DNA of 64,000 bases, from positions 1 through 64,000 of the IMG/VR virus record IMGVR_UViG_3300037071_003200; one strand, 5' to 3'. This stretch comes from a virus (taxonomy: Duplodnaviria > Heunggongvirae > Uroviricota > Caudoviricetes). Below the pieces are notes generated by a model, which was given only the letters and a program-made list of their open reading frames with translations, searched no databases and was not told the DNA's origin. The first letter of the stretch is position 1. Each line of letters begins with the position of its first letter. Below, one piece after another: positions 1 through 64,000 of this stretch. The position numbers were made by a program, and so were the translations under genes.

Positions 1-146
1 CCGCGGCCGCCCGACCGCCCGCCTCGCGCGGCCGCCCGACCGCGGCCCGGGCGGACCGTGCGAAGACCGCCGCGGCGGCGGTCGTCCCGGCCTCGCGGCG
101 GCGGTCGAGTCCGCCCGCGGCGGCGGCGGCCGTCCCGTACGCGGGC

Positions 147-175
147 AAAAAAAGAGGCCGCCTCGCGGCGGCCTC
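147..175 (-). terminator. Rho-independent terminator downstream of the acidic-protein gene (minus-strand transcript)
   Basis: Perfect 9-bp stem GAGGCCGCC / GGCGGCCTC (154-162 / 167-175) with loop TCGC. An A7 run at 147-153 reads as a U7 tract after the hairpin on the minus-strand transcript. Confidence 0.6.
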
Positions 176-190
176 GTTCGGTCCGACTCT

Positions 191-206
191 CCAGGCACGG
201 GACTCC
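191..206. repeat. Left arm of a 16-bp perfect inverted repeat (CCAGGCACGGGACTCC) flanking the acidic-protein gene
   Basis: Exact reverse complement of 1175-1190. The two arms bracket gene 223..1128. Confidence 0.7.
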
Positions 207-222
207 AGAACGGTCTAGCGGT

Positions 223-1128
223 CTAGCTGTCGGACTCGTCCGCGGCCTCGTCGGCCTCGTCGTCGTCCGTCGTCCCGGCCGCGAGAATCACGGCCTGGAT
301 CGTCGTCGGCCCGTGCTCTTCCGCGAGGCGGAGGACCGCCAGCGCGATGCCGACGACCGTCGTCCGCGGGACGTTGTACTCGGTCACGAGGCCGCGGAAG
401 ATCGAGTCCGTCGGCCCGTTCGCGAGTTCTACCGCGGCGGCCGATGCCGTCGCGACAGTGTCGGCCCGACGGGACTCGTCGGCCTCGGACTCGTCGGCCT
501 CGTCGGCCTCGTCGTCGTCCGCCTCGTCGTCGTCGTCGTCCGTCGTCGTCGTGCCGCTACCGCCGCCGCCCGACCGGTTAGTCGGGAAGGCCGCCTCGCA
601 CCGTGCGAGAAGGTCCTCGCGGTCGGGCGGTAGCGCGTTACCGTCGTCGTCCGTCCCGGCCTCTTCGACGGCCTCGCGGTAGACCTCGCGGACGAGGTCT
701 TCCGCCGCCGCCCGGTCCTCGTCCGTCGTCTTCGACGACAGGGACGAGAGTCCGCGGTAGAGGTAGGACAGGGACGTAACGAGCGTTCCAGGGACAAGAT
801 CGTCCCCTAGAACCTTCGCGACCGCGCCAGCGTTCTGCCAGCGGTACAACGTCCCGTTCGGCTTGCCCGGGATCATCGTCCGACCGTATTCCCTCCAGTC
901 GTCCGTCCCGATGCCCGCCGTCTTCGCGAGGCTAACGCCCGCGGCCTTCGCGGCCGCGAACTCGATCTTCGCACTGTCCAGCGCCATGCCTGCCTGGACC
1001 TCGAAGACGGCCGCCTCGCGGTCGGCCTTCGCGTAGACCTGCGCGATGCCCGACAGTGCGGACTCGATCAGGGACGCGATTCCCGCGAACGCGATCTTCG
1101 CGGCGTTCTTGTAATCGTTCTTGTTCAT
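223..1128 (-). CDS. Highly acidic protein with two poly-Asp/Glu tails (possible DNA-mimic or anti-restriction-like protein)
   Basis: 301-aa ORF with a GGAG ribosome-binding site 4 nt upstream of the ATG at 1128. Internally duplicated halves each end in a D/E tract (TTTTDDDDDEADDDEADEADESEADES and TTDDDEADEAADESDS) encoded by GAC/GAG/GCC trinucleotide repeats. Followed by terminator 147-175. Confidence 0.65.
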   Translation of the reverse strand: MNKNDYKNAAKIAFAGIASLIESALSGIAQVYAKADREAAVFEVQAGMALDSAKIEFAAAKAAGVSLAKTAGIGTDDWREYGRTMIPGKPNGTLYRWQNAGAVAKVLGDDLVPGTLVTSLSYLYRGLSSLSSKTTDEDRAAAEDLVREVYREAVEEAGTDDDGNALPPDREDLLARCEAAFPTNRSGGGGSGTTTTDDDDDEADDDEADEADESEADESRRADTVATASAAAVELANGPTDSIFRGLVTEYNVPRTTVVGIALAVLRLAEEHGPTTIQAVILAAGTTDDDEADEAADESDS

Positions 1129-1174
1129 GGGACTCCATTCGGAAGTGAGGCCGCGAAGAGGCGGCCTCGGATGA

Positions 1175-1190
1175 GGAGTCCCGTGCCTGG
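1175..1190. repeat. Right arm of the 16-bp inverted repeat (GGAGTCCCGTGCCTGG)
   Basis: Reverse complement of 191-206. Immediately preceded by hairpin GAGGCCGC-GAAGAG-GCGGCCTC (1147-1168). Confidence 0.7.
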
Positions 1191-1377
1191 ATTGTCAAAG
1201 ACCGATGATGCTGGACCCGATACGCGGCGGACTCGTTCGGCCGCCGCCGTTCTGCGATCCACTAGGGACTCTAGTCGAAGGGTCCGCCGTCGTCAAAGAG
1301 TCCCGATGAGAAGAGGCCGCCCGACCGCCTCGCGGCCCGTCGTCGAGCACGGGCGGCCCGACCGCGAGGCCGCCCGT

Positions 1378-1395
1378 CTTCTCAATATTGAGAAG
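1378..1395. promoter_or_regulatory. Perfect 18-bp palindrome CTTCTCAATATTGAGAAG
   Basis: Self-complementary about an AT-rich core. A related palindrome CTTCTCAGGACTGAGAAG occurs at 16717-16734. Confidence 0.4.
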
Positions 1396-1743
1396 AGGCC
1401 GCCGCCTCGGACGAGGGATCGCGGCCGCCCGTGCGGCGGCCGATGATCGTCGCATGAGACTAGACCCGTACCGCCTCGTCGGCCGCCTCGTCGCGGCCGC
1501 CGCGATCATCGCGGCCGCGGTCTACTGGATCACTCTGTAGACCGCCCGTCCGTCCGTGCGAGGCCGCCCGCGAGGCGGCCTCGTTCGCGGTCCGCCCGGC
1601 CGCCCGCGAGGCGGTCGGCCTCGTCCGCGAGGCCGCCGCCGCGGCCGCGAACTCGTCCGCTCCCGATGGAGGCCGCGGCCGCCGCCGGCGCGCACGCCCC
1701 TCCGCAGTACACACCAGAAATTCGAGCTCACCCTGCTGCAAAC

Positions 1744-1820
1744 TGGCACTATGGTGCCGGAATGGTGCTAGAGTGGCACCACATGGCTCCGGAAAGTGGT
1801 ACCAAAGTGGCACCAGTGCA
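1744..1820. promoter_or_regulatory. Array of TGGCAC / GTGCCA half-site palindromes (candidate operator cluster)
   Basis: TGGCAC-TATG-GTGCCG at 1744-1759, GGTGC-TAGAGTG-GCACC at 1764-1780, GTGGTACCA at 1797-1805 and GTGGCACCAGTGCA at 1808-1820. Five or more half-sites in about 80 bp directly upstream of small early genes and the two RHH genes. Confidence 0.45.
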
Positions 1821-1872
1821 TCAGCCTCCCTCACCAGCTGCTCTTCCGGCAGATACGGATTGGGCGCCGGCG

Positions 1873-1992
1873 ATGGTCTACCGGGAGCGGATGCTGGAAG
1901 ATCAGCTGCGCGCGATGCAGGCCGAGAGGGACTTCCTGCGGGGAGTGGTGACGGCGCTGGTCGAGCGCAGAGGGCCGGTGAGGCTGACGTGA
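1873..1992 (+). CDS. Small hypothetical protein (start uncertain)
   Basis: ATG at 1873 in the frame of ORF 1666..1992 (MVYRERMLEDQLRAMQAERDFLRGVVTALVERRGPVRLT). The upstream part of that ORF overlaps the operator array, so a downstream start was chosen. Confidence 0.3.
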   Translation: MVYRERMLEDQLRAMQAERDFLRGVVTALVERRGPVRLT

Positions 1993-2213
1993 CATACAGG
2001 TCGGATCCTGGTGGGTGGCGTTCAGCACGGGCGTCGGCGCGGCAGGCAGCGATGGCGCAGCTGATCCAGAGGCATCGAGAAGAATTCGATCGGCTGCACG
2101 CCGATGAGCGCGAGGCGCGGGGGTTGCCGCGTGACCTGAGCGCTTCGAGTGACGTCTCGCATCTGCGTGCACGCATCCGCGAGCTCGAGGCCGAGCTGAA
2201 GGTGTTGAGGTGA
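1989..2213 (+). CDS. Small hypothetical coiled-coil protein (start uncertain: GTG at 1989 or ATG at 2052)
   Basis: GTGA overlap with the preceding stop. The C-terminal part QLIQRHREEFDRLHADEREARG...IRELEAELKVLR looks like a real helical protein. Confidence 0.35.
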   Translation: MTYRSDPGGWRSARASARQAAMAQLIQRHREEFDRLHADEREARGLPRDLSASSDVSHLRARIRELEAELKVLR

Positions 2214-2404
2214 GCAAATCCGTGCGCCTGAAGGACTACCTGGCGGACGAGCTCGAGAAGATCGCGGCGCGCGAGAATCGGTCTCTCACGAACCTTGTGA
2301 ACCATCTTCTGGAGCAGGCGATCGAGATGGAGCGGGCGATGCGCAAGAGTGAGGAGCGGCTCAGCCAGGGGCTCTTCCTTCCGAGTCAGACGGAGGGCTC
2401 GTAG
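2210..2404 (+). CDS. Ribbon-helix-helix (Arc/MetJ/CopG-like) DNA-binding protein
   Basis: 64 aa. RLKDYLADELEKIAARENRSLTNLVNHLLEQAIE matches the RHH beta-strand plus two-helix pattern. ATGA overlap with the upstream gene. Confidence 0.7.
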   Translation: MSKSVRLKDYLADELEKIAARENRSLTNLVNHLLEQAIEMERAMRKSEERLSQGLFLPSQTEGS

Positions 2405-2688
2405 TGCCGAGTGTGAATCTGCGGTTGTCGGACGCCCAGCACGCGGAGTTGGTCAAGGCGGGGCAGCTCGAGAACCGATCGCTCCAGCGCGAGATCATCC
2501 ATCGCTTGTTCCACCAAGGATCGGGGGCTGGACTCTCCGGTGTAGACCAAGGCGGATCGAAGAGGCCGCCGGTCGAACCGCCGGCCCCCGGTGTTCAGGC
2601 TGATTCGCAGGCGCGCGATGTGCAGGCGAGGACGATCGTGCCGGGGGAGATCAAGTCGGACTTCAAGCCGGAAAGGAAGCGCAAGTGA
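2404..2688 (+). CDS. Second ribbon-helix-helix DNA-binding protein
   Basis: N-terminus NLRLSDAQHAELVKAGQLENRSLQREIIHRLF has the same RHH pattern as the preceding gene, followed by a disordered tail. Confidence 0.6.
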   Translation: MPSVNLRLSDAQHAELVKAGQLENRSLQREIIHRLFHQGSGAGLSGVDQGGSKRPPVEPPAPGVQADSQARDVQARTIVPGEIKSDFKPERKRK

Positions 2689-2990
2689 GCGAGCATCTGG
2701 ATGAGCCACTGCTCGAGCCGCTGGAGATTCGTGACGCCGGGGATGTGAACGCGGTGATCCGTGAACGCGGGGGAGCGATGGCGTTTCGTCCTCACTCGTT
2801 TGGGGAGACCGAGGAGGATGATCTGATCGAACCGCTGATGGTGCGGATCGTCGACCAGGTCGGAGATCGTCTGCTTATTCGCCTGCAGGTGGACACGCTC
2901 AATGGCGAGATGGTGAGCTCGGTGATCATGAAGCCTGGAGATCTCCAGGATCTGCTCGACGTGGCGATGACCCCGGTGGCGACAGGATGA
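2685..2990 (+). CDS. Hypothetical acidic protein
   Basis: 101-aa ORF, ATGA-coupled to its neighbours. Confidence 0.45.
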   Translation: MSEHLDEPLLEPLEIRDAGDVNAVIRERGGAMAFRPHSFGETEEDDLIEPLMVRIVDQVGDRLLIRLQVDTLNGEMVSSVIMKPGDLQDLLDVAMTPVATG

Positions 2991-3091
2991 ACTTCGACCA
3001 CCGTCACCCCGACAACGTGTTCATCGCGATCGTCGCGGTGTGTATGTGCATCGGGATTCCCCTGGGCCTTCTTCTGGCGTGGCTGTCATGA
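2987..3091 (+). CDS. Small membrane peptide (34 aa)
   Basis: MNFDHRHPDNVFIAIVAVCMCIGIPLGLLLAWLS is one hydrophobic helix. ATGA overlaps on both sides. Confidence 0.35.
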   Translation: MNFDHRHPDNVFIAIVAVCMCIGIPLGLLLAWLS

Positions 3092-3180
3092 GCTGGTTGA
3101 TCCCATTCGCCGCCGGGGCGCTGTTCGGGATCCTCATCACCCCAGCGATCAACGAGTTCTTCCGAAAGGACGACGAATGA
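3088..3180 (+). CDS. Small membrane peptide (30 aa)
   Basis: MSWLIPFAAGALFGILITPAINEFFRKDDE. ATGA overlaps on both sides. Confidence 0.35.
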   Translation: MSWLIPFAAGALFGILITPAINEFFRKDDE

Positions 3181-3371
3181 CGAAGCAGGCAGTCGAAGTG
3201 ACGGTCGACGAGGTGCGGCTGTTCCTATACGAGAAGCTCTTCCACGAGTACCAGGGAGAGAACGTGGAGTCTCCGCGAGCGTTCGTCGGGCTGCAGGGCG
3301 ACAAGGTCGTCCTCATGCAAACGGGCGGGGAGCCTCTGGTTGTCCTGGTGAAGACGGCGGTGATGGCGTGA
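3177..3371 (+). CDS. Hypothetical protein
   Basis: 64-aa ORF, ATGA-coupled to RtcB. Confidence 0.45.
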   Translation: MTKQAVEVTVDEVRLFLYEKLFHEYQGENVESPRAFVGLQGDKVVLMQTGGEPLVVLVKTAVMA

Positions 3372-4684
3372 GCGTCACGATTTTCGGTGAGCCCGATCCC
3401 GGTGCTGTCGCGCAGATCGAGAACGTCATGCGCGACGAGCGAGCCCAGGAAGGTGCGCTCATGGCTGACCACCACCTCGGCTACTCGATGCCGATCGGTG
3501 GCGTTGTCGCCTACCAGGACGCGATCTCTCCTTCTGGCGTCGGCTACGACATCGCCTGCGGGAACATGGCCGCGCGAACCGTCCTCACCCGCTCCGATCT
3601 CGTGGACGATCTGAAGCCGCTCATGCGTCAGATCCAGAAGAAGGTCGCCTTCGGCATGGGCCGACGAAACGACGAGCCCTACGACCACGCGCTCTTCGAC
3701 GACGAGTTGTGGAAGACCGAGGAGCTTTCGCCGATCCTGGACAAGGCGCGAGCGCAGCTGGGAACCGTCGGCTCGGGCAATCACTACGTCGACCTACTCG
3801 TCGATAGCGAGGACCGCGTCTGGGTTGCGAACCACTTCGGCTCTCGAGGCTTCGGACACACGGTCGCCACGCTGTTCATGAAGCGCGCCTACGGGCTCGC
3901 CGACGACGCTCGCTTCACCGAGACCGACGAGCCCGCCGTCCTCGACATCGGCACCTACAACGGTGACCTCTACGTCTCCGCGATGGAGCTCGCTGGCAAG
4001 TACGCCTATGCCGGTCGCGAGTACGTCATGGACCAGGTCGTGCGCGAAGTCCTCGGAACCGAGATCGACTTCTCCGTGCACAACCATCACAACTACGCCT
4101 GGCACGAAGACGATCGCTGGGTTGTGCGCAAGGGCGCCACGCCGCTCGAGCTGGAACCCGCCTTCATCGGTGGCTCGATGGGCGACGTGTCCGTGATCGT
4201 GCGAGGGAAGCCCGACGTCGGATTCGAGGATGGCCACGTGTACGGGGTGGATGACATCGGCGCACTGGGCTCTGCTCCACATGGCGCCGGTCGAGTCATG
4301 TCGCGCACGAAGGCGGCCGGGAAGATCCGGAAGATGTGGTACTGCCCGAATCGCAACTGCGACTTCGAGCCCTTCCGGGCGATGGACAACCTCGTCGCCA
4401 CCTCCGGTCTTGAGAACGGCAAGTGCCCCCGCTGCGGAATTCCGGTGCGCAAGGGCCGGATGCGCGACACCGCGGACGCGGCCATCGACTGGGACGCGGT
4501 GCGAGCCGATCTGGGCTCTCGCGGGATCGCAGTCCTTGGCGCCGGCGCCGACGAAGCGCCGGGCGTCTACAAGGACCTCACCAGCGTGATCGCCGCCCAC
4601 TCGAACATCGAGGTGCTGCACACCCTGCACCCGATCGGCGTCGTCATGGCTGGCTCCGACGTCTTCGATCCGTACAAAGACTGA
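3368..4684 (+). CDS. rtcB: RtcB-family RNA ligase (tRNA repair/splicing ligase) with an inserted zinc ribbon
   Basis: 438 aa. RtcB signatures are MADHHLGYSMPIGGVVAY, GYDIACGNMAART, HNHHNYAWHED and SAPHGAGRVMSR. A Cys4 ribbon (CPNRNCDF...KCPRCG) is inserted near the C-terminus. Confidence 0.85.
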   Translation: MSVTIFGEPDPGAVAQIENVMRDERAQEGALMADHHLGYSMPIGGVVAYQDAISPSGVGYDIACGNMAARTVLTRSDLVDDLKPLMRQIQKKVAFGMGRRNDEPYDHALFDDELWKTEELSPILDKARAQLGTVGSGNHYVDLLVDSEDRVWVANHFGSRGFGHTVATLFMKRAYGLADDARFTETDEPAVLDIGTYNGDLYVSAMELAGKYAYAGREYVMDQVVREVLGTEIDFSVHNHHNYAWHEDDRWVVRKGATPLELEPAFIGGSMGDVSVIVRGKPDVGFEDGHVYGVDDIGALGSAPHGAGRVMSRTKAAGKIRKMWYCPNRNCDFEPFRAMDNLVATSGLENGKCPRCGIPVRKGRMRDTADAAIDWDAVRADLGSRGIAVLGAGADEAPGVYKDLTSVIAAHSNIEVLHTLHPIGVVMAGSDVFDPYKD

Positions 4685-4899
4685 TGGATGCCCAGGGGCG
4701 ACTTGATTTCTACAACCGCTTCATGGAGGCCTTCTCCGAAGCGCTCGCTGGGCGACGTATTCTTGAGCTGTCCGACGACGAGCTCTACGTCCTGCAGGAC
4801 TTCCTGTGGGCCGCGACTGACGACGTCGTATCCGAATGGGCACGACGAGAGATGCGGAAGCGATCCCCGTTTCCGCCCGTAGAAAGGGAGACCCTATGA
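4684..4899 (+). CDS. Hypothetical protein
   Basis: ATG at 4684 overlaps the rtcB stop (TGATG). 71 aa. Confidence 0.45.
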   Translation: MDAQGRLDFYNRFMEAFSEALAGRRILELSDDELYVLQDFLWAATDDVVSEWARREMRKRSPFPPVERETL

Positions 4900-5195
4900 G
4901 CACGCTCAAGCGGCAGGGAGACATCCTGCTGGAGAAGGTCCACCTTGCGGTGGATCCGCTCAAGCGCGTCGTCGAGGACGGCGTCATCGCTCGCGGAGAG
5001 GTGACGGGTCATGCGCATCGCGTGGAGGGCGGTGTCCTGGTGCACACGAACCGCGGCATGGCGGTCGTCTCCGACGGAGAGACCACGGTCACCCACGACG
5101 AGCACTCCTCGCTCGAGCTGGAAGAGGGAATCTGGCTCGTTCACCGCCAGGTCGAGTACGTCGGCCCTGGCGAGGAAGTCGGGGTGTACGACTGA
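4896..5195 (+). CDS. Hypothetical protein
   Basis: ATGA overlap. MSTLKRQGDILLEKVHLAVDPLKRV..., 99 aa. Confidence 0.45.
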   Translation: MSTLKRQGDILLEKVHLAVDPLKRVVEDGVIARGEVTGHAHRVEGGVLVHTNRGMAVVSDGETTVTHDEHSSLELEEGIWLVHRQVEYVGPGEEVGVYD

Positions 5196-5911
5196 TGGAG
5201 GCCGACTACACGATGGTGGCCGAGGCGCGGGGCCAGAGGGTTCTCTGGTTCCGCCGCTTCGGCTCCTATCAGGGCGACTGGCTCCTGCTTTCGCGAGACG
5301 ACGATCGCTACTACATCTACAAGGACTCGTACGGGTCGTGCTCCGGCTGCGACGCGATCGAGGGCGAGTTCGGCTACACCGGCGCTGACAAGCTCACCCC
5401 GGACAACCCCCAGGTCCAGGAATTCATCAAGGACTACCTGCCGTTCCTGGAGATGCGACCAGAAGCCGCGCTTCGTGTCGCCACCGAGAAGGGGAACATC
5501 TTCTCGGTGCTGCCGCGCAACCGACGCGAATGGCAGGACGACTTCTCGCACGAGGATGTCGGACGGCAGCTCGCGTTGATCATCAAGGCCGACCACGGTC
5601 CGCTCAGCGCGTCCGAGATTCTGGAGATCGACAACCAGGAGACTCGTCGCGAGCAGATCGAGCGCATCGGCGCTGAGGCCTTCGTCGCCGAGATCGGTGC
5701 GGTCGAGGAAGACCGCGAGGGCGAGAACGTGCTCATGCGCATCAAGCGCGAGGGCCAGCCCGACTACGTCTTCATGTACGTCAAGGACCCCTCCACCGAG
5801 CGGCGCTACGTCATCCGCACCGACCCGGCGCACACGAGCGTGCGTGCCGCCAGAGCGGCGAGCTTCGGCATGACCGAGGAGCAGTTCGAGCACCTGGTGA
5901 TCGAGACATGA
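5195..5911 (+). CDS. Hypothetical protein
   Basis: 238-aa ORF with a varied, non-repetitive composition. Confidence 0.55.
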   Translation: MEADYTMVAEARGQRVLWFRRFGSYQGDWLLLSRDDDRYYIYKDSYGSCSGCDAIEGEFGYTGADKLTPDNPQVQEFIKDYLPFLEMRPEAALRVATEKGNIFSVLPRNRREWQDDFSHEDVGRQLALIIKADHGPLSASEILEIDNQETRREQIERIGAEAFVAEIGAVEEDREGENVLMRIKREGQPDYVFMYVKDPSTERRYVIRTDPAHTSVRAARAASFGMTEEQFEHLVIET

Positions 5912-6213
5912 GCGAGCAGCTCTCAGATCAGCGTCTCCACGAGCTACTCGATGCAGCCGAGGGACTGGAAGTCCACGAGGGCGAGCTCCACCTCCTCGCC
6001 GCTGAGGTTCGCGAGCGCCGGCGCCAGTCGGGCTACACCCGCGAGCAGCGGCTCGCCTTCTTGCTGCGAGTGGTCAAGGACTCGTTCCCGGAGATCACCA
6101 ACGATCTTCGGAAGATCTACGAGGAGCAGAACAACGACATCTACTACTCGCGGCGCGATCGCGAGTACTGGAAGGCCGAGTACGACAAGCTGAAGGAGGC
6201 CGCGAGTGATTGA
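5908..6213 (+). CDS. Hypothetical protein
   Basis: 101 aa, ATGA-coupled. Confidence 0.5.
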   Translation: MSEQLSDQRLHELLDAAEGLEVHEGELHLLAAEVRERRRQSGYTREQRLAFLLRVVKDSFPEITNDLRKIYEEQNNDIYYSRRDREYWKAEYDKLKEAASD

Positions 6214-6553
6214 GTACCGGGGATCACTTCGGAAGGACAAGCGCTTCGAGGGCGGGTTCAATCTGAAGGCGGGCACGGTCATCTACGTCCGCGAGACGGA
6301 CCACGGCTGGATCGGTATGTACTACGAGGAGAAGGGCTCCGGTCATGGATTCGCGCTGGAGGGCGACGACTTCTCGATCTGGAGGAACCCCGACGGTCAG
6401 AACGAGATCATCCTCATGAAGGAAGAGCCAGAGGATCAGGCCGAGCTCGCCCGCGTCCGCGAGATCGAGATCAAGCAGGCCCACAGGAAGGCTGCGGCCA
6501 CCGCCGATCGCGCCCGTGAGGCGCAGGCCGAGCTAGACAGGCTGCTCGCATGA
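6206..6553 (+). CDS. Hypothetical protein
   Basis: 115-aa ORF. Confidence 0.5.
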   Translation: MIEYRGSLRKDKRFEGGFNLKAGTVIYVRETDHGWIGMYYEEKGSGHGFALEGDDFSIWRNPDGQNEIILMKEEPEDQAELARVREIEIKQAHRKAAATADRAREAQAELDRLLA

Positions 6554-6753
6554 CCTGGGGAGGCTTCGTCCTCGCCTTCGTCCTTGGCTGGCTGGCCTGC
6601 TGGTACCTCTCGAGCTTCCTGGTCAAGCGCGTACTGCGAAAAGGCGACGCGATGATGACCGATGCCCTCAAAGGACTGCCTCAGACGTCTCTCGTGCGCA
6701 TCTACAAGGCCGCCGGTGCCGAAATCGAGCACCGGAAGGCGGAAATCGACTGA
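6550..6753 (+). CDS. Small membrane protein
   Basis: N-terminal transmembrane helix WGGFVLAFVLGWLACWYLSSFLV. Confidence 0.45.
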   Translation: MTWGGFVLAFVLGWLACWYLSSFLVKRVLRKGDAMMTDALKGLPQTSLVRIYKAAGAEIEHRKAEID

Positions 6754-6764
6754 AAGGAGCCCAC

Positions 6765-7265
6765 ATGGGCCTGTTCGACAGCAAAACCGACCCGACGACC
6801 GAGCGTTTCGATGCTCTGATGGAGGAAATGGCCGATCTGAAGCGATCGGTGACCGAATTGAAGGGCGAGAGGGCCGCGACGAGCAAGATTCGCGACATGG
6901 AGCGCGAATACGTCGACACGAAGCGCCAACTGACCGATCTCCAGATCGAATTCGACAAGGAGAAGGAGAAGCACGCCCGCGAGAAGCGCGAAGTCGAGCA
7001 TCTGGTCGGTCTGGAGCGAAAGCGCTCCGAATTCGAGCGCGAGGCGGCCGTGACCGAGGCGAAAGTGGCCGTCCGCGAGGAGAACCTCTCGGCCGAGCAG
7101 CAGCGCTTCAAGGACCAGATGAAATTCATCACCGATCGCTTCGAGAAGGAGATCGACCAGTCGAAGGAGCTGATGATGGAGATCCTCGCTCGTCTGCCCA
7201 AGGTCGAGGCGCTCATGAAGCTCCAGAGCGGAAACGGCTCCAAGGAGCCCGTGGGGGTGGAGTAG
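6765..7265 (+). CDS. Coiled-coil protein
   Basis: 166 aa rich in E/K/R heptad-like segments (EREYVDTKRQLTDLQIEFDKEKEKHAREKREVEHL). Confidence 0.5.
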   Translation: MGLFDSKTDPTTERFDALMEEMADLKRSVTELKGERAATSKIRDMEREYVDTKRQLTDLQIEFDKEKEKHAREKREVEHLVGLERKRSEFEREAAVTEAKVAVREENLSAEQQRFKDQMKFITDRFEKEIDQSKELMMEILARLPKVEALMKLQSGNGSKEPVGVE

Positions 7266-7466
7266 ATGGGGTACTTCACCACCTACCCGTGGTCGTCCAG
7301 TGCGTCGGCGCAGACCATCCAGTTCAACTACAGCGGCAGCACGACGCCGTACTACTACCCCGCTCCGATCCATCCTCCGGCGTCCGTGGTCGAGATGCCC
7401 GAGGGCCCGGTGGAGTGGCTGCGACGGCGGGTCACCGAGATCACCGATCTGGCGTACGCGGCATGA
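7266..7466 (+). CDS. Hypothetical small protein
   Basis: 66-aa ORF with a start adjacent to the upstream stop. Confidence 0.35.
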   Translation: MGYFTTYPWSSSASAQTIQFNYSGSTTPYYYPAPIHPPASVVEMPEGPVEWLRRRVTEITDLAYAA

Positions 7467-7930
7467 GGTTCGCCGAAGGCGACTACGACCATCCAGGCCA
7501 GTGGGCGCTCTGGGAGCACTCGCTGTTCCGTGCGATCAACGGCCAGCGCGGGCAGCGGGTGCTCAAGGACCTGGAGCAGGCGCTACTCGAGCTCCCAGAG
7601 AAGGCCCTCATGGACGGCGGGCTGTCCGACGGGAAGAACGTCTGCGCGGTCGGCGCGTACGTCGCGAAGAAGCGAGTGGACGCTGGCGAGGACCGCGATG
7701 AGGTGCTGGTAGACATGATCGTCCCCCTCGATCACTGGGGCGACGTGGACGGCTGGGAGGTCGAGGACAGGACGATCACGAGCGGCCAGCACGCCGGGAT
7801 GCAGCTCACCATGATCGTTGCGGTTGCGGGCCTGAACGACGACCTCTACAAAGCCACGCCGGAGCGGCGATACGAGATGATGCTCGCGTGGGTGCGGGAG
7901 CGGATCCTTCCAGAGAAGGTGTTGGCATGA
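7463..7930 (+). CDS. Hypothetical protein
   Basis: ATG at 7463 (ATGA overlap), in the frame of ORF 6662..7930. MRFAEGDYDHPGQWALWEHSLFRAING..., 155 aa. Confidence 0.5.
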   Translation: MRFAEGDYDHPGQWALWEHSLFRAINGQRGQRVLKDLEQALLELPEKALMDGGLSDGKNVCAVGAYVAKKRVDAGEDRDEVLVDMIVPLDHWGDVDGWEVEDRTITSGQHAGMQLTMIVAVAGLNDDLYKATPERRYEMMLAWVRERILPEKVLA

Positions 7931-8061
7931 CCTTCCTTCACTGGCTCAGGACGGTCAAGCCCGGCGATGCGCTCAAGTGGGGCGCCGTCGTCTTCGCCTA
8001 CTGCCTCGCCATTCTCTTCCTGATCTCGGTCACGATCGCGATCGTGGAGCAGCACTCATGA
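7927..8061 (+). CDS. Small membrane peptide (44 aa)
   Basis: MTFLHWLRTVKPGDALKWGAVVFAYCLAILFLISVTIAIVEQHS. ATGA overlaps on both sides. Confidence 0.3.
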   Translation: MTFLHWLRTVKPGDALKWGAVVFAYCLAILFLISVTIAIVEQHS

Positions 8062-8534
8062 CCATAAGCCGAGTGTGGCCTCTCTTCTCCGTCTCGATCG
8101 AGCGAGAAGACATCGCGGTTGGCGTGATGCACTCGGTCAAGGTCCCCGACGAGAAATGGACGTTCGTCGACAAGGCCGGGCACGGGCACTTCTGGAGGCT
8201 CTATTCCAAGAAGCCCTCCGACATCCCCACCTGCAAGGAGGTCGTCACCGGCACGCAGTGGGTTGGCGACGAGATCGACGGCGAGATCTACGAGATCAAG
8301 GAGTGGCAGTGCAGAACGTGCGGCCAGACGATCGAGCCTGGCTATCGCCAGCAGCAGCAGCCAACTCATGTCCCTGGCCCGACCTGGGTCACGATCACGA
8401 TGGAGGGTCGCGAGTACATCGTCACTCCTGAGCAGTACGCCAAGTCGGTTGAGGCGTGGGAGAAGGCCCTGCGAAAGATCAGCGGGGGAACGCCCGACTC
8501 GATCGTCTTCAGCAAGACGGGCGAACAGAAATGA
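8058..8534 (+). CDS. Hypothetical protein with a CxxC zinc-ribbon motif
   Basis: ATG at 8058. EWQCRTCGQTIEPGY is a Cys pair. 158 aa. Confidence 0.5.
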   Translation: MTISRVWPLFSVSIEREDIAVGVMHSVKVPDEKWTFVDKAGHGHFWRLYSKKPSDIPTCKEVVTGTQWVGDEIDGEIYEIKEWQCRTCGQTIEPGYRQQQQPTHVPGPTWVTITMEGREYIVTPEQYAKSVEAWEKALRKISGGTPDSIVFSKTGEQK

Positions 8535-8761
8535 CGGCCGCCGAGAAGGCACGCCGGCTTCTCCCGGAGGGGCGCCTCATGATCAAGCAGGTCGATCCCG
8601 AGATCGGCAGCGGTCTGGTCGTTGCTGAGTGCCGAGGCGACTCCGGCGAGGTGTACTCACTCGGACATGATCCGACGAAGGACGAGTGGCGATGCACCTG
8701 TCGCGAGATGAAGGGCAACTGCTCGCACCTGCAGGCGCTCAAGCTCGTGGTGGTCGTATGA
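8531..8761 (+). CDS. SWIM-type zinc-finger protein
   Basis: WRCTCREMKGNCSHLQAL fits the CxCx(n)CxH SWIM signature. 76 aa. Confidence 0.5.
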   Translation: MTAAEKARRLLPEGRLMIKQVDPEIGSGLVVAECRGDSGEVYSLGHDPTKDEWRCTCREMKGNCSHLQALKLVVVV

Positions 8762-8858
8762 AGATCGGGCGTGGCGGGACCCACCAATGCGGTCAGTCGT
8801 TCGGCATGGCCTGCCATCGAATGACACCGTCGCGCCCGGTACATCCAAAGGAGGACCT

Positions 8859-9050
8859 ATGAGTCCAGCAGAGATCGCCGCGGCGATCAGGGAACTGAGT
8901 GCGTCCGAGCTAGTCGAGCTCGGCAGGCACTTGCACGACGATGAAGGTTGGTGGGAGACTGCGGCTGTTCCTGCCAAGCCCGCACCCGAGTCTCCCGGCG
9001 ATTCAGTCGCCCAAGGGCTTCCGGCTGACTACTGGGAGACGGCGGAATGA
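8859..9050 (+). CDS. Hypothetical acidic small protein
   Basis: ATG at 8859 with ribosome-binding site AAAGGAGGA. 63 aa. Confidence 0.4.
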   Translation: MSPAEIAAAIRELSASELVELGRHLHDDEGWWETAAVPAKPAPESPGDSVAQGLPADYWETAE

Positions 9051-9949
9051 GCAGCGCAACGAAGGATGTCGACGACCTGGTGCGAGCGATCCGGGCGACT
9101 GGCACGCACAACGTGCAGTCGAACGGCGCTCACCACAAGGTGCTCGACGGAGCGGGGCACACCGTGTACGTGCTGCCCAAGACGCCGAGCGATCGGCGCT
9201 GGCGAGAGAACGCGATCCACGAGCTGATCAAGCAGGGCGTGTTCGAGGGTGATCCGAAGAAGGCCAGGAAGGAGAAGGGTCGCTTGCGACTGACCGACCC
9301 TGACGTACAGGCGATGAAGGTTGCGGCCGTCAAGGCTCGAGCTGCGAGGCTCGCGGCCGATACGGCTGTCGTCCGTGATCGCATCCAGCCGCTGGTCACG
9401 AAGATCGGGGGCTGGGGGATGCGCGAGGGCCAGGTCACCGCGTCCGAGCTCGGCATGGTGGCGAAGCACTGGGGCCGCGATCGACCGGATGTGTGGAAGA
9501 CGGACGGTGCTGCGAAGTCGTCGGCTCAGAACAACATGAAGCACGCTGGCGGCTGCTCCCCGCAGGCCCTCGGCTTCTGGGATGCCTTCGTCACCGACTG
9601 GGAGCTCGCCGATGATCCTCGACGCTGGTACTTCGATCTCGCTCGGGAGATGAAGGGCTTGGCCCCGATCGAAACGAAGGTCATCGTTGGTGGTGCCGAG
9701 CTCACCGAGACCACAACTACTTCGGCGAAGCCGAACCTTCGACGAGCCGGAAGAGTGAGGACATACAGAATGGAGGGAGAAGAGAAGCATCCACTGGAGC
9801 CAGACATCGTTGTCGGCCATCTCGCACTCAGAGCTGTTGCTCTGATGGCCGCCGGACGAGAGACAATCGACATTGAAGAGGTGCTCGAAGTCGGCGAGCA
9901 GATTCTCGCCCTCGAGAATCGAGCACAAACGGAAGGAGAGGAAGAGTGA
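9047..9949 (+). CDS. Protein with an N-terminal HicA/YcfA-like (mRNA interferase fold) domain fused to a roughly 230-aa C-terminal region
   Basis: [30 protein letters not shown]...[10 protein letters not shown] resembles the HicA pattern G-S-H-H ... v-P-x-H ... l-k-q-a-G. 300 aa in total. Confidence 0.5.
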
Positions 9950-10518
9950 AAACGATCATCGTTGCAGCCCTGCTCGCGATCTGCGCAGGCCTGCTCAGCG
10001 TCACGCCCGCGATCGCGGGCGGTGGTGGCTACGAGTGCCACTGCGAGAAGGGGGAGCCTGGGCCTCCCGGTCCTCCCGGCCCGAAGGGCGACAAGGGCTA
10101 CAAGGGCGACCAAGGCCCTCCCGGCCCTCCTGGGCAGGGTGAGCCAGGTCCGAAGGGTGATCCCGGTCCTGCCGGCCCTGCCGGACCGAAGGGCGATACT
10201 GGGCCCGGTGGCCCAGGCGGCCCAGGCGGCCCCGCAGGACCTTCTGGCCCGAAGGGTGACGCAGGCCCTCCCGGCCCCGCAGGGCCTCCTGGAGAGGCGG
10301 GGCCTCCCGGCCCGGCAGGGAAGGTAGGCAAGTCCGGCACCGTGAAGCTCAAGCCGACGATCATCTACCGCACGGAGCCGGGTCTGCTCAAGCGGATCAA
10401 GCTGCTGGAGATCAAGATCCGCAAGCTGGAGAAGTGGTGTCCGATGCCGCCCGCACCATGCCCGAAGGGCTACACGCGCAACCCGAGCGGTGGCTGCTCG
10501 CCACAGGGAAGCGGTTAA
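9946..10518 (+). CDS. Secreted collagen-like (Gly-Pro-Pro type) protein
   Basis: GTG start with ribosome-binding site GGAAGGAGAGG. Signal peptide [24 protein letters not shown], then about 110 aa of uninterrupted Gly-X-Y triplets ([28 protein letters not shown]...), then a coiled segment and a Cys-containing C-terminus. Confidence 0.65.
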
Positions 10519-10539
10519 CTTCGATGAACGGGAGGGAAC

Positions 10540-10719
10540 ATGCGCAAGCTGATCGTGGCGATCTTCGTCACAGCTCTGCTCGTCCCGGCAACGGCGGCGG
10601 CGCAGCACGTCAAGACCAACTCGGCCAAGCCGAACCCGATCAGGGAGTACGGCAAGTACCGTCCGAACCCCGGCCCGAAGACGTACCGCTTCGTCGGGGG
10701 AGCGCATCGGGCGCAGTAG
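10540..10719 (+). CDS. Small secreted peptide (59 aa)
   Basis: ATG with ribosome-binding site GGGAGGGA. Signal-peptide-like MRKLIVAIFVTALLVPATAAAQ. Absent from the ORF track only because it is under 60 aa. Confidence 0.35.
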   Translation: MRKLIVAIFVTALLVPATAAAQHVKTNSAKPNPIREYGKYRPNPGPKTYRFVGGAHRAQ

Positions 10720-10940
10720 ACCCCGGCATCGCCGCCGCGCTCGACGTTGTTCATCGGGCGCGGCTCGACCAGGAGTGGGAGTGCGCTCGTTCCTGATCCT
10801 CGTCTCTCCGTGGGTGGTGGTGGCCGTCCTTCTCTGGATGTACGCCACCACCCCGGCAGGGGTCGAGCGATGAGCACCGTGATCGCCATCGTCGTCATTG
10901 CCTGGATCGTCATCCTCGCCTTCAACGGCTGGGAGTTCTG

Positions 10941-11189
10941 ATGTCCGCTTCCGAGAAGCTGAAGAACGCCGCGCCGTGGGATCAGTGGCGCGAATACTGC
11001 AACTCAGACGTCCTCGACCTGATCGAGTCGGACGACATGGATCGTCTGCTCAACGCTCTCCCGCAGATCGTGGCGGTGGTCGAGGCGGCGGAGACGCTCC
11101 CAATGCTCTTCGACGTTGTGGGAGGTTCGACCATCAAGACTCTCAGCTTTGTGCCGCTGCTTGATGCTCTCGAAGAGGCGCTGTCGTGA
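10941..11189 (+). CDS. Hypothetical acidic protein
   Basis: 82-aa ORF. Confidence 0.45.
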   Translation: MSASEKLKNAAPWDQWREYCNSDVLDLIESDDMDRLLNALPQIVAVVEAAETLPMLFDVVGGSTIKTLSFVPLLDALEEALS

Positions 11190-11404
11190 GCGAACAGAAC
11201 GTGTCAAAGACGAAGAACGCCTACCGCGCCGAAGGCAAGATCATCCACGTCGGCACTCCGGGAATCTTCCACTTCCCTGCATCGGGATCGAACGAGACAC
11301 GATGCGGCTTCGACATGGCGGAGGCCCGTTCAACGGATCACCCGCTCAGTGAATACGAGCCCTGCGTCGTCTGCTTCGAGGACTGGGATCGGAGCCTGCC
11401 GTGA
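11186..11404 (+). CDS. Hypothetical protein
   Basis: 72-aa ORF with a Cys-containing C-terminus (CGF...CVVCF). Confidence 0.45.
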   Translation: MSEQNVSKTKNAYRAEGKIIHVGTPGIFHFPASGSNETRCGFDMAEARSTDHPLSEYEPCVVCFEDWDRSLP

Positions 11405-11523
11405 CCACGGAACACAAACCACAGAATGTCTGCAAGCACGACGGCTACCTGGCCTCGACCCACTCGCGGCTCAAGAGCGAACTCAAGTGCATGAAGTGCG
11501 GGAAGGTCTGGAAGTCACGGTGA
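11401..11523 (+). CDS. Small zinc-ribbon peptide (40 aa)
   Basis: GTGA overlap. CKHDG...CMKCG is a two-Cys-pair ribbon. Confidence 0.3.
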   Translation: MTTEHKPQNVCKHDGYLASTHSRLKSELKCMKCGKVWKSR

Positions 11524-11609
11524 GTTCGGTCTCTTTGGTAGGCTCGCGCCGTGAAGTCGTTCCCATAGGGCCGCGCCCCTCCGATGGACTAGCTCACAGG
11601 CTGATGCTC

Positions 11610-11682
11610 GCCAGCTAGTTCAATGGTTAGAACACCTCACCTGATGTGGAGGAAATCCTTGGTTCGATTCCAGGGGCTGGCT
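11610..11682 (+). tRNA. tRNA gene, anticodon probably GAT (Ile); the anticodon stem has a bulge or mismatches
   Basis: Acceptor stem GCCAGCT/GGCTGGC pairs over 7 bp. T-arm CTTGG-TTCGATT-CCAGG is canonical. D-stem GTTC/GAAC with loop AATGGTTA. The anticodon loop reads CCTGATG, but the anticodon stem CCTCA/TGGAGG is imperfect. No encoded CCA. Confidence 0.55.
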
Positions 11683-11689
11683 CTCTCAT

Positions 11690-11758
11690 GCGGCTGCGTA
11701 CTGGGTACCGAGTCGATTCTAAACCGGCCTCGGGCGGGTTCGATCCCCGTCAGCCGCT
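11690..11758 (+). tRNA. Non-canonical tRNA-like gene with a truncated D-arm; anticodon loop reads TTCTAAA (possible CUA amber-suppressor anticodon)
   Basis: Acceptor stem GCGGCTG/CAGCCGC is perfect. T-arm GCGGG-TTCGATC-CCCGT is canonical. Putative anticodon arm GTCGA-TTCTAAA-CCGGC has a 4-bp stem plus an A.C closing pair. The D region is only about 13 nt (GTAC-TGG-GTAC). Total length 69 nt. Confidence 0.35.
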
Positions 11759-11795
11759 CTTGATGTAGTCCTGCCGTTCATCTAACCTCGGAAGC

Positions 11796-11867
11796 CGCGG
11801 GCGACTCGGTCGGAGCAGAGGGTGCGCTCATAACGCACAGAACCGGGTTCGACTCCCGGGCCCGCTA
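11796..11867 (+). tRNA. tRNA-Met (anticodon CAT)
   Basis: Anticodon arm GTGCG-CTCATAA-CGCAC is perfect with U33. T-arm CCGGG-TTCGACT-CCCGG is perfect. Acceptor stem CGCGGGC/GCCCGCT has 6 bp plus a C1.T72 mismatch. Discriminator A. Confidence 0.7.
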
Positions 11868-11871
11868 CTCG

Positions 11872-12069
11872 ATGCGAGTGTTGCGCTTCATCCATCGCTG
11901 GTTTACGAACCAGCCGCCTGCGTCGCTCGACGCGATCGTGTCGAGCGGTCGACTGACCGATGCGGAAGCTCGGTACCTGTGGGCGCTCTGTCGGAGCGGA
12001 CGCAGGACGCCGGATTGGCTTGCCGACAAGATGGTCGGTCGCAACACCCAGGAGACGGTTCCGGGCTAA
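11872..12069 (+). CDS. Hypothetical protein
   Basis: 65-aa ORF starting 5 nt after tRNA-Met. Confidence 0.3.
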   Translation: MRVLRFIHRWFTNQPPASLDAIVSSGRLTDAEARYLWALCRSGRRTPDWLADKMVGRNTQETVPG

Positions 12070-12083
12070 GCCGGGGAGGACAC

Positions 12084-12299
12084 ATGGCGACGCCCAACCG
12101 TAACGGTGGGGCAGTCGTTCCGGTCCGCCTCACTGACATCGACATCAAGATCCGGCGCCGGCGGGGCAAGGCGCTGTACGAGGCCGCGGTCGCCGACCGC
12201 GACATCGACCTCGCCATGCGCCTCGACGCGGCGATCGAGCGTCCTTCGGATCAGGTCTACTGGCTGCCTGCGACGGCGGTGCGGAAGGCCCTGCCGTGA
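12084..12299 (+). CDS. Hypothetical protein
   Basis: ATG at 12084 with ribosome-binding site GGGGAGGA. 71 aa. Confidence 0.45.
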   Translation: MATPNRNGGAVVPVRLTDIDIKIRRRRGKALYEAAVADRDIDLAMRLDAAIERPSDQVYWLPATAVRKALP

Positions 12300-12667
12300 A
12301 GACGATCGAGCATCGACACGTCGAGCTCCCCTCGGCGAGCCTGTGCAACCCGAAGCTCACGGCAACGAAGATGGAGCACTCGTTCTGCCGCCTCGGCGAC
12401 TGGCGCTGCGCCCGGATGACGCGACACCACCTCGTCCCGGAGTCCTGGTTCCTGCGTCAGCCCATGCACCTGCGACAGATCCGAAACGCGCACGCGAACA
12501 TCATCCCGCTCTGCCGCTGGCATCACGATCTCGTGGAGTCGAAGCATCCGGTAGTCCGCTTACAGGCGCGTCGACTTCTGCGTGCCTCGCTGCTGCAGGA
12601 GGAGATCGCGTTCGCCATCCAGCTGCGCGGAAGAGACTGGATCGACTCGGAGTATCCGGTCGTCTGA
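12296..12667 (+). CDS. HNH homing-type endonuclease
   Basis: RHHLVPES...NIIPLCRWHHDLVE carries the HNH core His-His-Asn-His with Cys ligands. Sits directly upstream of the terminase genes, as is typical for HNH partners of the packaging machinery. Confidence 0.7.
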   Translation: MKTIEHRHVELPSASLCNPKLTATKMEHSFCRLGDWRCARMTRHHLVPESWFLRQPMHLRQIRNAHANIIPLCRWHHDLVESKHPVVRLQARRLLRASLLQEEIAFAIQLRGRDWIDSEYPVV

Positions 12668-12680
12668 TTACCCTTCGGGC

Positions 12681-12944
12681 ATGGATGAACACGAGGTTCG
12701 GGTCATCGTTCGCGAGGAGATCGCTTCGCTCGCAGGGAAGGCTCTACGCCGGACGCAGGACCGCAGTTACACGCGCTCGATCGAGCGGAACATGGCGATC
12801 GACGTCGCCAATGACGAGCTGGCGGAGTTCTGGGGCGAGGTGCTCTCGGAGTACGGGGACGTGATCATGGATGGCGACAAGGTCGTCGGCTGGCCGACCC
12901 CCGCCGAGTCCGTCGATATCCCCGCCGAGGCTTCCGACAAGTAG
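12681..12944 (+). CDS. Hypothetical protein
   Basis: ATG at 12681 in the frame of ORF 12582..12944. 87 aa. Confidence 0.45.
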   Translation: MDEHEVRVIVREEIASLAGKALRRTQDRSYTRSIERNMAIDVANDELAEFWGEVLSEYGDVIMDGDKVVGWPTPAESVDIPAEASDK

Positions 12945-12947
12945 CCC

Positions 12948-13463
12948 ATGAGCCAGCTCGAGGAGCGCGAAGAGCGCCAGGAGCTCGCCGTCTCAGACAT
13001 CACCGAGGCTGAGAAGGCCCAGTTCCTGCAGCTGGTCAGGCAGGGCCACGATCGCCAGGAGGCGGCGAAGATCCTCGGCTACAAGGCTCGGCCCTGGCGA
13101 GCAGTCTGTTCGCCGTCCTCGCCTCACTACGACGAGGACTTCGCGAACGCCTACGCCGAAGCGATCGGCTCGCCCGAGGCGAAGCTCTATTTCATCGAGC
13201 GCCTGCGCGAGGAGACTCTGCGGCGAGCGCTGACCGATTCCGATCGCCTCCTGGAGAAGCTCATGCTCGTTCACGACCCGGACTGGGTGCCTCTCCGGCA
13301 GAAGGATGTGAACGTGAACATCCACGCCTACATCCAGCAGCACTTCAAGGACCTGCCCACCGACCTCCTGGAGCAGCTGCTCGCAGCGCTCGACCGGGAG
13401 GCTGCCGGTGAGATCGTCGAAGGCGAGGTCAACGAGTTACCGCCCGGCGGTAATGACGACTGA
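12948..13463 (+). CDS. Putative terminase small subunit (helix-turn-helix protein)
   Basis: 171 aa directly upstream of the large terminase. FLQLVRQGHDRQEAAKILGY is a helix-turn-helix. Assigned by position and size only. Confidence 0.45.
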   Translation: MSQLEEREERQELAVSDITEAEKAQFLQLVRQGHDRQEAAKILGYKARPWRAVCSPSSPHYDEDFANAYAEAIGSPEAKLYFIERLREETLRRALTDSDRLLEKLMLVHDPDWVPLRQKDVNVNIHAYIQQHFKDLPTDLLEQLLAALDREAAGEIVEGEVNELPPGGNDD

Positions 13464-13659
13464 CTCCTACGGTGGCACGAAGATCAAACGGCCCAGGTGG
13501 GCCATCAAAGAGCTGTGGCCCTGGGATGGGCCAGACAGGCTGTCTCTGTGGGAGCGCTGGCACGCCGATCCCAAGCGCCTCGGCCTCGAGCCCGAGCCTC
13601 TTCTATGGTGGGAGACCGACGTGGTGAGAAAGGAAGAAGAGTGGCCGCTGGCAGCGTGA
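13453..13659 (+). CDS. Hypothetical small protein overlapping the putative TerS end
   Basis: ATG at 13453 in the frame of ORF 13408..13659. MTTDSYGGTKIKRPRWAIKELWPWDG..., 68 aa. Confidence 0.3.
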   Translation: MTTDSYGGTKIKRPRWAIKELWPWDGPDRLSLWERWHADPKRLGLEPEPLLWWETDVVRKEEEWPLAA

Positions 13660-15284
13660 AAGAACGCGAGGAGATGCGCCAGGCCTTGCGCCAGGAGATC
13701 GTCGATCGCAAGGTCTCGGATGAGGCCGAGCGTCTCGGCCAGTCGTTGAGTGCCTTCGTCAGGGAGGCGTGGCCGCACGTCAAGAAGCACGAGCAGTACC
13801 GGCACAACTGGCACCTCGACGCGATCAACATTCACCTGGAGGCCGTGAGCGCGGGCGAGATCCATCGCCTGCAGATCTGGGTCCCGCCGGGTTCGATGAA
13901 GTCGCTGTCGGTGTCCGTCTTCTGGCACGCCTGGGAGTGGACGACGCGGCCGTGGCTTCGCTACTGGTCGGCCTCGTACGAGACCCGCCTGGCGGGACGT
14001 CTCTCGGCGATGGCCCGCGACCTCATGCTGGAGCGCTGGTACCAGGAGCGCTGGGGCCCGCTCTTCAAGTTCAACCGCGACGCCGAGCACTACTACGGCA
14101 ACGACCAGGGCGGCACGCGCCTGGCGACGTCACCGGACTCGTCAGGAACCGGCGAGCACGGGCACCGCATCATCATCGACGACCCGATCAACGCAAAGGA
14201 CGCCGACGCCACCTCGAAGTCGACGCTTGACACCGTGAATGGGTGGTTCGATGGCACCGTCCCCTCGCGCGGTCTCGACGGAGTCCTCTCGCCTGACGGC
14301 GATATCATCGACCACGCCCGCGTCATCATCATGCAGCGCCTGCACGAGGACGACCTCGCTGCTCACGCCCTCGAGAACGATCGCGATTACGTCGTCCTGT
14401 GCATCCCGGAGCGCTACTACGCGGGCCATCCGTTCGCTTACCGCGGACAGGGCGGGCACACCTCGACTGAGGACCTCGGCTCGACGTTCGGGCCCGGAGA
14501 TCCGCGCATCGAGGACGAGCTGCTGTGGCCGGATCGCCGTTCCGAGAAGGCATCGGATGCGCTCAAGGCCCAGCTGAAGCATCGCGCCGCGGGTCAGCTC
14601 CAGCAGATGCCCGCGCCGAAGGAAGGCCAGTCGCTCCTGCGCTCGTGGTGGCGCTTCTACGATCCGAACCTCTTCAACGACGTGAAGCGCCGCCCCCGCT
14701 GCTCGATGGTCGTTCAGTCGATCGACTGCCCGCTCAAGGACAAGCAGACGAACGACATGATCTCGATCCAGGCCTGGGGCTGCAAGGGCGCCGATCGCTA
14801 CCTGATCGACATCCGCACGTCGCACATGAGTTACTCGCAGGCCAAGCGCGCCGTCATCGAGCAGGCGAGGTACGTCCGGGCGATGTACCCGAAGGCTCGC
14901 CAGAAGATCCTCATCGAGAACGGCGGCTACGGGCCCGAGCTCATCGTCGACCTGAAGCGCATCCTTACCGGCGTCGAAAAGGTCAGCCCAGCCTCGGAGG
15001 GCGACAAGGAGATCCGCGCCGACTCGGCTGCCGACGACCTGCAGGCGGGCAACGTCTGGTTGCCGGGGATCGGCGCCGGCGCCGATACGACACTGGGCCC
15101 GGCGGGCACCGTCTCCAAGGACATCAACGACTTCATCGAGTCGTGCGCGGTCTTCCCCCACGGCAAGCACGACGACGATGTCGACGCCTGGTCGCAGGCG
15201 ATGAACTGGCTGCGCTCGCAGATCATCATTCCCGGTCGCACTGGCAGTGCCTACAAGGGGATGCGCAAGCGGGTGGCGGCATGA
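13656..15284 (+). CDS. Terminase large subunit
   Basis: GTG at 13656 (GTGA overlap); an alternative ATG lies at 13674. ATPase motifs VPPGSMKS (Walker A-like) and IIIDDP (Walker B). C-terminal RNase H-like nuclease with acidic residues (ILIENGGYG, HGKHDDDVDAW). Confidence 0.85.
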   Translation: MKEREEMRQALRQEIVDRKVSDEAERLGQSLSAFVREAWPHVKKHEQYRHNWHLDAINIHLEAVSAGEIHRLQIWVPPGSMKSLSVSVFWHAWEWTTRPWLRYWSASYETRLAGRLSAMARDLMLERWYQERWGPLFKFNRDAEHYYGNDQGGTRLATSPDSSGTGEHGHRIIIDDPINAKDADATSKSTLDTVNGWFDGTVPSRGLDGVLSPDGDIIDHARVIIMQRLHEDDLAAHALENDRDYVVLCIPERYYAGHPFAYRGQGGHTSTEDLGSTFGPGDPRIEDELLWPDRRSEKASDALKAQLKHRAAGQLQQMPAPKEGQSLLRSWWRFYDPNLFNDVKRRPRCSMVVQSIDCPLKDKQTNDMISIQAWGCKGADRYLIDIRTSHMSYSQAKRAVIEQARYVRAMYPKARQKILIENGGYGPELIVDLKRILTGVEKVSPASEGDKEIRADSAADDLQAGNVWLPGIGAGADTTLGPAGTVSKDINDFIESCAVFPHGKHDDDVDAWSQAMNWLRSQIIIPGRTGSAYKGMRKRVAA

Positions 15285-15484
15285 AGTTCCTCGGCCGCGG
15301 TCTCTCGAAGTCCGATGTGGACGCGCTCGAACGGTCGATCCCGACAAACGATCCGATCGCGCAGCGCAACCCGGAGCGCCCGCTCTACTCCGGCACCCAC
15401 GAGGAGATCGAAGAGGCACTCGTGCCCTGGCTTCGGCGGCGAAGGAGAGCAGCTCGCCAACGCTCTCGTCGGTCGATCTGGTGA
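15281..15484 (+). CDS. Hypothetical small basic protein
   Basis: ATGA overlap with TerL and GTGA overlap with the next gene. 67 aa. Confidence 0.3.
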   Translation: MKFLGRGLSKSDVDALERSIPTNDPIAQRNPERPLYSGTHEEIEEALVPWLRRRRRAARQRSRRSIW

Positions 15485-16167
15485 TCGCGATCCTCGTCCC
15501 GGTCCTCGGTAGACCGCAGAACGCACAGCCACTCGTCGACTCGATTAAGCAGGCGACGACGGTTCCTCACCGCATCCTCTTCCTCTGCACGCCGTTTGAC
15601 GTCGATGAGATCAATGCCGTTCACGAGACCGGCGCCGACATCCACAACGTCCGCTGGGAAGCCGGTCCCGGTGACTGGGCGAAGAAGATCAACCAGGGCT
15701 ATCGCCTGACGGAAGAGCCCTTCATCCTTCTCGCCGCCGATGACCTTCGCTTCCACACTGGCTGGGACACCGAGGTGCTCCGCGTGGCCGAAGAGACGGG
15801 CGCTGGCGTCATCGGCACGAACGATCTCGGTAACGCGACGGTCATGCGCGGGCTCCACTCGACGCACCCCGTCGTTCGTCGCTCCTACGTGGACGAGTAC
15901 GGGACGATCGACGAGCCCGGCAAGGTCCTGCACGAGGGCTACCGCCATCAGTGGGTCGACACCGAGCTCATCGCCACGGCGCAGATGCGTCACCAGTGGG
16001 CGTTCGCGAAGGGATCGCATGTCGAGCACATGCACCCGTTCTGGAAGAAGGGAAAGATGGACGCGACGTACGAGAAGGCACTCTCAACTCCGACCGAGGA
16101 CTTCGCGCACTTCAACCAGCGCAAGCACCTGTGGTCCCGAGCAGCGATGAAAGCGAGGTCAGCATGA
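15481..16167 (+). CDS. GT-A fold glycosyltransferase (family 2-like)
   Basis: GTG at 15481 (there is no ATG in the conserved region). N-terminus VIAILVPVLGRP, a DxD-like motif AADDLRF, and a conserved C-terminal half. Confidence 0.5.
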   Translation: MIAILVPVLGRPQNAQPLVDSIKQATTVPHRILFLCTPFDVDEINAVHETGADIHNVRWEAGPGDWAKKINQGYRLTEEPFILLAADDLRFHTGWDTEVLRVAEETGAGVIGTNDLGNATVMRGLHSTHPVVRRSYVDEYGTIDEPGKVLHEGYRHQWVDTELIATAQMRHQWAFAKGSHVEHMHPFWKKGKMDATYEKALSTPTEDFAHFNQRKHLWSRAAMKARSA

Positions 16168-16493
16168 ACGACGTCAAGATCCACGTGAAGGGGATCGAGG
16201 GATCGAGCCTGGTCGAGAAGGACGGTGTTCCGGCGGCGCTCTTCGGAGCTGTGCTCGAAGTCGACGGCCACATCATCGAGACGGCCTTCAAGATCGAGGT
16301 CACCTTCGAGGAGGGCTTCGTCACGGTCACCCCTCACTTCTACCCCGGCACGTTCACCGTCGTCTCGCACGACAAGGAGTCCTGGCACGAGTTCGCGGCG
16401 AGGATGGAGCTCGAGTACAACCAGAAGAAGACCGCTCGCGATGGACTTGGCCGGGCACTCGCCCGCGTGCTCAATGAGGATGGAGATGGGTGA
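16164..16493 (+). CDS. Hypothetical protein
   Basis: ATG at 16164 (ATGA overlap). 109 aa. Confidence 0.45.
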   Translation: MNDVKIHVKGIEGSSLVEKDGVPAALFGAVLEVDGHIIETAFKIEVTFEEGFVTVTPHFYPGTFTVVSHDKESWHEFAARMELEYNQKKTARDGLGRALARVLNEDGDG

Positions 16494-16716
16494 GCTGATC
16501 GAGTTCCCGCTGCATCGTCGCTTCCAGAACGATCCACCACCCGACTCCGTGCTCGATGTCGTCGCGCAAACGGACGAGTGCAGCGAGTACATCCATGTCT
16601 TCGTCGAGGTGCCTGGTCGCTGCAAGTGCGGCGAGAACGAATGGACGGAAGACCACACTCTGGAGCCCGAGGGCATCGGCATCCACCACGTCTTCGACCC
16701 ACCGCCCGCCTCCTGA
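16486..16716 (+). CDS. Hypothetical Cys/His-containing protein
   Basis: ATG at 16486 (alternative ATG at 16480). ...GRCKCGENEWTEDH... Confidence 0.4.
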   Translation: MGELIEFPLHRRFQNDPPPDSVLDVVAQTDECSEYIHVFVEVPGRCKCGENEWTEDHTLEPEGIGIHHVFDPPPAS

Positions 16717-16734
16717 CTTCTCAGGACTGAGAAG
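16717..16734. terminator. Palindromic hairpin CTTCTCAGGACTGAGAAG immediately after a stop codon
   Basis: 8-bp perfect arms starting 1 nt after the TGA at 16714-16716. There is no U-tract. It shares its arms with palindrome 1378-1395. Confidence 0.3.
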
Positions 16735-16869
16735 ACGGCCCGCTCCGGGGTTGGTTCGCCGGGGCCGCAAAGATTCCGAGGAGTCTTTGCACGCTGGCCA
16801 AGTCAGCTTCTCACCCACACGCCGAGCGGACCGTCCACCTACCAGTCCGGCTCGCGTGAGTGAGTTCTT

Positions 16870-16943
16870 ATGCCCGCCCCGGGACTCGAACCCGGAAACC
16901 TCCGTTTCTGAGACGGAGTGCTATGCCGATTCGCTAGACGGGC
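16870..16943 (-). tRNA. tRNA gene (minus strand); anticodon loop CTCAGAA, giving anticodon CAG but a class-I short variable arm
   Basis: On the reverse complement, acceptor stem GCCCGTC/GGCGGGC (7 bp including a G.U pair), T-arm CCGGG-TTCGAGT-CCCGG perfect, anticodon stem TCCGT/ACGGA with an extra closing pair. The D-arm is poorly paired. Discriminator A. Confidence 0.55.
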
Positions 16944-16944
16944 A

Positions 16945-17014
16945 ATGGGGCCCCGAGGAATCGAACCTCGTCCTGTCGGGTTACAGCCGAGCATGCGCCA
17001 CTACACCAGGACCC
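16945..17014 (-). tRNA. tRNA gene (minus strand); anticodon loop CTGTAAC, giving anticodon GTA (Tyr-type) with a short variable arm
   Basis: On the reverse complement, acceptor stem GGGGTCC/GGGCCCC (7 bp), D-arm GTGT-AGTGGCGC-ATGC, T-arm CGAGG-TTCGATT-CCTCG perfect, discriminator A. Lies 1 nt from the neighbouring tRNA. Confidence 0.55.
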
Positions 17015-17216
17015 CGTGGGGGCTAGGGAAGGCGCAGATACAACCGGCGAACCACGGCGCGAGCGTATCGAGGAATGGGCGCCGGCGCAACCGTGGAAGC
17101 CTCCCGAAGGAGTGTCCCGTCCGCAGTTAGCGTCGGCGCCCGCATGCAGTCTAATCCGACCCGAGGGTGTATATTTACCTCTGTCCCGTTCGTAATCGAA
17201 CCGATGGAGGTTTGTG

Positions 17217-18185
17217 ATGGGTTGGATCGTTCTCACGGTGCTCGCCGTGATCCTGTTCTGGGTTGGAATCGGTATCTGGGTCTACGCACGCAAGCGCGAT
17301 GCGGTTCTCGAGGCCGAGGGCCGCACATCTTCAGATCTCATGCCATCCGGGCTCGGGCTCTACGCCGCGATCGGGGTCGGCATCTGTTGGGTCTTCATGT
17401 CCTTCTTCTTCATGGTCCACACGGTGGGCCAGCGGGAGGTGGCGATCGTCTACAACTTCTCCGGCACGATCGCGGGGAAGAAGGATCCCGGAGTCGTGAC
17501 CACGTTCCCCTGGCAGCACGTTCGCAAGGAGAACGTCGGCATCCAGCACACCGAGTACGACTTTGGCGCGAACAACTCCGCTGTCTCCAAGGACCAGCAG
17601 AAGATCTTCGCGAAGCTGGCGGTCAACTACCAGATCGACTCCGTGAACGTCGTCGACCTGTACGAGCGGGTCGGGCCCTCGTGGAAGGACATCATCATCG
17701 AGGCCAGGGTGCCGCAGGTGTTCAAGGAAGTCACTGCGACGTTCCCGACGCCGAAGATCACCGAGGAGCGGGCCGAGCTGCGCGAGCAGACTCGCACGCG
17801 CCTCATCGCCGAGCTCAACCAGTACGACATCAAGGTGGTCGACGTCTTCATCACGAACCTCGGCTTCTCCGATCAGTACTCGCAGGCGATCGAAGAGAAG
17901 CAGCAGCAGGTTCAGGATGCGCAGCGTGCCGAGGCCAAGGTCAAGCAGGTCGAGGCCGAAGCTCGCCAGAAGGTCGCGCAGGCCGAGGGTGAGGCGAAGT
18001 CGAACGTCGCTCGCGCTCGTGGTGACGCTTCTGCCAACCGTCTGCGTCAGCGCTCGCTGACCCCACGCCTGATCCAGTGGGAGGCAATCCAGAAGTTGAA
18101 CCCCAATGTCCAGATCATCGTCTGCCCGCCGCAGTCGGTCTGTATCCCGAACTCGGCTGTCGTGCCGAACCCAGGAGGCAACTGA
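17217..18185 (+). CDS. SPFH / band-7 (stomatin-prohibitin-HflK/C-like) membrane protein
   Basis: ATG at 17217 with a GGAGG 7 nt upstream. N-terminal transmembrane helix, then an SPFH-like core (EVAIVYNFSG...VNYQIDSVNVVDLYE...) and a long Ala/Glu/Gln-rich coiled coil (QQQVQDAQRAEAKVKQVEAEARQKVAQAEGEAK). Confidence 0.75.
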   Translation: MGWIVLTVLAVILFWVGIGIWVYARKRDAVLEAEGRTSSDLMPSGLGLYAAIGVGICWVFMSFFFMVHTVGQREVAIVYNFSGTIAGKKDPGVVTTFPWQHVRKENVGIQHTEYDFGANNSAVSKDQQKIFAKLAVNYQIDSVNVVDLYERVGPSWKDIIIEARVPQVFKEVTATFPTPKITEERAELREQTRTRLIAELNQYDIKVVDVFITNLGFSDQYSQAIEEKQQQVQDAQRAEAKVKQVEAEARQKVAQAEGEAKSNVARARGDASANRLRQRSLTPRLIQWEAIQKLNPNVQIIVCPPQSVCIPNSAVVPNPGGN

Positions 18186-18283
18186 TGATCCTTCCGACGA
18201 ACGTCGATGCTCTGCTCAGGGACATGCAGAAGCTCGTGCAGACCGCCACTCGTCTGCTCACAAAGCTGGAGGAGAAGCTCTGA
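18185..18283 (+). CDS. Small peptide (32 aa)
   Basis: TGATG overlap with the SPFH gene. MILPTNVDALLRDMQKLVQTATRLLTKLEEKL. Confidence 0.3.
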   Translation: MILPTNVDALLRDMQKLVQTATRLLTKLEEKL

Positions 18284-18615
18284 TGCTCACGAAGCTCCGC
18301 GCCAGCCTGGACGATCCGTGGACTAAGGGCCTCGTCATCGCGGCAGTCGTCCTCGCCATCCTCGCCATCGTCCTCCTCCTCGCCGGGTGCGGGGAGGAGG
18401 GGGCGGAGGGAGCCAGCGGCGGTTGCACCGGAACGGTCACGAAGACGTACACGGAGTACAAGGCCGGGGTCGGGATTCAGTCCGGCAGTGTCACCATCCC
18501 GACCGGAAACACGCGCTACTACATCGCCGTCAAGCGCGACGACGGCACCTACTGCTCACAGCGACTCGACAAGAGCGAATGGCTCGCCGTCACGGAAGGA
18601 GACACCTATGGGTAA
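18283..18615 (+). CDS. Putative lipoprotein
   Basis: Signal peptide ending in lipobox LLLAGCG (Cys at about position 35). 110 aa. Confidence 0.5.
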   Translation: MLTKLRASLDDPWTKGLVIAAVVLAILAIVLLLAGCGEEGAEGASGGCTGTVTKTYTEYKAGVGIQSGSVTIPTGNTRYYIAVKRDDGTYCSQRLDKSEWLAVTEGDTYG

Positions 18616-18754
18616 GAGATTCCTGAGAGCGCTCGCGGAGTTCTTCAACCCGCGTGACTGGGTCCCCACGTTCCCGATCGTGCGCAAGCACGACCCGGAC
18701 GCTCAGGGCTACCAGACGTTCGGGGAAGCGCTGCGCGGGTTCAAGAAGGACTGA
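18608..18754 (+). CDS. Small hypothetical protein (48 aa)
   Basis: ATG at 18608 overlapping the end of the lipoprotein gene. Confidence 0.3.
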   Translation: MGKRFLRALAEFFNPRDWVPTFPIVRKHDPDAQGYQTFGEALRGFKKD

Positions 18755-18756
18755 CC

Positions 18757-18990
18757 ATGTGGCCCTTCAGGAAGAAGAAGAGGCGCTCAAGCGACCCACC
18801 CGCCTCCGGGATCGCCGGTGACGTCGCTGACGCGATCATCATCAACGAGATCTTCGCTCCTGGCTCGACCGCGGCTGCGCTCGGTGCTGTCGCGGATGCG
18901 GCTGGAGCAGTGGGCGGCGCGGCCGTCGATGTGGCGGGTGCCGTCGCCGAAGTCGCTGGCGAAGCTCTGGACGGAGGGTTCGATGGCTAG
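18757..18990 (+). CDS. Ala/Gly-rich small protein
   Basis: 77-aa ORF. The basic N-terminus MWPFRKKKRRS is followed by an Ala/Gly/Val-rich region. Confidence 0.35.
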   Translation: MWPFRKKKRRSSDPPASGIAGDVADAIIINEIFAPGSTAAALGAVADAAGAVGGAAVDVAGAVAEVAGEALDGGFDG

Positions 18991-19114
18991 GGTCATGGAG
19001 CTCTTCGTGATCGTCAACGCGGCCTGCGGCATCGCGGCCTTCGTGATCGCGAAGGGGATGATCAAGCGAGCGAAGCGCAAGATCACCGGAGAGGACGAGC
19101 GATCCGGCCCTTGA
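18983..19114 (+). CDS. Small membrane protein (43 aa)
   Basis: MARVMELFVIVNAACGIAAFVIAKGMIKRAKRK is one transmembrane helix with a basic tail. Confidence 0.3.
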   Translation: MARVMELFVIVNAACGIAAFVIAKGMIKRAKRKITGEDERSGP

Positions 19115-19674
19115 CCGAAGCTCTCCTTCTCGCCCCGCACGGCGACGACGAGACCCTCTTCGCAGCGTTCACGTGCATGCGCTACGGCAAGCGCATGCAC
19201 GTGATCGTCTGCACCCAGGACGCCGATCCGGCGATCCGCGGCGTTCGCTCGATGGAGACGAAGAGAGCCATCAGTCTCCTCGGTTGCACCCATCACGAGT
19301 GGCCCATGTCGGCCGACGAGCCCAACTGGGATTCCGCGAAGGAATGGCTGGGAGCGTGGGCCTCCGACAAGCTGTTCGCGACGAGAATCGAGAAGGTGTT
19401 CGCGCCGGCGATCGAAGTCGAGGGCCACGAGCAGCACAATGCTGTCGGACTCCTAGCCCAAGATGTCTTCGGTGATCGCGTCACGCACTACCTCACCTAT
19501 GGCCCTCGTGGAGAGCGCTCCCAGCACGGCGTGGAGGTCGCACCCCCGACGGCGCACGAGATCGTTCGCAAGCTACGAGCTCTGTCCTGTTACGAGTCGC
19601 AGATCACGAACCCTTGCTCCATGCCCTGGTTCTTCGATCTGCTTGACATGAGAGAGTGGTGGGCGGCGGAATGA
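19111..19674 (+). CDS. PIG-L / LmbE-family N-acetylglucosaminyl deacetylase
   Basis: N-terminal zinc motif LLLAPHGDDETLF (the H-x-D-D-E signature) and a later HEQHNAVG motif. 187 aa, the typical size. Confidence 0.7.
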   Translation: MTEALLLAPHGDDETLFAAFTCMRYGKRMHVIVCTQDADPAIRGVRSMETKRAISLLGCTHHEWPMSADEPNWDSAKEWLGAWASDKLFATRIEKVFAPAIEVEGHEQHNAVGLLAQDVFGDRVTHYLTYGPRGERSQHGVEVAPPTAHEIVRKLRALSCYESQITNPCSMPWFFDLLDMREWWAAE

Positions 19675-20072
19675 GCGGTCGCGAGCTGGTTGTCACCCGT
19701 CACGCGGTCGCGGCCTACTCTCGACGGCGCAACGACGCACGCTCACTGCGCCTGCTCGCCGCTGTCAACTGGAACCCAGACATCGTGCGCAGGTCGTACG
19801 GCGCGGAGACCGCCGACAGGCTCATCATCTTCTACAACGAGCTCGAGCGCGAGATCGCCGAATGTGTCCAGTACGCGCTGGACAACGGACTCACCGAGAG
19901 GCGCAAGCCTCCAGGCTTCGTTCTCTACAGGCGCAAGCGCGATGCCTTGCCCGATGGGCAGAGGTTCGTTCGCTGTGAAGAGGACTCGCCGTACGGCTTC
20001 ATCGTTCAGCGCGACCCCGGCGGGAAGGACGTTGTCCTGACGACCATCTCTCGCGTGGGGGTGCGGAAGTGA
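19671..20072 (+). CDS. Hypothetical protein
   Basis: 133-aa ORF, ATGA/GTGA-coupled. Confidence 0.45.
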   Translation: MSGRELVVTRHAVAAYSRRRNDARSLRLLAAVNWNPDIVRRSYGAETADRLIIFYNELEREIAECVQYALDNGLTERRKPPGFVLYRRKRDALPDGQRFVRCEEDSPYGFIVQRDPGGKDVVLTTISRVGVRK

Positions 20073-20596
20073 GTCTCCGCGACCTGGAGCGCGAGTCGAT
20101 CCGCAGCTTCGTCGCGCAGGCGGCATCCGAGGGCTACCTGCAGAGCGCTGTCCTCGATTACGGCTGCGGCAAGCAGCCCTACCGTGAGATCGTGGAGGCG
20201 CAGCTCCCGCTGGGCGGGGTGTATCAGCCCTTCGATCAGCAGCGCTTTCCGGGGAACGTCTCCGGCGAGAACATCGGTGAGGGTGATCCACTCATCATGG
20301 AGGGGTGGGGCTCGATCCTCTGCACGCAGATCCTTCAGTTTGTCCCTGACGTGGAGGGTCTGCTCGGCAGGTTCTGGCACGTCCTGCGCGAGGGCGGCCA
20401 TCTCGTGATGACGTACGTGACCAATTGGGCCGAGGTTGAGCCGGGTGATCTTCATCGCCACACGAGAGCGGGCATGGAGCGACTGCTGATCGAGTCCGGA
20501 TTCAAGATCATCCAGCACACACCTCGGGAGATCGCCGCGGTCACGCTCGACGGCGAGAACCTGTACGCCGGGTACGGGGTGGTGGCCCGCGCCTGA
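20069..20596 (+). CDS. Class I SAM-dependent methyltransferase
   Basis: Motif I VLDYGCGKQPY and the post-II region VLREGGHLVM. 175 aa. Confidence 0.7.
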   Translation: MSLRDLERESIRSFVAQAASEGYLQSAVLDYGCGKQPYREIVEAQLPLGGVYQPFDQQRFPGNVSGENIGEGDPLIMEGWGSILCTQILQFVPDVEGLLGRFWHVLREGGHLVMTYVTNWAEVEPGDLHRHTRAGMERLLIESGFKIIQHTPREIAAVTLDGENLYAGYGVVARA

Positions 20597-21015
20597 TGTG
20601 CTTCACCTGCACCCTCGAAGAGGTCACCGGGATCGACTCCCAGGACTTGGAGGATGGTTGGACGCCGGACATCGTCGCTGCCGTCCAGTGGCCTGCGGTC
20701 ACCGACGACATGAAGCTCCTTGCTCGCCTGCGCTGGGTGCTCTACGAATGCACGAGCGCCTGCACGGGCGGGCCGATGCACATCTTCACCGACGACTACA
20801 ACATCGAGGACTCCAACCTCGACTTCTGCGAGAAGGACACCCTCAACGACACGCACTGGGGCGTGACCGACTACCCAGACTGGCCGCTGGTGAAGGCGCT
20901 CACGCTCCGGATGATCGAGCTCGCGCGGCCGATGAACAACGCCGAGCGAGTCGTCTCACTGTCTCTGTCCTGGGGTGAGCTACAGCTCGACACGAACGGA
21001 AAGGTGGTCCGATGA
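20596..21015 (+). CDS. Hypothetical protein
   Basis: 139-aa ORF. Confidence 0.45.
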   Translation: MCFTCTLEEVTGIDSQDLEDGWTPDIVAAVQWPAVTDDMKLLARLRWVLYECTSACTGGPMHIFTDDYNIEDSNLDFCEKDTLNDTHWGVTDYPDWPLVKALTLRMIELARPMNNAERVVSLSLSWGELQLDTNGKVVR

Positions 21016-21191
21016 GGAACTTCATCGTCTTGCGGAAGATCGACTCCAGTGGAGTCTGGCAGGAGGTCACAGCGCTGCGGGCGTGGTCTCGGAAGGGGGC
21101 GCTGCGTCAGGTCGAGGAGGCGGGCACGCAGTTCGGCCAGTACGTCGCCGTCCCGCTCAGGCAGTGGCGTGTCATGGACATACCGCTGTGA
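21012..21191 (+). CDS. Hypothetical small protein (59 aa)
   Basis: ATGA overlap at the start and GTGA overlap at the end. Confidence 0.35.
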   Translation: MRNFIVLRKIDSSGVWQEVTALRAWSRKGALRQVEEAGTQFGQYVAVPLRQWRVMDIPL

Positions 21192-21685
21192 GCAAGATCG
21201 TCATCGACGTCGGGTGCGCACGCTACGGCGGCGACTACTCCATCGAGCGGTTGATCGAGAAGTTCGAGCCGGACGTGCTCTATGGCTTCGATCCATCGTG
21301 GGAGCCCGAGATGTACGACTTCGCCTCCAACCCCACTCCGGTGATTGTGTCAACCGAAGTGGCGTGGACACGGCGTGGACTCGTGCCCTTCATGGTGGAC
21401 GGGCTGAACGGCCAGGTGGGCGACGCCGACTTCTGGCCGCGCCTTCGCTGCATTGATCTCGCTCGCTTCATTCGCAATCTTCCGGATGGGGACGAGATCA
21501 TCCTCAAGATGGACTGCGAGGGCTCCGAGTACGACCTGCTGGAGCACCTGATGAACAAGGGCGTCGATGAGCGCCTCTCTCTCGCATGGATCGAGTGGCA
21601 CCCGCGCGGAGTGCCCGATCCTGTTGAGCGCCGTGCGTCGATCGAGCGCCGGCTGCGCTGCCAAGTCGATGAATGGCTCTGGTGA
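21188..21685 (+). CDS. FkbM-family methyltransferase
   Basis: GTG at 21188. VIDVGCARYGG (GxG SAM-binding) and LKMDCEGSEYDLLE (the FkbM MDxEGxE motif). Paralog of 47953..48507. Confidence 0.65.
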   Translation: MSKIVIDVGCARYGGDYSIERLIEKFEPDVLYGFDPSWEPEMYDFASNPTPVIVSTEVAWTRRGLVPFMVDGLNGQVGDADFWPRLRCIDLARFIRNLPDGDEIILKMDCEGSEYDLLEHLMNKGVDERLSLAWIEWHPRGVPDPVERRASIERRLRCQVDEWLW

Positions 21686-21776
21686 GGAGTTCAATTGGCC
21701 GCTTCTGATCTCCCTGATCCTGTGCGTCCTGTTCTGGGCGATGGTGGTGGGCCTCCTGCTGTGGTGGGTTCTGTGA
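21669..21776 (+). CDS. Small membrane peptide (35 aa)
   Basis: MNGSGEEFNWPLLISLILCVLFWAMVVGLLLWWVL. Overlaps the previous gene out of frame. Confidence 0.25.
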   Translation: MNGSGEEFNWPLLISLILCVLFWAMVVGLLLWWVL

Positions 21777-22429
21777 ACGTCACGGCGATCATCGTCACCC
21801 GCGGAGACGTCGACCTCACTCCGATCCTCGATTCGCTGCCCGTCGAGTGGGAGCGCATCGTCTGGGACAACGGCTATCACGGCTGGCCCCACGTCAATCA
21901 CTACAAGGACGGGAACGACTGGCGCCCGGACGGCGTGCCGGGTGAGGTGCACGATCTCTCGGTGTACGGACGCTACGCCGCCATCCAGTATGCGAGCAAC
22001 GACCTGATTTACGTCCAGGACGACGACTGCGTGGTGAGCGACCCGGGCCGCGTTATGTGGCACTGGCTGAATCAGCCGAACGCCCAGGCGGTCGTCTGCA
22101 ACATGCCGCCGCAGTTCCGCTACGGCTTCTACGAGGAGCACGCGCTGGTCGGCTTCGGCGCTGCCTTCCACCGAGACGCGCCCGAGGAGGCGTTCAGTAC
22201 CTTCTGGGAGGCGGTGACGCTCGGGCCTCTCGGGCCAACGGGCACGGACTTCTTCAACCGCACCTGCGACGTCGTCTTCACTGCGCTCACTCCTCGCGTC
22301 CTCGTCGACGTGCCCTACGAGGACCTCTCTTGGGCGACGGCCGACGATCGGATGTACCGCCAGCCCCAGCACCTGGGCGAGCGCTCGAAGATGCTCGAGC
22401 TGGCGTTCCGGGCGAAGGACGCGACGTGA
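21773..22429 (+). CDS. GT-A fold glycosyltransferase
   Basis: GTG start (GTGA overlap). N-terminal AIIVTRGD and DxD motif VQDDDCVV. 218 aa. Confidence 0.5.
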   Translation: MNVTAIIVTRGDVDLTPILDSLPVEWERIVWDNGYHGWPHVNHYKDGNDWRPDGVPGEVHDLSVYGRYAAIQYASNDLIYVQDDDCVVSDPGRVMWHWLNQPNAQAVVCNMPPQFRYGFYEEHALVGFGAAFHRDAPEEAFSTFWEAVTLGPLGPTGTDFFNRTCDVVFTALTPRVLVDVPYEDLSWATADDRMYRQPQHLGERSKMLELAFRAKDAT

Positions 22430-23019
22430 GCAGCAACCTGCGCCTCTACAACTCGGACGACGTTTGCAAGGACGGCTACCCGTTCGCCTGGCACAACGAG
22501 CACTGGCACGACGATCGTCGCTACCCGCCGATCAAGGACATGATCAGGGAGCTGAACGGACATCGCTGCGAACGCTGCGGGCATCCGTACAAGAAGGGCA
22601 ATCCGGCGATCTCGGCCGGTGGTCAGTGGTCACCGTGCGACGCGGAATGCACTCACGGTGGACCTGGGCGCACCATCGAAGTCTTGGCAAAGAGTCCGCC
22701 GATCTACCGGCCCAGTGACGACATTCCAATCATCGAAGCTCAGTGGCGCATCCTTACCGTCCATCACCTGAACGGCATCAAGTGGGACTGCCGTTGGTGG
22801 AACCTCGCCGCTCTCTGCCAGCGCTGTCACCTGACGGTCCAGGGCCGCGTTGTCATGGAGCGCGTCTGGGTCTGGGAGCACACCGAGTGGTTCAAGCCGC
22901 ACGCCGCTGGCTGGTACGCCTTCGACTATCTCGGCGAAGAGCTCACCCGCGAGGAGACGATGGAGCGAATGGAAGAACTGCTCGCACTGGAACGCGGCGG
23001 AGAGATCGGACCCTGCTGA
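22426..23019 (+). CDS. HNH endonuclease
   Basis: GTG start (GTGA overlap). CERCGHPYKKGN...LTVHHLNGIKWDCRWWNLAALCQRCH carries Cys4 plus His-Asn-His motifs. Confidence 0.6.
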   Translation: MSSNLRLYNSDDVCKDGYPFAWHNEHWHDDRRYPPIKDMIRELNGHRCERCGHPYKKGNPAISAGGQWSPCDAECTHGGPGRTIEVLAKSPPIYRPSDDIPIIEAQWRILTVHHLNGIKWDCRWWNLAALCQRCHLTVQGRVVMERVWVWEHTEWFKPHAAGWYAFDYLGEELTREETMERMEELLALERGGEIGPC

Positions 23020-23210
23020 TGGAGCGCTCACGCGATGCTGCTCGACGCAAGAGGGAACAAGCGTTTCGCAAGCGCGAGAAGGAGCGCCTGGCGCGTGAGG
23101 CTCGTGAGGCTCGTTGCGCCGTCTGCGGTTTGGAGGTAACGATTGAGGATCGCTGCAATGACGGTCTCTACCTGCACCGGGAGTGCGCCTATGCCGAGTC
23201 CTCGCGATAA
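23019..23210 (+). CDS. Small Cys-containing protein
   Basis: TGATG overlap. CAVCGL...HREC. Confidence 0.35.
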   Translation: MERSRDAARRKREQAFRKREKERLAREAREARCAVCGLEVTIEDRCNDGLYLHRECAYAESSR

Positions 23211-23406
23211 GACCCGCGAAGAGATCCTCTACGAGGAGATGTTCGGACGCCCGCCGTCCCGACTCCCCGATGATCACCCTGATGCGTGGCAGTGGGAGTA
23301 CCGCGGGGGCAAGAAGGAGTACGAGGAGCTGCAGCTGAAGCTCGGTCTCGTGAAGGACGACGGCGGGCCCGTCAAGATCGACGGCCAGGAGGAGCTGTTC
23401 GGATGA
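23191..23406 (+). CDS. Hypothetical small protein
   Basis: ATG at 23191 in the frame of ORF 23143..23406. 71 aa. Confidence 0.3.
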   Translation: MPSPRDKTREEILYEEMFGRPPSRLPDDHPDAWQWEYRGGKKEYEELQLKLGLVKDDGGPVKIDGQEELFG

Positions 23407-24110
23407 GCCTGGACATCCTCTACCTCTCGCGCAACCGACGCGAGTTCACCGAGTTCACGTTCTCGAAGCTCGTCGAGAACACGAACTGGGGTCTCGCCGA
23501 TCGTCTGATTGTCTACGACGACTCGTCGACTGACGGTGCCCTCGAGGAAATCCGATCTCGGATTGAAGACGTGCCCGTGCAGTACGAGATCCGCGAGCAC
23601 GACATGGGCTCGCCGGTCGCCGTGATGAACGACTACATCGCGTCAACCGAGTCCGAGCGCTTCGCGAAGATCGACAACGACCTCGTCGTACCGCCAGCGT
23701 GGCTCGATCACATGGTCGACGTGATGAACGAAGACGAGAATCTCGTCCTGCTGGGGATGGAGAGCCCGTTCATGGGGCCGCCACATCTCGACTGGGATGG
23801 CACCTATACATGGACGCCCTGGAAGCACATCGGCGGCGTGGGGCTCATGCGCACCGACTTCTTCCGGCAGACCGGGCCGATGGACGTCGACGGCTACCAC
23901 GGCTTCACCGGACACCAGTGGAAGTACGGTCCTCGGCGCGGCTGGATCACTCCTGACCTCATGGTCTGCCTGCTCGATCGGGCTCCGGTTGAACCCTGGC
24001 AATCGCTGTCGGAGGAGTACGCGAAGCGCAACTGGCAGCGGCGCTGGAGGACGATGCCGGTCGAGTACTCCTGCTACTGGGACTGGTTCACCGAACAGGA
24101 GGCCGCATGA
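23403..24110 (+). CDS. Family-2 (GT-A) glycosyltransferase
   Basis: ILYLSRNRREFTEFT...IVYDDSSTDG (the classic GT2 DDgStD motif) and a DxD-like KIDND. Confidence 0.7.
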   Translation: MSLDILYLSRNRREFTEFTFSKLVENTNWGLADRLIVYDDSSTDGALEEIRSRIEDVPVQYEIREHDMGSPVAVMNDYIASTESERFAKIDNDLVVPPAWLDHMVDVMNEDENLVLLGMESPFMGPPHLDWDGTYTWTPWKHIGGVGLMRTDFFRQTGPMDVDGYHGFTGHQWKYGPRRGWITPDLMVCLLDRAPVEPWQSLSEEYAKRNWQRRWRTMPVEYSCYWDWFTEQEAA

Positions 24111-24502
24111 GTGAAGTTTCCAAACCACACAAGGATCGCCGCGCCGAGGCGTGGTCACGGATCGACACAACCAAGACGGAGGACATGGTGCCGTCGTCCG
24201 AACTTCGTGGCTGGCTGGTCGAGTACGTCAGCCTCTTTGAGCAGCTGGAGGCTCAGGAGGGTGCGCTCAAGATGATGGTCATGGCCGCTGATCTGATCCT
24301 GGCGCAGCAGCCAACCCCGGTTTCGGGTGACAGTAACGCGATGGTCGTGGACATCAAGGCGGGGCTGTATGCGCTAGGGCGTGCTGTCAAGCCTGCTCGC
24401 GCCCTGCTCGCCTCGAATCCAGCTAGTGAACCGGAGCGTCCGCGTCCGAGATTCCCGTTGTTCTCAAGCGGCGAATCGAACACAGAGTCGGAGTCGGCGT
24501 GA
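24107..24502 (+). CDS. Hypothetical protein
   Basis: 131-aa ORF. Confidence 0.45.
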   Translation: MSEVSKPHKDRRAEAWSRIDTTKTEDMVPSSELRGWLVEYVSLFEQLEAQEGALKMMVMAADLILAQQPTPVSGDSNAMVVDIKAGLYALGRAVKPARALLASNPASEPERPRPRFPLFSSGESNTESESA

Positions 24503-25245
24503 GACTCGTGGCTTCGATGATCGTGAAGGACGAGATGAAGCGCTACCTCCCGCTGGCGGTAGACCACCTCCTCACCTACGTCGACGAGATCCGCGTCCTC
24601 GATGACAGCTCAACCGACGGCACCTACGAGTACCTCGAAGCGAAGGACGGGGTGAACGTCATGCGCAACCCTGGGCCCGCCTTCTTCGAGCACGAGGGGA
24701 AGGCCCGGCAGTACCTCTACAAGTGGACGCTGCAGGGACTCCCGGACTACGTCCTGGCGATCGACGCCGACGAGTTCGTGACCGATCCGACGTACCTGCG
24801 TGCCGCGATGGAGCAGGGCGCACCCGTCTACACGCTCTCCCTCGTCGAGGCCTGGGCGGTGTCGAACCGTGGCATCGACATCCGGGTCGACGGTCTCTGG
24901 GGACCGCGCAAGATCCCGATCCTCTACCAGATCATCCGGCAATCTCGAAACTGGCGGATCGCGCAGAAGCAGCTCGCCTGCGGGCGCGAGCCGGAGCAGG
25001 TCATCCAACGAGCTCGTCGCGCAACTGCCTCGGGCTCCTCGGTCATCCACTTCGGATGGGCGAACGAGGCCGAGCGCACCGTGCGGGCACAGCGCTACTA
25101 CGACCACGACCAGGGCAAGTTCCATCAGAACCGTCACCTGCAGTCGATCCTCTGGGCAGACCGGCGGGTTCGGATGCGGCGCCTTCCCTGGCCGCCGAGC
25201 TTCGCCGAGCTCGAGGCCGGGCTCACGGCCGCTTCTCAGTCCTGA
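24499..25245 (+). CDS. Family-2 (GT-A) glycosyltransferase
   Basis: GTG start. MIVKDE...IRVLDDSSTDGT and DxD motif AIDADEF. Confidence 0.7.
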   Translation: MRLVASMIVKDEMKRYLPLAVDHLLTYVDEIRVLDDSSTDGTYEYLEAKDGVNVMRNPGPAFFEHEGKARQYLYKWTLQGLPDYVLAIDADEFVTDPTYLRAAMEQGAPVYTLSLVEAWAVSNRGIDIRVDGLWGPRKIPILYQIIRQSRNWRIAQKQLACGREPEQVIQRARRATASGSSVIHFGWANEAERTVRAQRYYDHDQGKFHQNRHLQSILWADRRVRMRRLPWPPSFAELEAGLTAASQS

Positions 25246-25287
25246 GAAGATCTACTCCGGCCGATCGCGGCGGTAGCCTCCGGCCAA

Positions 25288-25485
25288 GTGCCGAAGCCAA
25301 AGCCGGACAAGAAGGACGTTGCGGTGGTGTACGTCTACAACAGCCCGATGGGTTTTCGATACACCTGTCGCAACGACGAGGGCACGGTGATCTGGGACTC
25401 GATGACGACGTTTCGCTCGCGCTTCGATGCTCGCAAGGCGATCACGAAGGCTTGGCCCGATGCGAGAGTGACGTTCGAGGCGTGA
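25288..25485 (+). CDS. Hypothetical small protein
   Basis: 65-aa ORF. Confidence 0.4.
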   Translation: MPKPKPDKKDVAVVYVYNSPMGFRYTCRNDEGTVIWDSMTTFRSRFDARKAITKAWPDARVTFEA

Positions 25486-25820
25486 GCTCCCCCGGCTGGT
25501 ACGGACTCTTGCTCGTCGGTGTCGCTGCGTGGCGCACGTTCCAGCTGCTCGCCCACGACGACATCCTTGACCGTCCTCGCCGCTGGGTTCTCCGGATGGG
25601 CTCGGAGTGGCAGAAGCAGGGCGATCCGGTGCCCGACGACTACCGCCTGAAGCCAGCGCTCTTCCTCGTTTGCCCGTACTGCGCGGGCTTCTGGATTGGC
25701 CTGGGGTGGTGGATCGCGTGGCAGATCTCACCCTTCTGGACGCAGGTATTCGCCGTTCCTTTCGTGATCAACGCGATCGTCGTCGGTGGATCGAAGATCC
25801 TGGGCAAGGACGACGAATAA
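25482..25820 (+). CDS. Membrane protein (DUF1360-like, CPYCAGFW motif)
   Basis: GTGA overlap. Two or three transmembrane segments and the motif LVCPYCAGFWIGLGWW. Confidence 0.5.
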   Translation: MSSPGWYGLLLVGVAAWRTFQLLAHDDILDRPRRWVLRMGSEWQKQGDPVPDDYRLKPALFLVCPYCAGFWIGLGWWIAWQISPFWTQVFAVPFVINAIVVGGSKILGKDDE

Positions 25821-25855
25821 GGATGTCGTCCGCAGCCTCCCCCTAAGATTCGCTC

Positions 25856-26083
25856 GTGCCATGCGGGTGCGGTAAGAACGTCCCCCAACTCTCGGCTGAA
25901 GAAGTGGCCGCTCGTGCGGAGCGTCAGCAGATCGCCAGAGAGCAGCAGCTTGCGATGCGTGCGGAGCGCATCGCGGCGCGGGAGAAGAAGCGTGAGGCAT
26001 CGGAGCAGCTCCGGCGCGAACGCCGTGAACGTCTGCTCCAGGTTCGTGCGGAGCGTGCAGCCGTGAACAGGCAGCAGCCCTAG
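25856..26083 (+). CDS. Hypothetical basic coiled-coil protein
   Basis: 75-aa ORF rich in R/E/A. Confidence 0.4.
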   Translation: MPCGCGKNVPQLSAEEVAARAERQQIAREQQLAMRAERIAAREKKREASEQLRRERRERLLQVRAERAAVNRQQP

Positions 26084-27984
26084 TGGCAGTACCTCTTCGT
26101 CTCATCCCGCAGCGCCCACGCAGCGTCACCGCGTCCGCGGTGAAGATGACGCCGAAGACGACCTCGACGTTCCGCACGCGCAAGGGGCAGGCCTGGCAGA
26201 AGAAAGCGTTCCTCTTCTCCAAGATCATCCCCGAGCTCAACTACGCCTCGCGCTTCTACGCGAAGATGCTCACGAGGCTGCGCATCTACCCCGCCTTCCG
26301 CAATCCCTCGGACGAGACGACGCCGATCACCGAGGGCCCGCCGGTCGATCTTCTCGATCGCATCCAGGACCCCGGCGGGGGTCGCTCCGGGCTCCTCTCG
26401 TCGTACGGCCGGCTCATGTTCATCATCGGCGAGGGCTACCTCTTCGGTCGTGACCTCGACAAGCCGACCGAGCGCTGGGCCTTCGTCAACACCGAGGAGA
26501 TCTCCTTCGACGGCAAGGCGATCCTGTGGACGCCGACGTCGTCGGCCGAGCCCATCCGCTTCTCACCGTCGCAGGCCGAGGCGTACAGGATGTGGAATCC
26601 GGATCCCGAGTTCTCCGGCGAGGCCGAGTCTCCGATGCGGGCGATCATCGAGATCGCGCAGGAGCTCGACATCCTCACCAAGGCCGTCGCCTCGACGGCC
26701 GTCTCGCGCATGGTCAACGGCATCCTCAAGGTTCCGGCCGAGCTGTCCTTCGGCTCCGAGGAGCCCGGTATCGACGAAGACCCCGAGGCGAACCCGTTCC
26801 TGGCCGACTGGATCGAGCACATCATCGGGATCATCGAGAACGCCGGTTCCCCCGAAGCAGGGGCACCGTTCCTGGCCGAGGGAGCTCTGGAGTATCTCGC
26901 CGGCCTCGAGTGGATGAAGACCCATGATCCGGCGACGGACTACATGGAGCAGGCGATGCGCCGGGAGGCGATCGACCGTGCCGCGATGGGCATGGACCTT
27001 CCACCGGAGATCCTCAAGGGCATGGCCGAGGCGAACCACTGGGGCGCTCGCCAGATCATGCACGACACCTGGCGCTCCCACGGCGCCGTCGTCGCCGAGC
27101 AGTTCTGCGACGACCTCGCCGATGCGTACCTGCGCCCCGCCCTGCGGGATGCGGGCTTCGATCGCTGGCGCGAAGTGGTAGTCGCCTACGACGACTCGAA
27201 CGTCGTTGTTCCTCCCGACCGTACCGACGATGCCGACAAGGCTCACGATCGCGGTCAGGTGAACGATCCGGGCTATCGCACGATGAAGGGCATCCCGGAG
27301 TCGATGGCTCCCTCCGAAGAGGAGATGCGGATCAATCTCGCCATCCAGCTGCACGAGCCAGCCCTTCTGAAGGGCACGCGCTTCGAGATCGAGGAGCCGG
27401 AGCCCGCAGCGTTGCCGCCCGGCCCCGTCCCGACGACCGACGCGCCGCAGGATGCCGAGGAAGGGCCGCCAGCGCCGGGACCAGCCGGAACGTCTCGTCA
27501 GGAGTCTCGCGCCTCGATCGTCCAGGTCAACGGCGCCGCTTCCCTCGCGCTCATTCGTTGCCGCGAAGTCGCCGGCGCGAAGATCCGTCAGGGGATCCGC
27601 ACCAAGTCACGCGGGGCGGTAGAGCTGGGGATGATCGACGGGATTCCGAACGCCGACGTCGCCTGCACTCTCGGCGAGGACCGGATCAGGGCTCTTGGTC
27701 TTCCGCAGCCACTCGAGCTCGTTAAGTCGGGCACCGACGGCTTCTGCTCGCTGCTTCGTTCCTGGGACTTCGACGACCCTGGCGCACGGGTGCTCGCGGA
27801 AATGCTCCTTGTGTTCGCAGCGAAGTCGCTGTATGACAAGGAAGTCCCGAAGCTGCCAGCTGGGTTCCTCGCCCAGGTGGAACGCCTGAAGGAACTGACC
27901 GAGGAGAAGATCGTGAGTCAGAACAACGATTCCCTGGCGATCATGGAGGAGATGCTCGGTGGCGTCAGGATCAAGGGAGGCTGA
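26083..27984 (+). CDS. Portal protein
   Basis: 633 aa. GTG start (TAGTG overlap). Size and position after the terminase and before the head proteins fit a portal. Sequence is not low-complexity. The call is not motif-verified. Confidence 0.65.
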   Translation: MAVPLRLIPQRPRSVTASAVKMTPKTTSTFRTRKGQAWQKKAFLFSKIIPELNYASRFYAKMLTRLRIYPAFRNPSDETTPITEGPPVDLLDRIQDPGGGRSGLLSSYGRLMFIIGEGYLFGRDLDKPTERWAFVNTEEISFDGKAILWTPTSSAEPIRFSPSQAEAYRMWNPDPEFSGEAESPMRAIIEIAQELDILTKAVASTAVSRMVNGILKVPAELSFGSEEPGIDEDPEANPFLADWIEHIIGIIENAGSPEAGAPFLAEGALEYLAGLEWMKTHDPATDYMEQAMRREAIDRAAMGMDLPPEILKGMAEANHWGARQIMHDTWRSHGAVVAEQFCDDLADAYLRPALRDAGFDRWREVVVAYDDSNVVVPPDRTDDADKAHDRGQVNDPGYRTMKGIPESMAPSEEEMRINLAIQLHEPALLKGTRFEIEEPEPAALPPGPVPTTDAPQDAEEGPPAPGPAGTSRQESRASIVQVNGAASLALIRCREVAGAKIRQGIRTKSRGAVELGMIDGIPNADVACTLGEDRIRALGLPQPLELVKSGTDGFCSLLRSWDFDDPGARVLAEMLLVFAAKSLYDKEVPKLPAGFLAQVERLKELTEEKIVSQNNDSLAIMEEMLGGVRIKGG

Positions 27985-27985
27985 A

Positions 27986-29533
27986 ATGGCCGTCGACACC
28001 AACAAGCTCTGGTACTTCACCGGACCATCCGACTGGACTCCTAACCTCATGTCCATGAACGCCGCCACGGGTCCGGTAATCGCTGAGGTCAGTTCTGCGT
28101 TCCTCGAAGAGGTGAAGGAGGAGCTGGAGAAGCGCATCGAGGATCCTGGGGTGGCTTCAGCAACGGTGTCGTCCAAGTTTGCCGTCGCTGCCGAAGAGCA
28201 GGTCGAAGCGCCCGAAGAGGGCGGCGCGATCTGGGAGGGGCTCCTCGCGATGGAGGGCGAGCCCACCAGCGATCGCCGCTACCTCATGCCGGGCGAGATC
28301 AGCCATCGCGAGCTTCCGCTGTCGCTGATGGTGATGACCGTCACCGACGAGGGTCACAAGGGCGCGCAGCTCGGCGGGAAGATCACCGAGATCTGGCGCG
28401 TCGAACGCGACGACGGTGTCACCGAGATCTGGGGCCGTGGCCCCTTCGACTCGTCCGACTTCGGCCGCGAGGCCGCCCGTCTCGTCTCCGAAGAGTTCCT
28501 GACCGGCGTCTCCATCGACCTCGCCGTCTCGGAGGTGCTCACGCTCGATCCCGATACGTTCGAGCCGATCGACCAGGAGGCGCTGGGACTCGAGGAGCTG
28601 CTGGCCGCCGACTTCCTCACGGGAGTCAAGGGCTCGATCATGGGAGCGACGCTCGTTCCCTTCGCCGCCTTCGAGGACACTCGCGTCACGGTCGTCACCG
28701 CGAGCGCGATGACCGTCGTCGAGGGAGCCAAGTGGGTGAACGATCAGGCCGAGCAGTTCGCGGCTCTGGTCGCGGCCGCGGGCCCGGTCAAGCCGCCGAA
28801 GAAGTGGTTCGAGGATCCGCTGCTCACCGAGCTCACGCCGCTCACGATCACGAAGGACGGTCGCGTCTACGGACACCTGGCCGACTGGGACGGCTGTCAC
28901 ACCGGCTTCCAGGGAGTGTGCGTTCCGCCCTTCCGCTCGTACACGAACTACGCCTACTTCAACGTCGGCGAGATCGAGACAGACGTCGGTGAGTGCATGC
29001 CGTGCGGGAAGATCATGTTCTGCATGGAGGGCAACGGGCACGCCTCGACTGACGAAGGAATGGGGATCGAGGATGTCCAGCGCTACTACGACGATGCGAC
29101 CAAGGTCGGCGCGTTCGTCCGCGCAGGGGCCGATCGCTTCGGGACATGGCTCGCCGGCGCTCTTCGTCCAGGACTGAACGATCTCGAAGTCCAGCATCTG
29201 CGCACGCATCCACCGTCCGGCGACTGGCGCCCGATCAAGGGTGGCCCGTCCGAGCTCGTGGCTGCCTTCTCGGTGCCGATCCCTGGCTTCCCGATCTCGC
29301 GTGGACGCGCACTCGTGGCGTCCGCTGGCGGCGACATCACGGCGATCATCTCTGCGCCGCTCGTCGTCTCCGGAGACATGGGCTACAAGCGGCGTCGGCG
29401 CAAGAAGATCATGCTCGGGATGCGCCTGCACAACGCGCTCGGGGAGCGGCCTACGCCGAAGGCAGCCATCCGCCAGGCACGGATGAAGGAGCTTGCAGAT
29501 TCAGGTAGTGGTCCAAGCTCACCCGTCGCGTAG
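27986..29533 (+). CDS. Head morphogenesis protein (candidate capsid maturation protease or MuF-like)
   Basis: ATG at 27986 with ribosome-binding site AAGGGAGG, 1 nt after the portal stop. 515 aa. The position between portal and capsid suggests the protease slot. Confidence 0.45.
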   Translation: MAVDTNKLWYFTGPSDWTPNLMSMNAATGPVIAEVSSAFLEEVKEELEKRIEDPGVASATVSSKFAVAAEEQVEAPEEGGAIWEGLLAMEGEPTSDRRYLMPGEISHRELPLSLMVMTVTDEGHKGAQLGGKITEIWRVERDDGVTEIWGRGPFDSSDFGREAARLVSEEFLTGVSIDLAVSEVLTLDPDTFEPIDQEALGLEELLAADFLTGVKGSIMGATLVPFAAFEDTRVTVVTASAMTVVEGAKWVNDQAEQFAALVAAAGPVKPPKKWFEDPLLTELTPLTITKDGRVYGHLADWDGCHTGFQGVCVPPFRSYTNYAYFNVGEIETDVGECMPCGKIMFCMEGNGHASTDEGMGIEDVQRYYDDATKVGAFVRAGADRFGTWLAGALRPGLNDLEVQHLRTHPPSGDWRPIKGGPSELVAAFSVPIPGFPISRGRALVASAGGDITAIISAPLVVSGDMGYKRRRRKKIMLGMRLHNALGERPTPKAAIRQARMKELADSGSGPSSPVA

Positions 29534-30146
29534 CGAGCTTCACCCGCCCCTCATAGAGAGCCTCGCGCCGTTGCCGGTCGAGCTCTCGCTGCACTCGTCG
29601 AACCCTCCGAACCCGTGGGCTGGATACAAACTCGCGTTGCAGCGTGGAGTCGAACTTCCAACGGAAGCCACCCATCTGTTGGTTCTTCAGGACGACGTCA
29701 TCGTCTGCGCCGACTTCCCGCTGGCGGTAACCGCGGCGATCGAGGAGCGCCCCGAGCAGGTCTTGAGCCTGTGGGTCGGCGCTCTCCCCGGCCGCACGCG
29801 CAAGGACTTCTGGATCGCCCAGGGGAAGCGAGAGCGCTGGTCACGGGTGTATTTCCGCGACATCTGTCACGTCGTCGGCCTCGTCTGGCCGCGCCCCCTC
29901 GCTGAAGACTTCCTCGAGTGGACGTCAGATCATCGTCTGCCTGGTGACTGCCGCCAGGTTCAGAGTGACGATGCCATCGTCGGAGCCTGGATGCGCCGAA
30001 CGCATCAGACCGTTTGGGCTTGCGTGCCTTCTCTGGTCGAGCACAACGACGACGTCGAATCGACGATTGGGCGGCCAAGAGGTGACAAGGGCCGGAGAGC
30101 GATCGCGTTCATCGACTCCCCAGCCCCTGAGTCACAGCTGACCTGA
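29493..30146 (+). CDS. Hypothetical protein with a DxD-like motif, possibly glycosyltransferase-like (start uncertain: TTG at 29493 or GTG at 29508)
   Basis: ...HLLVLQDDVIVCADF... 217 aa. Overlaps the end of the previous gene. Confidence 0.4.
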   Translation: MQIQVVVQAHPSRSELHPPLIESLAPLPVELSLHSSNPPNPWAGYKLALQRGVELPTEATHLLVLQDDVIVCADFPLAVTAAIEERPEQVLSLWVGALPGRTRKDFWIAQGKRERWSRVYFRDICHVVGLVWPRPLAEDFLEWTSDHRLPGDCRQVQSDDAIVGAWMRRTHQTVWACVPSLVEHNDDVESTIGRPRGDKGRRAIAFIDSPAPESQLT

Positions 30147-30149
30147 CCC

Positions 30150-30620
30150 AACCGCACCAGGCCCAGCCATAGCCGGTCGTGCCATTCCAGACCCCAGCAG
30201 AACTAGCCTTGCCCGACCGAGCCATGCCCAACCCAGCCCTGCCTTGCCGAACCTCACCTCACCGCACACCACCAGACCGCAGCGCAGCTCACCTGAGCGC
30301 GCCCACGCCAGAACGAACCAGAACCCGGCTCACCTCATCACGCCTGACCCTGCCGGACCGTACCCGTCCTTGCCCCAGCCGAGCTCGCCCAGCCAAGCCG
30401 AACCACAGCGCACCGAATGCGACCGCGCCGCGCCCGGCCAGACCACAGCGTGCCTAACCGAACCCTTGCATAACCGACCGCGCCATACCCCACCAGGCCT
30501 CACCTCAGCCCACCGTATCCGACCCTGTCGTACCAGGACCCGCCTTGCCGGACCCGACCCCGACCCACCGGAGCTTGGCCCACCCTGCCTCGACCAACCC
30601 GGCCATGCCACGTCCTACCG
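30150..30620. other. About 470-bp strongly G-depleted (C/A-rich) tract on the + strand
   Basis: Very few G over about 470 nt, with degenerate repeats of CCGAACC/GCCTTGCC/CCTCACC. Contains only proline-rich low-complexity ORFs (30179..30457, 30244..30648). On the minus strand it is G-rich with many GGG runs. Confidence 0.6.
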
Positions 30621-30628
30621 GGGCGGAT

Positions 30629-31267
30629 TCACGCTTCCTTCGTGGTGAAGGAAACAACTGCGAAACGCCCGTACGTCGGCCGCATGTCGGCCAAGCCGAT
30701 CACGCGACCCGCGAGCGTCAGGATGTCAAGGAAGTCCATCGGCGCCACGTACTCGGGCAGCAGCACTGAGAAGTCGAACGTCGCCTTCCAGCCAGCATTG
30801 AAGGCAGGCCGACGACGTGTGATCCCCGCTCTCTGGACGGTGACACGGCGTGCGTCGATGAAGTCCCAGTTCGCCTTGCCGAGCGATGCCAGCTCGGTGA
30901 GCGGTGCGATCGCCGCCTTGTAGAGATCCATCGCCGACTTCCGCGGGGAGCGCGGGTCCTGCCGGAACTTCGCAGCGTTGATCATCGCGCCGTGGACGTA
31001 GACACCGGGGATTGCGATCTTCCCCTTCTCATCGCGGTAGACGTAGCTCTCCACGTCGTCCGTCTTCTTGGCGGTGCTGCCCTTCTTCGCCGCGGCCTTC
31101 GCATCTACGGACTCTGTGTTCCATCGGTGCCAGAGGATGGGCGTCACTCCCTCGAGCGTGAACGTGCAGACGAACGGATACTCGTATGCGATCAAGCCAT
31201 CTGCGCCGGGGCTTACTCCGGCGAGAACTTCCGACTGACCATTGCGTGAGCGGGCCGTCGTAGCCAT
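30629..31267 (-). CDS. Reverse-oriented hypothetical protein (213 aa) embedded in the head-gene module
   Basis: ATG at 31267 preceded by ribosome-binding site GGAGAGGAAGG. It is the only long ORF on either strand here, with high GC at third codon positions. The ORF-track entry 30629..33316 is this gene plus an antisense read-through of the capsid gene. Confidence 0.55.
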   Translation of the reverse strand: MATTARSRNGQSEVLAGVSPGADGLIAYEYPFVCTFTLEGVTPILWHRWNTESVDAKAAAKKGSTAKKTDDVESYVYRDEKGKIAIPGVYVHGAMINAAKFRQDPRSPRKSAMDLYKAAIAPLTELASLGKANWDFIDARRVTVQRAGITRRRPAFNAGWKATFDFSVLLPEYVAPMDFLDILTLAGRVIGLADMRPTYGRFAVVSFTTKEA

Positions 31268-31310
31268 GAAGTACCTTCCTCTCCGCCGGGGCGCTTTTGT
31301 CTGAAGGGGC

Positions 31311-31328
31311 GAGGTGCCCCGGCACCTC
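31311..31328. promoter_or_regulatory. Perfect inverted repeat GAGGTGCC-CC-GGCACCTC in the divergent intergenic region
   Basis: 8-bp arms. Shares the GGTGCC/GGCACC half-site with the 1744-1820 array. Confidence 0.4.
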
Positions 31329-31356
31329 TCGCTGGACGTTATCACTGCTTCGGTAG

Positions 31357-31385
31357 TTGACGCCGTCCGACGACCTGCGTACTCT
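31357..31385 (+). promoter_or_regulatory. Candidate sigma-70/SigA-type promoter for the capsid operon
   Basis: TTGACG (31357-62), a 17-bp spacer, then TACTCT (31380-85), about 90 nt upstream of the capsid ATG. Confidence 0.3.
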
Positions 31386-31477
31386 CCTCTCACCTCGGTT
31401 ACCGCATAGCGGTTCTGAGCCAGCGGAGCTCCATAGGACTCCGACGCCACTGGTGTCGAGTCAGAAGGAGATCCGAA

Positions 31478-33289
31478 ATGGCAAAGCAGACCGAGGTGGA
31501 GTCCTTGTTCCCGGCGCTTCCGGAGAGTCTCTCCGAGTTGAGCGACGACGAGCTGGGCACGCTTCTTCAGGAGCACGAGGTCGCAGCCGACCTCATCGAC
31601 AAGGAAGACGAAGACTTCACGAGCGGCTTCGCAGGTGACGAGCTTCTCGAGCAGTACGAGGTCGGCGTCACGCAGATCGAGACCATCCGTGCGGAGCAGG
31701 AGCTTCGCGTGGAGGCTCAGCAGGAGTACCTCGCCAAGAAGGCCGAACTCGCCGAGCGCCGCAAGGCCCACGCCGAGGCCGAGGGTGAGGGAGACGACGA
31801 GGGCGACGGTGACGAGGGCGACGGCGAAGAGGCCGCACCCGAGGAGGCCGCTGCCGAGCTCGCCGCAGAGGACGACAAGGAAGAGGCAGAGGTCGAGGAG
31901 GACGAGGTAGTCGAGGAGGAGGAGACGAAGGAAGTTGTCGTCGCCGCCGCGGCCGCTCCGCCCGCACCGCGCAAGCCGCTTCGTCGGCCACCCTCCCCGT
32001 CCAGGGAGCGCATGGCGTCCGTCACGTCGCAGGGCGCTCCGCTCGTCGCAGCCGCAGGCCTCCAGGAGGTTCGCGGTGGCACGGTGATGGACCGCAAGTC
32101 GCTGGCCCAGGCCTACAAGGTCACGGCCACGCGGCGCGGTAAGCCGTCCAAGAGCAACTCCGGTGTCGAGGAGCGCATTCTCGTCGCCGCAGCGCACTTC
32201 CCGTTCCCCGAGGATCGCATCCTCGTCGCGGGCGACTACGAGGAGAACGCGGCCAAGATCGCCGCGAAGATCCCGAACTACATCCCGGGCCTGAACGGTC
32301 GGCTGCGCGGAGAGGCACTGGTCGCTTCCGGCGGTCTGTGCGCTCCGTTGGAGCCGATCTACACGATGCCGAACTTCGCATCGACGGCTCGCCCGGTGCG
32401 CGACGCCCTTCCGTCCTTCCAGGCGGATCGCGGCGGCGTCAACGTCCCGGCCGTCACCTACATCGCCGACATCGACACGGCGATCACGGTGATCGAAGAG
32501 GCCGACGACGCCCTCGGAGGCACGTTCGCCACGAAGTCCTGTCAGGACATGGACTGCCCGGCGTACACCGAGGTGCCGGTGACCATCATCAGCCACTGCC
32601 GTGAGTACGGGAACCTGAACGCGATGGCGTGGCCGGAGAAGATCGCGCACGAGAACGATCTCACGATGGCGGCCCACGCCCGGACGAGCGAGACGTACCT
32701 GCTCGACCGGATCAAGGCCCTGTCCCTCAACGTGACCCAGGCGGCGGTCGGATCGCAGATGAACGCGTTCGGCTCCCTGGTGCACGCGATCACGAAGGCA
32801 ACGGCGGGAATCCGCTTCCGGCTCCGCGCAGACGGCGGTACGCGCTTCCGGGCTCTGTTCCCGATCTGGATCGGCGACATGCTCGCCGCCGACAACGCCC
32901 TCATGAACTTCGACCGCTACCAGGCACAGGCGCAGCTCACGTCGGCACTCGAGCGGTACGGGGTCTCGGTCTCGTACTACCTCGATCCCGTCACGGGCGG
33001 CACCTCGCAGGGCTTCGCGGCCGAGACGGCGTCGGCGCTGGACGACTTCCCGGACGACGTGCAGTACGCGCTCTACGTCGAGGGGTCGTTCATCCATGTC
33101 GACTCGGGTTCGCTCGAGCTCGGACTCGTCCGTGACTCGACGCTCAACTCGACGAACGACTTCCAGCTGTTCGGGGAGTCCTTCGAGAACGTGGCACGGC
33201 TCGGGCCGGAGCAGGGAGCCCTCTGGGTCACCCAGGACGTCTGCCCGAACGGTGTCTTCCCGGCCCTCGGGACGGCACTGACCTGCTGA
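31478..33289 (+). CDS. Major capsid protein (HK97-like) with an N-terminal scaffolding/delta domain
   Basis: Strong ribosome-binding site AGAAGGAG. The first 200 aa are coiled coil followed by a poly-acidic stretch (EGEGDDEGDGDEGDGEE). The remainder is non-repetitive and includes ...ASGGLCAPLEPIY... 603 aa. Confidence 0.8.
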   Translation: MAKQTEVESLFPALPESLSELSDDELGTLLQEHEVAADLIDKEDEDFTSGFAGDELLEQYEVGVTQIETIRAEQELRVEAQQEYLAKKAELAERRKAHAEAEGEGDDEGDGDEGDGEEAAPEEAAAELAAEDDKEEAEVEEDEVVEEEETKEVVVAAAAAPPAPRKPLRRPPSPSRERMASVTSQGAPLVAAAGLQEVRGGTVMDRKSLAQAYKVTATRRGKPSKSNSGVEERILVAAAHFPFPEDRILVAGDYEENAAKIAAKIPNYIPGLNGRLRGEALVASGGLCAPLEPIYTMPNFASTARPVRDALPSFQADRGGVNVPAVTYIADIDTAITVIEEADDALGGTFATKSCQDMDCPAYTEVPVTIISHCREYGNLNAMAWPEKIAHENDLTMAAHARTSETYLLDRIKALSLNVTQAAVGSQMNAFGSLVHAITKATAGIRFRLRADGGTRFRALFPIWIGDMLAADNALMNFDRYQAQAQLTSALERYGVSVSYYLDPVTGGTSQGFAAETASALDDFPDDVQYALYVEGSFIHVDSGSLELGLVRDSTLNSTNDFQLFGESFENVARLGPEQGALWVTQDVCPNGVFPALGTALTC

Positions 33290-33387
33290 GAGGACGGAGA
33301 CGGGTGAGAGGAGCAATGGAGATCAACATGAACCAGACGCTCCTCTCACCCGCTTTCACGAACGCCAGCCTTAAGGAGGCGATCTAG

Positions 33388-34044
33388 ATGGCGAACTGTG
33401 GAGTCTCCTTCGGCCTCTGCGCAGTCAGAGTGACGAGGGTGGACGCAACCGGCGTCGCGGTAGGCGGAGCCGGCAACTCGTATGTGACCGACAAGCCGAT
33501 CTCGATCGGGCTCAGCCCGAACATCGAGACCGGAAACACGTTCTCCCTGCGCAACGGCTGCGGGTGCTCGATCAGCCGTTTCAAGTCCAACGACATCTTC
33601 AACTGGTTCGAGTTCACGTTCGCGGACGGAGCACTCGAGCCGGAGATGATGGCGATCATGCTGGGCCAGGACCTCATCGCCGACGGCGCTGATCAGGTCG
33701 GTATGCACTTCGGTGCGGCCTTGGAGTGCGACGAAGACGAGCCCGCTGTCGGTCTGGAGTTCTGGACCAAGCACATCGTTGGCTCGGCCCAGGACGCCGC
33801 GTTCCCGTGGGTGCACTGGGTGTTCCCGAAGACCGTGTGGCAGCTCGGCGACAACACCGCCGAGGAGGACTTCCTGCAGACGGCTCTCTCGGGCTTCTCG
33901 CGCACCAACAACCTCTGGGGCTCCGGTCCCTGGGGCGACGGTCCTCCGGATGGCTCGGACGTCGTCGAAGGTGCCTACTGGAAGACCGACGTCGACCCGC
34001 CATCGGCCTCTTGCGCCAGCGGTTCGGTCACGCCGGGTAGCTGA
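33388..34044 (+). CDS. Hypothetical virion structural protein
   Basis: Ribosome-binding site TAAGGAGG. 218 aa. Confidence 0.5.
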   Translation: MANCGVSFGLCAVRVTRVDATGVAVGGAGNSYVTDKPISIGLSPNIETGNTFSLRNGCGCSISRFKSNDIFNWFEFTFADGALEPEMMAIMLGQDLIADGADQVGMHFGAALECDEDEPAVGLEFWTKHIVGSAQDAAFPWVHWVFPKTVWQLGDNTAEEDFLQTALSGFSRTNNLWGSGPWGDGPPDGSDVVEGAYWKTDVDPPSASCASGSVTPGS

Positions 34045-34069
34045 GTCGAGACGGTAAGGGGGTCGCAAG

Positions 34070-34909
34070 GTGTCCGTAACCGCGGTAGGGCCTGCCCTAG
34101 ACCTTGATGGCCCCCTGCCCGTCGCCCGCCGGCACGCCCTTCTGGGTGCGCCGGGGGTCGACGTCGTCTATGACGACAGTGGCAGGTGGACCAACGGGGT
34201 GAACGTCATCGGCTACCCAGACGGGCCGCCGAAGCTGTGGGAGCCGTGTTCGACCGGAACCTTCCGTGTGAAGGAGGAAGGCGACGAGGCTCCGCAAGAT
34301 CGGTTCGATCCGATCGCTGTGTACTTCCCTCTCCCCTGCTCGACGTTGGGGATGGGCGACTACGACGTGTTCGCGAAGCGTGCCGAGCTCGCGCTCGAAG
34401 CGACGCTCTCGCATGGAATCGAAGAGGCACTCGCTGGTGGAGTGCTGACATCGAACAATCCCTTCCTCGGCGACACTGGTCTCACTGCCCTCGCGGGCGG
34501 CGTGGCTGTCTCTCCGAGCGTGGGGCGCGGGTATCTCGAAAACGCGATCGGCTCGTTGACCGCTCGCCAGGGCCTCATCCATGCCACTCCCGCTGTTGTC
34601 AGCGAGTGGGGCGAGGGTCTGGGCCTGCGCGATGTCGATGAGCTGCGCACCAGGGCCGGGACGCCAGTCATCTCGGGCTCGGGCTACATCGGGATCGACC
34701 CGACAGGCAAGACGGCCTCGGGCGCTACGACGGATTGGGTCTATGCAACAGGCCCGGTCACGGTCAAGATCAGCCCGTTCGTCACCACCTCGGTCGATGA
34801 GACCGTCGATCGCTCTGACAACTCCGTCGTCGTACGGGCGGAGCGCTACGTCCTGGTCGAGTGGGATACCGCTCTTCAGGTGGGCGTCCTCATCGACTGG
34901 TCGCTGTGA
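34070..34909 (+). CDS. Hypothetical virion structural protein
   Basis: GTG start with a GGGGG ribosome-binding site. 279 aa. Confidence 0.5.
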   Translation: MSVTAVGPALDLDGPLPVARRHALLGAPGVDVVYDDSGRWTNGVNVIGYPDGPPKLWEPCSTGTFRVKEEGDEAPQDRFDPIAVYFPLPCSTLGMGDYDVFAKRAELALEATLSHGIEEALAGGVLTSNNPFLGDTGLTALAGGVAVSPSVGRGYLENAIGSLTARQGLIHATPAVVSEWGEGLGLRDVDELRTRAGTPVISGSGYIGIDPTGKTASGATTDWVYATGPVTVKISPFVTTSVDETVDRSDNSVVVRAERYVLVEWDTALQVGVLIDWSL

Positions 34910-34982
34910 GCAAGGAGATCTACCGCTGAGCTCTGGCACTGCCCCGTAGCACGCGGGGCGGTGCCGAGACGCGGAGGCGCTC

Positions 34983-39701
<4,719 letters not shown>

Positions 39702-39711
39702 GAGCGCCCTG

Positions 39712-41406
39712 ATGAACCTCGTCAAACTCGCGGAGACACCGACCACGATCACGCTCGGCTGGACACCGCCAGCAGGTGTCGGCGGCTACGTCTTCTACGC
39801 GAACGGCGTGGCCGTCTCGACGGCCTCTCCGAACCTCAAGGACGGCACCCCGCGCGACTCGGTGAAGTTCTCCAAGACGACGCCAGGCCCGCCCTTCCAG
39901 GTCGCCGCGGTGTGCAGGCAGGGCGGAGTCATCGTGCTCGAGCAAGCGACGTACTCGGAGGCTCCTCCGCCATCCGTGATTCCGAAGTACGTGGCCGACT
40001 TCGAGACCGGCGACTTCTCGCAGGTGCTCTCCCTCCAGCAGATCACGGCTGGGCGCATGAGCGTCCTTACCTCCGGCGCTTTGGAGGGCACGCGCTCGGC
40101 TCTCGTTCGTAATGAGTTCTCCGACTACCCCGTGGCGCAGGGGCAGCGCACGGAGATGGTCACGGACGACATCAACAGTCTCATCGGCGTGAGTGGCTCG
40201 ATGCAGGGGCGCGAGACGTGGTGCGAGTGGAAAGAGAAGTTGCTGCCGGGCTTCGAGATCTCGCCTGCCTGGTGCATCATCCACCAGTGGCACGGCGGCA
40301 CTGGTTCGCCCGTGTTCGCGATCGAGGCCAACGGCCCTGCGCCCGGCACTCTCAACTGCGTGATCCGTGGAGGCCCGGCCAACGGCAACTACCGCATCCA
40401 TGAGATCGCGGACCCCGTTCCGATCAACACGCTCCTGCACTTCCGAGCGTACCGTCGGTGGGATACGGGGCCGGGCGGTCGAACGAAGGTGTGGCTGAAC
40501 GGGACTCTGGTCGTCGACGACACCGGCCCGAATCTCTACGTCGGCGGTGAGTCGGCGGCGTATCAGAAGTGCGGCATCTACCGCTCCCATGTGACGACTC
40601 CCGGCGTCGAGTCGCAACTGCTCTACGACGGCATCCGCTGGTACGACGCAGACCCAGGCTGGACGAATGCACCTCCAGTCCCGCCAACCGGAATCCTGAT
40701 CTGGAACGGCGATCTCGATACCGGCGACGAGTCGCAGTACGACACCTACATCCGAAACGCGCCCGACCGCTGGCGCGTGACGACGCAGGACGGCGCGGTG
40801 ACGCCGAGGCAGGGCACGCACATGGCCCGCGTCGAGTGTCGGCAGGGCGAGGCCGCGAGCTGGGGAGCGAGCCTGAGCGCAACGCTCGCGCTGCGCAACG
40901 GCCTGCCCTACGGCTTCGACAAGGCGAACAAGGACGGCTACCTCGCGTGGTCGGCCTGGATCCCGTCCGACTATCCGTGGTCAGATCCGGGCAAGCACTC
41001 CGACTTCATGGAGTGGCACGGCGTTGGCGGGATGGATCAAGCGCCCGTCCACTGGGGCATCATCGCGCAGACGGGCCGCTTCTACATCGACCTGCACCGT
41101 GATGTCGCCGGGTACACGCCGGTGTTCCAGCCGCAGTTCGAGAAACTGTCCGATCCGGGCATGGCGAACACCTGGCACGACTACGTCGTGCGCGTCCTGT
41201 GGAGTCAAGGCCCAGACGGGCGCTTCCAGTTCTGGAGGGACGGAGACTTGAAGCACGACTACACCGGACCGACCGCGCCGAAGTCGGGCGAGGGGTTGAA
41301 GCTCCAGATGGGGATCTACTGCCGCAACGGTCCGCCTGCGTCGAAGCACATCTACCTCGACGAGATCAAGCTCGGGACGACGCGCGAGATCGTCACGCCG
41401 GGCTAA
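39712..41406 (+). CDS. Fibre/depolymerase-like protein: N-terminal FN3-like domain plus two tandem jelly-roll (alginate-lyase-2 / concanavalin-like) domains
   Basis: TITLGWTPPAGVGGYVFYANGVAV is FN3-like. Two repeats, each with W-x-W-H-G...G (IIHQWHGGTG and FMEWHGVGG) and ...K-x-G-I-Y-R (QKCGIYR and QMGIYCR), resemble the PL7/alginate-lyase-2 QIH and YFKAGVY motifs. Confidence 0.55.
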   Translation: MNLVKLAETPTTITLGWTPPAGVGGYVFYANGVAVSTASPNLKDGTPRDSVKFSKTTPGPPFQVAAVCRQGGVIVLEQATYSEAPPPSVIPKYVADFETGDFSQVLSLQQITAGRMSVLTSGALEGTRSALVRNEFSDYPVAQGQRTEMVTDDINSLIGVSGSMQGRETWCEWKEKLLPGFEISPAWCIIHQWHGGTGSPVFAIEANGPAPGTLNCVIRGGPANGNYRIHEIADPVPINTLLHFRAYRRWDTGPGGRTKVWLNGTLVVDDTGPNLYVGGESAAYQKCGIYRSHVTTPGVESQLLYDGIRWYDADPGWTNAPPVPPTGILIWNGDLDTGDESQYDTYIRNAPDRWRVTTQDGAVTPRQGTHMARVECRQGEAASWGASLSATLALRNGLPYGFDKANKDGYLAWSAWIPSDYPWSDPGKHSDFMEWHGVGGMDQAPVHWGIIAQTGRFYIDLHRDVAGYTPVFQPQFEKLSDPGMANTWHDYVVRVLWSQGPDGRFQFWRDGDLKHDYTGPTAPKSGEGLKLQMGIYCRNGPPASKHIYLDEIKLGTTREIVTPG

Positions 41407-41412
41407 CGGCTG

Positions 41413-42798
41413 ATGCCTGACTCGCTGTTCTTCGACGGCGTCGATGACTACCTCCTCTTCGACGTGGGGCAGTTCGCCGCGTCGGGGGCTTACACATTCG
41501 CCTGTGTCGTCAAACGCGCCGGCGCAGATGACAACGTCTACCAACTCGTCATGGGCATCGTCGGAGGAGCGAGCAACGGCGGCATGTCTCACAGCAGCAG
41601 CTCGCCGGGCGGCCAGTTGTTCATCTGGGACGCGACGCACAACACCTTTGCAGCCGACCCGCGCATCGGGCAGACGGACGGCTGGTTGTTCCTGGCGATC
41701 ACGAAGGGCGCGGGCACAGTTCAGGGGCGCATCCACCGCTACAGTTGGGGCTCTCCTGGCTGGTTCCACGGCGACACATCCACGGTGGGTCAATCCTGCG
41801 CCAGCCCGACCCTGAATGGCTCATCGCGAGTAGGTTTCGCCGGAGACGGTCCATCGTCGCCGACATGGTTCATGGGCAACTACCTCATCGGGGGCGTGTG
41901 GGATTCACAACTCTCCGATGCGGAGATCGAGACGCTCATCGGAGGGCTTCGAGCTTGGCGCACGCTCGAGCCGAAAGAGGCTTGGCGGCTAAACATTGAA
42001 AGCGCCATCTCTTCCTTCGCGCTCAGCGGCACGAGCGTAGAGACCGCAAGAAGCGGGGCTACGCTAGACGCTGGCGATGCCCCGACAGGTTGGGTTGACA
42101 GCTTCCCGCCGGCCGTGGAAGAAGACAACTTCGATCGGGCGGACGGGGATATCGACGGCGACACGACCAGCGGTGGCGGCTGGACATGGGCATCCCCGAT
42201 GCACTCGGGCGACAGCAACCGGCGCATCGTTTCCAACGCTTGTGCGGCCAATGGCTCGGCTCAGCAGTTCGACAACGCCTGCATCAACCACGACTTCGGT
42301 TCGGACATTCGCGTCTCGTACAGGATCACGACCATCGGTGGCTCGTCGGGTGACTCGTTCAACGTGTGTGTCCGTATTCCGTACTCGGCGTTCCCGGCGT
42401 CGTTCGGAGCGGCGTCCGATTACTACCGACTCGATATTTCTCAGCTTGGTGGTAACGACAACTTCTCCGTGTATCGAGTGCTGAATGGAGGTTTCACTCA
42501 GCTAACACCGGTCTCCGGCTCGGAGACGATTCCCGGAGACTGGGCGGTGAACGACGAGGTGGCGTTCGAGTGCTACGAGGAGGGCGGCGCGACCAAGCTC
42601 AAGGTCTACCGCAAGCCCGCTGCGGGCATCTGGGCACTCGCCGCGACCTACTCGGACTCCACGGTCGGACGCCCAACGGCGGGCCAGAAGGTGGCGATCG
42701 AGGGAGACAGCAACGTGGGCAGCGATCCCTCCAACTGGATCATCGACAACCTCGGGGTCGAGACTTACGGCGCTTCCGTGTTCTGGGTGGGAGCATGA
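41413..42798 (+). CDS. LamG-like (concanavalin-type) domain minor tail/fibre protein
   Basis: N-terminus LFFDGVDDYLLFD matches the LamG jelly-roll start seen in phage minor tail proteins. 461 aa. Paralogous to 43936..44646. Confidence 0.6.
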   Translation: MPDSLFFDGVDDYLLFDVGQFAASGAYTFACVVKRAGADDNVYQLVMGIVGGASNGGMSHSSSSPGGQLFIWDATHNTFAADPRIGQTDGWLFLAITKGAGTVQGRIHRYSWGSPGWFHGDTSTVGQSCASPTLNGSSRVGFAGDGPSSPTWFMGNYLIGGVWDSQLSDAEIETLIGGLRAWRTLEPKEAWRLNIESAISSFALSGTSVETARSGATLDAGDAPTGWVDSFPPAVEEDNFDRADGDIDGDTTSGGGWTWASPMHSGDSNRRIVSNACAANGSAQQFDNACINHDFGSDIRVSYRITTIGGSSGDSFNVCVRIPYSAFPASFGAASDYYRLDISQLGGNDNFSVYRVLNGGFTQLTPVSGSETIPGDWAVNDEVAFECYEEGGATKLKVYRKPAAGIWALAATYSDSTVGRPTAGQKVAIEGDSNVGSDPSNWIIDNLGVETYGASVFWVGA

Positions 42799-42810
42799 GC
42801 GATCCACGCC

Positions 42811-42842
42811 GGATGCAGATCTATAGTTCGCACTCGAGTTAG
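42811..42842 (+). repeat. 32-nt junction repeat, copy 2 (intergenic; part of a 15-codon micro-ORF MSDPRRMQIYSSHSS)
   Basis: GGATGCAGATCTATAGTTCGCACTCGAGTTAG. The micro-ORF ATG at 42795 overlaps the stop of 41413..42798 (ATGA). Confidence 0.6.
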
Positions 42843-42844
42843 AG

Positions 42845-43939
42845 ATGGCGCTCAATCCGAAAATCACAGACCAGGGCGACAAGGTGAAGCTCGAATGGAC
42901 GCCTGATCTCACCGGCCAGGGCTACCGGCTGTACGTCGACGGCGTTGCTGTCTCACGCACCTTCAAGTCCGATGCGAAGTCCACGACCTTCGCCAAGCCG
43001 GACACCGCCTCTCACCGCTACGGCGTGCAGAAGATGGACGTGGTGGATGCGTTGGAGGAAGTCGCGTGGCCTGCGGCTCCGCCTCCTCCGGCGGGCGCTC
43101 TCAAGTGGAAGCCCCCCGGCTATCCCGACTACGTCGGCTACACGCACATCAACGTCACGAACGCGAACGCTCGGCCATCACTTTCGACGACCACGGATTA
43201 CGTCGTCCACATCACCGAGAAGATCACGGTCGACGGCGGGGTGATGTTGAACGGCGGGCGGAACATCGTCGTCATCGGCGGCGAGATCGAGGACACGACG
43301 GTGCTCACGAAAGCACAGGCTCAGGCCAATGAGCTCTGGCGGCAGATCGGTCTCTACCTTCCGAACGTCAAGGGCATCGCTCACATCGAGGGGCTCCATA
43401 TCCACGGTGTCGGTTGCGGAGATGCGATCCAGACGGGATCGGGTGCAGGTGGAGCCACCATCCAGATCCAGAACTGCCGCATCAACCCGATGCACCCGGT
43501 TCAGAACATGGCGCAGACCGGCTGGGAGGGCGCGCATCCGGACGCCTTCCAGTGCTACGCGGGGCCGGCCATCTGGCGCATGTATCAGGACACTGTCATC
43601 TCGGGCGGCACGATCCGCACCTGGCAGCCCACGGAGTTCGGGCCGAACATCCAGTCGGTCGATATCCGCCGCCAGAACTGGAAGGCGCAGCAACTCCCCG
43701 GCACCTACGTCATCTGGGACGACTCGCCGCTGTGGCCCGAACACCACGAGGACATCTGGCTCTCCTACGGTGGCAGCGGCAACTTCCATCGCAACGGTGA
43801 CATCACTCACGCCCAGTTCGACCCGCCGAACGGAAACATCTCGGGGGAGGCGATCAAGTACGGCGTGAGGCCCGAGGGTGACTGGGTGCCCGCCAGCATG
43901 GTCGCGCAGGGCGCGTACGTCTCACCTGGGTATCAATGA
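42845..43939 (+). CDS. Fibre/tailspike-like protein: N-terminal FN3-like domain plus a putative beta-helix
   Basis: KVKLEWTPDLTGQGYRLYVDGVAVS is paralogous to the N-terminus of 39712..41406. The remainder is Gly/Asn-rich with repeated short beta-strands. Confidence 0.55.
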   Translation: MALNPKITDQGDKVKLEWTPDLTGQGYRLYVDGVAVSRTFKSDAKSTTFAKPDTASHRYGVQKMDVVDALEEVAWPAAPPPPAGALKWKPPGYPDYVGYTHINVTNANARPSLSTTTDYVVHITEKITVDGGVMLNGGRNIVVIGGEIEDTTVLTKAQAQANELWRQIGLYLPNVKGIAHIEGLHIHGVGCGDAIQTGSGAGGATIQIQNCRINPMHPVQNMAQTGWEGAHPDAFQCYAGPAIWRMYQDTVISGGTIRTWQPTEFGPNIQSVDIRRQNWKAQQLPGTYVIWDDSPLWPEHHEDIWLSYGGSGNFHRNGDITHAQFDPPNGNISGEAIKYGVRPEGDWVPASMVAQGAYVSPGYQ

Positions 43940-44646
43940 CCCAGATCGCCTACGCACGTTCGTTCGACGGGGTCGACGACGAGATCAACTTCACCCTCGG
44001 CGGTCTGTCGGGAGCGTGGAGCGGCGTGACGGTCATGGCAATCGTCAAGCCGGACTCGACGCAGACTGACAGCGCATCCACGATCATCCACCTAGCCGAC
44101 GCCGTGTCCGTGGTGTTCGACAAGGACTCCAATATCTTCTACGGCTTCGAGGTCGAGGACTATGACTCCTACGGCAATGACCCGGTGGTCGAGAACGAGT
44201 GGTGGGCTTTGGGATTCTCTAAGGCGGCAGGATCATCCACTGCTCGCCTGCATAGCTACCGCTACTCAACTACCACTTGGTCGCATACGAATGGAGAAGG
44301 AGGCGCCCTCCCCGACCCTGGCAGCCCGACTGCCGTCATCATGGGTTCCGACCCCGGAGGAAGCCACTACAAGGGGCTGATCGCCTGCGTTGGAGTGTGG
44401 AAGGCGTCTGCACTCTCGGATGGGAATGTCGAGACCCTGGAGGACGACATCGCGAACTGGACGGCGCTCTCGCCGACCTCCCTGTGGCGGCTCAACCAGA
44501 CGAGCGTCGCCGACGACGTGCTTGACCTTGTGGGCAACTCGCACGAGAGCAGCATCACCGGCACAACCGCGACTGCTGTCTCCGATCTTCCGTTCGAGGT
44601 GGGCGGTGCTTCCGATACTCCTGCACTAGCCTGGCTGACAGGATGA
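43936..44646 (+). CDS. LamG-like domain protein (paralog of 41413..42798)
   Basis: SFDGVDDEINFTLGG start motif. 236 aa. Confidence 0.55.
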   Translation: MTQIAYARSFDGVDDEINFTLGGLSGAWSGVTVMAIVKPDSTQTDSASTIIHLADAVSVVFDKDSNIFYGFEVEDYDSYGNDPVVENEWWALGFSKAAGSSTARLHSYRYSTTTWSHTNGEGGALPDPGSPTAVIMGSDPGGSHYKGLIACVGVWKASALSDGNVETLEDDIANWTALSPTSLWRLNQTSVADDVLDLVGNSHESSITGTTATAVSDLPFEVGGASDTPALAWLTG

Positions 44647-45362
44647 GCGATCCACAGATCATCATCGGCGGCGACCTCGGGTTCCACAACCGCGAGCTCA
44701 AGCGCTCGAACGAGAGGCTGAAGAAGGGGAAGCAGTACCGCGATCTCTCGACCGTCTGCGTCATCCCCACGCGAGGCCTGATCCCCGCGCGTGTCGTCGA
44801 GAGCTGGATGGGACTGATCGCCCCGATGAACAACGCCTTCCTGCGCATCTTCGTGCAGGGCATGGAGGTCGGGGACGCCTACAACCAGGCGGTCGAGTTG
44901 ATCCTCGGGCACGAACAGATCCGCGACTTCAAGTACCTGCTCACGCTCGAGGAGGACAACGTGCCGCCTCCCGACGGCCTGCTCAAGCTCTACGAGTCGA
45001 TGGACGACTACCACGCGGTCGGCGGTCTCTACTGGACGAAGGGTGAAGGCGGCCAGCCGATGATCTACGGCGACCCGAAGGGCATCCTCGCGTTCCAGCC
45101 CCAGCAGGTGCAGGTCGACACCGTCCAGGAGTGCAACGGCCTCGGGATGGGCTTCACGCTCTTCCGCATGGAGCTCTTCAGGGACGAGAAGATCGAGAAG
45201 CCCTGGTTCAAGACCGTGCAGGAGTGGACTCCGCATGGAGGCACCGCGATGGGCACGCAGGACCTCTACTTCTTCGGGAACGCCCGACGCGCCGGATACC
45301 GTGTCGCCTGTGATACGCGAGTGAAGGTCGGTCATGTGGACCAGGACGGAATGGTTTGGTGA
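44643..45362 (+). CDS. GT-A fold glycosyltransferase
   Basis: LSTVCVIPTRGLIPARV (GT2-like N-terminus) and ...GMGFTLFRMELF... shared with paralog 46161..46892. Confidence 0.55.
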   Translation: MSDPQIIIGGDLGFHNRELKRSNERLKKGKQYRDLSTVCVIPTRGLIPARVVESWMGLIAPMNNAFLRIFVQGMEVGDAYNQAVELILGHEQIRDFKYLLTLEEDNVPPPDGLLKLYESMDDYHAVGGLYWTKGEGGQPMIYGDPKGILAFQPQQVQVDTVQECNGLGMGFTLFRMELFRDEKIEKPWFKTVQEWTPHGGTAMGTQDLYFFGNARRAGYRVACDTRVKVGHVDQDGMVW

Positions 45363-45562
45363 CTCTCACCGATCGAATCTTCTGGCAGGAGTTTCGATAC
45401 ACGCGAGCCCTGTACGGATCGCGCAGACGCTGGTTGGAGGTGAAGCTCTGGCCGATCGAGCGGTTCTTCCGTAGGCGCTGCTGCGCCAAGCACGGCCACG
45501 ATCATTTCGTGGGGCCGCCTATGACATGGAAGACTTACTGCCGGAGATGCGGAGCGGCATGA
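45356..45562 (+). CDS. Small Cys/His-rich protein
   Basis: 68 aa. RRCCAKHGHDHF...CRRCG. Confidence 0.3.
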   Translation: MVTLTDRIFWQEFRYTRALYGSRRRWLEVKLWPIERFFRRRCCAKHGHDHFVGPPMTWKTYCRRCGAA

Positions 45563-46158
45563 GCACGAAGACGCAGGCAGTGGAGAGCAACGGCAAGGAC
45601 GTGAAACAGCAGATCTTCTCGCCTCGCCGCCTGGACATCGCCTGCGGCCAGAACAAGCAGCAGGGCTTCAAGGGCATCGACATCGCTGGCGACGCGGACA
45701 TCGTCTGGGACCTGAACGAGATCCCCTGGCCGATCCGCACGAGCTCGGTGCGCGAGGCCTACTGCGCCCACTACGTGGAGCACATCCCGCACGAGCGACC
45801 AGGCTGGGACCGCGACGGCTGGTTCCGCTTCTTCGACGAGCTCTACCGCGTCATGGCCGGCGGTGCGACTGCTCAGTTCATCCACCCGTACTCGCGGCAC
45901 GACCGTGCCTTCTGGGACCCGACGCACGTGCGCTTCATCAACGAGACGACGTGGTACTACCTCGACAAGCAGTGGCGGGAGATGCAGGGGCTCGACCACT
46001 ACCCCGTCGAGTGCGACTTCGAGATCATCACGGTCGACGCGATCGGTCTCTCCAACGAGTTCATGTCGCGCAGCGCGGACACTCAGAACTTCGCGCGGGC
46101 GCACTACTTCAACGTGATCCCCGATCTGCGCGCCCTTCTCAAATCACGGAAAGGCTAG
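45559..46158 (+). CDS. Putative SAM-dependent methyltransferase
   Basis: ATG at 45559 (ATGA overlap). Motif-I-like LDIACGQNKQQGFKGIDI. 199 aa. Confidence 0.45.
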   Translation: MSTKTQAVESNGKDVKQQIFSPRRLDIACGQNKQQGFKGIDIAGDADIVWDLNEIPWPIRTSSVREAYCAHYVEHIPHERPGWDRDGWFRFFDELYRVMAGGATAQFIHPYSRHDRAFWDPTHVRFINETTWYYLDKQWREMQGLDHYPVECDFEIITVDAIGLSNEFMSRSADTQNFARAHYFNVIPDLRALLKSRKG

Positions 46159-46160
46159 TG

Positions 46161-46892
46161 ATGGCCGACTCCACTTCTACGCTTGGCGGCATGCAACCCG
46201 ACTCCATCCTCGGCTTCATCACCGGGAGCTCGGTCAACTTCTGGTTCATGCACTCGGTGCTGAACCTGTTCAAGAACGACCCGGCCAATCGCTTCAACTC
46301 GGACTGGCTGCTCGTCTTCGGGCCGTACATCCACGCGAACCGCAACCAGCTCCAGGACCAGTTCATGGACACGGGGCGCGAGTGGCTGCTGTCGGTCGAC
46401 AACGACATGGTCTTCACGCCTGGTGACGTCTTCGCGCTGTACGACGAGGCTGCGAAGCGCGGCCCCGGTGTGTACGCCGGCACGTACGTTCTCGAGAACG
46501 GATTCCAGGTCTGCGGACTCTGGAACGACGACGAGCCGATGGTCTACCACAACCTCGTCCAGCTCCCCGAGAAGCCGACCGAGATCGGCGTCGTCGGCAT
46601 GGGCTTCACGCTCATTCACCGCAGCGTCTTCGAGGCGATCGGGCCAGGAGCGTTCTGGCCTGTCAACGAGCAGCGCTCGACCGGAGAGGACTTGTCCTTC
46701 TCCTGGCGCGCACGCGAGGCGGGCTTCACACCGATTCTCGTCCCAGCCTGCAACCCAGGCCACCACAAGACGATGGTGGTCTACCCGCATGGCTCGATCC
46801 GCAACGCGATCGGAGAGGACATCAATCTCGTCGAACTCGACGAGGAGCTCAAGGAGCTCAACCGCGAGATGATGGAGGAGGTGAAAAGCTAA
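46161..46892 (+). CDS. GT-A fold glycosyltransferase (paralog of 44643..45362)
   Basis: ATG at 46161. DxD motif SVDNDMVF and the shared GVVGMGFTLIHRSVFE block. Confidence 0.55.
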   Translation: MADSTSTLGGMQPDSILGFITGSSVNFWFMHSVLNLFKNDPANRFNSDWLLVFGPYIHANRNQLQDQFMDTGREWLLSVDNDMVFTPGDVFALYDEAAKRGPGVYAGTYVLENGFQVCGLWNDDEPMVYHNLVQLPEKPTEIGVVGMGFTLIHRSVFEAIGPGAFWPVNEQRSTGEDLSFSWRAREAGFTPILVPACNPGHHKTMVVYPHGSIRNAIGEDINLVELDEELKELNREMMEEVKS

Positions 46893-47227
46893 TGGCTGCT
46901 TACAATCCAGCTGCCCTCGTGCCTGCGATGACGTCGGTCACTTCGACCGCGGCGTACCAGACCTCGACGGCGGCGAACACGGGCGTCCTGCGCACGATCC
47001 ACGCGCAGAGCTCGGCGGCGTCACACTCGATCACGGTCACGGCGGGTGGTCAGGACGCGGCGGCGACCCGTCTGTTCGATGCGTATGCGTTGACGGCGCT
47101 CGTCCCGGCGATCTTCAACGGCTGGTGGGTCGTGCCCGCGACCGTCGTGTCGTGGCTCGGCTACAAGTCGGATACGGCAACCGGGTCGATCGTGATGCTG
47201 ACGATCGGTGGCTACATCTATAGCTGA
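46892..47227 (+). CDS. Hypothetical Ala/Thr-rich protein
   Basis: GGAGG ribosome-binding site 10 nt upstream. 111 aa. The start contains the GCTGCTTACAATCC motif. Confidence 0.45.
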   Translation: MAAYNPAALVPAMTSVTSTAAYQTSTAANTGVLRTIHAQSSAASHSITVTAGGQDAAATRLFDAYALTALVPAIFNGWWVVPATVVSWLGYKSDTATGSIVMLTIGGYIYS

Positions 47228-47248
47228 CAGTTCAGGTATGCTGCCCAA

Positions 47249-47740
47249 GTGGGTGACGAACGCGCTTGGGCAGCAGGCCTGTTCGACGGCGAAGGCTCAG
47301 TTGGCTGTTACGGAAGACCGGACGGCCGGAAGCGACGAGGGAGCTACTGGCACATTCGCCTCAGTGTTGCCCAGCACCACGATCGCGAAGTGCTCGACCG
47401 CTTCGTCGCTGCTGTCGGAGTTGGGAAGGTCTACGGCCCGTACCAGGGCCACAAGTACAGCGTTCAGGTCGTCGGGAAGAACGCCGAGATCGTCATCCAG
47501 GCGATCTGGCCGTGGCTCTCTGGGCCGAAGAGAAAGCAGATCGAGGCGGCGAGGGCGAAGTTCGAGGCACGCGGAGAGTCGGCCAAGGGTGGCCGCGTCT
47601 GTCCTCCCGACTGCCAATGTGGTCGACACAAGTGGAAGACCGAGGACGTGTTGCCGGAGATTCAGCTCAAGAGAGAGAAGCAACGTGAGTACCAGCGCCG
47701 CCATCGAGCGAAGGAGAGACATGAAACACCACACGCCTGA
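47249..47740 (+). CDS. LAGLIDADG-family homing endonuclease
   Basis: WAAGLFDGEGSVG is a canonical LAGLIDADG motif in a 163-aa protein with a basic C-terminus. Confidence 0.65.
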   Translation: MGDERAWAAGLFDGEGSVGCYGRPDGRKRRGSYWHIRLSVAQHHDREVLDRFVAAVGVGKVYGPYQGHKYSVQVVGKNAEIVIQAIWPWLSGPKRKQIEAARAKFEARGESAKGGRVCPPDCQCGRHKWKTEDVLPEIQLKREKQREYQRRHRAKERHETPHA

Positions 47741-47969
47741 GCGCTGGTGGGCGATCAAGATCCTCCGTGAGGAGAAGAGGTTGACGTACAAGCAGATTGG
47801 GGATTTCTTCGACCTCTCCACCGAGAGAGTTCGGCAGATCTATCTTCATCCCCAGCCTCCCGCTCGACCTCTGGGTGGGAACTATCTCTTCCCCTCTGGA
47901 CGGCACGAGTCAGAGTCATACGCCTTGGGCGTCTACCCATTGATGAGGCGCCATGACCACCATCTCTAG
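47721..47969 (+). CDS. Helix-turn-helix protein (sigma-70 region-4-like)
   Basis: ATG at 47721 with ribosome-binding site AAGGAGAG. LTYKQIGDFFDLSTERVRQI. Confidence 0.4.
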   Translation: MKHHTPERWWAIKILREEKRLTYKQIGDFFDLSTERVRQIYLHPQPPARPLGGNYLFPSGRHESESYALGVYPLMRRHDHHL

Positions 47970-48507
47970 GGAGAGCAACGCGGTCAGCACCGTGACGACG
48001 TTCGACACGGACATCGTCGTTGACATCGGCTGCTGCAGCTATCAGCGCGGCACTCGAGTCGAGGACTCGATCCACACGCTCATCAAGCGCTTCAAGCCGT
48101 CAGTCCTCTTCGGCTTCGATCCTCACCCCGGTCTGCCGGACGCGGTGGGTCAGGTGTACGGCACCACCGTCATCACCTCGCGGCGAGCTGCCTGGACGCA
48201 CGACGAGGAGGTGGGCCTCTGCCTCCAGGGCAACTGCACCCATGTCGACCTCGATGAGGAACAGAGGGCCAAGGCCTTCGACATCGCTGCCTGGGTCAGG
48301 ACTCTGCCCGAGGCTCGGATCGTGCTCAAGGTCGACGTCGAGGGAGCCGAATACGTGCTCCTGCCGCATCTGATTCGTCATGGCCTGATGGACAGGTTCT
48401 CACACGTGCTGGTCGAGTGGCACACGGGTGAGTACGCGAACGGGCACGAGTCCGATCGCGACGAGATCCTCGCTGGGATCCCCTGCCCGGTGGAGGTCTG
48501 GCAATAG
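47953..48507 (+). CDS. FkbM-family methyltransferase (paralog of 21188..21685)
   Basis: VVDIGCCSY and LKVDVEGAEYVLL motifs. Confidence 0.65.
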   Translation: MTTISRESNAVSTVTTFDTDIVVDIGCCSYQRGTRVEDSIHTLIKRFKPSVLFGFDPHPGLPDAVGQVYGTTVITSRRAAWTHDEEVGLCLQGNCTHVDLDEEQRAKAFDIAAWVRTLPEARIVLKVDVEGAEYVLLPHLIRHGLMDRFSHVLVEWHTGEYANGHESDRDEILAGIPCPVEVWQ

Positions 48508-48593
48508 ACCTCACGGCCTTCAGTCAAGCGCACGGCCACGAGAAGTACGACTGGTACTTCCCCTTCTTCGACGCGTGCCTGGACTGGTACGAC

Positions 48594-49079
48594 GTGAACC
48601 GCTTGCTCGAGATCGGCGTGAGCAAGAGGTCTCTGGTCACCTGGCTGGAGTGCTTCCCTGACGCCGAGGTCGTCGGCCTCGACACCGAGCCGAACGGCCC
48701 GACCAACACCGACGACATCGCCGGCATCGAGAACGACCGGCTGACATTCGTTCTGGGAGATCAGACCGACGTCGATCTCCTGGAGTCTCTCGGTGCTTTC
48801 GACGCCATCTTCGACGACGGTGGCCATCACTCTCGCCAGCAGATCGCGAGCTTCATGACGCTCTTCCCGCGCATGAACTCAGGCGGCTGGTACTTCATCG
48901 AGGACATCCACTGCTCGTACATGGCGGGCTATCAGGACGACGGCCTCACCACGATGGACTTCATTCAGTTTCTGCTCGACGACATGCACTCCCGCTACAT
49001 GACGCCGCCGGGGACACAAGAGTGGCCGATCAGCGAGGTACGCTTTGTCGATTCCGTGGCTGCCTTCCGACGATCATGA
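48594..49079 (+). CDS. Putative class I methyltransferase-like protein
   Basis: GTG start. ...VVGLDTEPNG...FDAIFDDGGHHSRQ... 161 aa. Confidence 0.4.
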   Translation: MNRLLEIGVSKRSLVTWLECFPDAEVVGLDTEPNGPTNTDDIAGIENDRLTFVLGDQTDVDLLESLGAFDAIFDDGGHHSRQQIASFMTLFPRMNSGGWYFIEDIHCSYMAGYQDDGLTTMDFIQFLLDDMHSRYMTPPGTQEWPISEVRFVDSVAAFRRS

Positions 49080-49357
49080 CCGAGCTTCGCGAGACTGATG
49101 GAGTCCCGATCTGGCTCCCGAATCACCAGGAGCCGCATCTGGTGAAGAGAGAGCGCCGGGCCTACGACTCAGAGGACGACGGCGGTCAGGCGAAGGCGCT
49201 GATCGAGACGGGCCTCTTCGAGACCGGGTCAGGTTTCGTGTTCCGCTGCCCGCTGTGTGGGCGTCAGGAGCGAAACGACCAGAGGATGGAGCCCATGTGC
49301 ACGGGGCCGGGTTGGACGGACGATCACCCGCCCGAAGTAATGGTCTGCGTGGCGTGA
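49076..49357 (+). CDS. Zinc-ribbon protein
   Basis: ATG at 49076 (ATGA). FRCPLCGRQ...MCTGPG. 93 aa. Confidence 0.4.
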   Translation: MTELRETDGVPIWLPNHQEPHLVKRERRAYDSEDDGGQAKALIETGLFETGSGFVFRCPLCGRQERNDQRMEPMCTGPGWTDDHPPEVMVCVA

Positions 49358-50481
49358 GCTACACGCTCCACGTCGTCTCCCTCCCGCACACGACGCTCAC
49401 CGAGAAAGACGCGCAGTGCGCGTACTCGATGAAGGTGCTCAAGTTCGTGCCGATGATGCAGGACCAGGGCTGCAAGGTCATCCTGTACGGGCCCGACCAG
49501 ATCGACTGCTCTCCCGACGAGCACGTCGTCGTCACGACCGAGGCTGATCGCCTGCGCTGGGGATACGGAGGGCCCACGGGCTACGACACCACGAAGGCGT
49601 TCGAGTGGGACGGCTCCCAGCCGTACTGGTTCGAGTCCTGTCAGCGAACGATCGACGCGATGCGCGAGCGCATGCCGAAGGATCGGCGCGGGCACTACAT
49701 CTGCCTCGCGACGTCCACGCAGGCGGCCATCCCGGATGCGGTCGCAGGGCCGAGCTGGAACGCGCCGATCACGCTCGAGTGGGGCGTCGGCTACATCGGG
49801 GTCGACATGCGCTCCTGGCATGCCTACGAGTCCTACGCCTGGATGCACCAGGTCTACGGTATCCGCAACATCGGCGACGGCCGCGCCTTCGACCAGGTGA
49901 TCCCGAACTTCTTCGACGTCTCGCAGTTCTCGGTCGCCAAGAACCCGAGCGCCGACTACGTCCTCTTCATCGGGCGCTGCATCATGCGCAAGGGGCCGCA
50001 CGTGGCCGCCGAGATCGCGAAGCGCATCGGTCTGCCGCTCGTGGTCGCCGGGCCGGGCGCTGTCGAGGCTGGCGGCGTCCTGCACACACAGGAGGGCGTG
50101 CCGATCACGGGCGAGGTCGACTACGTCGGATCCGTCGGGTTCGCCGAGCGCAACGAGCTCATGTCGAACGCCGCCGCGACGATCGTGCCCACGCTCTACA
50201 TCGAGCCCTTCGGTGGCGTCGCTGTCGAGGCGATGCTCGCCGGCAGTCCGGTGATCGCATCGGACTGGGGCTCGTTCACCGAGATCGTCACGCCAGACGT
50301 GGGCGCACGCTTCCGCACGCCGCTCCAGGGCGCCGCGGCCTTCGAGGAGGTTCAGAAGTTGAAGCGCCCGGCTATCCGCAAGGCAGCGAAGGCACGGTTC
50401 TCACAGGAGGCCGTCGGGCCGATGTTCATGCGCTGGTTCGACCAGCTGGACCTGCTCTGGGAGAAGGGATGGGATCAGTGA
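49354..50481 (+). CDS. GT-B fold glycosyltransferase (family 1/4-like)
   Basis: GTG at 49354 (GTGA). EPFGGVAVEAMLAGSPVIASD is the GT4 E-x7-E motif. 375 aa. Confidence 0.75.
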   Translation: MSYTLHVVSLPHTTLTEKDAQCAYSMKVLKFVPMMQDQGCKVILYGPDQIDCSPDEHVVVTTEADRLRWGYGGPTGYDTTKAFEWDGSQPYWFESCQRTIDAMRERMPKDRRGHYICLATSTQAAIPDAVAGPSWNAPITLEWGVGYIGVDMRSWHAYESYAWMHQVYGIRNIGDGRAFDQVIPNFFDVSQFSVAKNPSADYVLFIGRCIMRKGPHVAAEIAKRIGLPLVVAGPGAVEAGGVLHTQEGVPITGEVDYVGSVGFAERNELMSNAAATIVPTLYIEPFGGVAVEAMLAGSPVIASDWGSFTEIVTPDVGARFRTPLQGAAAFEEVQKLKRPAIRKAAKARFSQEAVGPMFMRWFDQLDLLWEKGWDQ

Positions 50482-50678
50482 CGGTCGCTCCAGTGAATAC
50501 GGCGGGCTCGCGCATCTGGACGTGCGATGACTGCGGCCAGAGGTTTACGTGGACGAGCGCGAGTTACTGGTTCGGGTCGTACAAGGATCTCGATGAAGGG
50601 AACTGGTCGACGGTTCAGGTCTACTGCGGCTGTCGCCCGATGCCAGAAGGCGAGAGAGTGCGCGAGGTGGAGATGTGA
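50478..50678 (+). CDS. Small Cys-containing protein
   Basis: GTGA overlap. CDDCG...CGC. 66 aa. Confidence 0.35.
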   Translation: MTVAPVNTAGSRIWTCDDCGQRFTWTSASYWFGSYKDLDEGNWSTVQVYCGCRPMPEGERVREVEM

Positions 50679-50791
50679 CCAAGGTGAAACTAAAAGTGGT
50701 GAGCATCAAGACCACAAAGGTCGATACGCGCAAGTGGCCTGACGACTTTCGCGGCTTCGGCACGAACGTCCGCCCGAAGAAGCAGAAGTGA
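50675..50791 (+). CDS. Small basic peptide (38 aa)
   Basis: GTGA overlaps on both sides. Confidence 0.2.
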   Translation: MTKVKLKVVSIKTTKVDTRKWPDDFRGFGTNVRPKKQK

Positions 50792-51369
50792 GCTTCGACG
50801 AAGCCGAGTGGTGGGCGGACTGCGCGAACACGCTCCACGAGGAGCAGAAGCAGCTCGTGTACGCGACGCGCATGGGCCTGATCGCGAACTGGTCATGCGC
50901 GCATCCACCTGAGTTCGACATCGAGGGACGCTCGGTGCTCGACATCGGCGGCGGCCCCGTCTCCCTCCTACTGAAGTGCGTGAACCGAGGGCGCTGCGTG
51001 GTAGTCGACCCGAGTGACTTCCCACTGTGGGTGTTCGAGCGCTACCGCCACTGCAAGATCGACTTCTGGCACGGGCCGGCGGAGGAGATCACCGACGAGA
51101 AGCTGCACTTCGACGAGGCCTGGATCTACAACGTGCTCCAGCACGTCGGCGACCCGGCCGAGGTGATCGAGAGAGCTCGCAAGCATGCGAGCACCGTCCG
51201 CGTCTTCGAGTGGATCGACATCGACCCGTACCCCGGTCACCCGCATCGTCTCGAGCGCGAGGGGCTCGACGAGTGGCTTGACGGTCACGGATTCGTCGCC
51301 CAGCTCAACGAACGTGGCTGCGTCGGGACGGCGTACTACGGCGTGTTTCAGGGTGCGCTGACCGACTAG
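50788..51369 (+). CDS. Class I SAM-dependent methyltransferase
   Basis: GTG start. Motif I VLDIGGGPVSLLL. 193 aa. Confidence 0.65.
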   Translation: MSFDEAEWWADCANTLHEEQKQLVYATRMGLIANWSCAHPPEFDIEGRSVLDIGGGPVSLLLKCVNRGRCVVVDPSDFPLWVFERYRHCKIDFWHGPAEEITDEKLHFDEAWIYNVLQHVGDPAEVIERARKHASTVRVFEWIDIDPYPGHPHRLEREGLDEWLDGHGFVAQLNERGCVGTAYYGVFQGALTD

Positions 51370-51389
51370 CGGCCTACAATCCCGCTCCG

Positions 51390-52469
51390 GTGGACGTTAC
51401 TGCCGGACTTCCCTTTGAGGCCGTCTTCGAGTCTGGTCTGACGGGGCTCGTCCCTGGAGTCGAAGTGGCGATCATCGACAACGTCGGAAACGTCGTTCTG
51501 GCAGCCTCCGGCGTCGGCATCACCGAGCAGGTAATCGACGGGAATCCCGACACGGGAATCTACGCGGTTGTCCTGACGGCACCAGCCAACGAGGGTCAGT
51601 ACACGCTCGTGTGGTCGACGGACGGCTCCTTCGATCAGGAGACCGTCACGGTTGAGAGCCTGGTGGTGCGCGAGCTCGGCACCGTCCTTCCCCCGATCGG
51701 CATCCCTGCTTCCGGTGTCTCTCTCGGGCCGTGCTCGATGTGGGCCGACATCAATGAGATCGGCACCTGTTGCCCCGTCGTCACGGAGGGCGTGGATCCG
51801 TTCGTCCTGATCGCCACGCTGACGTCCGCGATGACTGCCGCCTCAGAGGTGCTCTACCTCGCCTCCGGCAAGCAGTTCGCCGGGGCCTGTCAGCGCACTG
51901 TGTACCCCAGCCAGGGGGAATGCGTGTGCGGCATTCAGATCCTCTCTCGCGGGTACGTCATCCAGCAGGATGGTTTCTTCAACAACTGCTGCAGCGTGAA
52001 GCTCCCCGGAACGGTGCGCGAGGTCACCGAGGTGACAGTGGACGGCGATGTCGTCGATCCTGACGCCTACGAAGTTCGGGAGCGCCGCCACCTCGTGCGC
52101 ATCGACGGAAGCCACTGGCCTTGCTGCCAGCAGGAGTGCGCTCCGCGGTCGTTCGCAGTCACCTACGTCTACGGGAAGACGCCGCCCCAGATCGGGGCGA
52201 ACGCCGCGCTCGCCCTCGCCTGCGAGATCTACAAGTCATGCCCGATTTCTGGCTCTGCCGACTGCGCTCTCCCCACCGGTGTGACCCGCGTAACACGTCA
52301 GGGGATCACAATCGAGCGCACCTTCATGCAGCAGGACGCTCACGGCGTCTGGCGCACGGGGATCGCCGCTGTCGATCTCTTCCTGAACACGGTCAACCCG
52401 GCGGGAATCTCTCGCCGCGGGACCGTCTGGAGCCCGAGCTCTTCGGCGCGTTACGCGCGGGGCGCATGA
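51390..52469 (+). CDS. Cys-rich virion protein (possible major tail or connector component)
   Basis: GTG start. 359 aa with several CC/CxC pairs. The upstream 21 nt repeat the GCGGCCTACAATCC motif. Confidence 0.45.
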   Translation: MDVTAGLPFEAVFESGLTGLVPGVEVAIIDNVGNVVLAASGVGITEQVIDGNPDTGIYAVVLTAPANEGQYTLVWSTDGSFDQETVTVESLVVRELGTVLPPIGIPASGVSLGPCSMWADINEIGTCCPVVTEGVDPFVLIATLTSAMTAASEVLYLASGKQFAGACQRTVYPSQGECVCGIQILSRGYVIQQDGFFNNCCSVKLPGTVREVTEVTVDGDVVDPDAYEVRERRHLVRIDGSHWPCCQQECAPRSFAVTYVYGKTPPQIGANAALALACEIYKSCPISGSADCALPTGVTRVTRQGITIERTFMQQDAHGVWRTGIAAVDLFLNTVNPAGISRRGTVWSPSSSARYARGA

Positions 52470-52831
52470 GCTCCGTCGTCATCTACGAGCGCGCCCTGAA
52501 TCGGTTGCTCTATTCCCGGACCGGGACAGTCGGAAGGATCATCGACCAGAAGGCCGACGCAATCTTCAAGAACGCAGAGCTGAATATCCAGGAGACGTTC
52601 GAGTCGCGAACGGGAGATCTCGAAGGTGGCCTTCGGAAGATCCCGAAGGAGAGCCGGACTGGGTACCACGTTGTCGTCGGCTCGGGGGCTACGCACCGGG
52701 GTTTCCCGTATGCGAGGGCTCTTGAGACCGGGATCAACCCGCTCACGGGCGCCGCTATGAACTTCAAGGAAGACAAGGCCTTCATGGTCCCCGCTGTGAA
52801 GCGGGCTGGTTTCCGTCTGCGAAAGGCCTAG
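52466..52831 (+). CDS. HK97 gp10-like head-tail connector / tail component
   Basis: 121 aa. ...NAELNIQETFESRTGDLEGG...HVVVGSGATHRGFPYARALETG... resembles the HK97-gp10 family. Confidence 0.5.
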   Translation: MSSVVIYERALNRLLYSRTGTVGRIIDQKADAIFKNAELNIQETFESRTGDLEGGLRKIPKESRTGYHVVVGSGATHRGFPYARALETGINPLTGAAMNFKEDKAFMVPAVKRAGFRLRKA

Positions 52832-53380
52832 ATGGCTGACATCGGCGATCTCCAGCTTCTGTCTCAGGCGCTCCTCGATGCGTGCGCCGAGGCGCTGGAC
52901 ACCATCCCCGCCTGGGACGCTTCGCTTCTTGGAGCACCGGATCGGCAATTCGTCTCTGCGGGCCTGCCGGTCTGGGACTGCTGCGAGCAGCTCGTCGTCC
53001 ACGTCGTAGGCCTGCTCGAGGGCGACACGAGCCCTGGCGGACTGCCTTCTGGGAAGCGTGGCCTGTACGGCCGCATCAACCACGTCCTGCTGAACGCGAC
53101 TATCACTCGCTGCATCTCGACCGGCGTGGAGTCACCCGGCGGGGCCTACAGCGCGCCCTCCGTAGCGAACCTCTCGGCGGACGCTGTGCAGCACAACGCC
53201 GATGGCTGGGCGCTCTGGAATCACCTCTACAACCTGCAGTCGTCCGGGCTGTTTCTTAATCTCTGCGACGAAGTGTTCTTCGAGGGGATCACGTCTGCCA
53301 TTCCTGCAGGGGGTTGCGCGGGATGGGTCGTGGCCGTTCGCGCATACCTCGGCGGCTACAACGAGACCCTCACTACCTAG
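52832..53380 (+). CDS. Hypothetical tail protein (tail terminator or major tail candidate)
   Basis: 182 aa directly upstream of the chaperone genes. Confidence 0.45.
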   Translation: MADIGDLQLLSQALLDACAEALDTIPAWDASLLGAPDRQFVSAGLPVWDCCEQLVVHVVGLLEGDTSPGGLPSGKRGLYGRINHVLLNATITRCISTGVESPGGAYSAPSVANLSADAVQHNADGWALWNHLYNLQSSGLFLNLCDEVFFEGITSAIPAGGCAGWVVAVRAYLGGYNETLTT

Positions 53381-53391
53381 AAAGGAAGTGA

Positions 53392-53877
53392 ATGGCTAAG
53401 GACCAGGCACCAGAGAACTTCGATTCTCTCTACAACGGGAATCGTGCATTCATCCTCGGCGGCGTGACTTTCCACTGGGAGCCGTTGCACTGGCGCGAGT
53501 GGGGTGCAACAATCGACGCCCGCGCTGCCGAAGAGGTGGAGAAGGAGAAGAAGCTCCGCGCCGAGCTCGAGCGCCTGAAGGGTGTTGGGGTGCCGGATGA
53601 CGAGGCCGAGATCCAGGCCGACGAGATCATCAACGATGAGACTCTCATACAGACGTACGAGAGGCTCGTCGATCGCGCCGTGATCTACGTGCTCGACAGC
53701 GAAGAGGAGAGTTTCCGGGCGGTGGTCAACGACCCGGACAAGAAGGTCACGATCGCGCAGCTGAATGCACTTCTGGTCTGGCTTCAGGAGGTCCAGACCC
53801 CTGAGCGCCCTACGACACCGCAACCAACCTCTTCGTCTGGGGCTGGGAAAACAGGAGCTACCTCGCCGGCTGCATAA
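53392..53877 (+). CDS. Tail assembly chaperone (G-like)
   Basis: 161 aa, acidic, directly upstream of the second chaperone ORF and the tape measure gene. Confidence 0.55.
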   Translation: MAKDQAPENFDSLYNGNRAFILGGVTFHWEPLHWREWGATIDARAAEEVEKEKKLRAELERLKGVGVPDDEAEIQADEIINDETLIQTYERLVDRAVIYVLDSEEESFRAVVNDPDKKVTIAQLNALLVWLQEVQTPERPTTPQPTSSSGAGKTGATSPAA

Positions 53878-53903
53878 GCCTCCAGGGCGGAGATGCAGAG
53901 GCC

Positions 53904-54161
53904 ATGACGCTCAACCAGTTCCTCGATGCTGCCTACGCCCTGCTGGTCGATGAGTACCGGCGTCTCGGCTCGGGCCTGGTCGAGGCGCTTGATCGGACCC
54001 GCGAGTACGCCGCGGGGTATCGCATCGAACCGCTTACCGCCAGCGGTAACGAGGGGGCAGCCACGCCAGTCCGCAAGCAGCCTGATCTCACTCCCGAAGA
54101 GCTCGAGAACGAGAGGATGCTGGCCGCGTTCGAGTCGATGATGGGTGATGTGAAGTTCTGA
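53904..54161 (+). CDS. Second tail assembly chaperone ORF (T-like; may be expressed as a frameshift fusion)
   Basis: 85 aa in the -1 frame relative to the previous gene. That frame is open back to about 53760. Confidence 0.45.
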   Translation: MTLNQFLDAAYALLVDEYRRLGSGLVEALDRTREYAAGYRIEPLTASGNEGAATPVRKQPDLTPEELENERMLAAFESMMGDVKF

Positions 54162-57100
54162 TGTCCGAATTCGTCGCTGGCGCATTCGTCGATGTCAAGC
54201 CAGACGCCAAGGGCTTTCGTGATGACCTGAAGAAGAAGGTCAACGCCTCGATCAAGAGTGCGGGGACGTTCAAGGTCCCGATCGAGTTCGACGTCAAGTC
54301 CTTCAAGAAGAAGCTCCAGACCGAGGCACGAGGTGCGAAGGTCAGGATCCCGATCGAGGTCGGAGGCAACGTCGCTGATCTTCGGAAGGCTCTCAACGCC
54401 AAGATCAGGTCGGCCACGGAGGGGATCAAGATCAAGGTCCCTGTGGAATTCCAGCAGGCCGGTGCGGGGGCTCGTGGTGGACCCGGCAGCGGGACTCCGG
54501 GCGGGGGTGGCACGGGGCGGGCTGGTACATCCAACACGGCCAAGCAGACCGCGCTGGAGAAGGAGCGGGCCAAGGTCCAAAAGACCCTGATCGACCTCGA
54601 CACTCGCGCCTCGGTGACGCAGGACCTGCTCTCCTCCTCCACGGACAAGAACATCACGGTCGAGGAGAAGGCGCAGCGCTTGCGTGACGCTCGTGTGGCT
54701 GCCAGCGCCTCCGTGCGGCAAGCGACAACTCAGCTCGCTGCGTCCTCCGCCATTCTCACCGCTGAGCAGCGCAAGGGTCTGGAGACAGCGAAGGCCGAAG
54801 CAGTTGCCGCTCGTGCAACCGTAATTCAGAAGCAGAAGGACCTCGCCACTTCGGTCGCTCAGAGCAAGGCCGTCAGCACGGCCACGAAGGCCAGGGCAGA
54901 AGCCACGGTTGCGTTGCAGGTCGAGGTGAGGAGCCTCACCAGTCTTAACGCTCTGCACGCGATCGAGAATGATCTTCTCGCGACAGAGGCAGCTCTCAAG
55001 AGGGCCACCACCAGGGCCCGCGAGCTCGGCCTCACCGCCGAAGTCGCAGAGAACCAAGCCCTCTTGCGCAAGATCGAGCTGCAGAAGGCGGCGATCATCA
55101 CCCAGCGCAACGAGATCAAGGGTGAGGGCAAGCGCCTGACCCAGCAGAAGACTGGACTCCGCGGAGCCGCGGCCACCATCCTTTCCCTGCTAGGCCTTCG
55201 TGGCGCGACGCTGGCCGCCAGCGGCGCGTTCCTCGGTGGTGCGGTCGCAGCTGCGACGTTCACAAAAAGCCTCGCGGCGTTCGCGGGCTTCGAGCGCGAG
55301 CTCAACACCTTCCAGGCGATCACAGGAGCCTCGGCCGAGGAGATGGAGCACGCCTCCGATGTTGCAAAGCAGCTCGGCGAGGACATCCATCTGCCGTCTG
55401 TCAGCGCTGCTGATGCCGCGTCGGCAATGACCGAACTCGCCCGCGCCGGGCTTGACGTGACCAACTCGCTGAACGGTGCTCGCGGTGTGCTTGAGTTGGC
55501 GGCCGCCGCACAGATCGAGAACGCCGAGGCGGCGACTCTCGTGGCGAGCGGCCTGAACGCTTTCCAGCTCGAGGGAGAGGACGCCGTCCACGTCGCCGAC
55601 CTCCTGGCCAATGCGGCCAATGCTGCCCAGGGCTCGATCTCGGAGATGGGCGCCGCGTTGCAGCAGGCGGCCGCGATCGCCCACCAGGTGGGCATCTCAC
55701 TCGATGACACGGTGGGGATCCTCACGATCTTCGCTCAGCGCGGCCTGCGCGGATCGGACGCTGGTACGTCGTTCCGTACCGCGATGGCGCGGCTCATTGC
55801 CCCCACGAAGAAGGCGGGTGAAGTCATCGACCTGCTCGGCCTGCAGATCCGTGATGCCGAGGGCAACATCCGGCCCGAGGTCTTCGCCGACTTCGGTAAG
55901 GCCACCAAGGATCTCCCGCCAGCGCTGCGTGACATGGCCGCCGAGATCATCGCGGGCCAAGATTCCATCCGTGCCTTTGCGATCGGCGCCAGTGCGGGTG
56001 AGCGCGGCCTTGAGCGCGTCCGGCTCCAGATGCAGCAGGAGGGCGCTGCGTCTCGTGTCGCTTCTGCTCGCACCAAGGGACTGGCCGGGGCCTTTAATGC
56101 TCTCGGATCGAACGTCGAGACGCTGGGCATCACTCTCGGTGGTTTTGCGGCAGGGCCAGTACAGACCACTACGCAGTCCCTGACCGACATGGTCGGTGTA
56201 TTGAACAAGCTCCTGGCGGGTGACTTCAGTGGGTTTGCAGAGGGCCTGGAATCAGGATTCGACAGGTCGGTCGAGGGAGTCGACGCCAAGATCAAGGGCA
56301 TCGACTCACTCGTGAGGGGTATCGGCACGGGCAACTTCGACAAGATCAAGGAGGGCCTGTCAGGGATCTTCCAGGCCGTGCCGAAGGACCCAACGAAGGT
56401 CGAGCTCCTCCTGGAGGCTCTGGAGAAGTTCCAGACCCTGCGCCTGCAGGCATTCGACGTCGGGATCGACATCGGGCCGATCACGCAGCAGCTGAAGTTC
56501 CTCCAGGGTGAGCTGAAGAAGGCGAAGATCGACGCCGGTCTCCTGATCCCGGTCACTCCGCTCGAGAAAGCTCTGTTCCCGCTCAAGCAGGCCTTGGCCA
56601 CAGCGAAGGAGATCAGGGCTGAAGCTCTCAGGGCGACCGGTGGGAGGCCCACCGACGCGACCAGGGATCTCGACAGGATCATTTCTCAGGTCAACGCTCG
56701 CATCAAGGTCACGACCCAGGGCTTCAAGGCCAACGTCAAGGAAGCTCTCTCGGGCAAGGATCTCGCGAGGGGCTTCCATCAGACGTTCCAGCTGATCGCC
56801 GAGGAACCCAAGCTCGCCACTCCGGAGACGCTTGAGGGGATCGACAAGCTGATCCGCAAGATCGGGAAGGTCCCGGTTGGGAGCGCCCCAGCGTCGCTGG
56901 GTAAGAAGATCGTCAAGTCCCTGCAGCTCGCGATCAACGCGGCTGTCGACGCAGACGACCCCGAGCTCGCTGCCGCTCTTCAGGAGAAGGCTAAGAAGAT
57001 CGCAGCTCTCTTCGGAATCTCGCTCGCGGAGGCCTTCAAGAGCATCAAGGTCCCCTTGACGTCTGACGACGTTGCGGAGGCAGTGCTTCCCGAGCAAATT

Positions 57101-58375
57101 GCTGGGCTCCGTGCCGAGGCGTTCGGGACTGTCACTGAGCAGATCGCTGCGAAGGAAGCAGAGCTGGCGGGATTGACCGAGGGCCTCAAAGGTGTACGCA
57201 AGGGGACGCAGGACGAGGCGGACATCCTCCAAGACATCATCGGCGTCCAGGGCGAGATCAAGTCTCTCAAGGAGGACGCCGGCTCTGGCGCAGACGCGAT
57301 CCTTGACGCCATTTCCGGCAAGGAGCAGCGGCTCCTGAACCAGCGCTCGCTCGCGGAACTGACGGAGACGTTCGACGATGACCTCAAGGCCGAGCGTCAG
57401 CTGCGTGCTTTCTACGTCAAGCAGATCGAGATCATCCGCAACACCATCAAGGACAAGGAGAAGCGCAACGACGCTATCGCCGACATTAAGCAGAAGCTGT
57501 TCGAGCTCGACCTCGACATCGTCGGGACGATCAGCGACAAGGCCGACAAGATCTTCGACGATGCTGCAGAGGCAGCCGCGGAGACCGTCTCGCTCCAGGA
57601 CGATCTCAACGTCGCGAATCGCAAAGTCCGCTTCTGGGAGCGTCAGGTGAAGATCGTCGAGGGTCTCGTCAAGAAGCGGAAGGCCACCGTGGCCCAACTG
57701 CAGGCGGCCCAGGACAAGCTCGATCAGGCCGAGGAGGACGCGAAGCAGGCTCGCCGGGACAGGCGTCAGCAGCAGCGCGAGAACCGGCAGGAGCGCTTCG
57801 ACCTCCAGATCCAGATCGCGCAGTCGAACGGGAACATCAAGGCCGAGATCCGCTTCCGCGAGGCTCAGATCAAGAACACCCAGGCGCTCATTCGCCAGAC
57901 CCGCAAGGGCTCACTGCAGCGGCTGCGCTTGATCGCCCAGCTTCGCCAGGAGCAGTCGGAGCTGCGCGATCTCAAGAAGGAGAAGGAGGCAGCCAACGAC
58001 GCCCAGGCTGCGCTGTTCTTCGAGTTCCTGCAGCGTCAGCAGGGGTTCGCAGCCAACCTGCTCGGCAACCTCATCCCCGGATTCGCTGCCCGCGGGCTCG
58101 TGGGCACAACTTCCGCTCCCGGCTCCACCGCGGCGGGGGCAGGGGACTTCTTCGGAGGCCCGCCCAACGCAGCTGAGATCAATACGAAGGCCTCCTCGAA
58201 CGCTGCCATTGCTTCCTCGACGGAGCGCAACGTCCGCCCCGTCCAGGTGGACACCACGAACACCATCCTTCGCCAGATCCTCTCGGAGCTGCGCGGGCGT
58301 CGCACCAACCCCCCGGAGATCGGGCGTAACAAGGCTGAAATGAGCGCCTCCTTCGACACACTCGGTGGTGTGTAG
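54161..58375 (+). CDS. Tape measure protein
   Basis: 1404 aa, Ala/Leu/Gln/Glu-rich, with long predicted helices. ATGA overlap with the chaperone ORF. Confidence 0.85.
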   Translation: MSEFVAGAFVDVKPDAKGFRDDLKKKVNASIKSAGTFKVPIEFDVKSFKKKLQTEARGAKVRIPIEVGGNVADLRKALNAKIRSATEGIKIKVPVEFQQAGAGARGGPGSGTPGGGGTGRAGTSNTAKQTALEKERAKVQKTLIDLDTRASVTQDLLSSSTDKNITVEEKAQRLRDARVAASASVRQATTQLAASSAILTAEQRKGLETAKAEAVAARATVIQKQKDLATSVAQSKAVSTATKARAEATVALQVEVRSLTSLNALHAIENDLLATEAALKRATTRARELGLTAEVAENQALLRKIELQKAAIITQRNEIKGEGKRLTQQKTGLRGAAATILSLLGLRGATLAASGAFLGGAVAAATFTKSLAAFAGFERELNTFQAITGASAEEMEHASDVAKQLGEDIHLPSVSAADAASAMTELARAGLDVTNSLNGARGVLELAAAAQIENAEAATLVASGLNAFQLEGEDAVHVADLLANAANAAQGSISEMGAALQQAAAIAHQVGISLDDTVGILTIFAQRGLRGSDAGTSFRTAMARLIAPTKKAGEVIDLLGLQIRDAEGNIRPEVFADFGKATKDLPPALRDMAAEIIAGQDSIRAFAIGASAGERGLERVRLQMQQEGAASRVASARTKGLAGAFNALGSNVETLGITLGGFAAGPVQTTTQSLTDMVGVLNKLLAGDFSGFAEGLESGFDRSVEGVDAKIKGIDSLVRGIGTGNFDKIKEGLSGIFQAVPKDPTKVELLLEALEKFQTLRLQAFDVGIDIGPITQQLKFLQGELKKAKIDAGLLIPVTPLEKALFPLKQALATAKEIRAEALRATGGRPTDATRDLDRIISQVNARIKVTTQGFKANVKEALSGKDLARGFHQTFQLIAEEPKLATPETLEGIDKLIRKIGKVPVGSAPASLGKKIVKSLQLAINAAVDADDPELAAALQEKAKKIAALFGISLAEAFKSIKVPLTSDDVAEAVLPEQIAGLRAEAFGTVTEQIAAKEAELAGLTEGLKGVRKGTQDEADILQDIIGVQGEIKSLKEDAGSGADAILDAISGKEQRLLNQRSLAELTETFDDDLKAERQLRAFYVKQIEIIRNTIKDKEKRNDAIADIKQKLFELDLDIVGTISDKADKIFDDAAEAAAETVSLQDDLNVANRKVRFWERQVKIVEGLVKKRKATVAQLQAAQDKLDQAEEDAKQARRDRRQQQRENRQERFDLQIQIAQSNGNIKAEIRFREAQIKNTQALIRQTRKGSLQRLRLIAQLRQEQSELRDLKKEKEAANDAQAALFFEFLQRQQGFAANLLGNLIPGFAARGLVGTTSAPGSTAAGAGDFFGGPPNAAEINTKASSNAAIASSTERNVRPVQVDTTNTILRQILSELRGRRTNPPEIGRNKAEMSASFDTLGGV

Positions 58376-58839
58376 TGGCTGACGTCGGCGTCGTCTACAC
58401 GCTCACCACCCCGGGGACGGACATCACGTTCAACCAGTTCACCGACCCCCTCACCGGTCAGGACCAGTACTACATCACCACGATCCGCGGGCTCGAGTCC
58501 CCGGACATGCGCACCCCGGTTGACCCGGTACCGCTGGGGGATGGAGCGCTCATCCACGACTTCTACTACGGGGCCCGCCACATCGCGATCGAGGGCCTGA
58601 TCCTGGTGACGTCCACGATGGTGATGAACGACATCGTGGAGATCCGCAACGACATGACGGACGATCTCGTGAGCGCCCTGGGGGCGATTCTGAGGGCGGA
58701 CGGAACGCTTGCCTTCACCCCGCAGGGAGGCTCCCCAACGTCCTACACGGTGCGCTATGAGGTGGGGCTCGAGACGACGCACGGGGACAACTACACCTCG
58801 CTGCAATTCTCCTTCGGCCTGATCGCAGGTACCCCGTGA
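58375..58839 (+). CDS. Distal tail protein (Dit-like)
   Basis: 154 aa immediately after the tape measure gene (GTGTAGTGG overlap). Confidence 0.55.
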   Translation: MADVGVVYTLTTPGTDITFNQFTDPLTGQDQYYITTIRGLESPDMRTPVDPVPLGDGALIHDFYYGARHIAIEGLILVTSTMVMNDIVEIRNDMTDDLVSALGAILRADGTLAFTPQGGSPTSYTVRYEVGLETTHGDNYTSLQFSFGLIAGTP

Positions 58840-60152
58840 GCGACCTTCAGGTTCATCTGGATGGCGTGGACTTCTCGGGTTGCGCGATCGAGGGAAGCGC
58901 CACCCGCCGCCTCAATCGTCCATCCCAGGCCCAGATCAAGATCCCGATGGACTGCGCGGCCGGTTGCTCGGGGCCTGGCCAGAGGCTCAAGATCTCCTTC
59001 GACGCTGGCGCCTCCCTCTTCTTCCACGGCATGGTGATGGACTGGGAGCTCGACGGCGGCGAGGACATGGGCTACATCACGATGAACGCGATGGACCCGA
59101 TGGAGCTGTGGCTGCACCGTGTAGCGCGTGACGGGCCAGGCTCAGCGGATCCCGGTGACTTCTCGAATCCAGGCATGTTCACCGGTCTCGACTACACGCC
59201 CACCGGGCCGGCGATCATCGAGCAGATGCTCCTGCAGTCGTTGGACGATTCCGATCCTCAATTCGGAGACGGGTCGCTGTTCCTCGATCTCGGCTCGTTC
59301 GCCACCGGAGGTGTCCCGTTGGAGGCCGGTCCACAGGACTGGCCGATGACGATCGCGGAGGTCGTGAACCTGCTCGTCTCCACCGGAGAGGTGGACGTGA
59401 TCATCACTCCCAGTGACCCAGGAGGCGGGATCATGGGCACGGTTGACGTCTACAACGGCGCCTACGGAACGAATCTGTCGCCCTACGGGGGAACGGGGAC
59501 AGTCCACTTCGAGTACGGAACGGGCGCGAAGAACGTGCGCGCCATGCGCTGGAACCAGGACATGTCGAACGTCTGCAACAAGCTCTGGTACTACGGCGGC
59601 CCAAAGATCGCGACCATCGCTGACCCTGATGCGATACAGCACTGGTGCTGGAACATCCAAGGTGACGACTGCTGCTTTACGGGCACAGACAACCCCCCGC
59701 ACTGTGTGTGCGTGAGTCCGAGCTCCACTGAGATGCAGGCAGCGTGGGCAAGCATCGACGCTTGCCGTGGTGATAGCCCTGATCCTGCCCCCGGCACTTC
59801 GCGCGATGTCTACGGCGTACGGATGGAGGTCCAGATCTTCGACGCAGCCTCCGACAACTGCATCGGCAAGGGCGGCTTCGACGTGGAGCGCGACCTCTAC
59901 CGCTGGAACTGGCTGGCGGAGTCGTGGGCTCGCTGCAACCCGCGCTCGCTCGTTCACATCACTCCCACTCGAGGAACGGCGATCGGCGCCTTCGACATCG
60001 GCGACATCGTGGGCGTAGAGATCGGCTCGGGGGTCTGCGGAGGCGCGGCAGGAGCACAGCGCGTCTACGAGTACACGGTCTCCTGGGGCGTCGACGGCCC
60101 CTTCGAGCTCAGCGAGCTGCAGACATCCTCCGATGCGGGGATCCCATCATGA
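58836..60152 (+). CDS. Minor tail protein (Tal-like position)
   Basis: 438-aa non-repetitive ORF after the Dit-like gene. Confidence 0.55.
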   Translation: MSDLQVHLDGVDFSGCAIEGSATRRLNRPSQAQIKIPMDCAAGCSGPGQRLKISFDAGASLFFHGMVMDWELDGGEDMGYITMNAMDPMELWLHRVARDGPGSADPGDFSNPGMFTGLDYTPTGPAIIEQMLLQSLDDSDPQFGDGSLFLDLGSFATGGVPLEAGPQDWPMTIAEVVNLLVSTGEVDVIITPSDPGGGIMGTVDVYNGAYGTNLSPYGGTGTVHFEYGTGAKNVRAMRWNQDMSNVCNKLWYYGGPKIATIADPDAIQHWCWNIQGDDCCFTGTDNPPHCVCVSPSSTEMQAAWASIDACRGDSPDPAPGTSRDVYGVRMEVQIFDAASDNCIGKGGFDVERDLYRWNWLAESWARCNPRSLVHITPTRGTAIGAFDIGDIVGVEIGSGVCGGAAGAQRVYEYTVSWGVDGPFELSELQTSSDAGIPS

Positions 60153-60787
60153 GCCGCCCCATCTACGAGCCCTCGCTGCAGCGCACGGACGCGCGGCTGG
60201 GGTACGGGAGCGCACAGCTCTTCCGTCGGCCGCCGAGGTTGTCGACGATTCCATTCGGACTGGTCCAATTCGAGGGAGAGTTCGACTTCGTCAGTGACTC
60301 ATACCCTGACTGGAACTGGGGGCCAGCCGATCTCACGTCTCTCTATACGAATGATGACGCAACCTTCGTGCTGGACGGCAGCGGCGCGTTCATCTCCATC
60401 TTGGCTGGCTTCTATACAGCGGGCCTTCACATGAGGTACCAGGTCGACGGGCAGTTCCTTGACCTACCGCCGCAGGCTGGCACGACGCGCACGAACCCAG
60501 GGAATCTCGGGAGCAAGATCAAACTGGAGATCGCCGGGACGGGGGCGGATCTGGATTTCGACTACTACGTGGGTGAGGAGGACTACGAAACCAGCGCCGA
60601 GTTGGGCGCACTCGGTCTGTTCGATATCCACCTTGGTGGAATCGTCGGCGCTACGTTTGACACAATCGCCTACCCCACGATCTTGTCCAAGGATGCCCTG
60701 ATCGGTCCCAACGACACCGGCTCCTTCCCCGAGAATCCTCCGGTCTACTCGGGCTCGATGTGGCTCGCCAGACTGGGGACCTTCTAG
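60149..60787 (+). CDS. Minor tail protein
   Basis: ATG at 60149 (ATGA overlap). 212 aa. Confidence 0.5.
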   Translation: MSRPIYEPSLQRTDARLGYGSAQLFRRPPRLSTIPFGLVQFEGEFDFVSDSYPDWNWGPADLTSLYTNDDATFVLDGSGAFISILAGFYTAGLHMRYQVDGQFLDLPPQAGTTRTNPGNLGSKIKLEIAGTGADLDFDYYVGEEDYETSAELGALGLFDIHLGGIVGATFDTIAYPTILSKDALIGPNDTGSFPENPPVYSGSMWLARLGTF

Positions 60788-60789
60788 TC

Positions 60790-60960
60790 GTGACCCAGAC
60801 GACTGCACAGGTCCTGTTGACGGTGATCCTTCTGGCCGGTGCCGTCATCTTCGTGCTGCTCGGTGAGACCAACCTCGCCATCGGTCTCGTCGGTGCGCTC
60901 GCCGGGCAGGGTGCCAGCGCGGGCGTGCGCTCGGCGGTGAACGGGGCGAACGGGAAATGA
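60790..60960 (+). CDS. Small membrane protein (possible holin-like or lysis accessory)
   Basis: GTG at 60790. VTQTTAQVLLTVILLAGAVIFVLLGETNLAIGLVGALAG has two hydrophobic segments. Confidence 0.35.
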   Translation: MTQTTAQVLLTVILLAGAVIFVLLGETNLAIGLVGALAGQGASAGVRSAVNGANGK

Positions 60961-61400
60961 CTCTCGCGTCTCTAGCTTTCGGTCTCGAGCTTCAAGAATG
61001 GGCGCTGCTCGTCACGGGCGTGTTCGTCGCGGCCGAGATCAGTGGCTTCTCACGCTCGGGACGAACTGCTCGGAAGGACAACGCCGACCTGCGCGAGCGC
61101 AACGCCACGCTGGAGGGCGAGGTGCGCACGCTGGAGGAGAAGGCGTCGTCCCAGCAGCGCCAGATCGACATGCTGACGAAGCAGATCGACGAGTTGAAGG
61201 AGCGCAACGTGGACGCGCTCTGGGCGGCGTACCGCGAGCACGACCAGCGCGTGACCGAGGGACACGCTGCGCTCGGTGCCACCATGACCCGGCTGGCGGA
61301 GAACATCACCCTCCACGAGGACCAGGCATCAGGACGCCACCGCGCGATGCTCGTCATCCTGGAGCGAATCGCCGAGAAGGTCGACGGCGGGGAAGCATGA
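60957..61400 (+). CDS. Membrane-anchored coiled-coil protein (lysis-associated)
   Basis: N-terminal transmembrane helix LLVTGVFVAAEISGF, then a heptad-repeat region (LEGEVRTLEEKASSQQRQIDMLTKQIDELKE). Confidence 0.45.
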   Translation: MTLASLAFGLELQEWALLVTGVFVAAEISGFSRSGRTARKDNADLRERNATLEGEVRTLEEKASSQQRQIDMLTKQIDELKERNVDALWAAYREHDQRVTEGHAALGATMTRLAENITLHEDQASGRHRAMLVILERIAEKVDGGEA

Positions 61401-62851
61401 TCGACCTCTACCGCACCGGCATGTACCTGCGTAAGCCGGGCGGCAACGTCGAGGTGCCGGTGGAACAGAAGGCCGCCGGCATGGAGTGGGCGCTGCTCAA
61501 CATCGGCGGCGACGTCGGCCGCGACCCGACCGTCTGGGATCACCAGCGCAAGCTCTACCGACAGGCGGACGTACCGATCGGCCCGTGGATGCACGTGCGC
61601 TCGATGGACGACCTCACCTTCCTGCTCGGTGTGGCAGTCGACTGGCAGGCAGACATCATCGGCCCGAACGTGGAGGACGTCGTCGACGACAAGCTCTCTC
61701 TCCAGGAGATCGGCGGCTACCTCCTCGACTTCTGGGTGAACCCCTACGGGAAGCCCGTCCACATGGCGACCTTGCCCTGGCTGCAGAACGGGCAGGGCTG
61801 GCAGTACGTCGCGTTCGCGTATATCGCGCTCGAGCTCTTCCCGCTGGAGACACCGCTGTACCTGGCCGAGTACGAGGCCTGCATTCAGCACGCCTTCAAC
61901 GAGGGATGCAAGAAGGTCACGCTGCTCTACTCGACGACTTCCCCGCGGTCGACCTATCCGCCCGACATCGCACACTGTCTCTACACCGCCGACAACGTGA
62001 CCAACTGGCCGGACTGGAAGGACACCGTCCCACAGCTCCCGCCGAAGCCCAAGGAGGACCCACCCGTGCCCCCGAACCCGCCCTCGCTCACCATCAAGCA
62101 GTTCCCGTACACCGGGCCGCTCGTCGTCGGTGACACGAACCGCGATACGTGCAAGGGACTGAAGCGCGGACTGATCCGCGGTGGGTACATGGCCCTGGCG
62201 CTCGGCTCCGAGACCGACGACTTCGGCCCTGAGCTCGAGGCCGCGCTCAAGAAGCTCCAACGCGACAAGAACATCAAGCCTGCCTCCGGCAAGTACGGCC
62301 GCGATAGCTGGCTGGCCATGCGCTCCCTGCACGTCCCGGCCGAGTCGCCGAACGCTGGCAAGTACGCGATGGACGCGAAGGCGCTCGCCTATGTGAAGCT
62401 CGACACGCTGAAGATGTGTTACCCGCATCCGAAGGACGCGCTCTCGGAGATCTGTCAGGGCCCGCACGAGACGGACGGGCTGTACGGCAACTGGGCGATC
62501 GACTTCTGCGCTCCCGGTGGCACGAAGGTGCTGGCGGTCGAGCGGGCCACCATCCGCAAGCTCTCCGGGCGCTCGCCGTCCCAGGGCTGGTACGGACCTG
62601 GCGTCTTCGGCTACTCGATCCACTACGAGACGCCGGAGGGCTACCGCTACTTCTCGACGCACTACGGATCGCGGTCGAAGCTCACGGTCGGTCAGGTCGT
62701 CGAAGTCGGGCAGGTGCTCGGGACGGTGGGCCACTGGCCAGGAGATCCGTCGCGCTCGCACACGCACCTCGGCGTCACCTCTCCGTTCGGCGAGGCGGAT
62801 GCGCGCAAGCACATCACGGCGGTCTCGGAAGCAGTGCATCTCGTCGCCTGA
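61397..62851 (+). CDS. Endolysin: N-terminal catalytic domain, peptidoglycan-binding domain, C-terminal M23 peptidase
   Basis: Central PG_binding_1-like repeat (CKGLKRGLIRGGYMALALGSETDDFGPELEAALKKLQRDKNIKPASGKYGRDSWLAMRS). C-terminal M23 motifs (HYETPEGYRYFSTHYGS, HWPGDPSRSHTHLG). 484 aa. Confidence 0.8.
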   Translation: MIDLYRTGMYLRKPGGNVEVPVEQKAAGMEWALLNIGGDVGRDPTVWDHQRKLYRQADVPIGPWMHVRSMDDLTFLLGVAVDWQADIIGPNVEDVVDDKLSLQEIGGYLLDFWVNPYGKPVHMATLPWLQNGQGWQYVAFAYIALELFPLETPLYLAEYEACIQHAFNEGCKKVTLLYSTTSPRSTYPPDIAHCLYTADNVTNWPDWKDTVPQLPPKPKEDPPVPPNPPSLTIKQFPYTGPLVVGDTNRDTCKGLKRGLIRGGYMALALGSETDDFGPELEAALKKLQRDKNIKPASGKYGRDSWLAMRSLHVPAESPNAGKYAMDAKALAYVKLDTLKMCYPHPKDALSEICQGPHETDGLYGNWAIDFCAPGGTKVLAVERATIRKLSGRSPSQGWYGPGVFGYSIHYETPEGYRYFSTHYGSRSKLTVGQVVEVGQVLGTVGHWPGDPSRSHTHLGVTSPFGEADARKHITAVSEAVHLVA

Positions 62852-62902
62852 TCGTCCGGCTGAAATCTCATAATCCTGGGCGCTAGCTAGCGAAGGAGGA
62901 GC

Positions 62903-63271
62903 ATGAAGGTCGACCAGTACTTCAAGGCGATCGTGGCGCTCGCGGTGGCAATCATCGCGGCGCTCGTGACCGCCCTGGGAACGGGCGCGACTGACTTCTC
63001 GGACATCGACACCCAGACGTGGCTCATCACCGCGGGGACGATCCTCGGATCGGGCGCCCTGGTCTGGTGGGTCAAGAACATTCCGGGTGTCGCTGGCGGC
63101 ATCATCAAGGGCGTCGTAGCAGGACTGGGGGCCGCGATCGCGACCCTCGTCACGGCGCTCGATGACGACGTGCTGTCACAGGTCGAGAGGCTCACAGCTC
63201 TGTCAGCGTTCCTGGTGGCGCTCAGCGCCGTCTACCAGGTCCCGGGCCCAGACCCAGAACCCAACGCCTAG
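62903..63271 (+). CDS. Holin-like multi-pass membrane protein
   Basis: Ribosome-binding site GAAGGAGGAG. Three or four hydrophobic helices. 122 aa, immediately after the endolysin. Confidence 0.55.
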   Translation: MKVDQYFKAIVALAVAIIAALVTALGTGATDFSDIDTQTWLITAGTILGSGALVWWVKNIPGVAGGIIKGVVAGLGAAIATLVTALDDDVLSQVERLTALSAFLVALSAVYQVPGPDPEPNA

Positions 63272-63278
63272 AGAAGTA

Positions 63279-63315
63279 CGAAGGGCGCCGGCAGTGGGAG
63301 TACCGGCGCCCTTCG
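63279..63315. terminator. Strong hairpin terminator between convergent modules
   Basis: 13-bp perfect stem CGAAGGGCGCCGG / CCGGCGCCCTTCG with an 11-nt loop, 8 nt after the holin stop. Confidence 0.5.
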
Positions 63316-63349
63316 TGTGCCCAATAACGAAGCCCCGAAAGGATCCGCG

Positions 63350-63706
63350 CTACGAGACTACCCGGAGCCCCCGCTGTCGCATCCATTCAGCGGCTGCTGT
63401 GAAGCCTCCGAGGCGAGCTGCCAGGTAGGCGATGGTGTCTCCCCGCTCGGTCTCCAGATAGCGCCCCAGGGCTGCACAGGCGTCCTTCTCAGCCCCTTCG
63501 ACGAGTCCGTGGCACCCAGTTGTCCCTGATCCGCAGAGGGCTACGAGGTTCGCGCGCACGTCATCTCCTCCCTGCGAACGCTTGAGCACGTGGTGGACGG
63601 AGAAGAGGACGTCGCCGCAGATACAGCATTCCTCGAACTCGAAGTGCATCCGGCGGACGAGCTCGGGATCGCGGATGCGCTTTTCGCGCTTTGGATCAGG
63701 AGTCAT
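63350..63706 (-). CDS. HNH endonuclease (minus strand)
   Basis: CCICGDVLFSVHHVLKRSQGGDDVRANLVALCGSGTTGCHGLV carries Cys pairs and a His-His...Asn...His pattern. Confidence 0.65.
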   Translation of the reverse strand: MTPDPKREKRIRDPELVRRMHFEFEECCICGDVLFSVHHVLKRSQGGDDVRANLVALCGSGTTGCHGLVEGAEKDACAALGRYLETERGDTIAYLAARLGGFTAAAEWMRQRGLRVVS

Positions 63707-63775
63707 TCGGGCGCGGGACCGGCCGATGGATTGCGTCGACCCCGCATCTCGTGAACAAACCCGCGCCCGAATCTT

Positions 63776-64000
63776 TCAATGGCAGCCGCCGCCTGCCCAG
63801 TGGTGACGCATACCGTGGGTAATCCCCCACGCGCCGGCGAGCGCTTGCCCGAGCGTCGAGTACCAGGAGGCCGACTCGGGAGGTACGCGGAAACCGCGAG
63901 ACCGCACGTCGTCGACAGCGTGGCGGTAGAACCCTGACCACGTGCCCGGCATGAACTGCAGCCAGCCCCCGACGCCGGAGCCCTGAGAGTTCGGGACCCA
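63776..64000 (-). CDS. Partial gene (C-terminal 74 aa) with a lytic-transglycosylase (SLT)-like motif; continues beyond the window
   Basis: The reverse-complement frame is open to the window edge. ...GGWLQFMPGTWSGF... resembles the SLT G-L-M-Q-I-M-P-x-T motif. Stop at 63776-63778. Confidence 0.4.
   Translation of the reverse strand, partial: WVPNSQGSGVGGWLQFMPGTWSGFYRHAVDDVRSRGFRVPPESASWYSTLGQALAGAWGITHGMRHHWAGGGCH

Follow-up and report, generated by a model that had tools for sequence, protein, structure and literature searches.

A candidate virion-glycosylation locus with changing gene content separating terminase and portal genes in an uncultivated phage family

In the 64,000-nucleotide stretch of phage DNA analysed here (the window), the stop codon of the large terminase gene (TerL) at 15284 and the start of the portal ORF at 26083 are 10.8 kb apart (Table 1). 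As previously proposed, this distance is unusually long; Corndog has a single gene at the same junction, and Wizardvirus has about 2 kb. Gene calling with a codon model on the window, together with independent JGI calls on the identical contig, places about 26 genes in the interval, on the plus strand throughout, and the coordinates and gene content given by the first-pass annotation were borne out. Its claim of translational coupling holds for most junctions, approximately 16 of 26 overlapping by 1–17 nt, but fails at three real intergenic gaps of 500 nt (16716-17214), 171 nt (23019-23191), and 83 nt (25820-25904). TerL, 547 aa in the JGI call, is 29–34% identical to annotated terminases, and the portal protein, whose ORF has alternative starts at 26140 and 26146, shares 26–29% identity with portal proteins annotated in phages of Gordonia and Mycobacterium (both by tblastn). 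The 67-aa ORF that follows TerL is conserved in the relatives L168 (80%) and L174 (71%).

Table 1. Features of the TerL–portal interval, its flanks and functionally related genes in the window
Feature	Position	Strand	Evidence and remarks
Large terminase (TerL)	13641..15284; longest ORF from 13497	+	Pfam Terminase_6C, tblastn; left backbone flank
67-aa ORF	15281..15484	+	4-nt overlap with TerL stop; both gene-call sets
GT1, GT-A fold glycosyltransferase	15481..16167	+	AF2, Foldseek, phrog_14945; left anchor of slot
Two small hypothetical genes	16164-16493, 16480-16716	+	Both gene-call sets; subgroup-specific
18-bp palindrome CTTCTCAGGACTGAGAAG, copy 1	16717..16734	.	Left edge of variable cargo
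Conserved non-coding element	16735-16868 and 17075-17214, within 16735..17214	+	Upstream of SPFH gene; alignment with L168, L174
tRNA-Leu(CAG)	16870-16944	-	ARAGORN, Rfam 45.2 bits; short variable loop
tRNA-Tyr(GTA)	16946-17015	-	ARAGORN, Rfam 49.2 bits; short variable loop
SPFH/Band-7 membrane protein, two N-terminal TM segments	17214..18185	+	Pfam, PHROG, TM scan
Lipoprotein, then three small ORFs (one with TM segment)	18283..19114	+	Gene calls, TM scan; weak DUF7489 match
LmbE/PIG-L family de-N-acetylase, PHGDDE motif	19111..19674	+	Pfam
Hypothetical protein, 133 aa	19671..20072	+	Gene calls; no family match
Class I SAM-dependent methyltransferase, LDYGCG motif I	20069..20596	+	Pfam below cutoff, motif, orthologs
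Two hypothetical genes	20596-21015, 21012-21191	+	Both gene-call sets; no family matches
FkbM-like methyltransferase	21188..21685	+	Sub-cutoff profiles, invariant motif, paralog at 47953-48507
GT2, GT-A fold glycosyltransferase, EXTL2-like	21761..22429; alternative starts 21695, 21773	+	AF2, Foldseek
HNH endonuclease	22426..23019	+	phrog_1571 E = 2e-8; Pfam HNH_3 E = 1.8e-4
Small hypothetical gene	23191..23406	+	Both gene-call sets; after 171-nt gap
GT3, GT2-family GT-A glycosyltransferase	23403..24110	+	Pfam GT2, E = 9.6e-10
Hypothetical protein, 131 aa	24107..24502	+	Both gene-call sets
GT4, GT2-family GT-A glycosyltransferase	24508..25245; alternative starts 24499, 24517	+	Pfam Glyco_tranf_2_4, E = 1.1e-11
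18-bp palindrome CTTCTCAGGACTGAGAAG, copy 2	25232..25249	.	Right edge of variable cargo
Small ORF	25288-25485	+	Right end of interval, before DUF1360 gene
DUF1360 membrane protein	25482/25509-25820	+	Pfam 23 bits vs cutoff 21; phrog_781; right anchor by portal
Portal protein	26083..27984	+	tblastn to annotated portals; right backbone flank
GT5, Corndog gp38/Che8 gp110 family glycosyltransferase	29571..30146	+	blastp, hhalign, PHROG; between protease and major capsid protein
Collagen-like protein, 1572 aa	34983..39701	+	Pfam Collagen E = 1.6e-119; candidate glycosylation target
Locus 2, GT-A-like pair	44643-45362, 46158-46892	+	Locus spans 44643..51369
Locus 2, methyltransferases	45559-46158, 48594-49079, 50788-51369	+	
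Locus 2, FkbM paralog	47953-48507	+	BLASTP
Locus 2, GT-B	49354-50481	+	

Glycan-handling genes predominate in the interval and its interior is variable, as had been suggested, and nearly all earlier domain calls could be verified, among them all four GT-A glycosyltransferases, of which Pfam supports two and AlphaFold models with Foldseek the other two. GT1, modelled at a pLDDT of 94.9 and matching a glycosyltransferase PHROG, is structurally closest to RmlT, SpsA, and TarP and has 1036 homologs in metagenomes. GT2 (pLDDT 87.9) best matches the HexNAc-transferase EXTL2 (TM 0.62–0.66), and its DDD motif is invariant (802 homologs). GT3 and GT4 exceed their Pfam cutoffs (39 vs 23 bits and 45.5 vs 27.5 bits, respectively) and are related to each other, with an hhalign probability of 92–95%. 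The LmbE/PIG-L de-N-acetylase lies just above its cutoff (29.9 vs 28.2 bits) and is kept in nine relatives. Calls for the two methyltransferases are weaker: the SAM-dependent enzyme matches Methyltransf_23 below cutoff (E = 2.6e-4) and contains the GCG motif I; it is conserved in L014, L016, and L174-176, and orthologs have recorded Pfam matches, that of the 63% identical L174 ortholog being stronger; the FkbM-like enzyme is below cutoff in both Pfam (E = 0.004) and TIGR01444 of NCBIfam (E = 3.7e-4), with its hallmark K-x-D-x-E-G-x-E invariant.

The other genes of the interval are less widely shared. The SPFH gene (Pfam E = 1.9e-22; phrog_200 E = 3.7e-48) has counterparts only in L168 and L174 among the relatives, the HNH gene only in L168 according to the presence matrix, and both tRNAs are missing from L168 and every other relative compared. 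The lipoprotein (18283-18615) has a hydrophobic helix followed by an LAGC lipobox; the two small genes downstream of GT1 have no family matches in Pfam or PHROG. The 18-bp palindrome, for which 0.02 copies are expected by chance, also follows GT1 in L174, and L168 and L174 both have its right-edge copy at the equivalent position. Upstream of the SPFH gene, a conserved non-coding element is split by an insertion of about 200 nt bearing the tRNAs, and contains a hairpin (17076-17145) with a fold z-score of -3.4 and four compensatory pairs. With this promoter-like region and conserved hairpin at 16.7–17.2 kb, and with the two palindromes bracketing it, the cargo may form its own transcription unit.

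Some 20 distinct related loci from metagenomes share with the window the order TerL, GT1, variable slot (1–9.6 kb), DUF1360, and portal, on contigs of 88–137 kb with TerL proteins 38–94% identical to that of the window. GT1 adjoins TerL or sits slightly downstream in all of them, and the DUF1360 gene, homologous to Clawz gp40, is likewise kept upstream of the portal gene in relatives. Gordonia phage Clawz itself has its DUF1360 gene upstream of the portal gene but no glycosyltransferase gene in the approximately 9 kb upstream of the portal. Since all the relatives recovered keep this frame, even at a TerL identity as low as 38%, GT1 and the DUF1360 gene belong to the lineage backbone. A six-gene cassette (LmbE, SAM and FkbM methyltransferases, and three glycosyltransferases) is common to nine distinct relatives. 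Eight relatives have slots non-homologous to that of the window; of their 40 ORFs, 17 match the GT2 family, six NAD epimerase/dehydratase, three methyltransferases, one UDP-glucose dehydrogenase, and one an Asn-synthase-type amidotransferase. In the nearest relative (TerL 93% identical), slot genes are 46–85% identical and some are missing, a pattern of mosaic replacement. Set against the refuting case named by the first-pass annotation, the same spacing with unrelated genes, the result is mixed: similar spacing is combined with homologous content in some relatives, while the content of others is non-homologous but equivalent in its glycan function. This favours a conserved slot with variable content over an insertion.

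Glycan-related genes continue outside the slot. GT5, which lies beyond the island delimited by the first-pass annotation yet is part of the same system, matches Corndog gp38 (blastp E = 4e-5; hhalign 96.4%; phrog_854 E = 3e-18) and has 134 matches in Mycobacterium phages; it is conserved in L003, L009, L169-L171, and L173, and both GT1 and GT5 are present in every lineage member seen. Corndog gp38 and the cluster-F glycosyltransferases are essential for capsid glycosylation according to a statement that PMC12363180 takes from Freeman 2023. Corndog, too, carries its one methyltransferase and three glycosyltransferases within the head operon, in the interval from the portal to the capsid gene (PMC11600133). 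The TM scan predicted no TM segment in any glycosyltransferase, methyltransferase, or the deacetylase, and no Wzx/Wzy/GtrA-like polytopic membrane protein in either the interval or locus 2; this fits enzymes that modify a soluble acceptor directly in the cytoplasm. The collagen-like protein contains 324 Gly-X-Y triplets, 191 of them with Thr at Y, and similar GXT proteins are found in L169 and L171. In the GPT repeats of BclA3, Thr is O-GlcNAcylated by the GT-A enzyme SgtA (PMC7157674); however, Thr is the commonest Y residue of bacterial collagen-like repeats generally (PMC8968730), so that GXT richness is weak evidence. A tail-tube-like protein has a VT(P/S)xS C-terminal tail that is kept in relatives, and in mycobacteriophages the capsid and tail-tube subunits carry glycans at their C-terminal ends according to PMC12619734, which refers to Freeman 2023.

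The interval had been read as an inserted accessory island, part of a glycosylation cassette that was duplicated and dispersed. That a recent moron cluster entered between TerL and portal, with its cassette later copied to locus 2, is very unlikely and, for the interval as a whole, largely refuted. It would account for a spacing longer than in isolated phages, for the subgroup-specific SPFH, HNH, and tRNA genes, and for the FkbM pair, whose paralogy was confirmed (36.7% identity over 169 aa, E = 1.3e-25). However, the island genes are indistinguishable in GC, GC3, and codon score from those elsewhere in the genome (GC3 0.819 vs 0.826, p = 0.55), a search for direct repeats flanking the interval found none, and the GT1–DUF1360 frame and the six-gene core are shared as described above. 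Dispersal fares no better: paralogs in locus 2 of the island glycosyltransferases, also claimed, were detectable for none of the four by BLASTP or hhalign, and the sole paralogous pair, FkbM, shows a divergence (39% identity) matching that of orthologs from phages with TerL identities of 38–53%, which indicates an ancient split or separate acquisition of the two copies rather than a dispersed cassette. The interval is no recent insertion but a lineage-wide locus with changing contents. It could instead be a permissive plasticity region for any cargo, in which glycan genes were gathered by chance or hitch-hiking and function independently of the head genes. To this we assign a low probability: non-glycan cargo does occur (besides the SPFH, HNH, and tRNA genes, L011 has an M23 endolysin-like gene and one relative a TROVE/Ro60 gene), but the GT2 and sugar-nucleotide enzymes in the non-homologous slots are far above random cargo, and GT1, the invariant anchor, is a glycosyltransferase too.

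Two other targets of the enzymes have to be considered. Modification of a glycan in the host envelope (teichoic acid, arabinogalactan-like polymer, capsule, or O-antigen) during infection, directed against superinfection or against re-adsorption of progeny to lysed cells, like that by prophage TarP and the Gtr systems, seems unlikely. Among the best structural matches of GT1 are two glycosyltransferases of teichoic acid, RmlT and the prophage-encoded TarP, but at 8–16% identity the matches reflect a generic GT-A fold. Although the SPFH, lipoprotein, and DUF1360 membrane proteins and a glycosyltransferase content that would follow host surface diversity suit an envelope target, no flippase, polymerase, or polyprenyl-phosphate glycosyltransferase was found, all the glycosyltransferases are predicted to be soluble, a scan of the larger ORFs revealed no integrase, and the locus is set among virion genes and conserved along with them. 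Glycosylation of the phage DNA to give hypermodified bases that evade restriction by the host, a strategy known from T-even phages and from the systems of Pyle et al. (2024), is quite improbable. Diverse virus-encoded glycosyltransferases hypermodify DNA, according to work cited in PMC12619734; the strongly variable glycosyltransferase content would suit an arms race with restriction systems, and the replication arm lies outside the window, which covers all but about 37 kb of the approximately 101-kb genome. However, no thymidylate-synthase-like hydroxymethylase or base-modification gene was recognised among the scanned window ORFs of at least 150 aa, the locus is within the head operon and away from nucleotide metabolism, and the family of GT5 is tied to virion protein glycosylation. 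The pairing of a de-N-acetylase with several O-methyltransferases, typical for the tailoring of glycans, also counts against DNA as the target.

With somewhat better than even confidence, we regard the interval as a lineage-wide hypervariable virion-glycosylation locus in the head-morphogenesis operon of an uncultivated phage family; from genomic context and homology, we infer virion proteins as the acceptor, which of them are modified, the order of reactions, and the biological pay-off. Counting against this reading are the non-glycan genes in the slot (SPFH, HNH, and the endolysin-like gene of L011) and the signs that the cargo may be transcribed as a unit of its own. Late in infection, soluble cytoplasmic enzymes of the slot, acting jointly with GT5 and those of locus 2, would use host nucleotide sugars to build O-linked glycans straight onto virion proteins, either ahead of assembly or in the course of it. 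The first sugar would be a HexNAc, given the resemblance of GT2 to EXTL2, and would then be de-N-acetylated by the LmbE enzyme; the other glycosyltransferases would extend the glycan and O-methylation would cap it. Likely acceptors would be the Thr residues in the Gly-X-Thr triplets of the collagen-like fibre, the Ser/Thr tail at the C-terminus of the tail-tube-like protein, or both. Exchange of slot cargo among relatives would diversify the surface glycans.

The window is a tailed-phage segment of 64% GC, transcribed nearly entirely from the plus strand, in which 10.8 kb lie between the gene for the large terminase (TerL) and the portal open reading frame. The identical stretch is found on a JGI metagenome contig (sample 3300037070), the same proteins are also encoded on a contig of 100,931 bp, and the independent JGI gene calls agree with those made here. 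About 26 plus-strand genes and two tRNAs, the only genes on the minus strand, occupy the interval, and this gap and its gene content proved to be as the first-pass annotation had claimed, with accurate coordinates and domain calls. Its further claim, that everything except the tRNAs is translationally coupled to the structural operon, held in part: about 16 of the 26 junctions overlap by 1-17 nt, but three real gaps, of 500, 171 and 83 nt, also occur, and the interval probably does not extend the TerL operon as one translationally coupled unit.

Features of the TerL-portal interval, its flanks and the second enzyme group (locus 2, 44643-51369), with the evidence for each
Feature	Position	Strand	Evidence and remarks
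TerL	13497/13641-15284	+	Pfam Terminase_6C; 29-34% identity to annotated terminases
GT1 (GT-A)	15481-16167		AF2 pLDDT 94.9; Foldseek matches RmlT, SpsA, TarP
Two tRNAs	16870-17015	minus	Rfam 45 and 49 bits
SPFH protein	17214-18185		Pfam E = 1.9e-22; phrog_200
Lipoprotein	18283-18615		LAGC lipobox
LmbE/PIG-L deacetylase	19111-19674		Pfam PF02585 just over cutoff (29.9 bits vs 28.2)
FkbM-like methyltransferase	21188-21685		Pfam 17.7 bits vs cutoff 22.7; TIGR01444 21 bits vs 37.7
GT2 (GT-A)	21761-22429		AF2 pLDDT 87.9; best match HexNAc-transferase EXTL2; invariant DDD
HNH endonuclease	22426-23019		PHROG E = 2e-8
GT3 (GT-A)	23403-24110		Pfam GT2, above cutoff
GT4 (GT-A)	24508-25245		Pfam Glyco_tranf_2_4, above cutoff
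DUF1360 membrane protein	25482-25820		Above Pfam cutoff
Portal ORF	26083-27984	+	26-29% identity to annotated actinobacteriophage portals
Maturation protease	27986-29533		PHROG; after portal
GT5	29571-30146		Between protease and major capsid gene; outside the interval delimited by the first-pass annotation
Capsid protein, 603 aa	31478-33289		Downstream of protease
Tail-tube-like protein	33439-34044		phrog_792
Collagen-like protein	34983-39701		1572 aa
Locus 2 GT-A-like pair	44643-45362, 46158-46892		
Locus 2 FkbM paralog	47953-48507		TIGR01444 21.4 bits vs cutoff 37.7; no Pfam match at E ≤ 0.01
Locus 2 GT-B	49354-50481		

The same annotation took the interval for an inserted accessory island, a view that does not stand, since the region resembles the genome in composition, lacks flanking repeats and is present in all relatives. 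Its GC content is 0.634 against 0.640 in the rest of the genome (Mann-Whitney p = 0.33), its GC3 is 0.819 against 0.826 (Mann-Whitney p = 0.55), and the codon score is also no different; no direct repeats or att-like sites were found at its flanks. Thus neither mark of a genomic island, compositional deviation or absence from close relatives with an empty site or repeats, is seen, and the tRNA pair is alone in behaving like a discrete insertion/deletion. About 20 distinct related loci, in which TerL is 38-94% identical, came from scans whose queries were TerL, a TerL alignment, the capsid protein and GT1 homologs; the portal as a single query in the viral-contig scan found none. All relatives share the order TerL, GT1, a slot of 0.96-9.6 kb, the DUF1360 protein and the portal, with at most a few small genes between TerL and GT1, and those on contigs of 88-137 kb have slots of 8-10 kb, like that of the window. 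The DUF1360 gene belongs to the backbone and not to the cargo, because in Gordonia phage Clawz, too, it is the gene directly before the portal, and the ~9 kb upstream of the portal of that phage contain no glycosyltransferase (GT) genes. The region should therefore be described, in place of an inserted island, as a glycosylation slot that is ancestral and hypervariable, with GT1 and the DUF1360 gene as its frame. The lineage has about 1000 metagenomic homologs; no isolated or cultured member occurs among 50,697 phage genomes, against which a megablast of the island gave a sole match of 52 nt in TerL. The host labels of three metagenome-assembled relatives (L003, L004 and L005: Vicinamibacterales, Gemmatimonadetes and Glaciihabitans) are mutually inconsistent, look like binning artefacts and were left unused.

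A matrix of gene presence and identity across the relatives resolves the interval into layers. The anchors GT1 and DUF1360 are found everywhere, and the core cassette (LmbE, the SAM methyltransferase, FkbM, GT2, GT3 and GT4) is shared fully or partly by nine distinct relatives. The SPFH protein and small membrane proteins are confined to the two closest relatives and the HNH gene to one, and the tRNA pair is found in none. Even in the nearest relative (L168, TerL 93% identical) the slot genes are only 46%-85% identical and several are missing, which indicates mosaic replacement. In eight relatives the slot genes are non-homologous to those of the window, and the 40 larger ORFs of these slots were scanned against Pfam: 17 match GT2, six match NAD-dependent epimerase/dehydratase families and three are methyltransferases, with one UDP-glucose dehydrogenase and one asparagine-synthase-type amidotransferase. 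The function of the slot is thus conserved where its genes are not, because the non-homologous ORFs still match glycan enzymes. One relative (L011/L090, 13834-15312) carries in the slot, just before the DUF1360 gene, an endolysin-like protein with M23-peptidase and PG-binding domains, a homolog with 56% identity to that encoded at 61397-62851 in the window; the slot of one relative encodes a TROVE/Ro60-vWA protein.

The slot also has non-coding features. An 18-bp palindrome, CTTCTCAG-NN-CTGAGAAG, lies at 16717-16734 and 25232-25249, and a variant, CTTCTCAATATTGAGAAG, at 1378-1395, giving three copies in the window where 0.02 would be expected. In L174, another related locus, copies stand at the end of GT1 (10671-10688) and just before the DUF1360 gene (18779-18796), so that two palindromes bracket the variable cargo in both; L168 has the right-hand copy only (20014-20031), and the more distant relatives have none. 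Several of the copies overlap with a stop codon, and the role of the palindrome could be that of an operator, a site of RNA processing, or a boundary of recombination or of a cassette. Upstream of the SPFH gene is a non-coding element of ~290 nt (16735-16868 and 17075-17214), kept in L168 and L174, part of which exceeds the coding sequence beside it in conservation: over its last ~140 nt the identity to L168 is ~93%, whereas the adjacent SPFH protein is just 63% identical. It includes a hairpin at 17076-17145 (fold z = -3.4), with four compensatory pairs in only three sequences, followed on the 3' side by a conserved stretch containing TATATT/TATCTT and then by a ribosome-binding site. The element (16735-17214) has no Rfam match, and a scan of the island for sigma-70 promoters and intrinsic terminators, uninformative at 64% GC, gave none above shuffles; the element may be a terminator with an internal promoter, or a structured leader.

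In the window alone this element is split by an insertion of ~200 nt, absent from the nearest relative, which carries the two tRNAs. Their anticodons are those of Leu(CAG) and Tyr(GTA), and at 75 and 70 nt they have short variable loops; in bacteria, long variable arms are the norm for tRNA-Leu and tRNA-Tyr. That they are plus-strand tRNAs assigned to the wrong strand is ruled out by minus-strand Rfam scores of 45-49 bits and a canonical T-loop. Elsewhere, L168 has at 4785-4855, between tRNA-Ile and tRNA-Met, a tRNA with the amber-reading anticodon CTA (ARAGORN 'Pyl'), and the matching place in the window (11610-11868) holds tRNA-Ile and tRNA-Met only. Upstream of the packaging genes, near these plus-strand tRNAs, an RtcB-type RNA ligase is encoded (3368-4684, Pfam E = 5e-64), which may act in tRNA repair.

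GT1 and GT2 have no significant Pfam match. Their folds were settled by AF2 and Foldseek, because sequence-profile searches of the PDB did not settle them, yielding SpsA at E = 0.06 for GT1 and nothing except chance LRR matches for GT2. With models built on alignments of metagenomic homologs, the top PDB matches of both were all GT-A enzymes. GT-A enzymes are built on a single Rossmann-like alpha/beta/alpha domain and bind metal and nucleotide sugar through an acidic DxD-type motif that follows the fourth beta-strand. A motif of this type is present in all four island GTs, invariant as A86-D-D88 in GT1 and D87-D88-D89 in GT2, and read as 'KIDNDL' in GT3 and 'AIDADEF' in GT4. GT5 belongs to the family of Che8 gp110 and Corndog gp38: it is homologous to gp38 (blastp 4e-5; hhalign 96.4%, E = 1e-9), matches phrog_854 at E = 3e-18 and finds 134 Mycobacterium phage GTs by tblastn. 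Comparison of the island GTs with the locus 2 proteins and Corndog gp36-37 by BLASTP and hhalign left all pairs below 3% probability, the exceptions in this comparison being GT3 with GT4 and GT5 with gp38. The proposed paralogy of the GT-A genes with locus 2 is accordingly rejected, as neither BLASTP nor profile-profile comparison found any; locus 2 has GTs of its own, a GT-A-like pair and a GT-B enzyme, together with three more methyltransferases.

The SAM and FkbM methyltransferases of the island score below curated cutoffs; both have diagnostic motifs, and the homologs in relatives score higher. For FkbM, neither PF05050 nor TIGR01444 is matched above cutoff, the matches span only the C-terminal third of the model, and a profile search of the PDB was empty. 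In seven family members SAM motif I (VxDxGC/A) is invariant at V5, D7, G9 and C10, and a K-x-D-x-E-G-x-E block, the hallmark of FkbM, is invariant at K107, D109, E111, G112 and E114; on these motifs the family is classed as FkbM-like, at a distance. The island gene and its counterpart in locus 2 are indeed paralogous, as had been noted (36.7% identity, E = 1.3e-25). Duplication and dispersal of a cassette finds no support in the pair, because the two copies have diverged as much as distant orthologs. Of the other products, the deacetylase has the N-terminal metal-binding motif, here LLLAPHGDDETLFA, in the form (A/P)H(P/x)DDE that is the hallmark of LmbE/PIG-L de-N-acetylases, and the SPFH/Band-7 protein combines an SPFH domain with an N-terminal anchor, two TM segments being predicted.

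The best-supported model is that virion proteins are O-glycosylated directly in the cytoplasm, at a late stage of infection. The GT and methyltransferase genes stand amid structural genes, the cassette separating TerL from the portal and GT5 the protease from the capsid gene, and the GTs, methyltransferases and deacetylase of the window are all predicted to be soluble. No flippase, polymerase or lipid-carrier GT was found in either locus by TM scan and Pfam. Under this model host UDP- or dTDP-sugars would serve as donors, because the slot of the window lacks genes for nucleotide-sugar synthesis; in some relatives the slot encodes epimerases and dehydrogenases as well. A HexNAc would be put on the virion protein first and then de-N-acetylated, the glycan would be extended, and O-methylation would be the last tailoring step. 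One candidate acceptor is the collagen-like protein, which has Thr at the Y position in 191 of its 324 Gly-X-Y triplets, and two relatives also encode similar GXT proteins after the capsid gene. As a caveat, collagen-like repeats of bacteria often have Thr at this position in general (PMC8968730). The tail-tube-like protein is another candidate, with a short C-terminal Ser/Thr tail that is kept in relatives (VTPGS, VTPSS, VTPASH, VTSTS).

The two genes after the capsid gene, for the tail-tube-like protein and a phrog_779 protein (33439-34909), stand in the window in the reverse of the order seen in three relatives (L169 at 11904-13321, L170 and L171). The 1.3 kb between GT5 and the capsid gene (30147-31477), of strongly negative GC skew, contain a minus-strand ORF of 225 aa (30629-31306, phrog_4652) and ~480 nt without a convincing gene, and represent an insertion inside the head operon, because L169, L171 and L173 have only ~120-160 nt there. 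Directly after the collagen-like protein come a 564-aa protein with two polysaccharide-lyase domains (39712-41406, Pfam E = 1e-37) and then two paralogs of 30% identity (41413-42798 and 43936-44646) on either side of a 364-aa protein; the products of 39712-41406 and 41413-44646 are probably fibre or depolymerase modules beside locus 2.

The same enzymes might instead modify the host envelope, as the structural matches of GT1 to RmlT and TarP, which are teichoic-acid GTs, could suggest. These matches, at 8-16% identity, reflect the generic GT-A fold, however, and the export machinery is missing, so that this explanation is unlikely. Glycosylation of DNA by these enzymes is improbable, as the genomic context speaks against it and no hydroxymethylase-like gene occurs among the ORFs of at least 150 aa scanned in the 64-kb window of the ~101-kb genome. 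That the slot is a random cargo site is also very hard to credit, given the strong enrichment of glycan enzymes within it and the fact that the anchor GT1 is itself a GT. Returning to virion glycosylation, it is tentatively suggested, as one possibility, that the slot is a phage 'glycan-serotype' locus, by which a widespread uncultivated lineage of soil or sediment phages of ~100 kb would coat its virions, especially the giant Gly-X-Thr collagen-like fibre, with self-made glycans diversified by cassette swaps between GT1 and DUF1360.

Virion glycosylation is described for the mycobacteriophages Che8 (cluster F), Corndog (cluster O) and Myrna (cluster C) (Freeman et al. 2023, Cell Host Microbe 31:1216, through PMC12363180, PMC11600133 and PMC12619734). 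Capsid glycosylation requires the GTs Che8 gp110 and Corndog gp38 (PMC12363180, citing Freeman et al. 2023), cluster O has an O-methyltransferase and three GTs acting on capsid and tail-tube proteins (PMC11600133), and capsid and tail-tube subunits bear the glycans at their C-termini (PMC12619734, citing Freeman 2023). The window likewise encodes soluble GT-A GTs with an adjacent methyltransferase. As in Corndog, a cassette lies inside the head-morphogenesis operon, and GT5 is homologous to gp38 and to the cluster-F GT, although Corndog gp36-38 have no detectable similarity to the four island GTs. The position differs, being TerL to portal in the window, portal to protease/capsid in Corndog and the genome end in cluster F, and so does the size, with at least eight GT and six methyltransferase genes in two loci plus GT5, compared with 2-4 genes in mycobacteriophages. 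The window further differs in its LmbE de-N-acetylase, and its large uncultivated lineage in the hypervariable content between conserved anchors. The locus may be a form of phage-encoded virion glycosylation that is larger, differently placed, equipped with a de-N-acetylase and variable across the lineage.

Counterparts outside phages can also be drawn. In the exosporium systems of Bacillus and Clostridioides (BclA, BclA3/SgtA) a long Gly-X-Thr collagen-like protein is likewise encoded near GT-A GTs. BclA glycans contain methylated sugars. SgtA, a GT-A enzyme, transfers O-GlcNAc onto Thr of the GPT repeats in BclA3 (PMC7157674). This system is bacterial and spore-associated, not viral, and by analogy with it we infer only that the phage GTs may act on the phage collagen-like protein. 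Bacterial O-antigen, capsule and flagellin-glycosylation islands similarly have, between conserved flanks, a set of GTs, sugar-nucleotide enzymes and methyltransferases that varies among close relatives, whereas the window has no Wzx/Wzy/ABC export or lipid-carrier initiation genes and its locus lies inside a viral structural operon. Giant viruses have autonomous glycosylation machinery, producing Mimivirus fibril glycans and chlorovirus capsid glycans (review PMC9614988). They are alike by description, with host-independent clusters of GT and sugar enzymes decorating virion proteins or fibrils and collagen-like proteins in the same genomes, but these viruses infect eukaryotes, belong to a different realm and have far larger gene sets.

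In the present lineage, with about 1000 metagenomic homologs, the head-assembly operon has as fixed components the signature GT family and a far more extensive tailoring set. Phage virion glycosylation has reportedly been demonstrated only in a few mycobacteriophages, and Freeman et al. (2023) are reported to have found few indications of it among phages at large. If the virions of the present lineage are not glycosylated, the slot would be an ordinary variable region. If they are, glycosylation of their own virions would be widespread among phages of environmental bacteria, for which evasion of antibodies cannot be the selective force, and adsorption, stability or evasion of recognition by hosts or predators would come into question. 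The layout of conserved anchors and variable cargo would then offer a comparative system for the diversification of phage surface glycans, and the cytoplasmic protein O-glycosyltransferases, the de-N-acetylase and the sugar O-methyltransferases would be parts for glyco-engineering. Should the slot be a glycan-serotype locus, it would correspond, among viruses, to the O-antigen loci of bacteria, and virion glycosylation would be common, ancient and under diversifying selection well beyond the mycobacteriophages.
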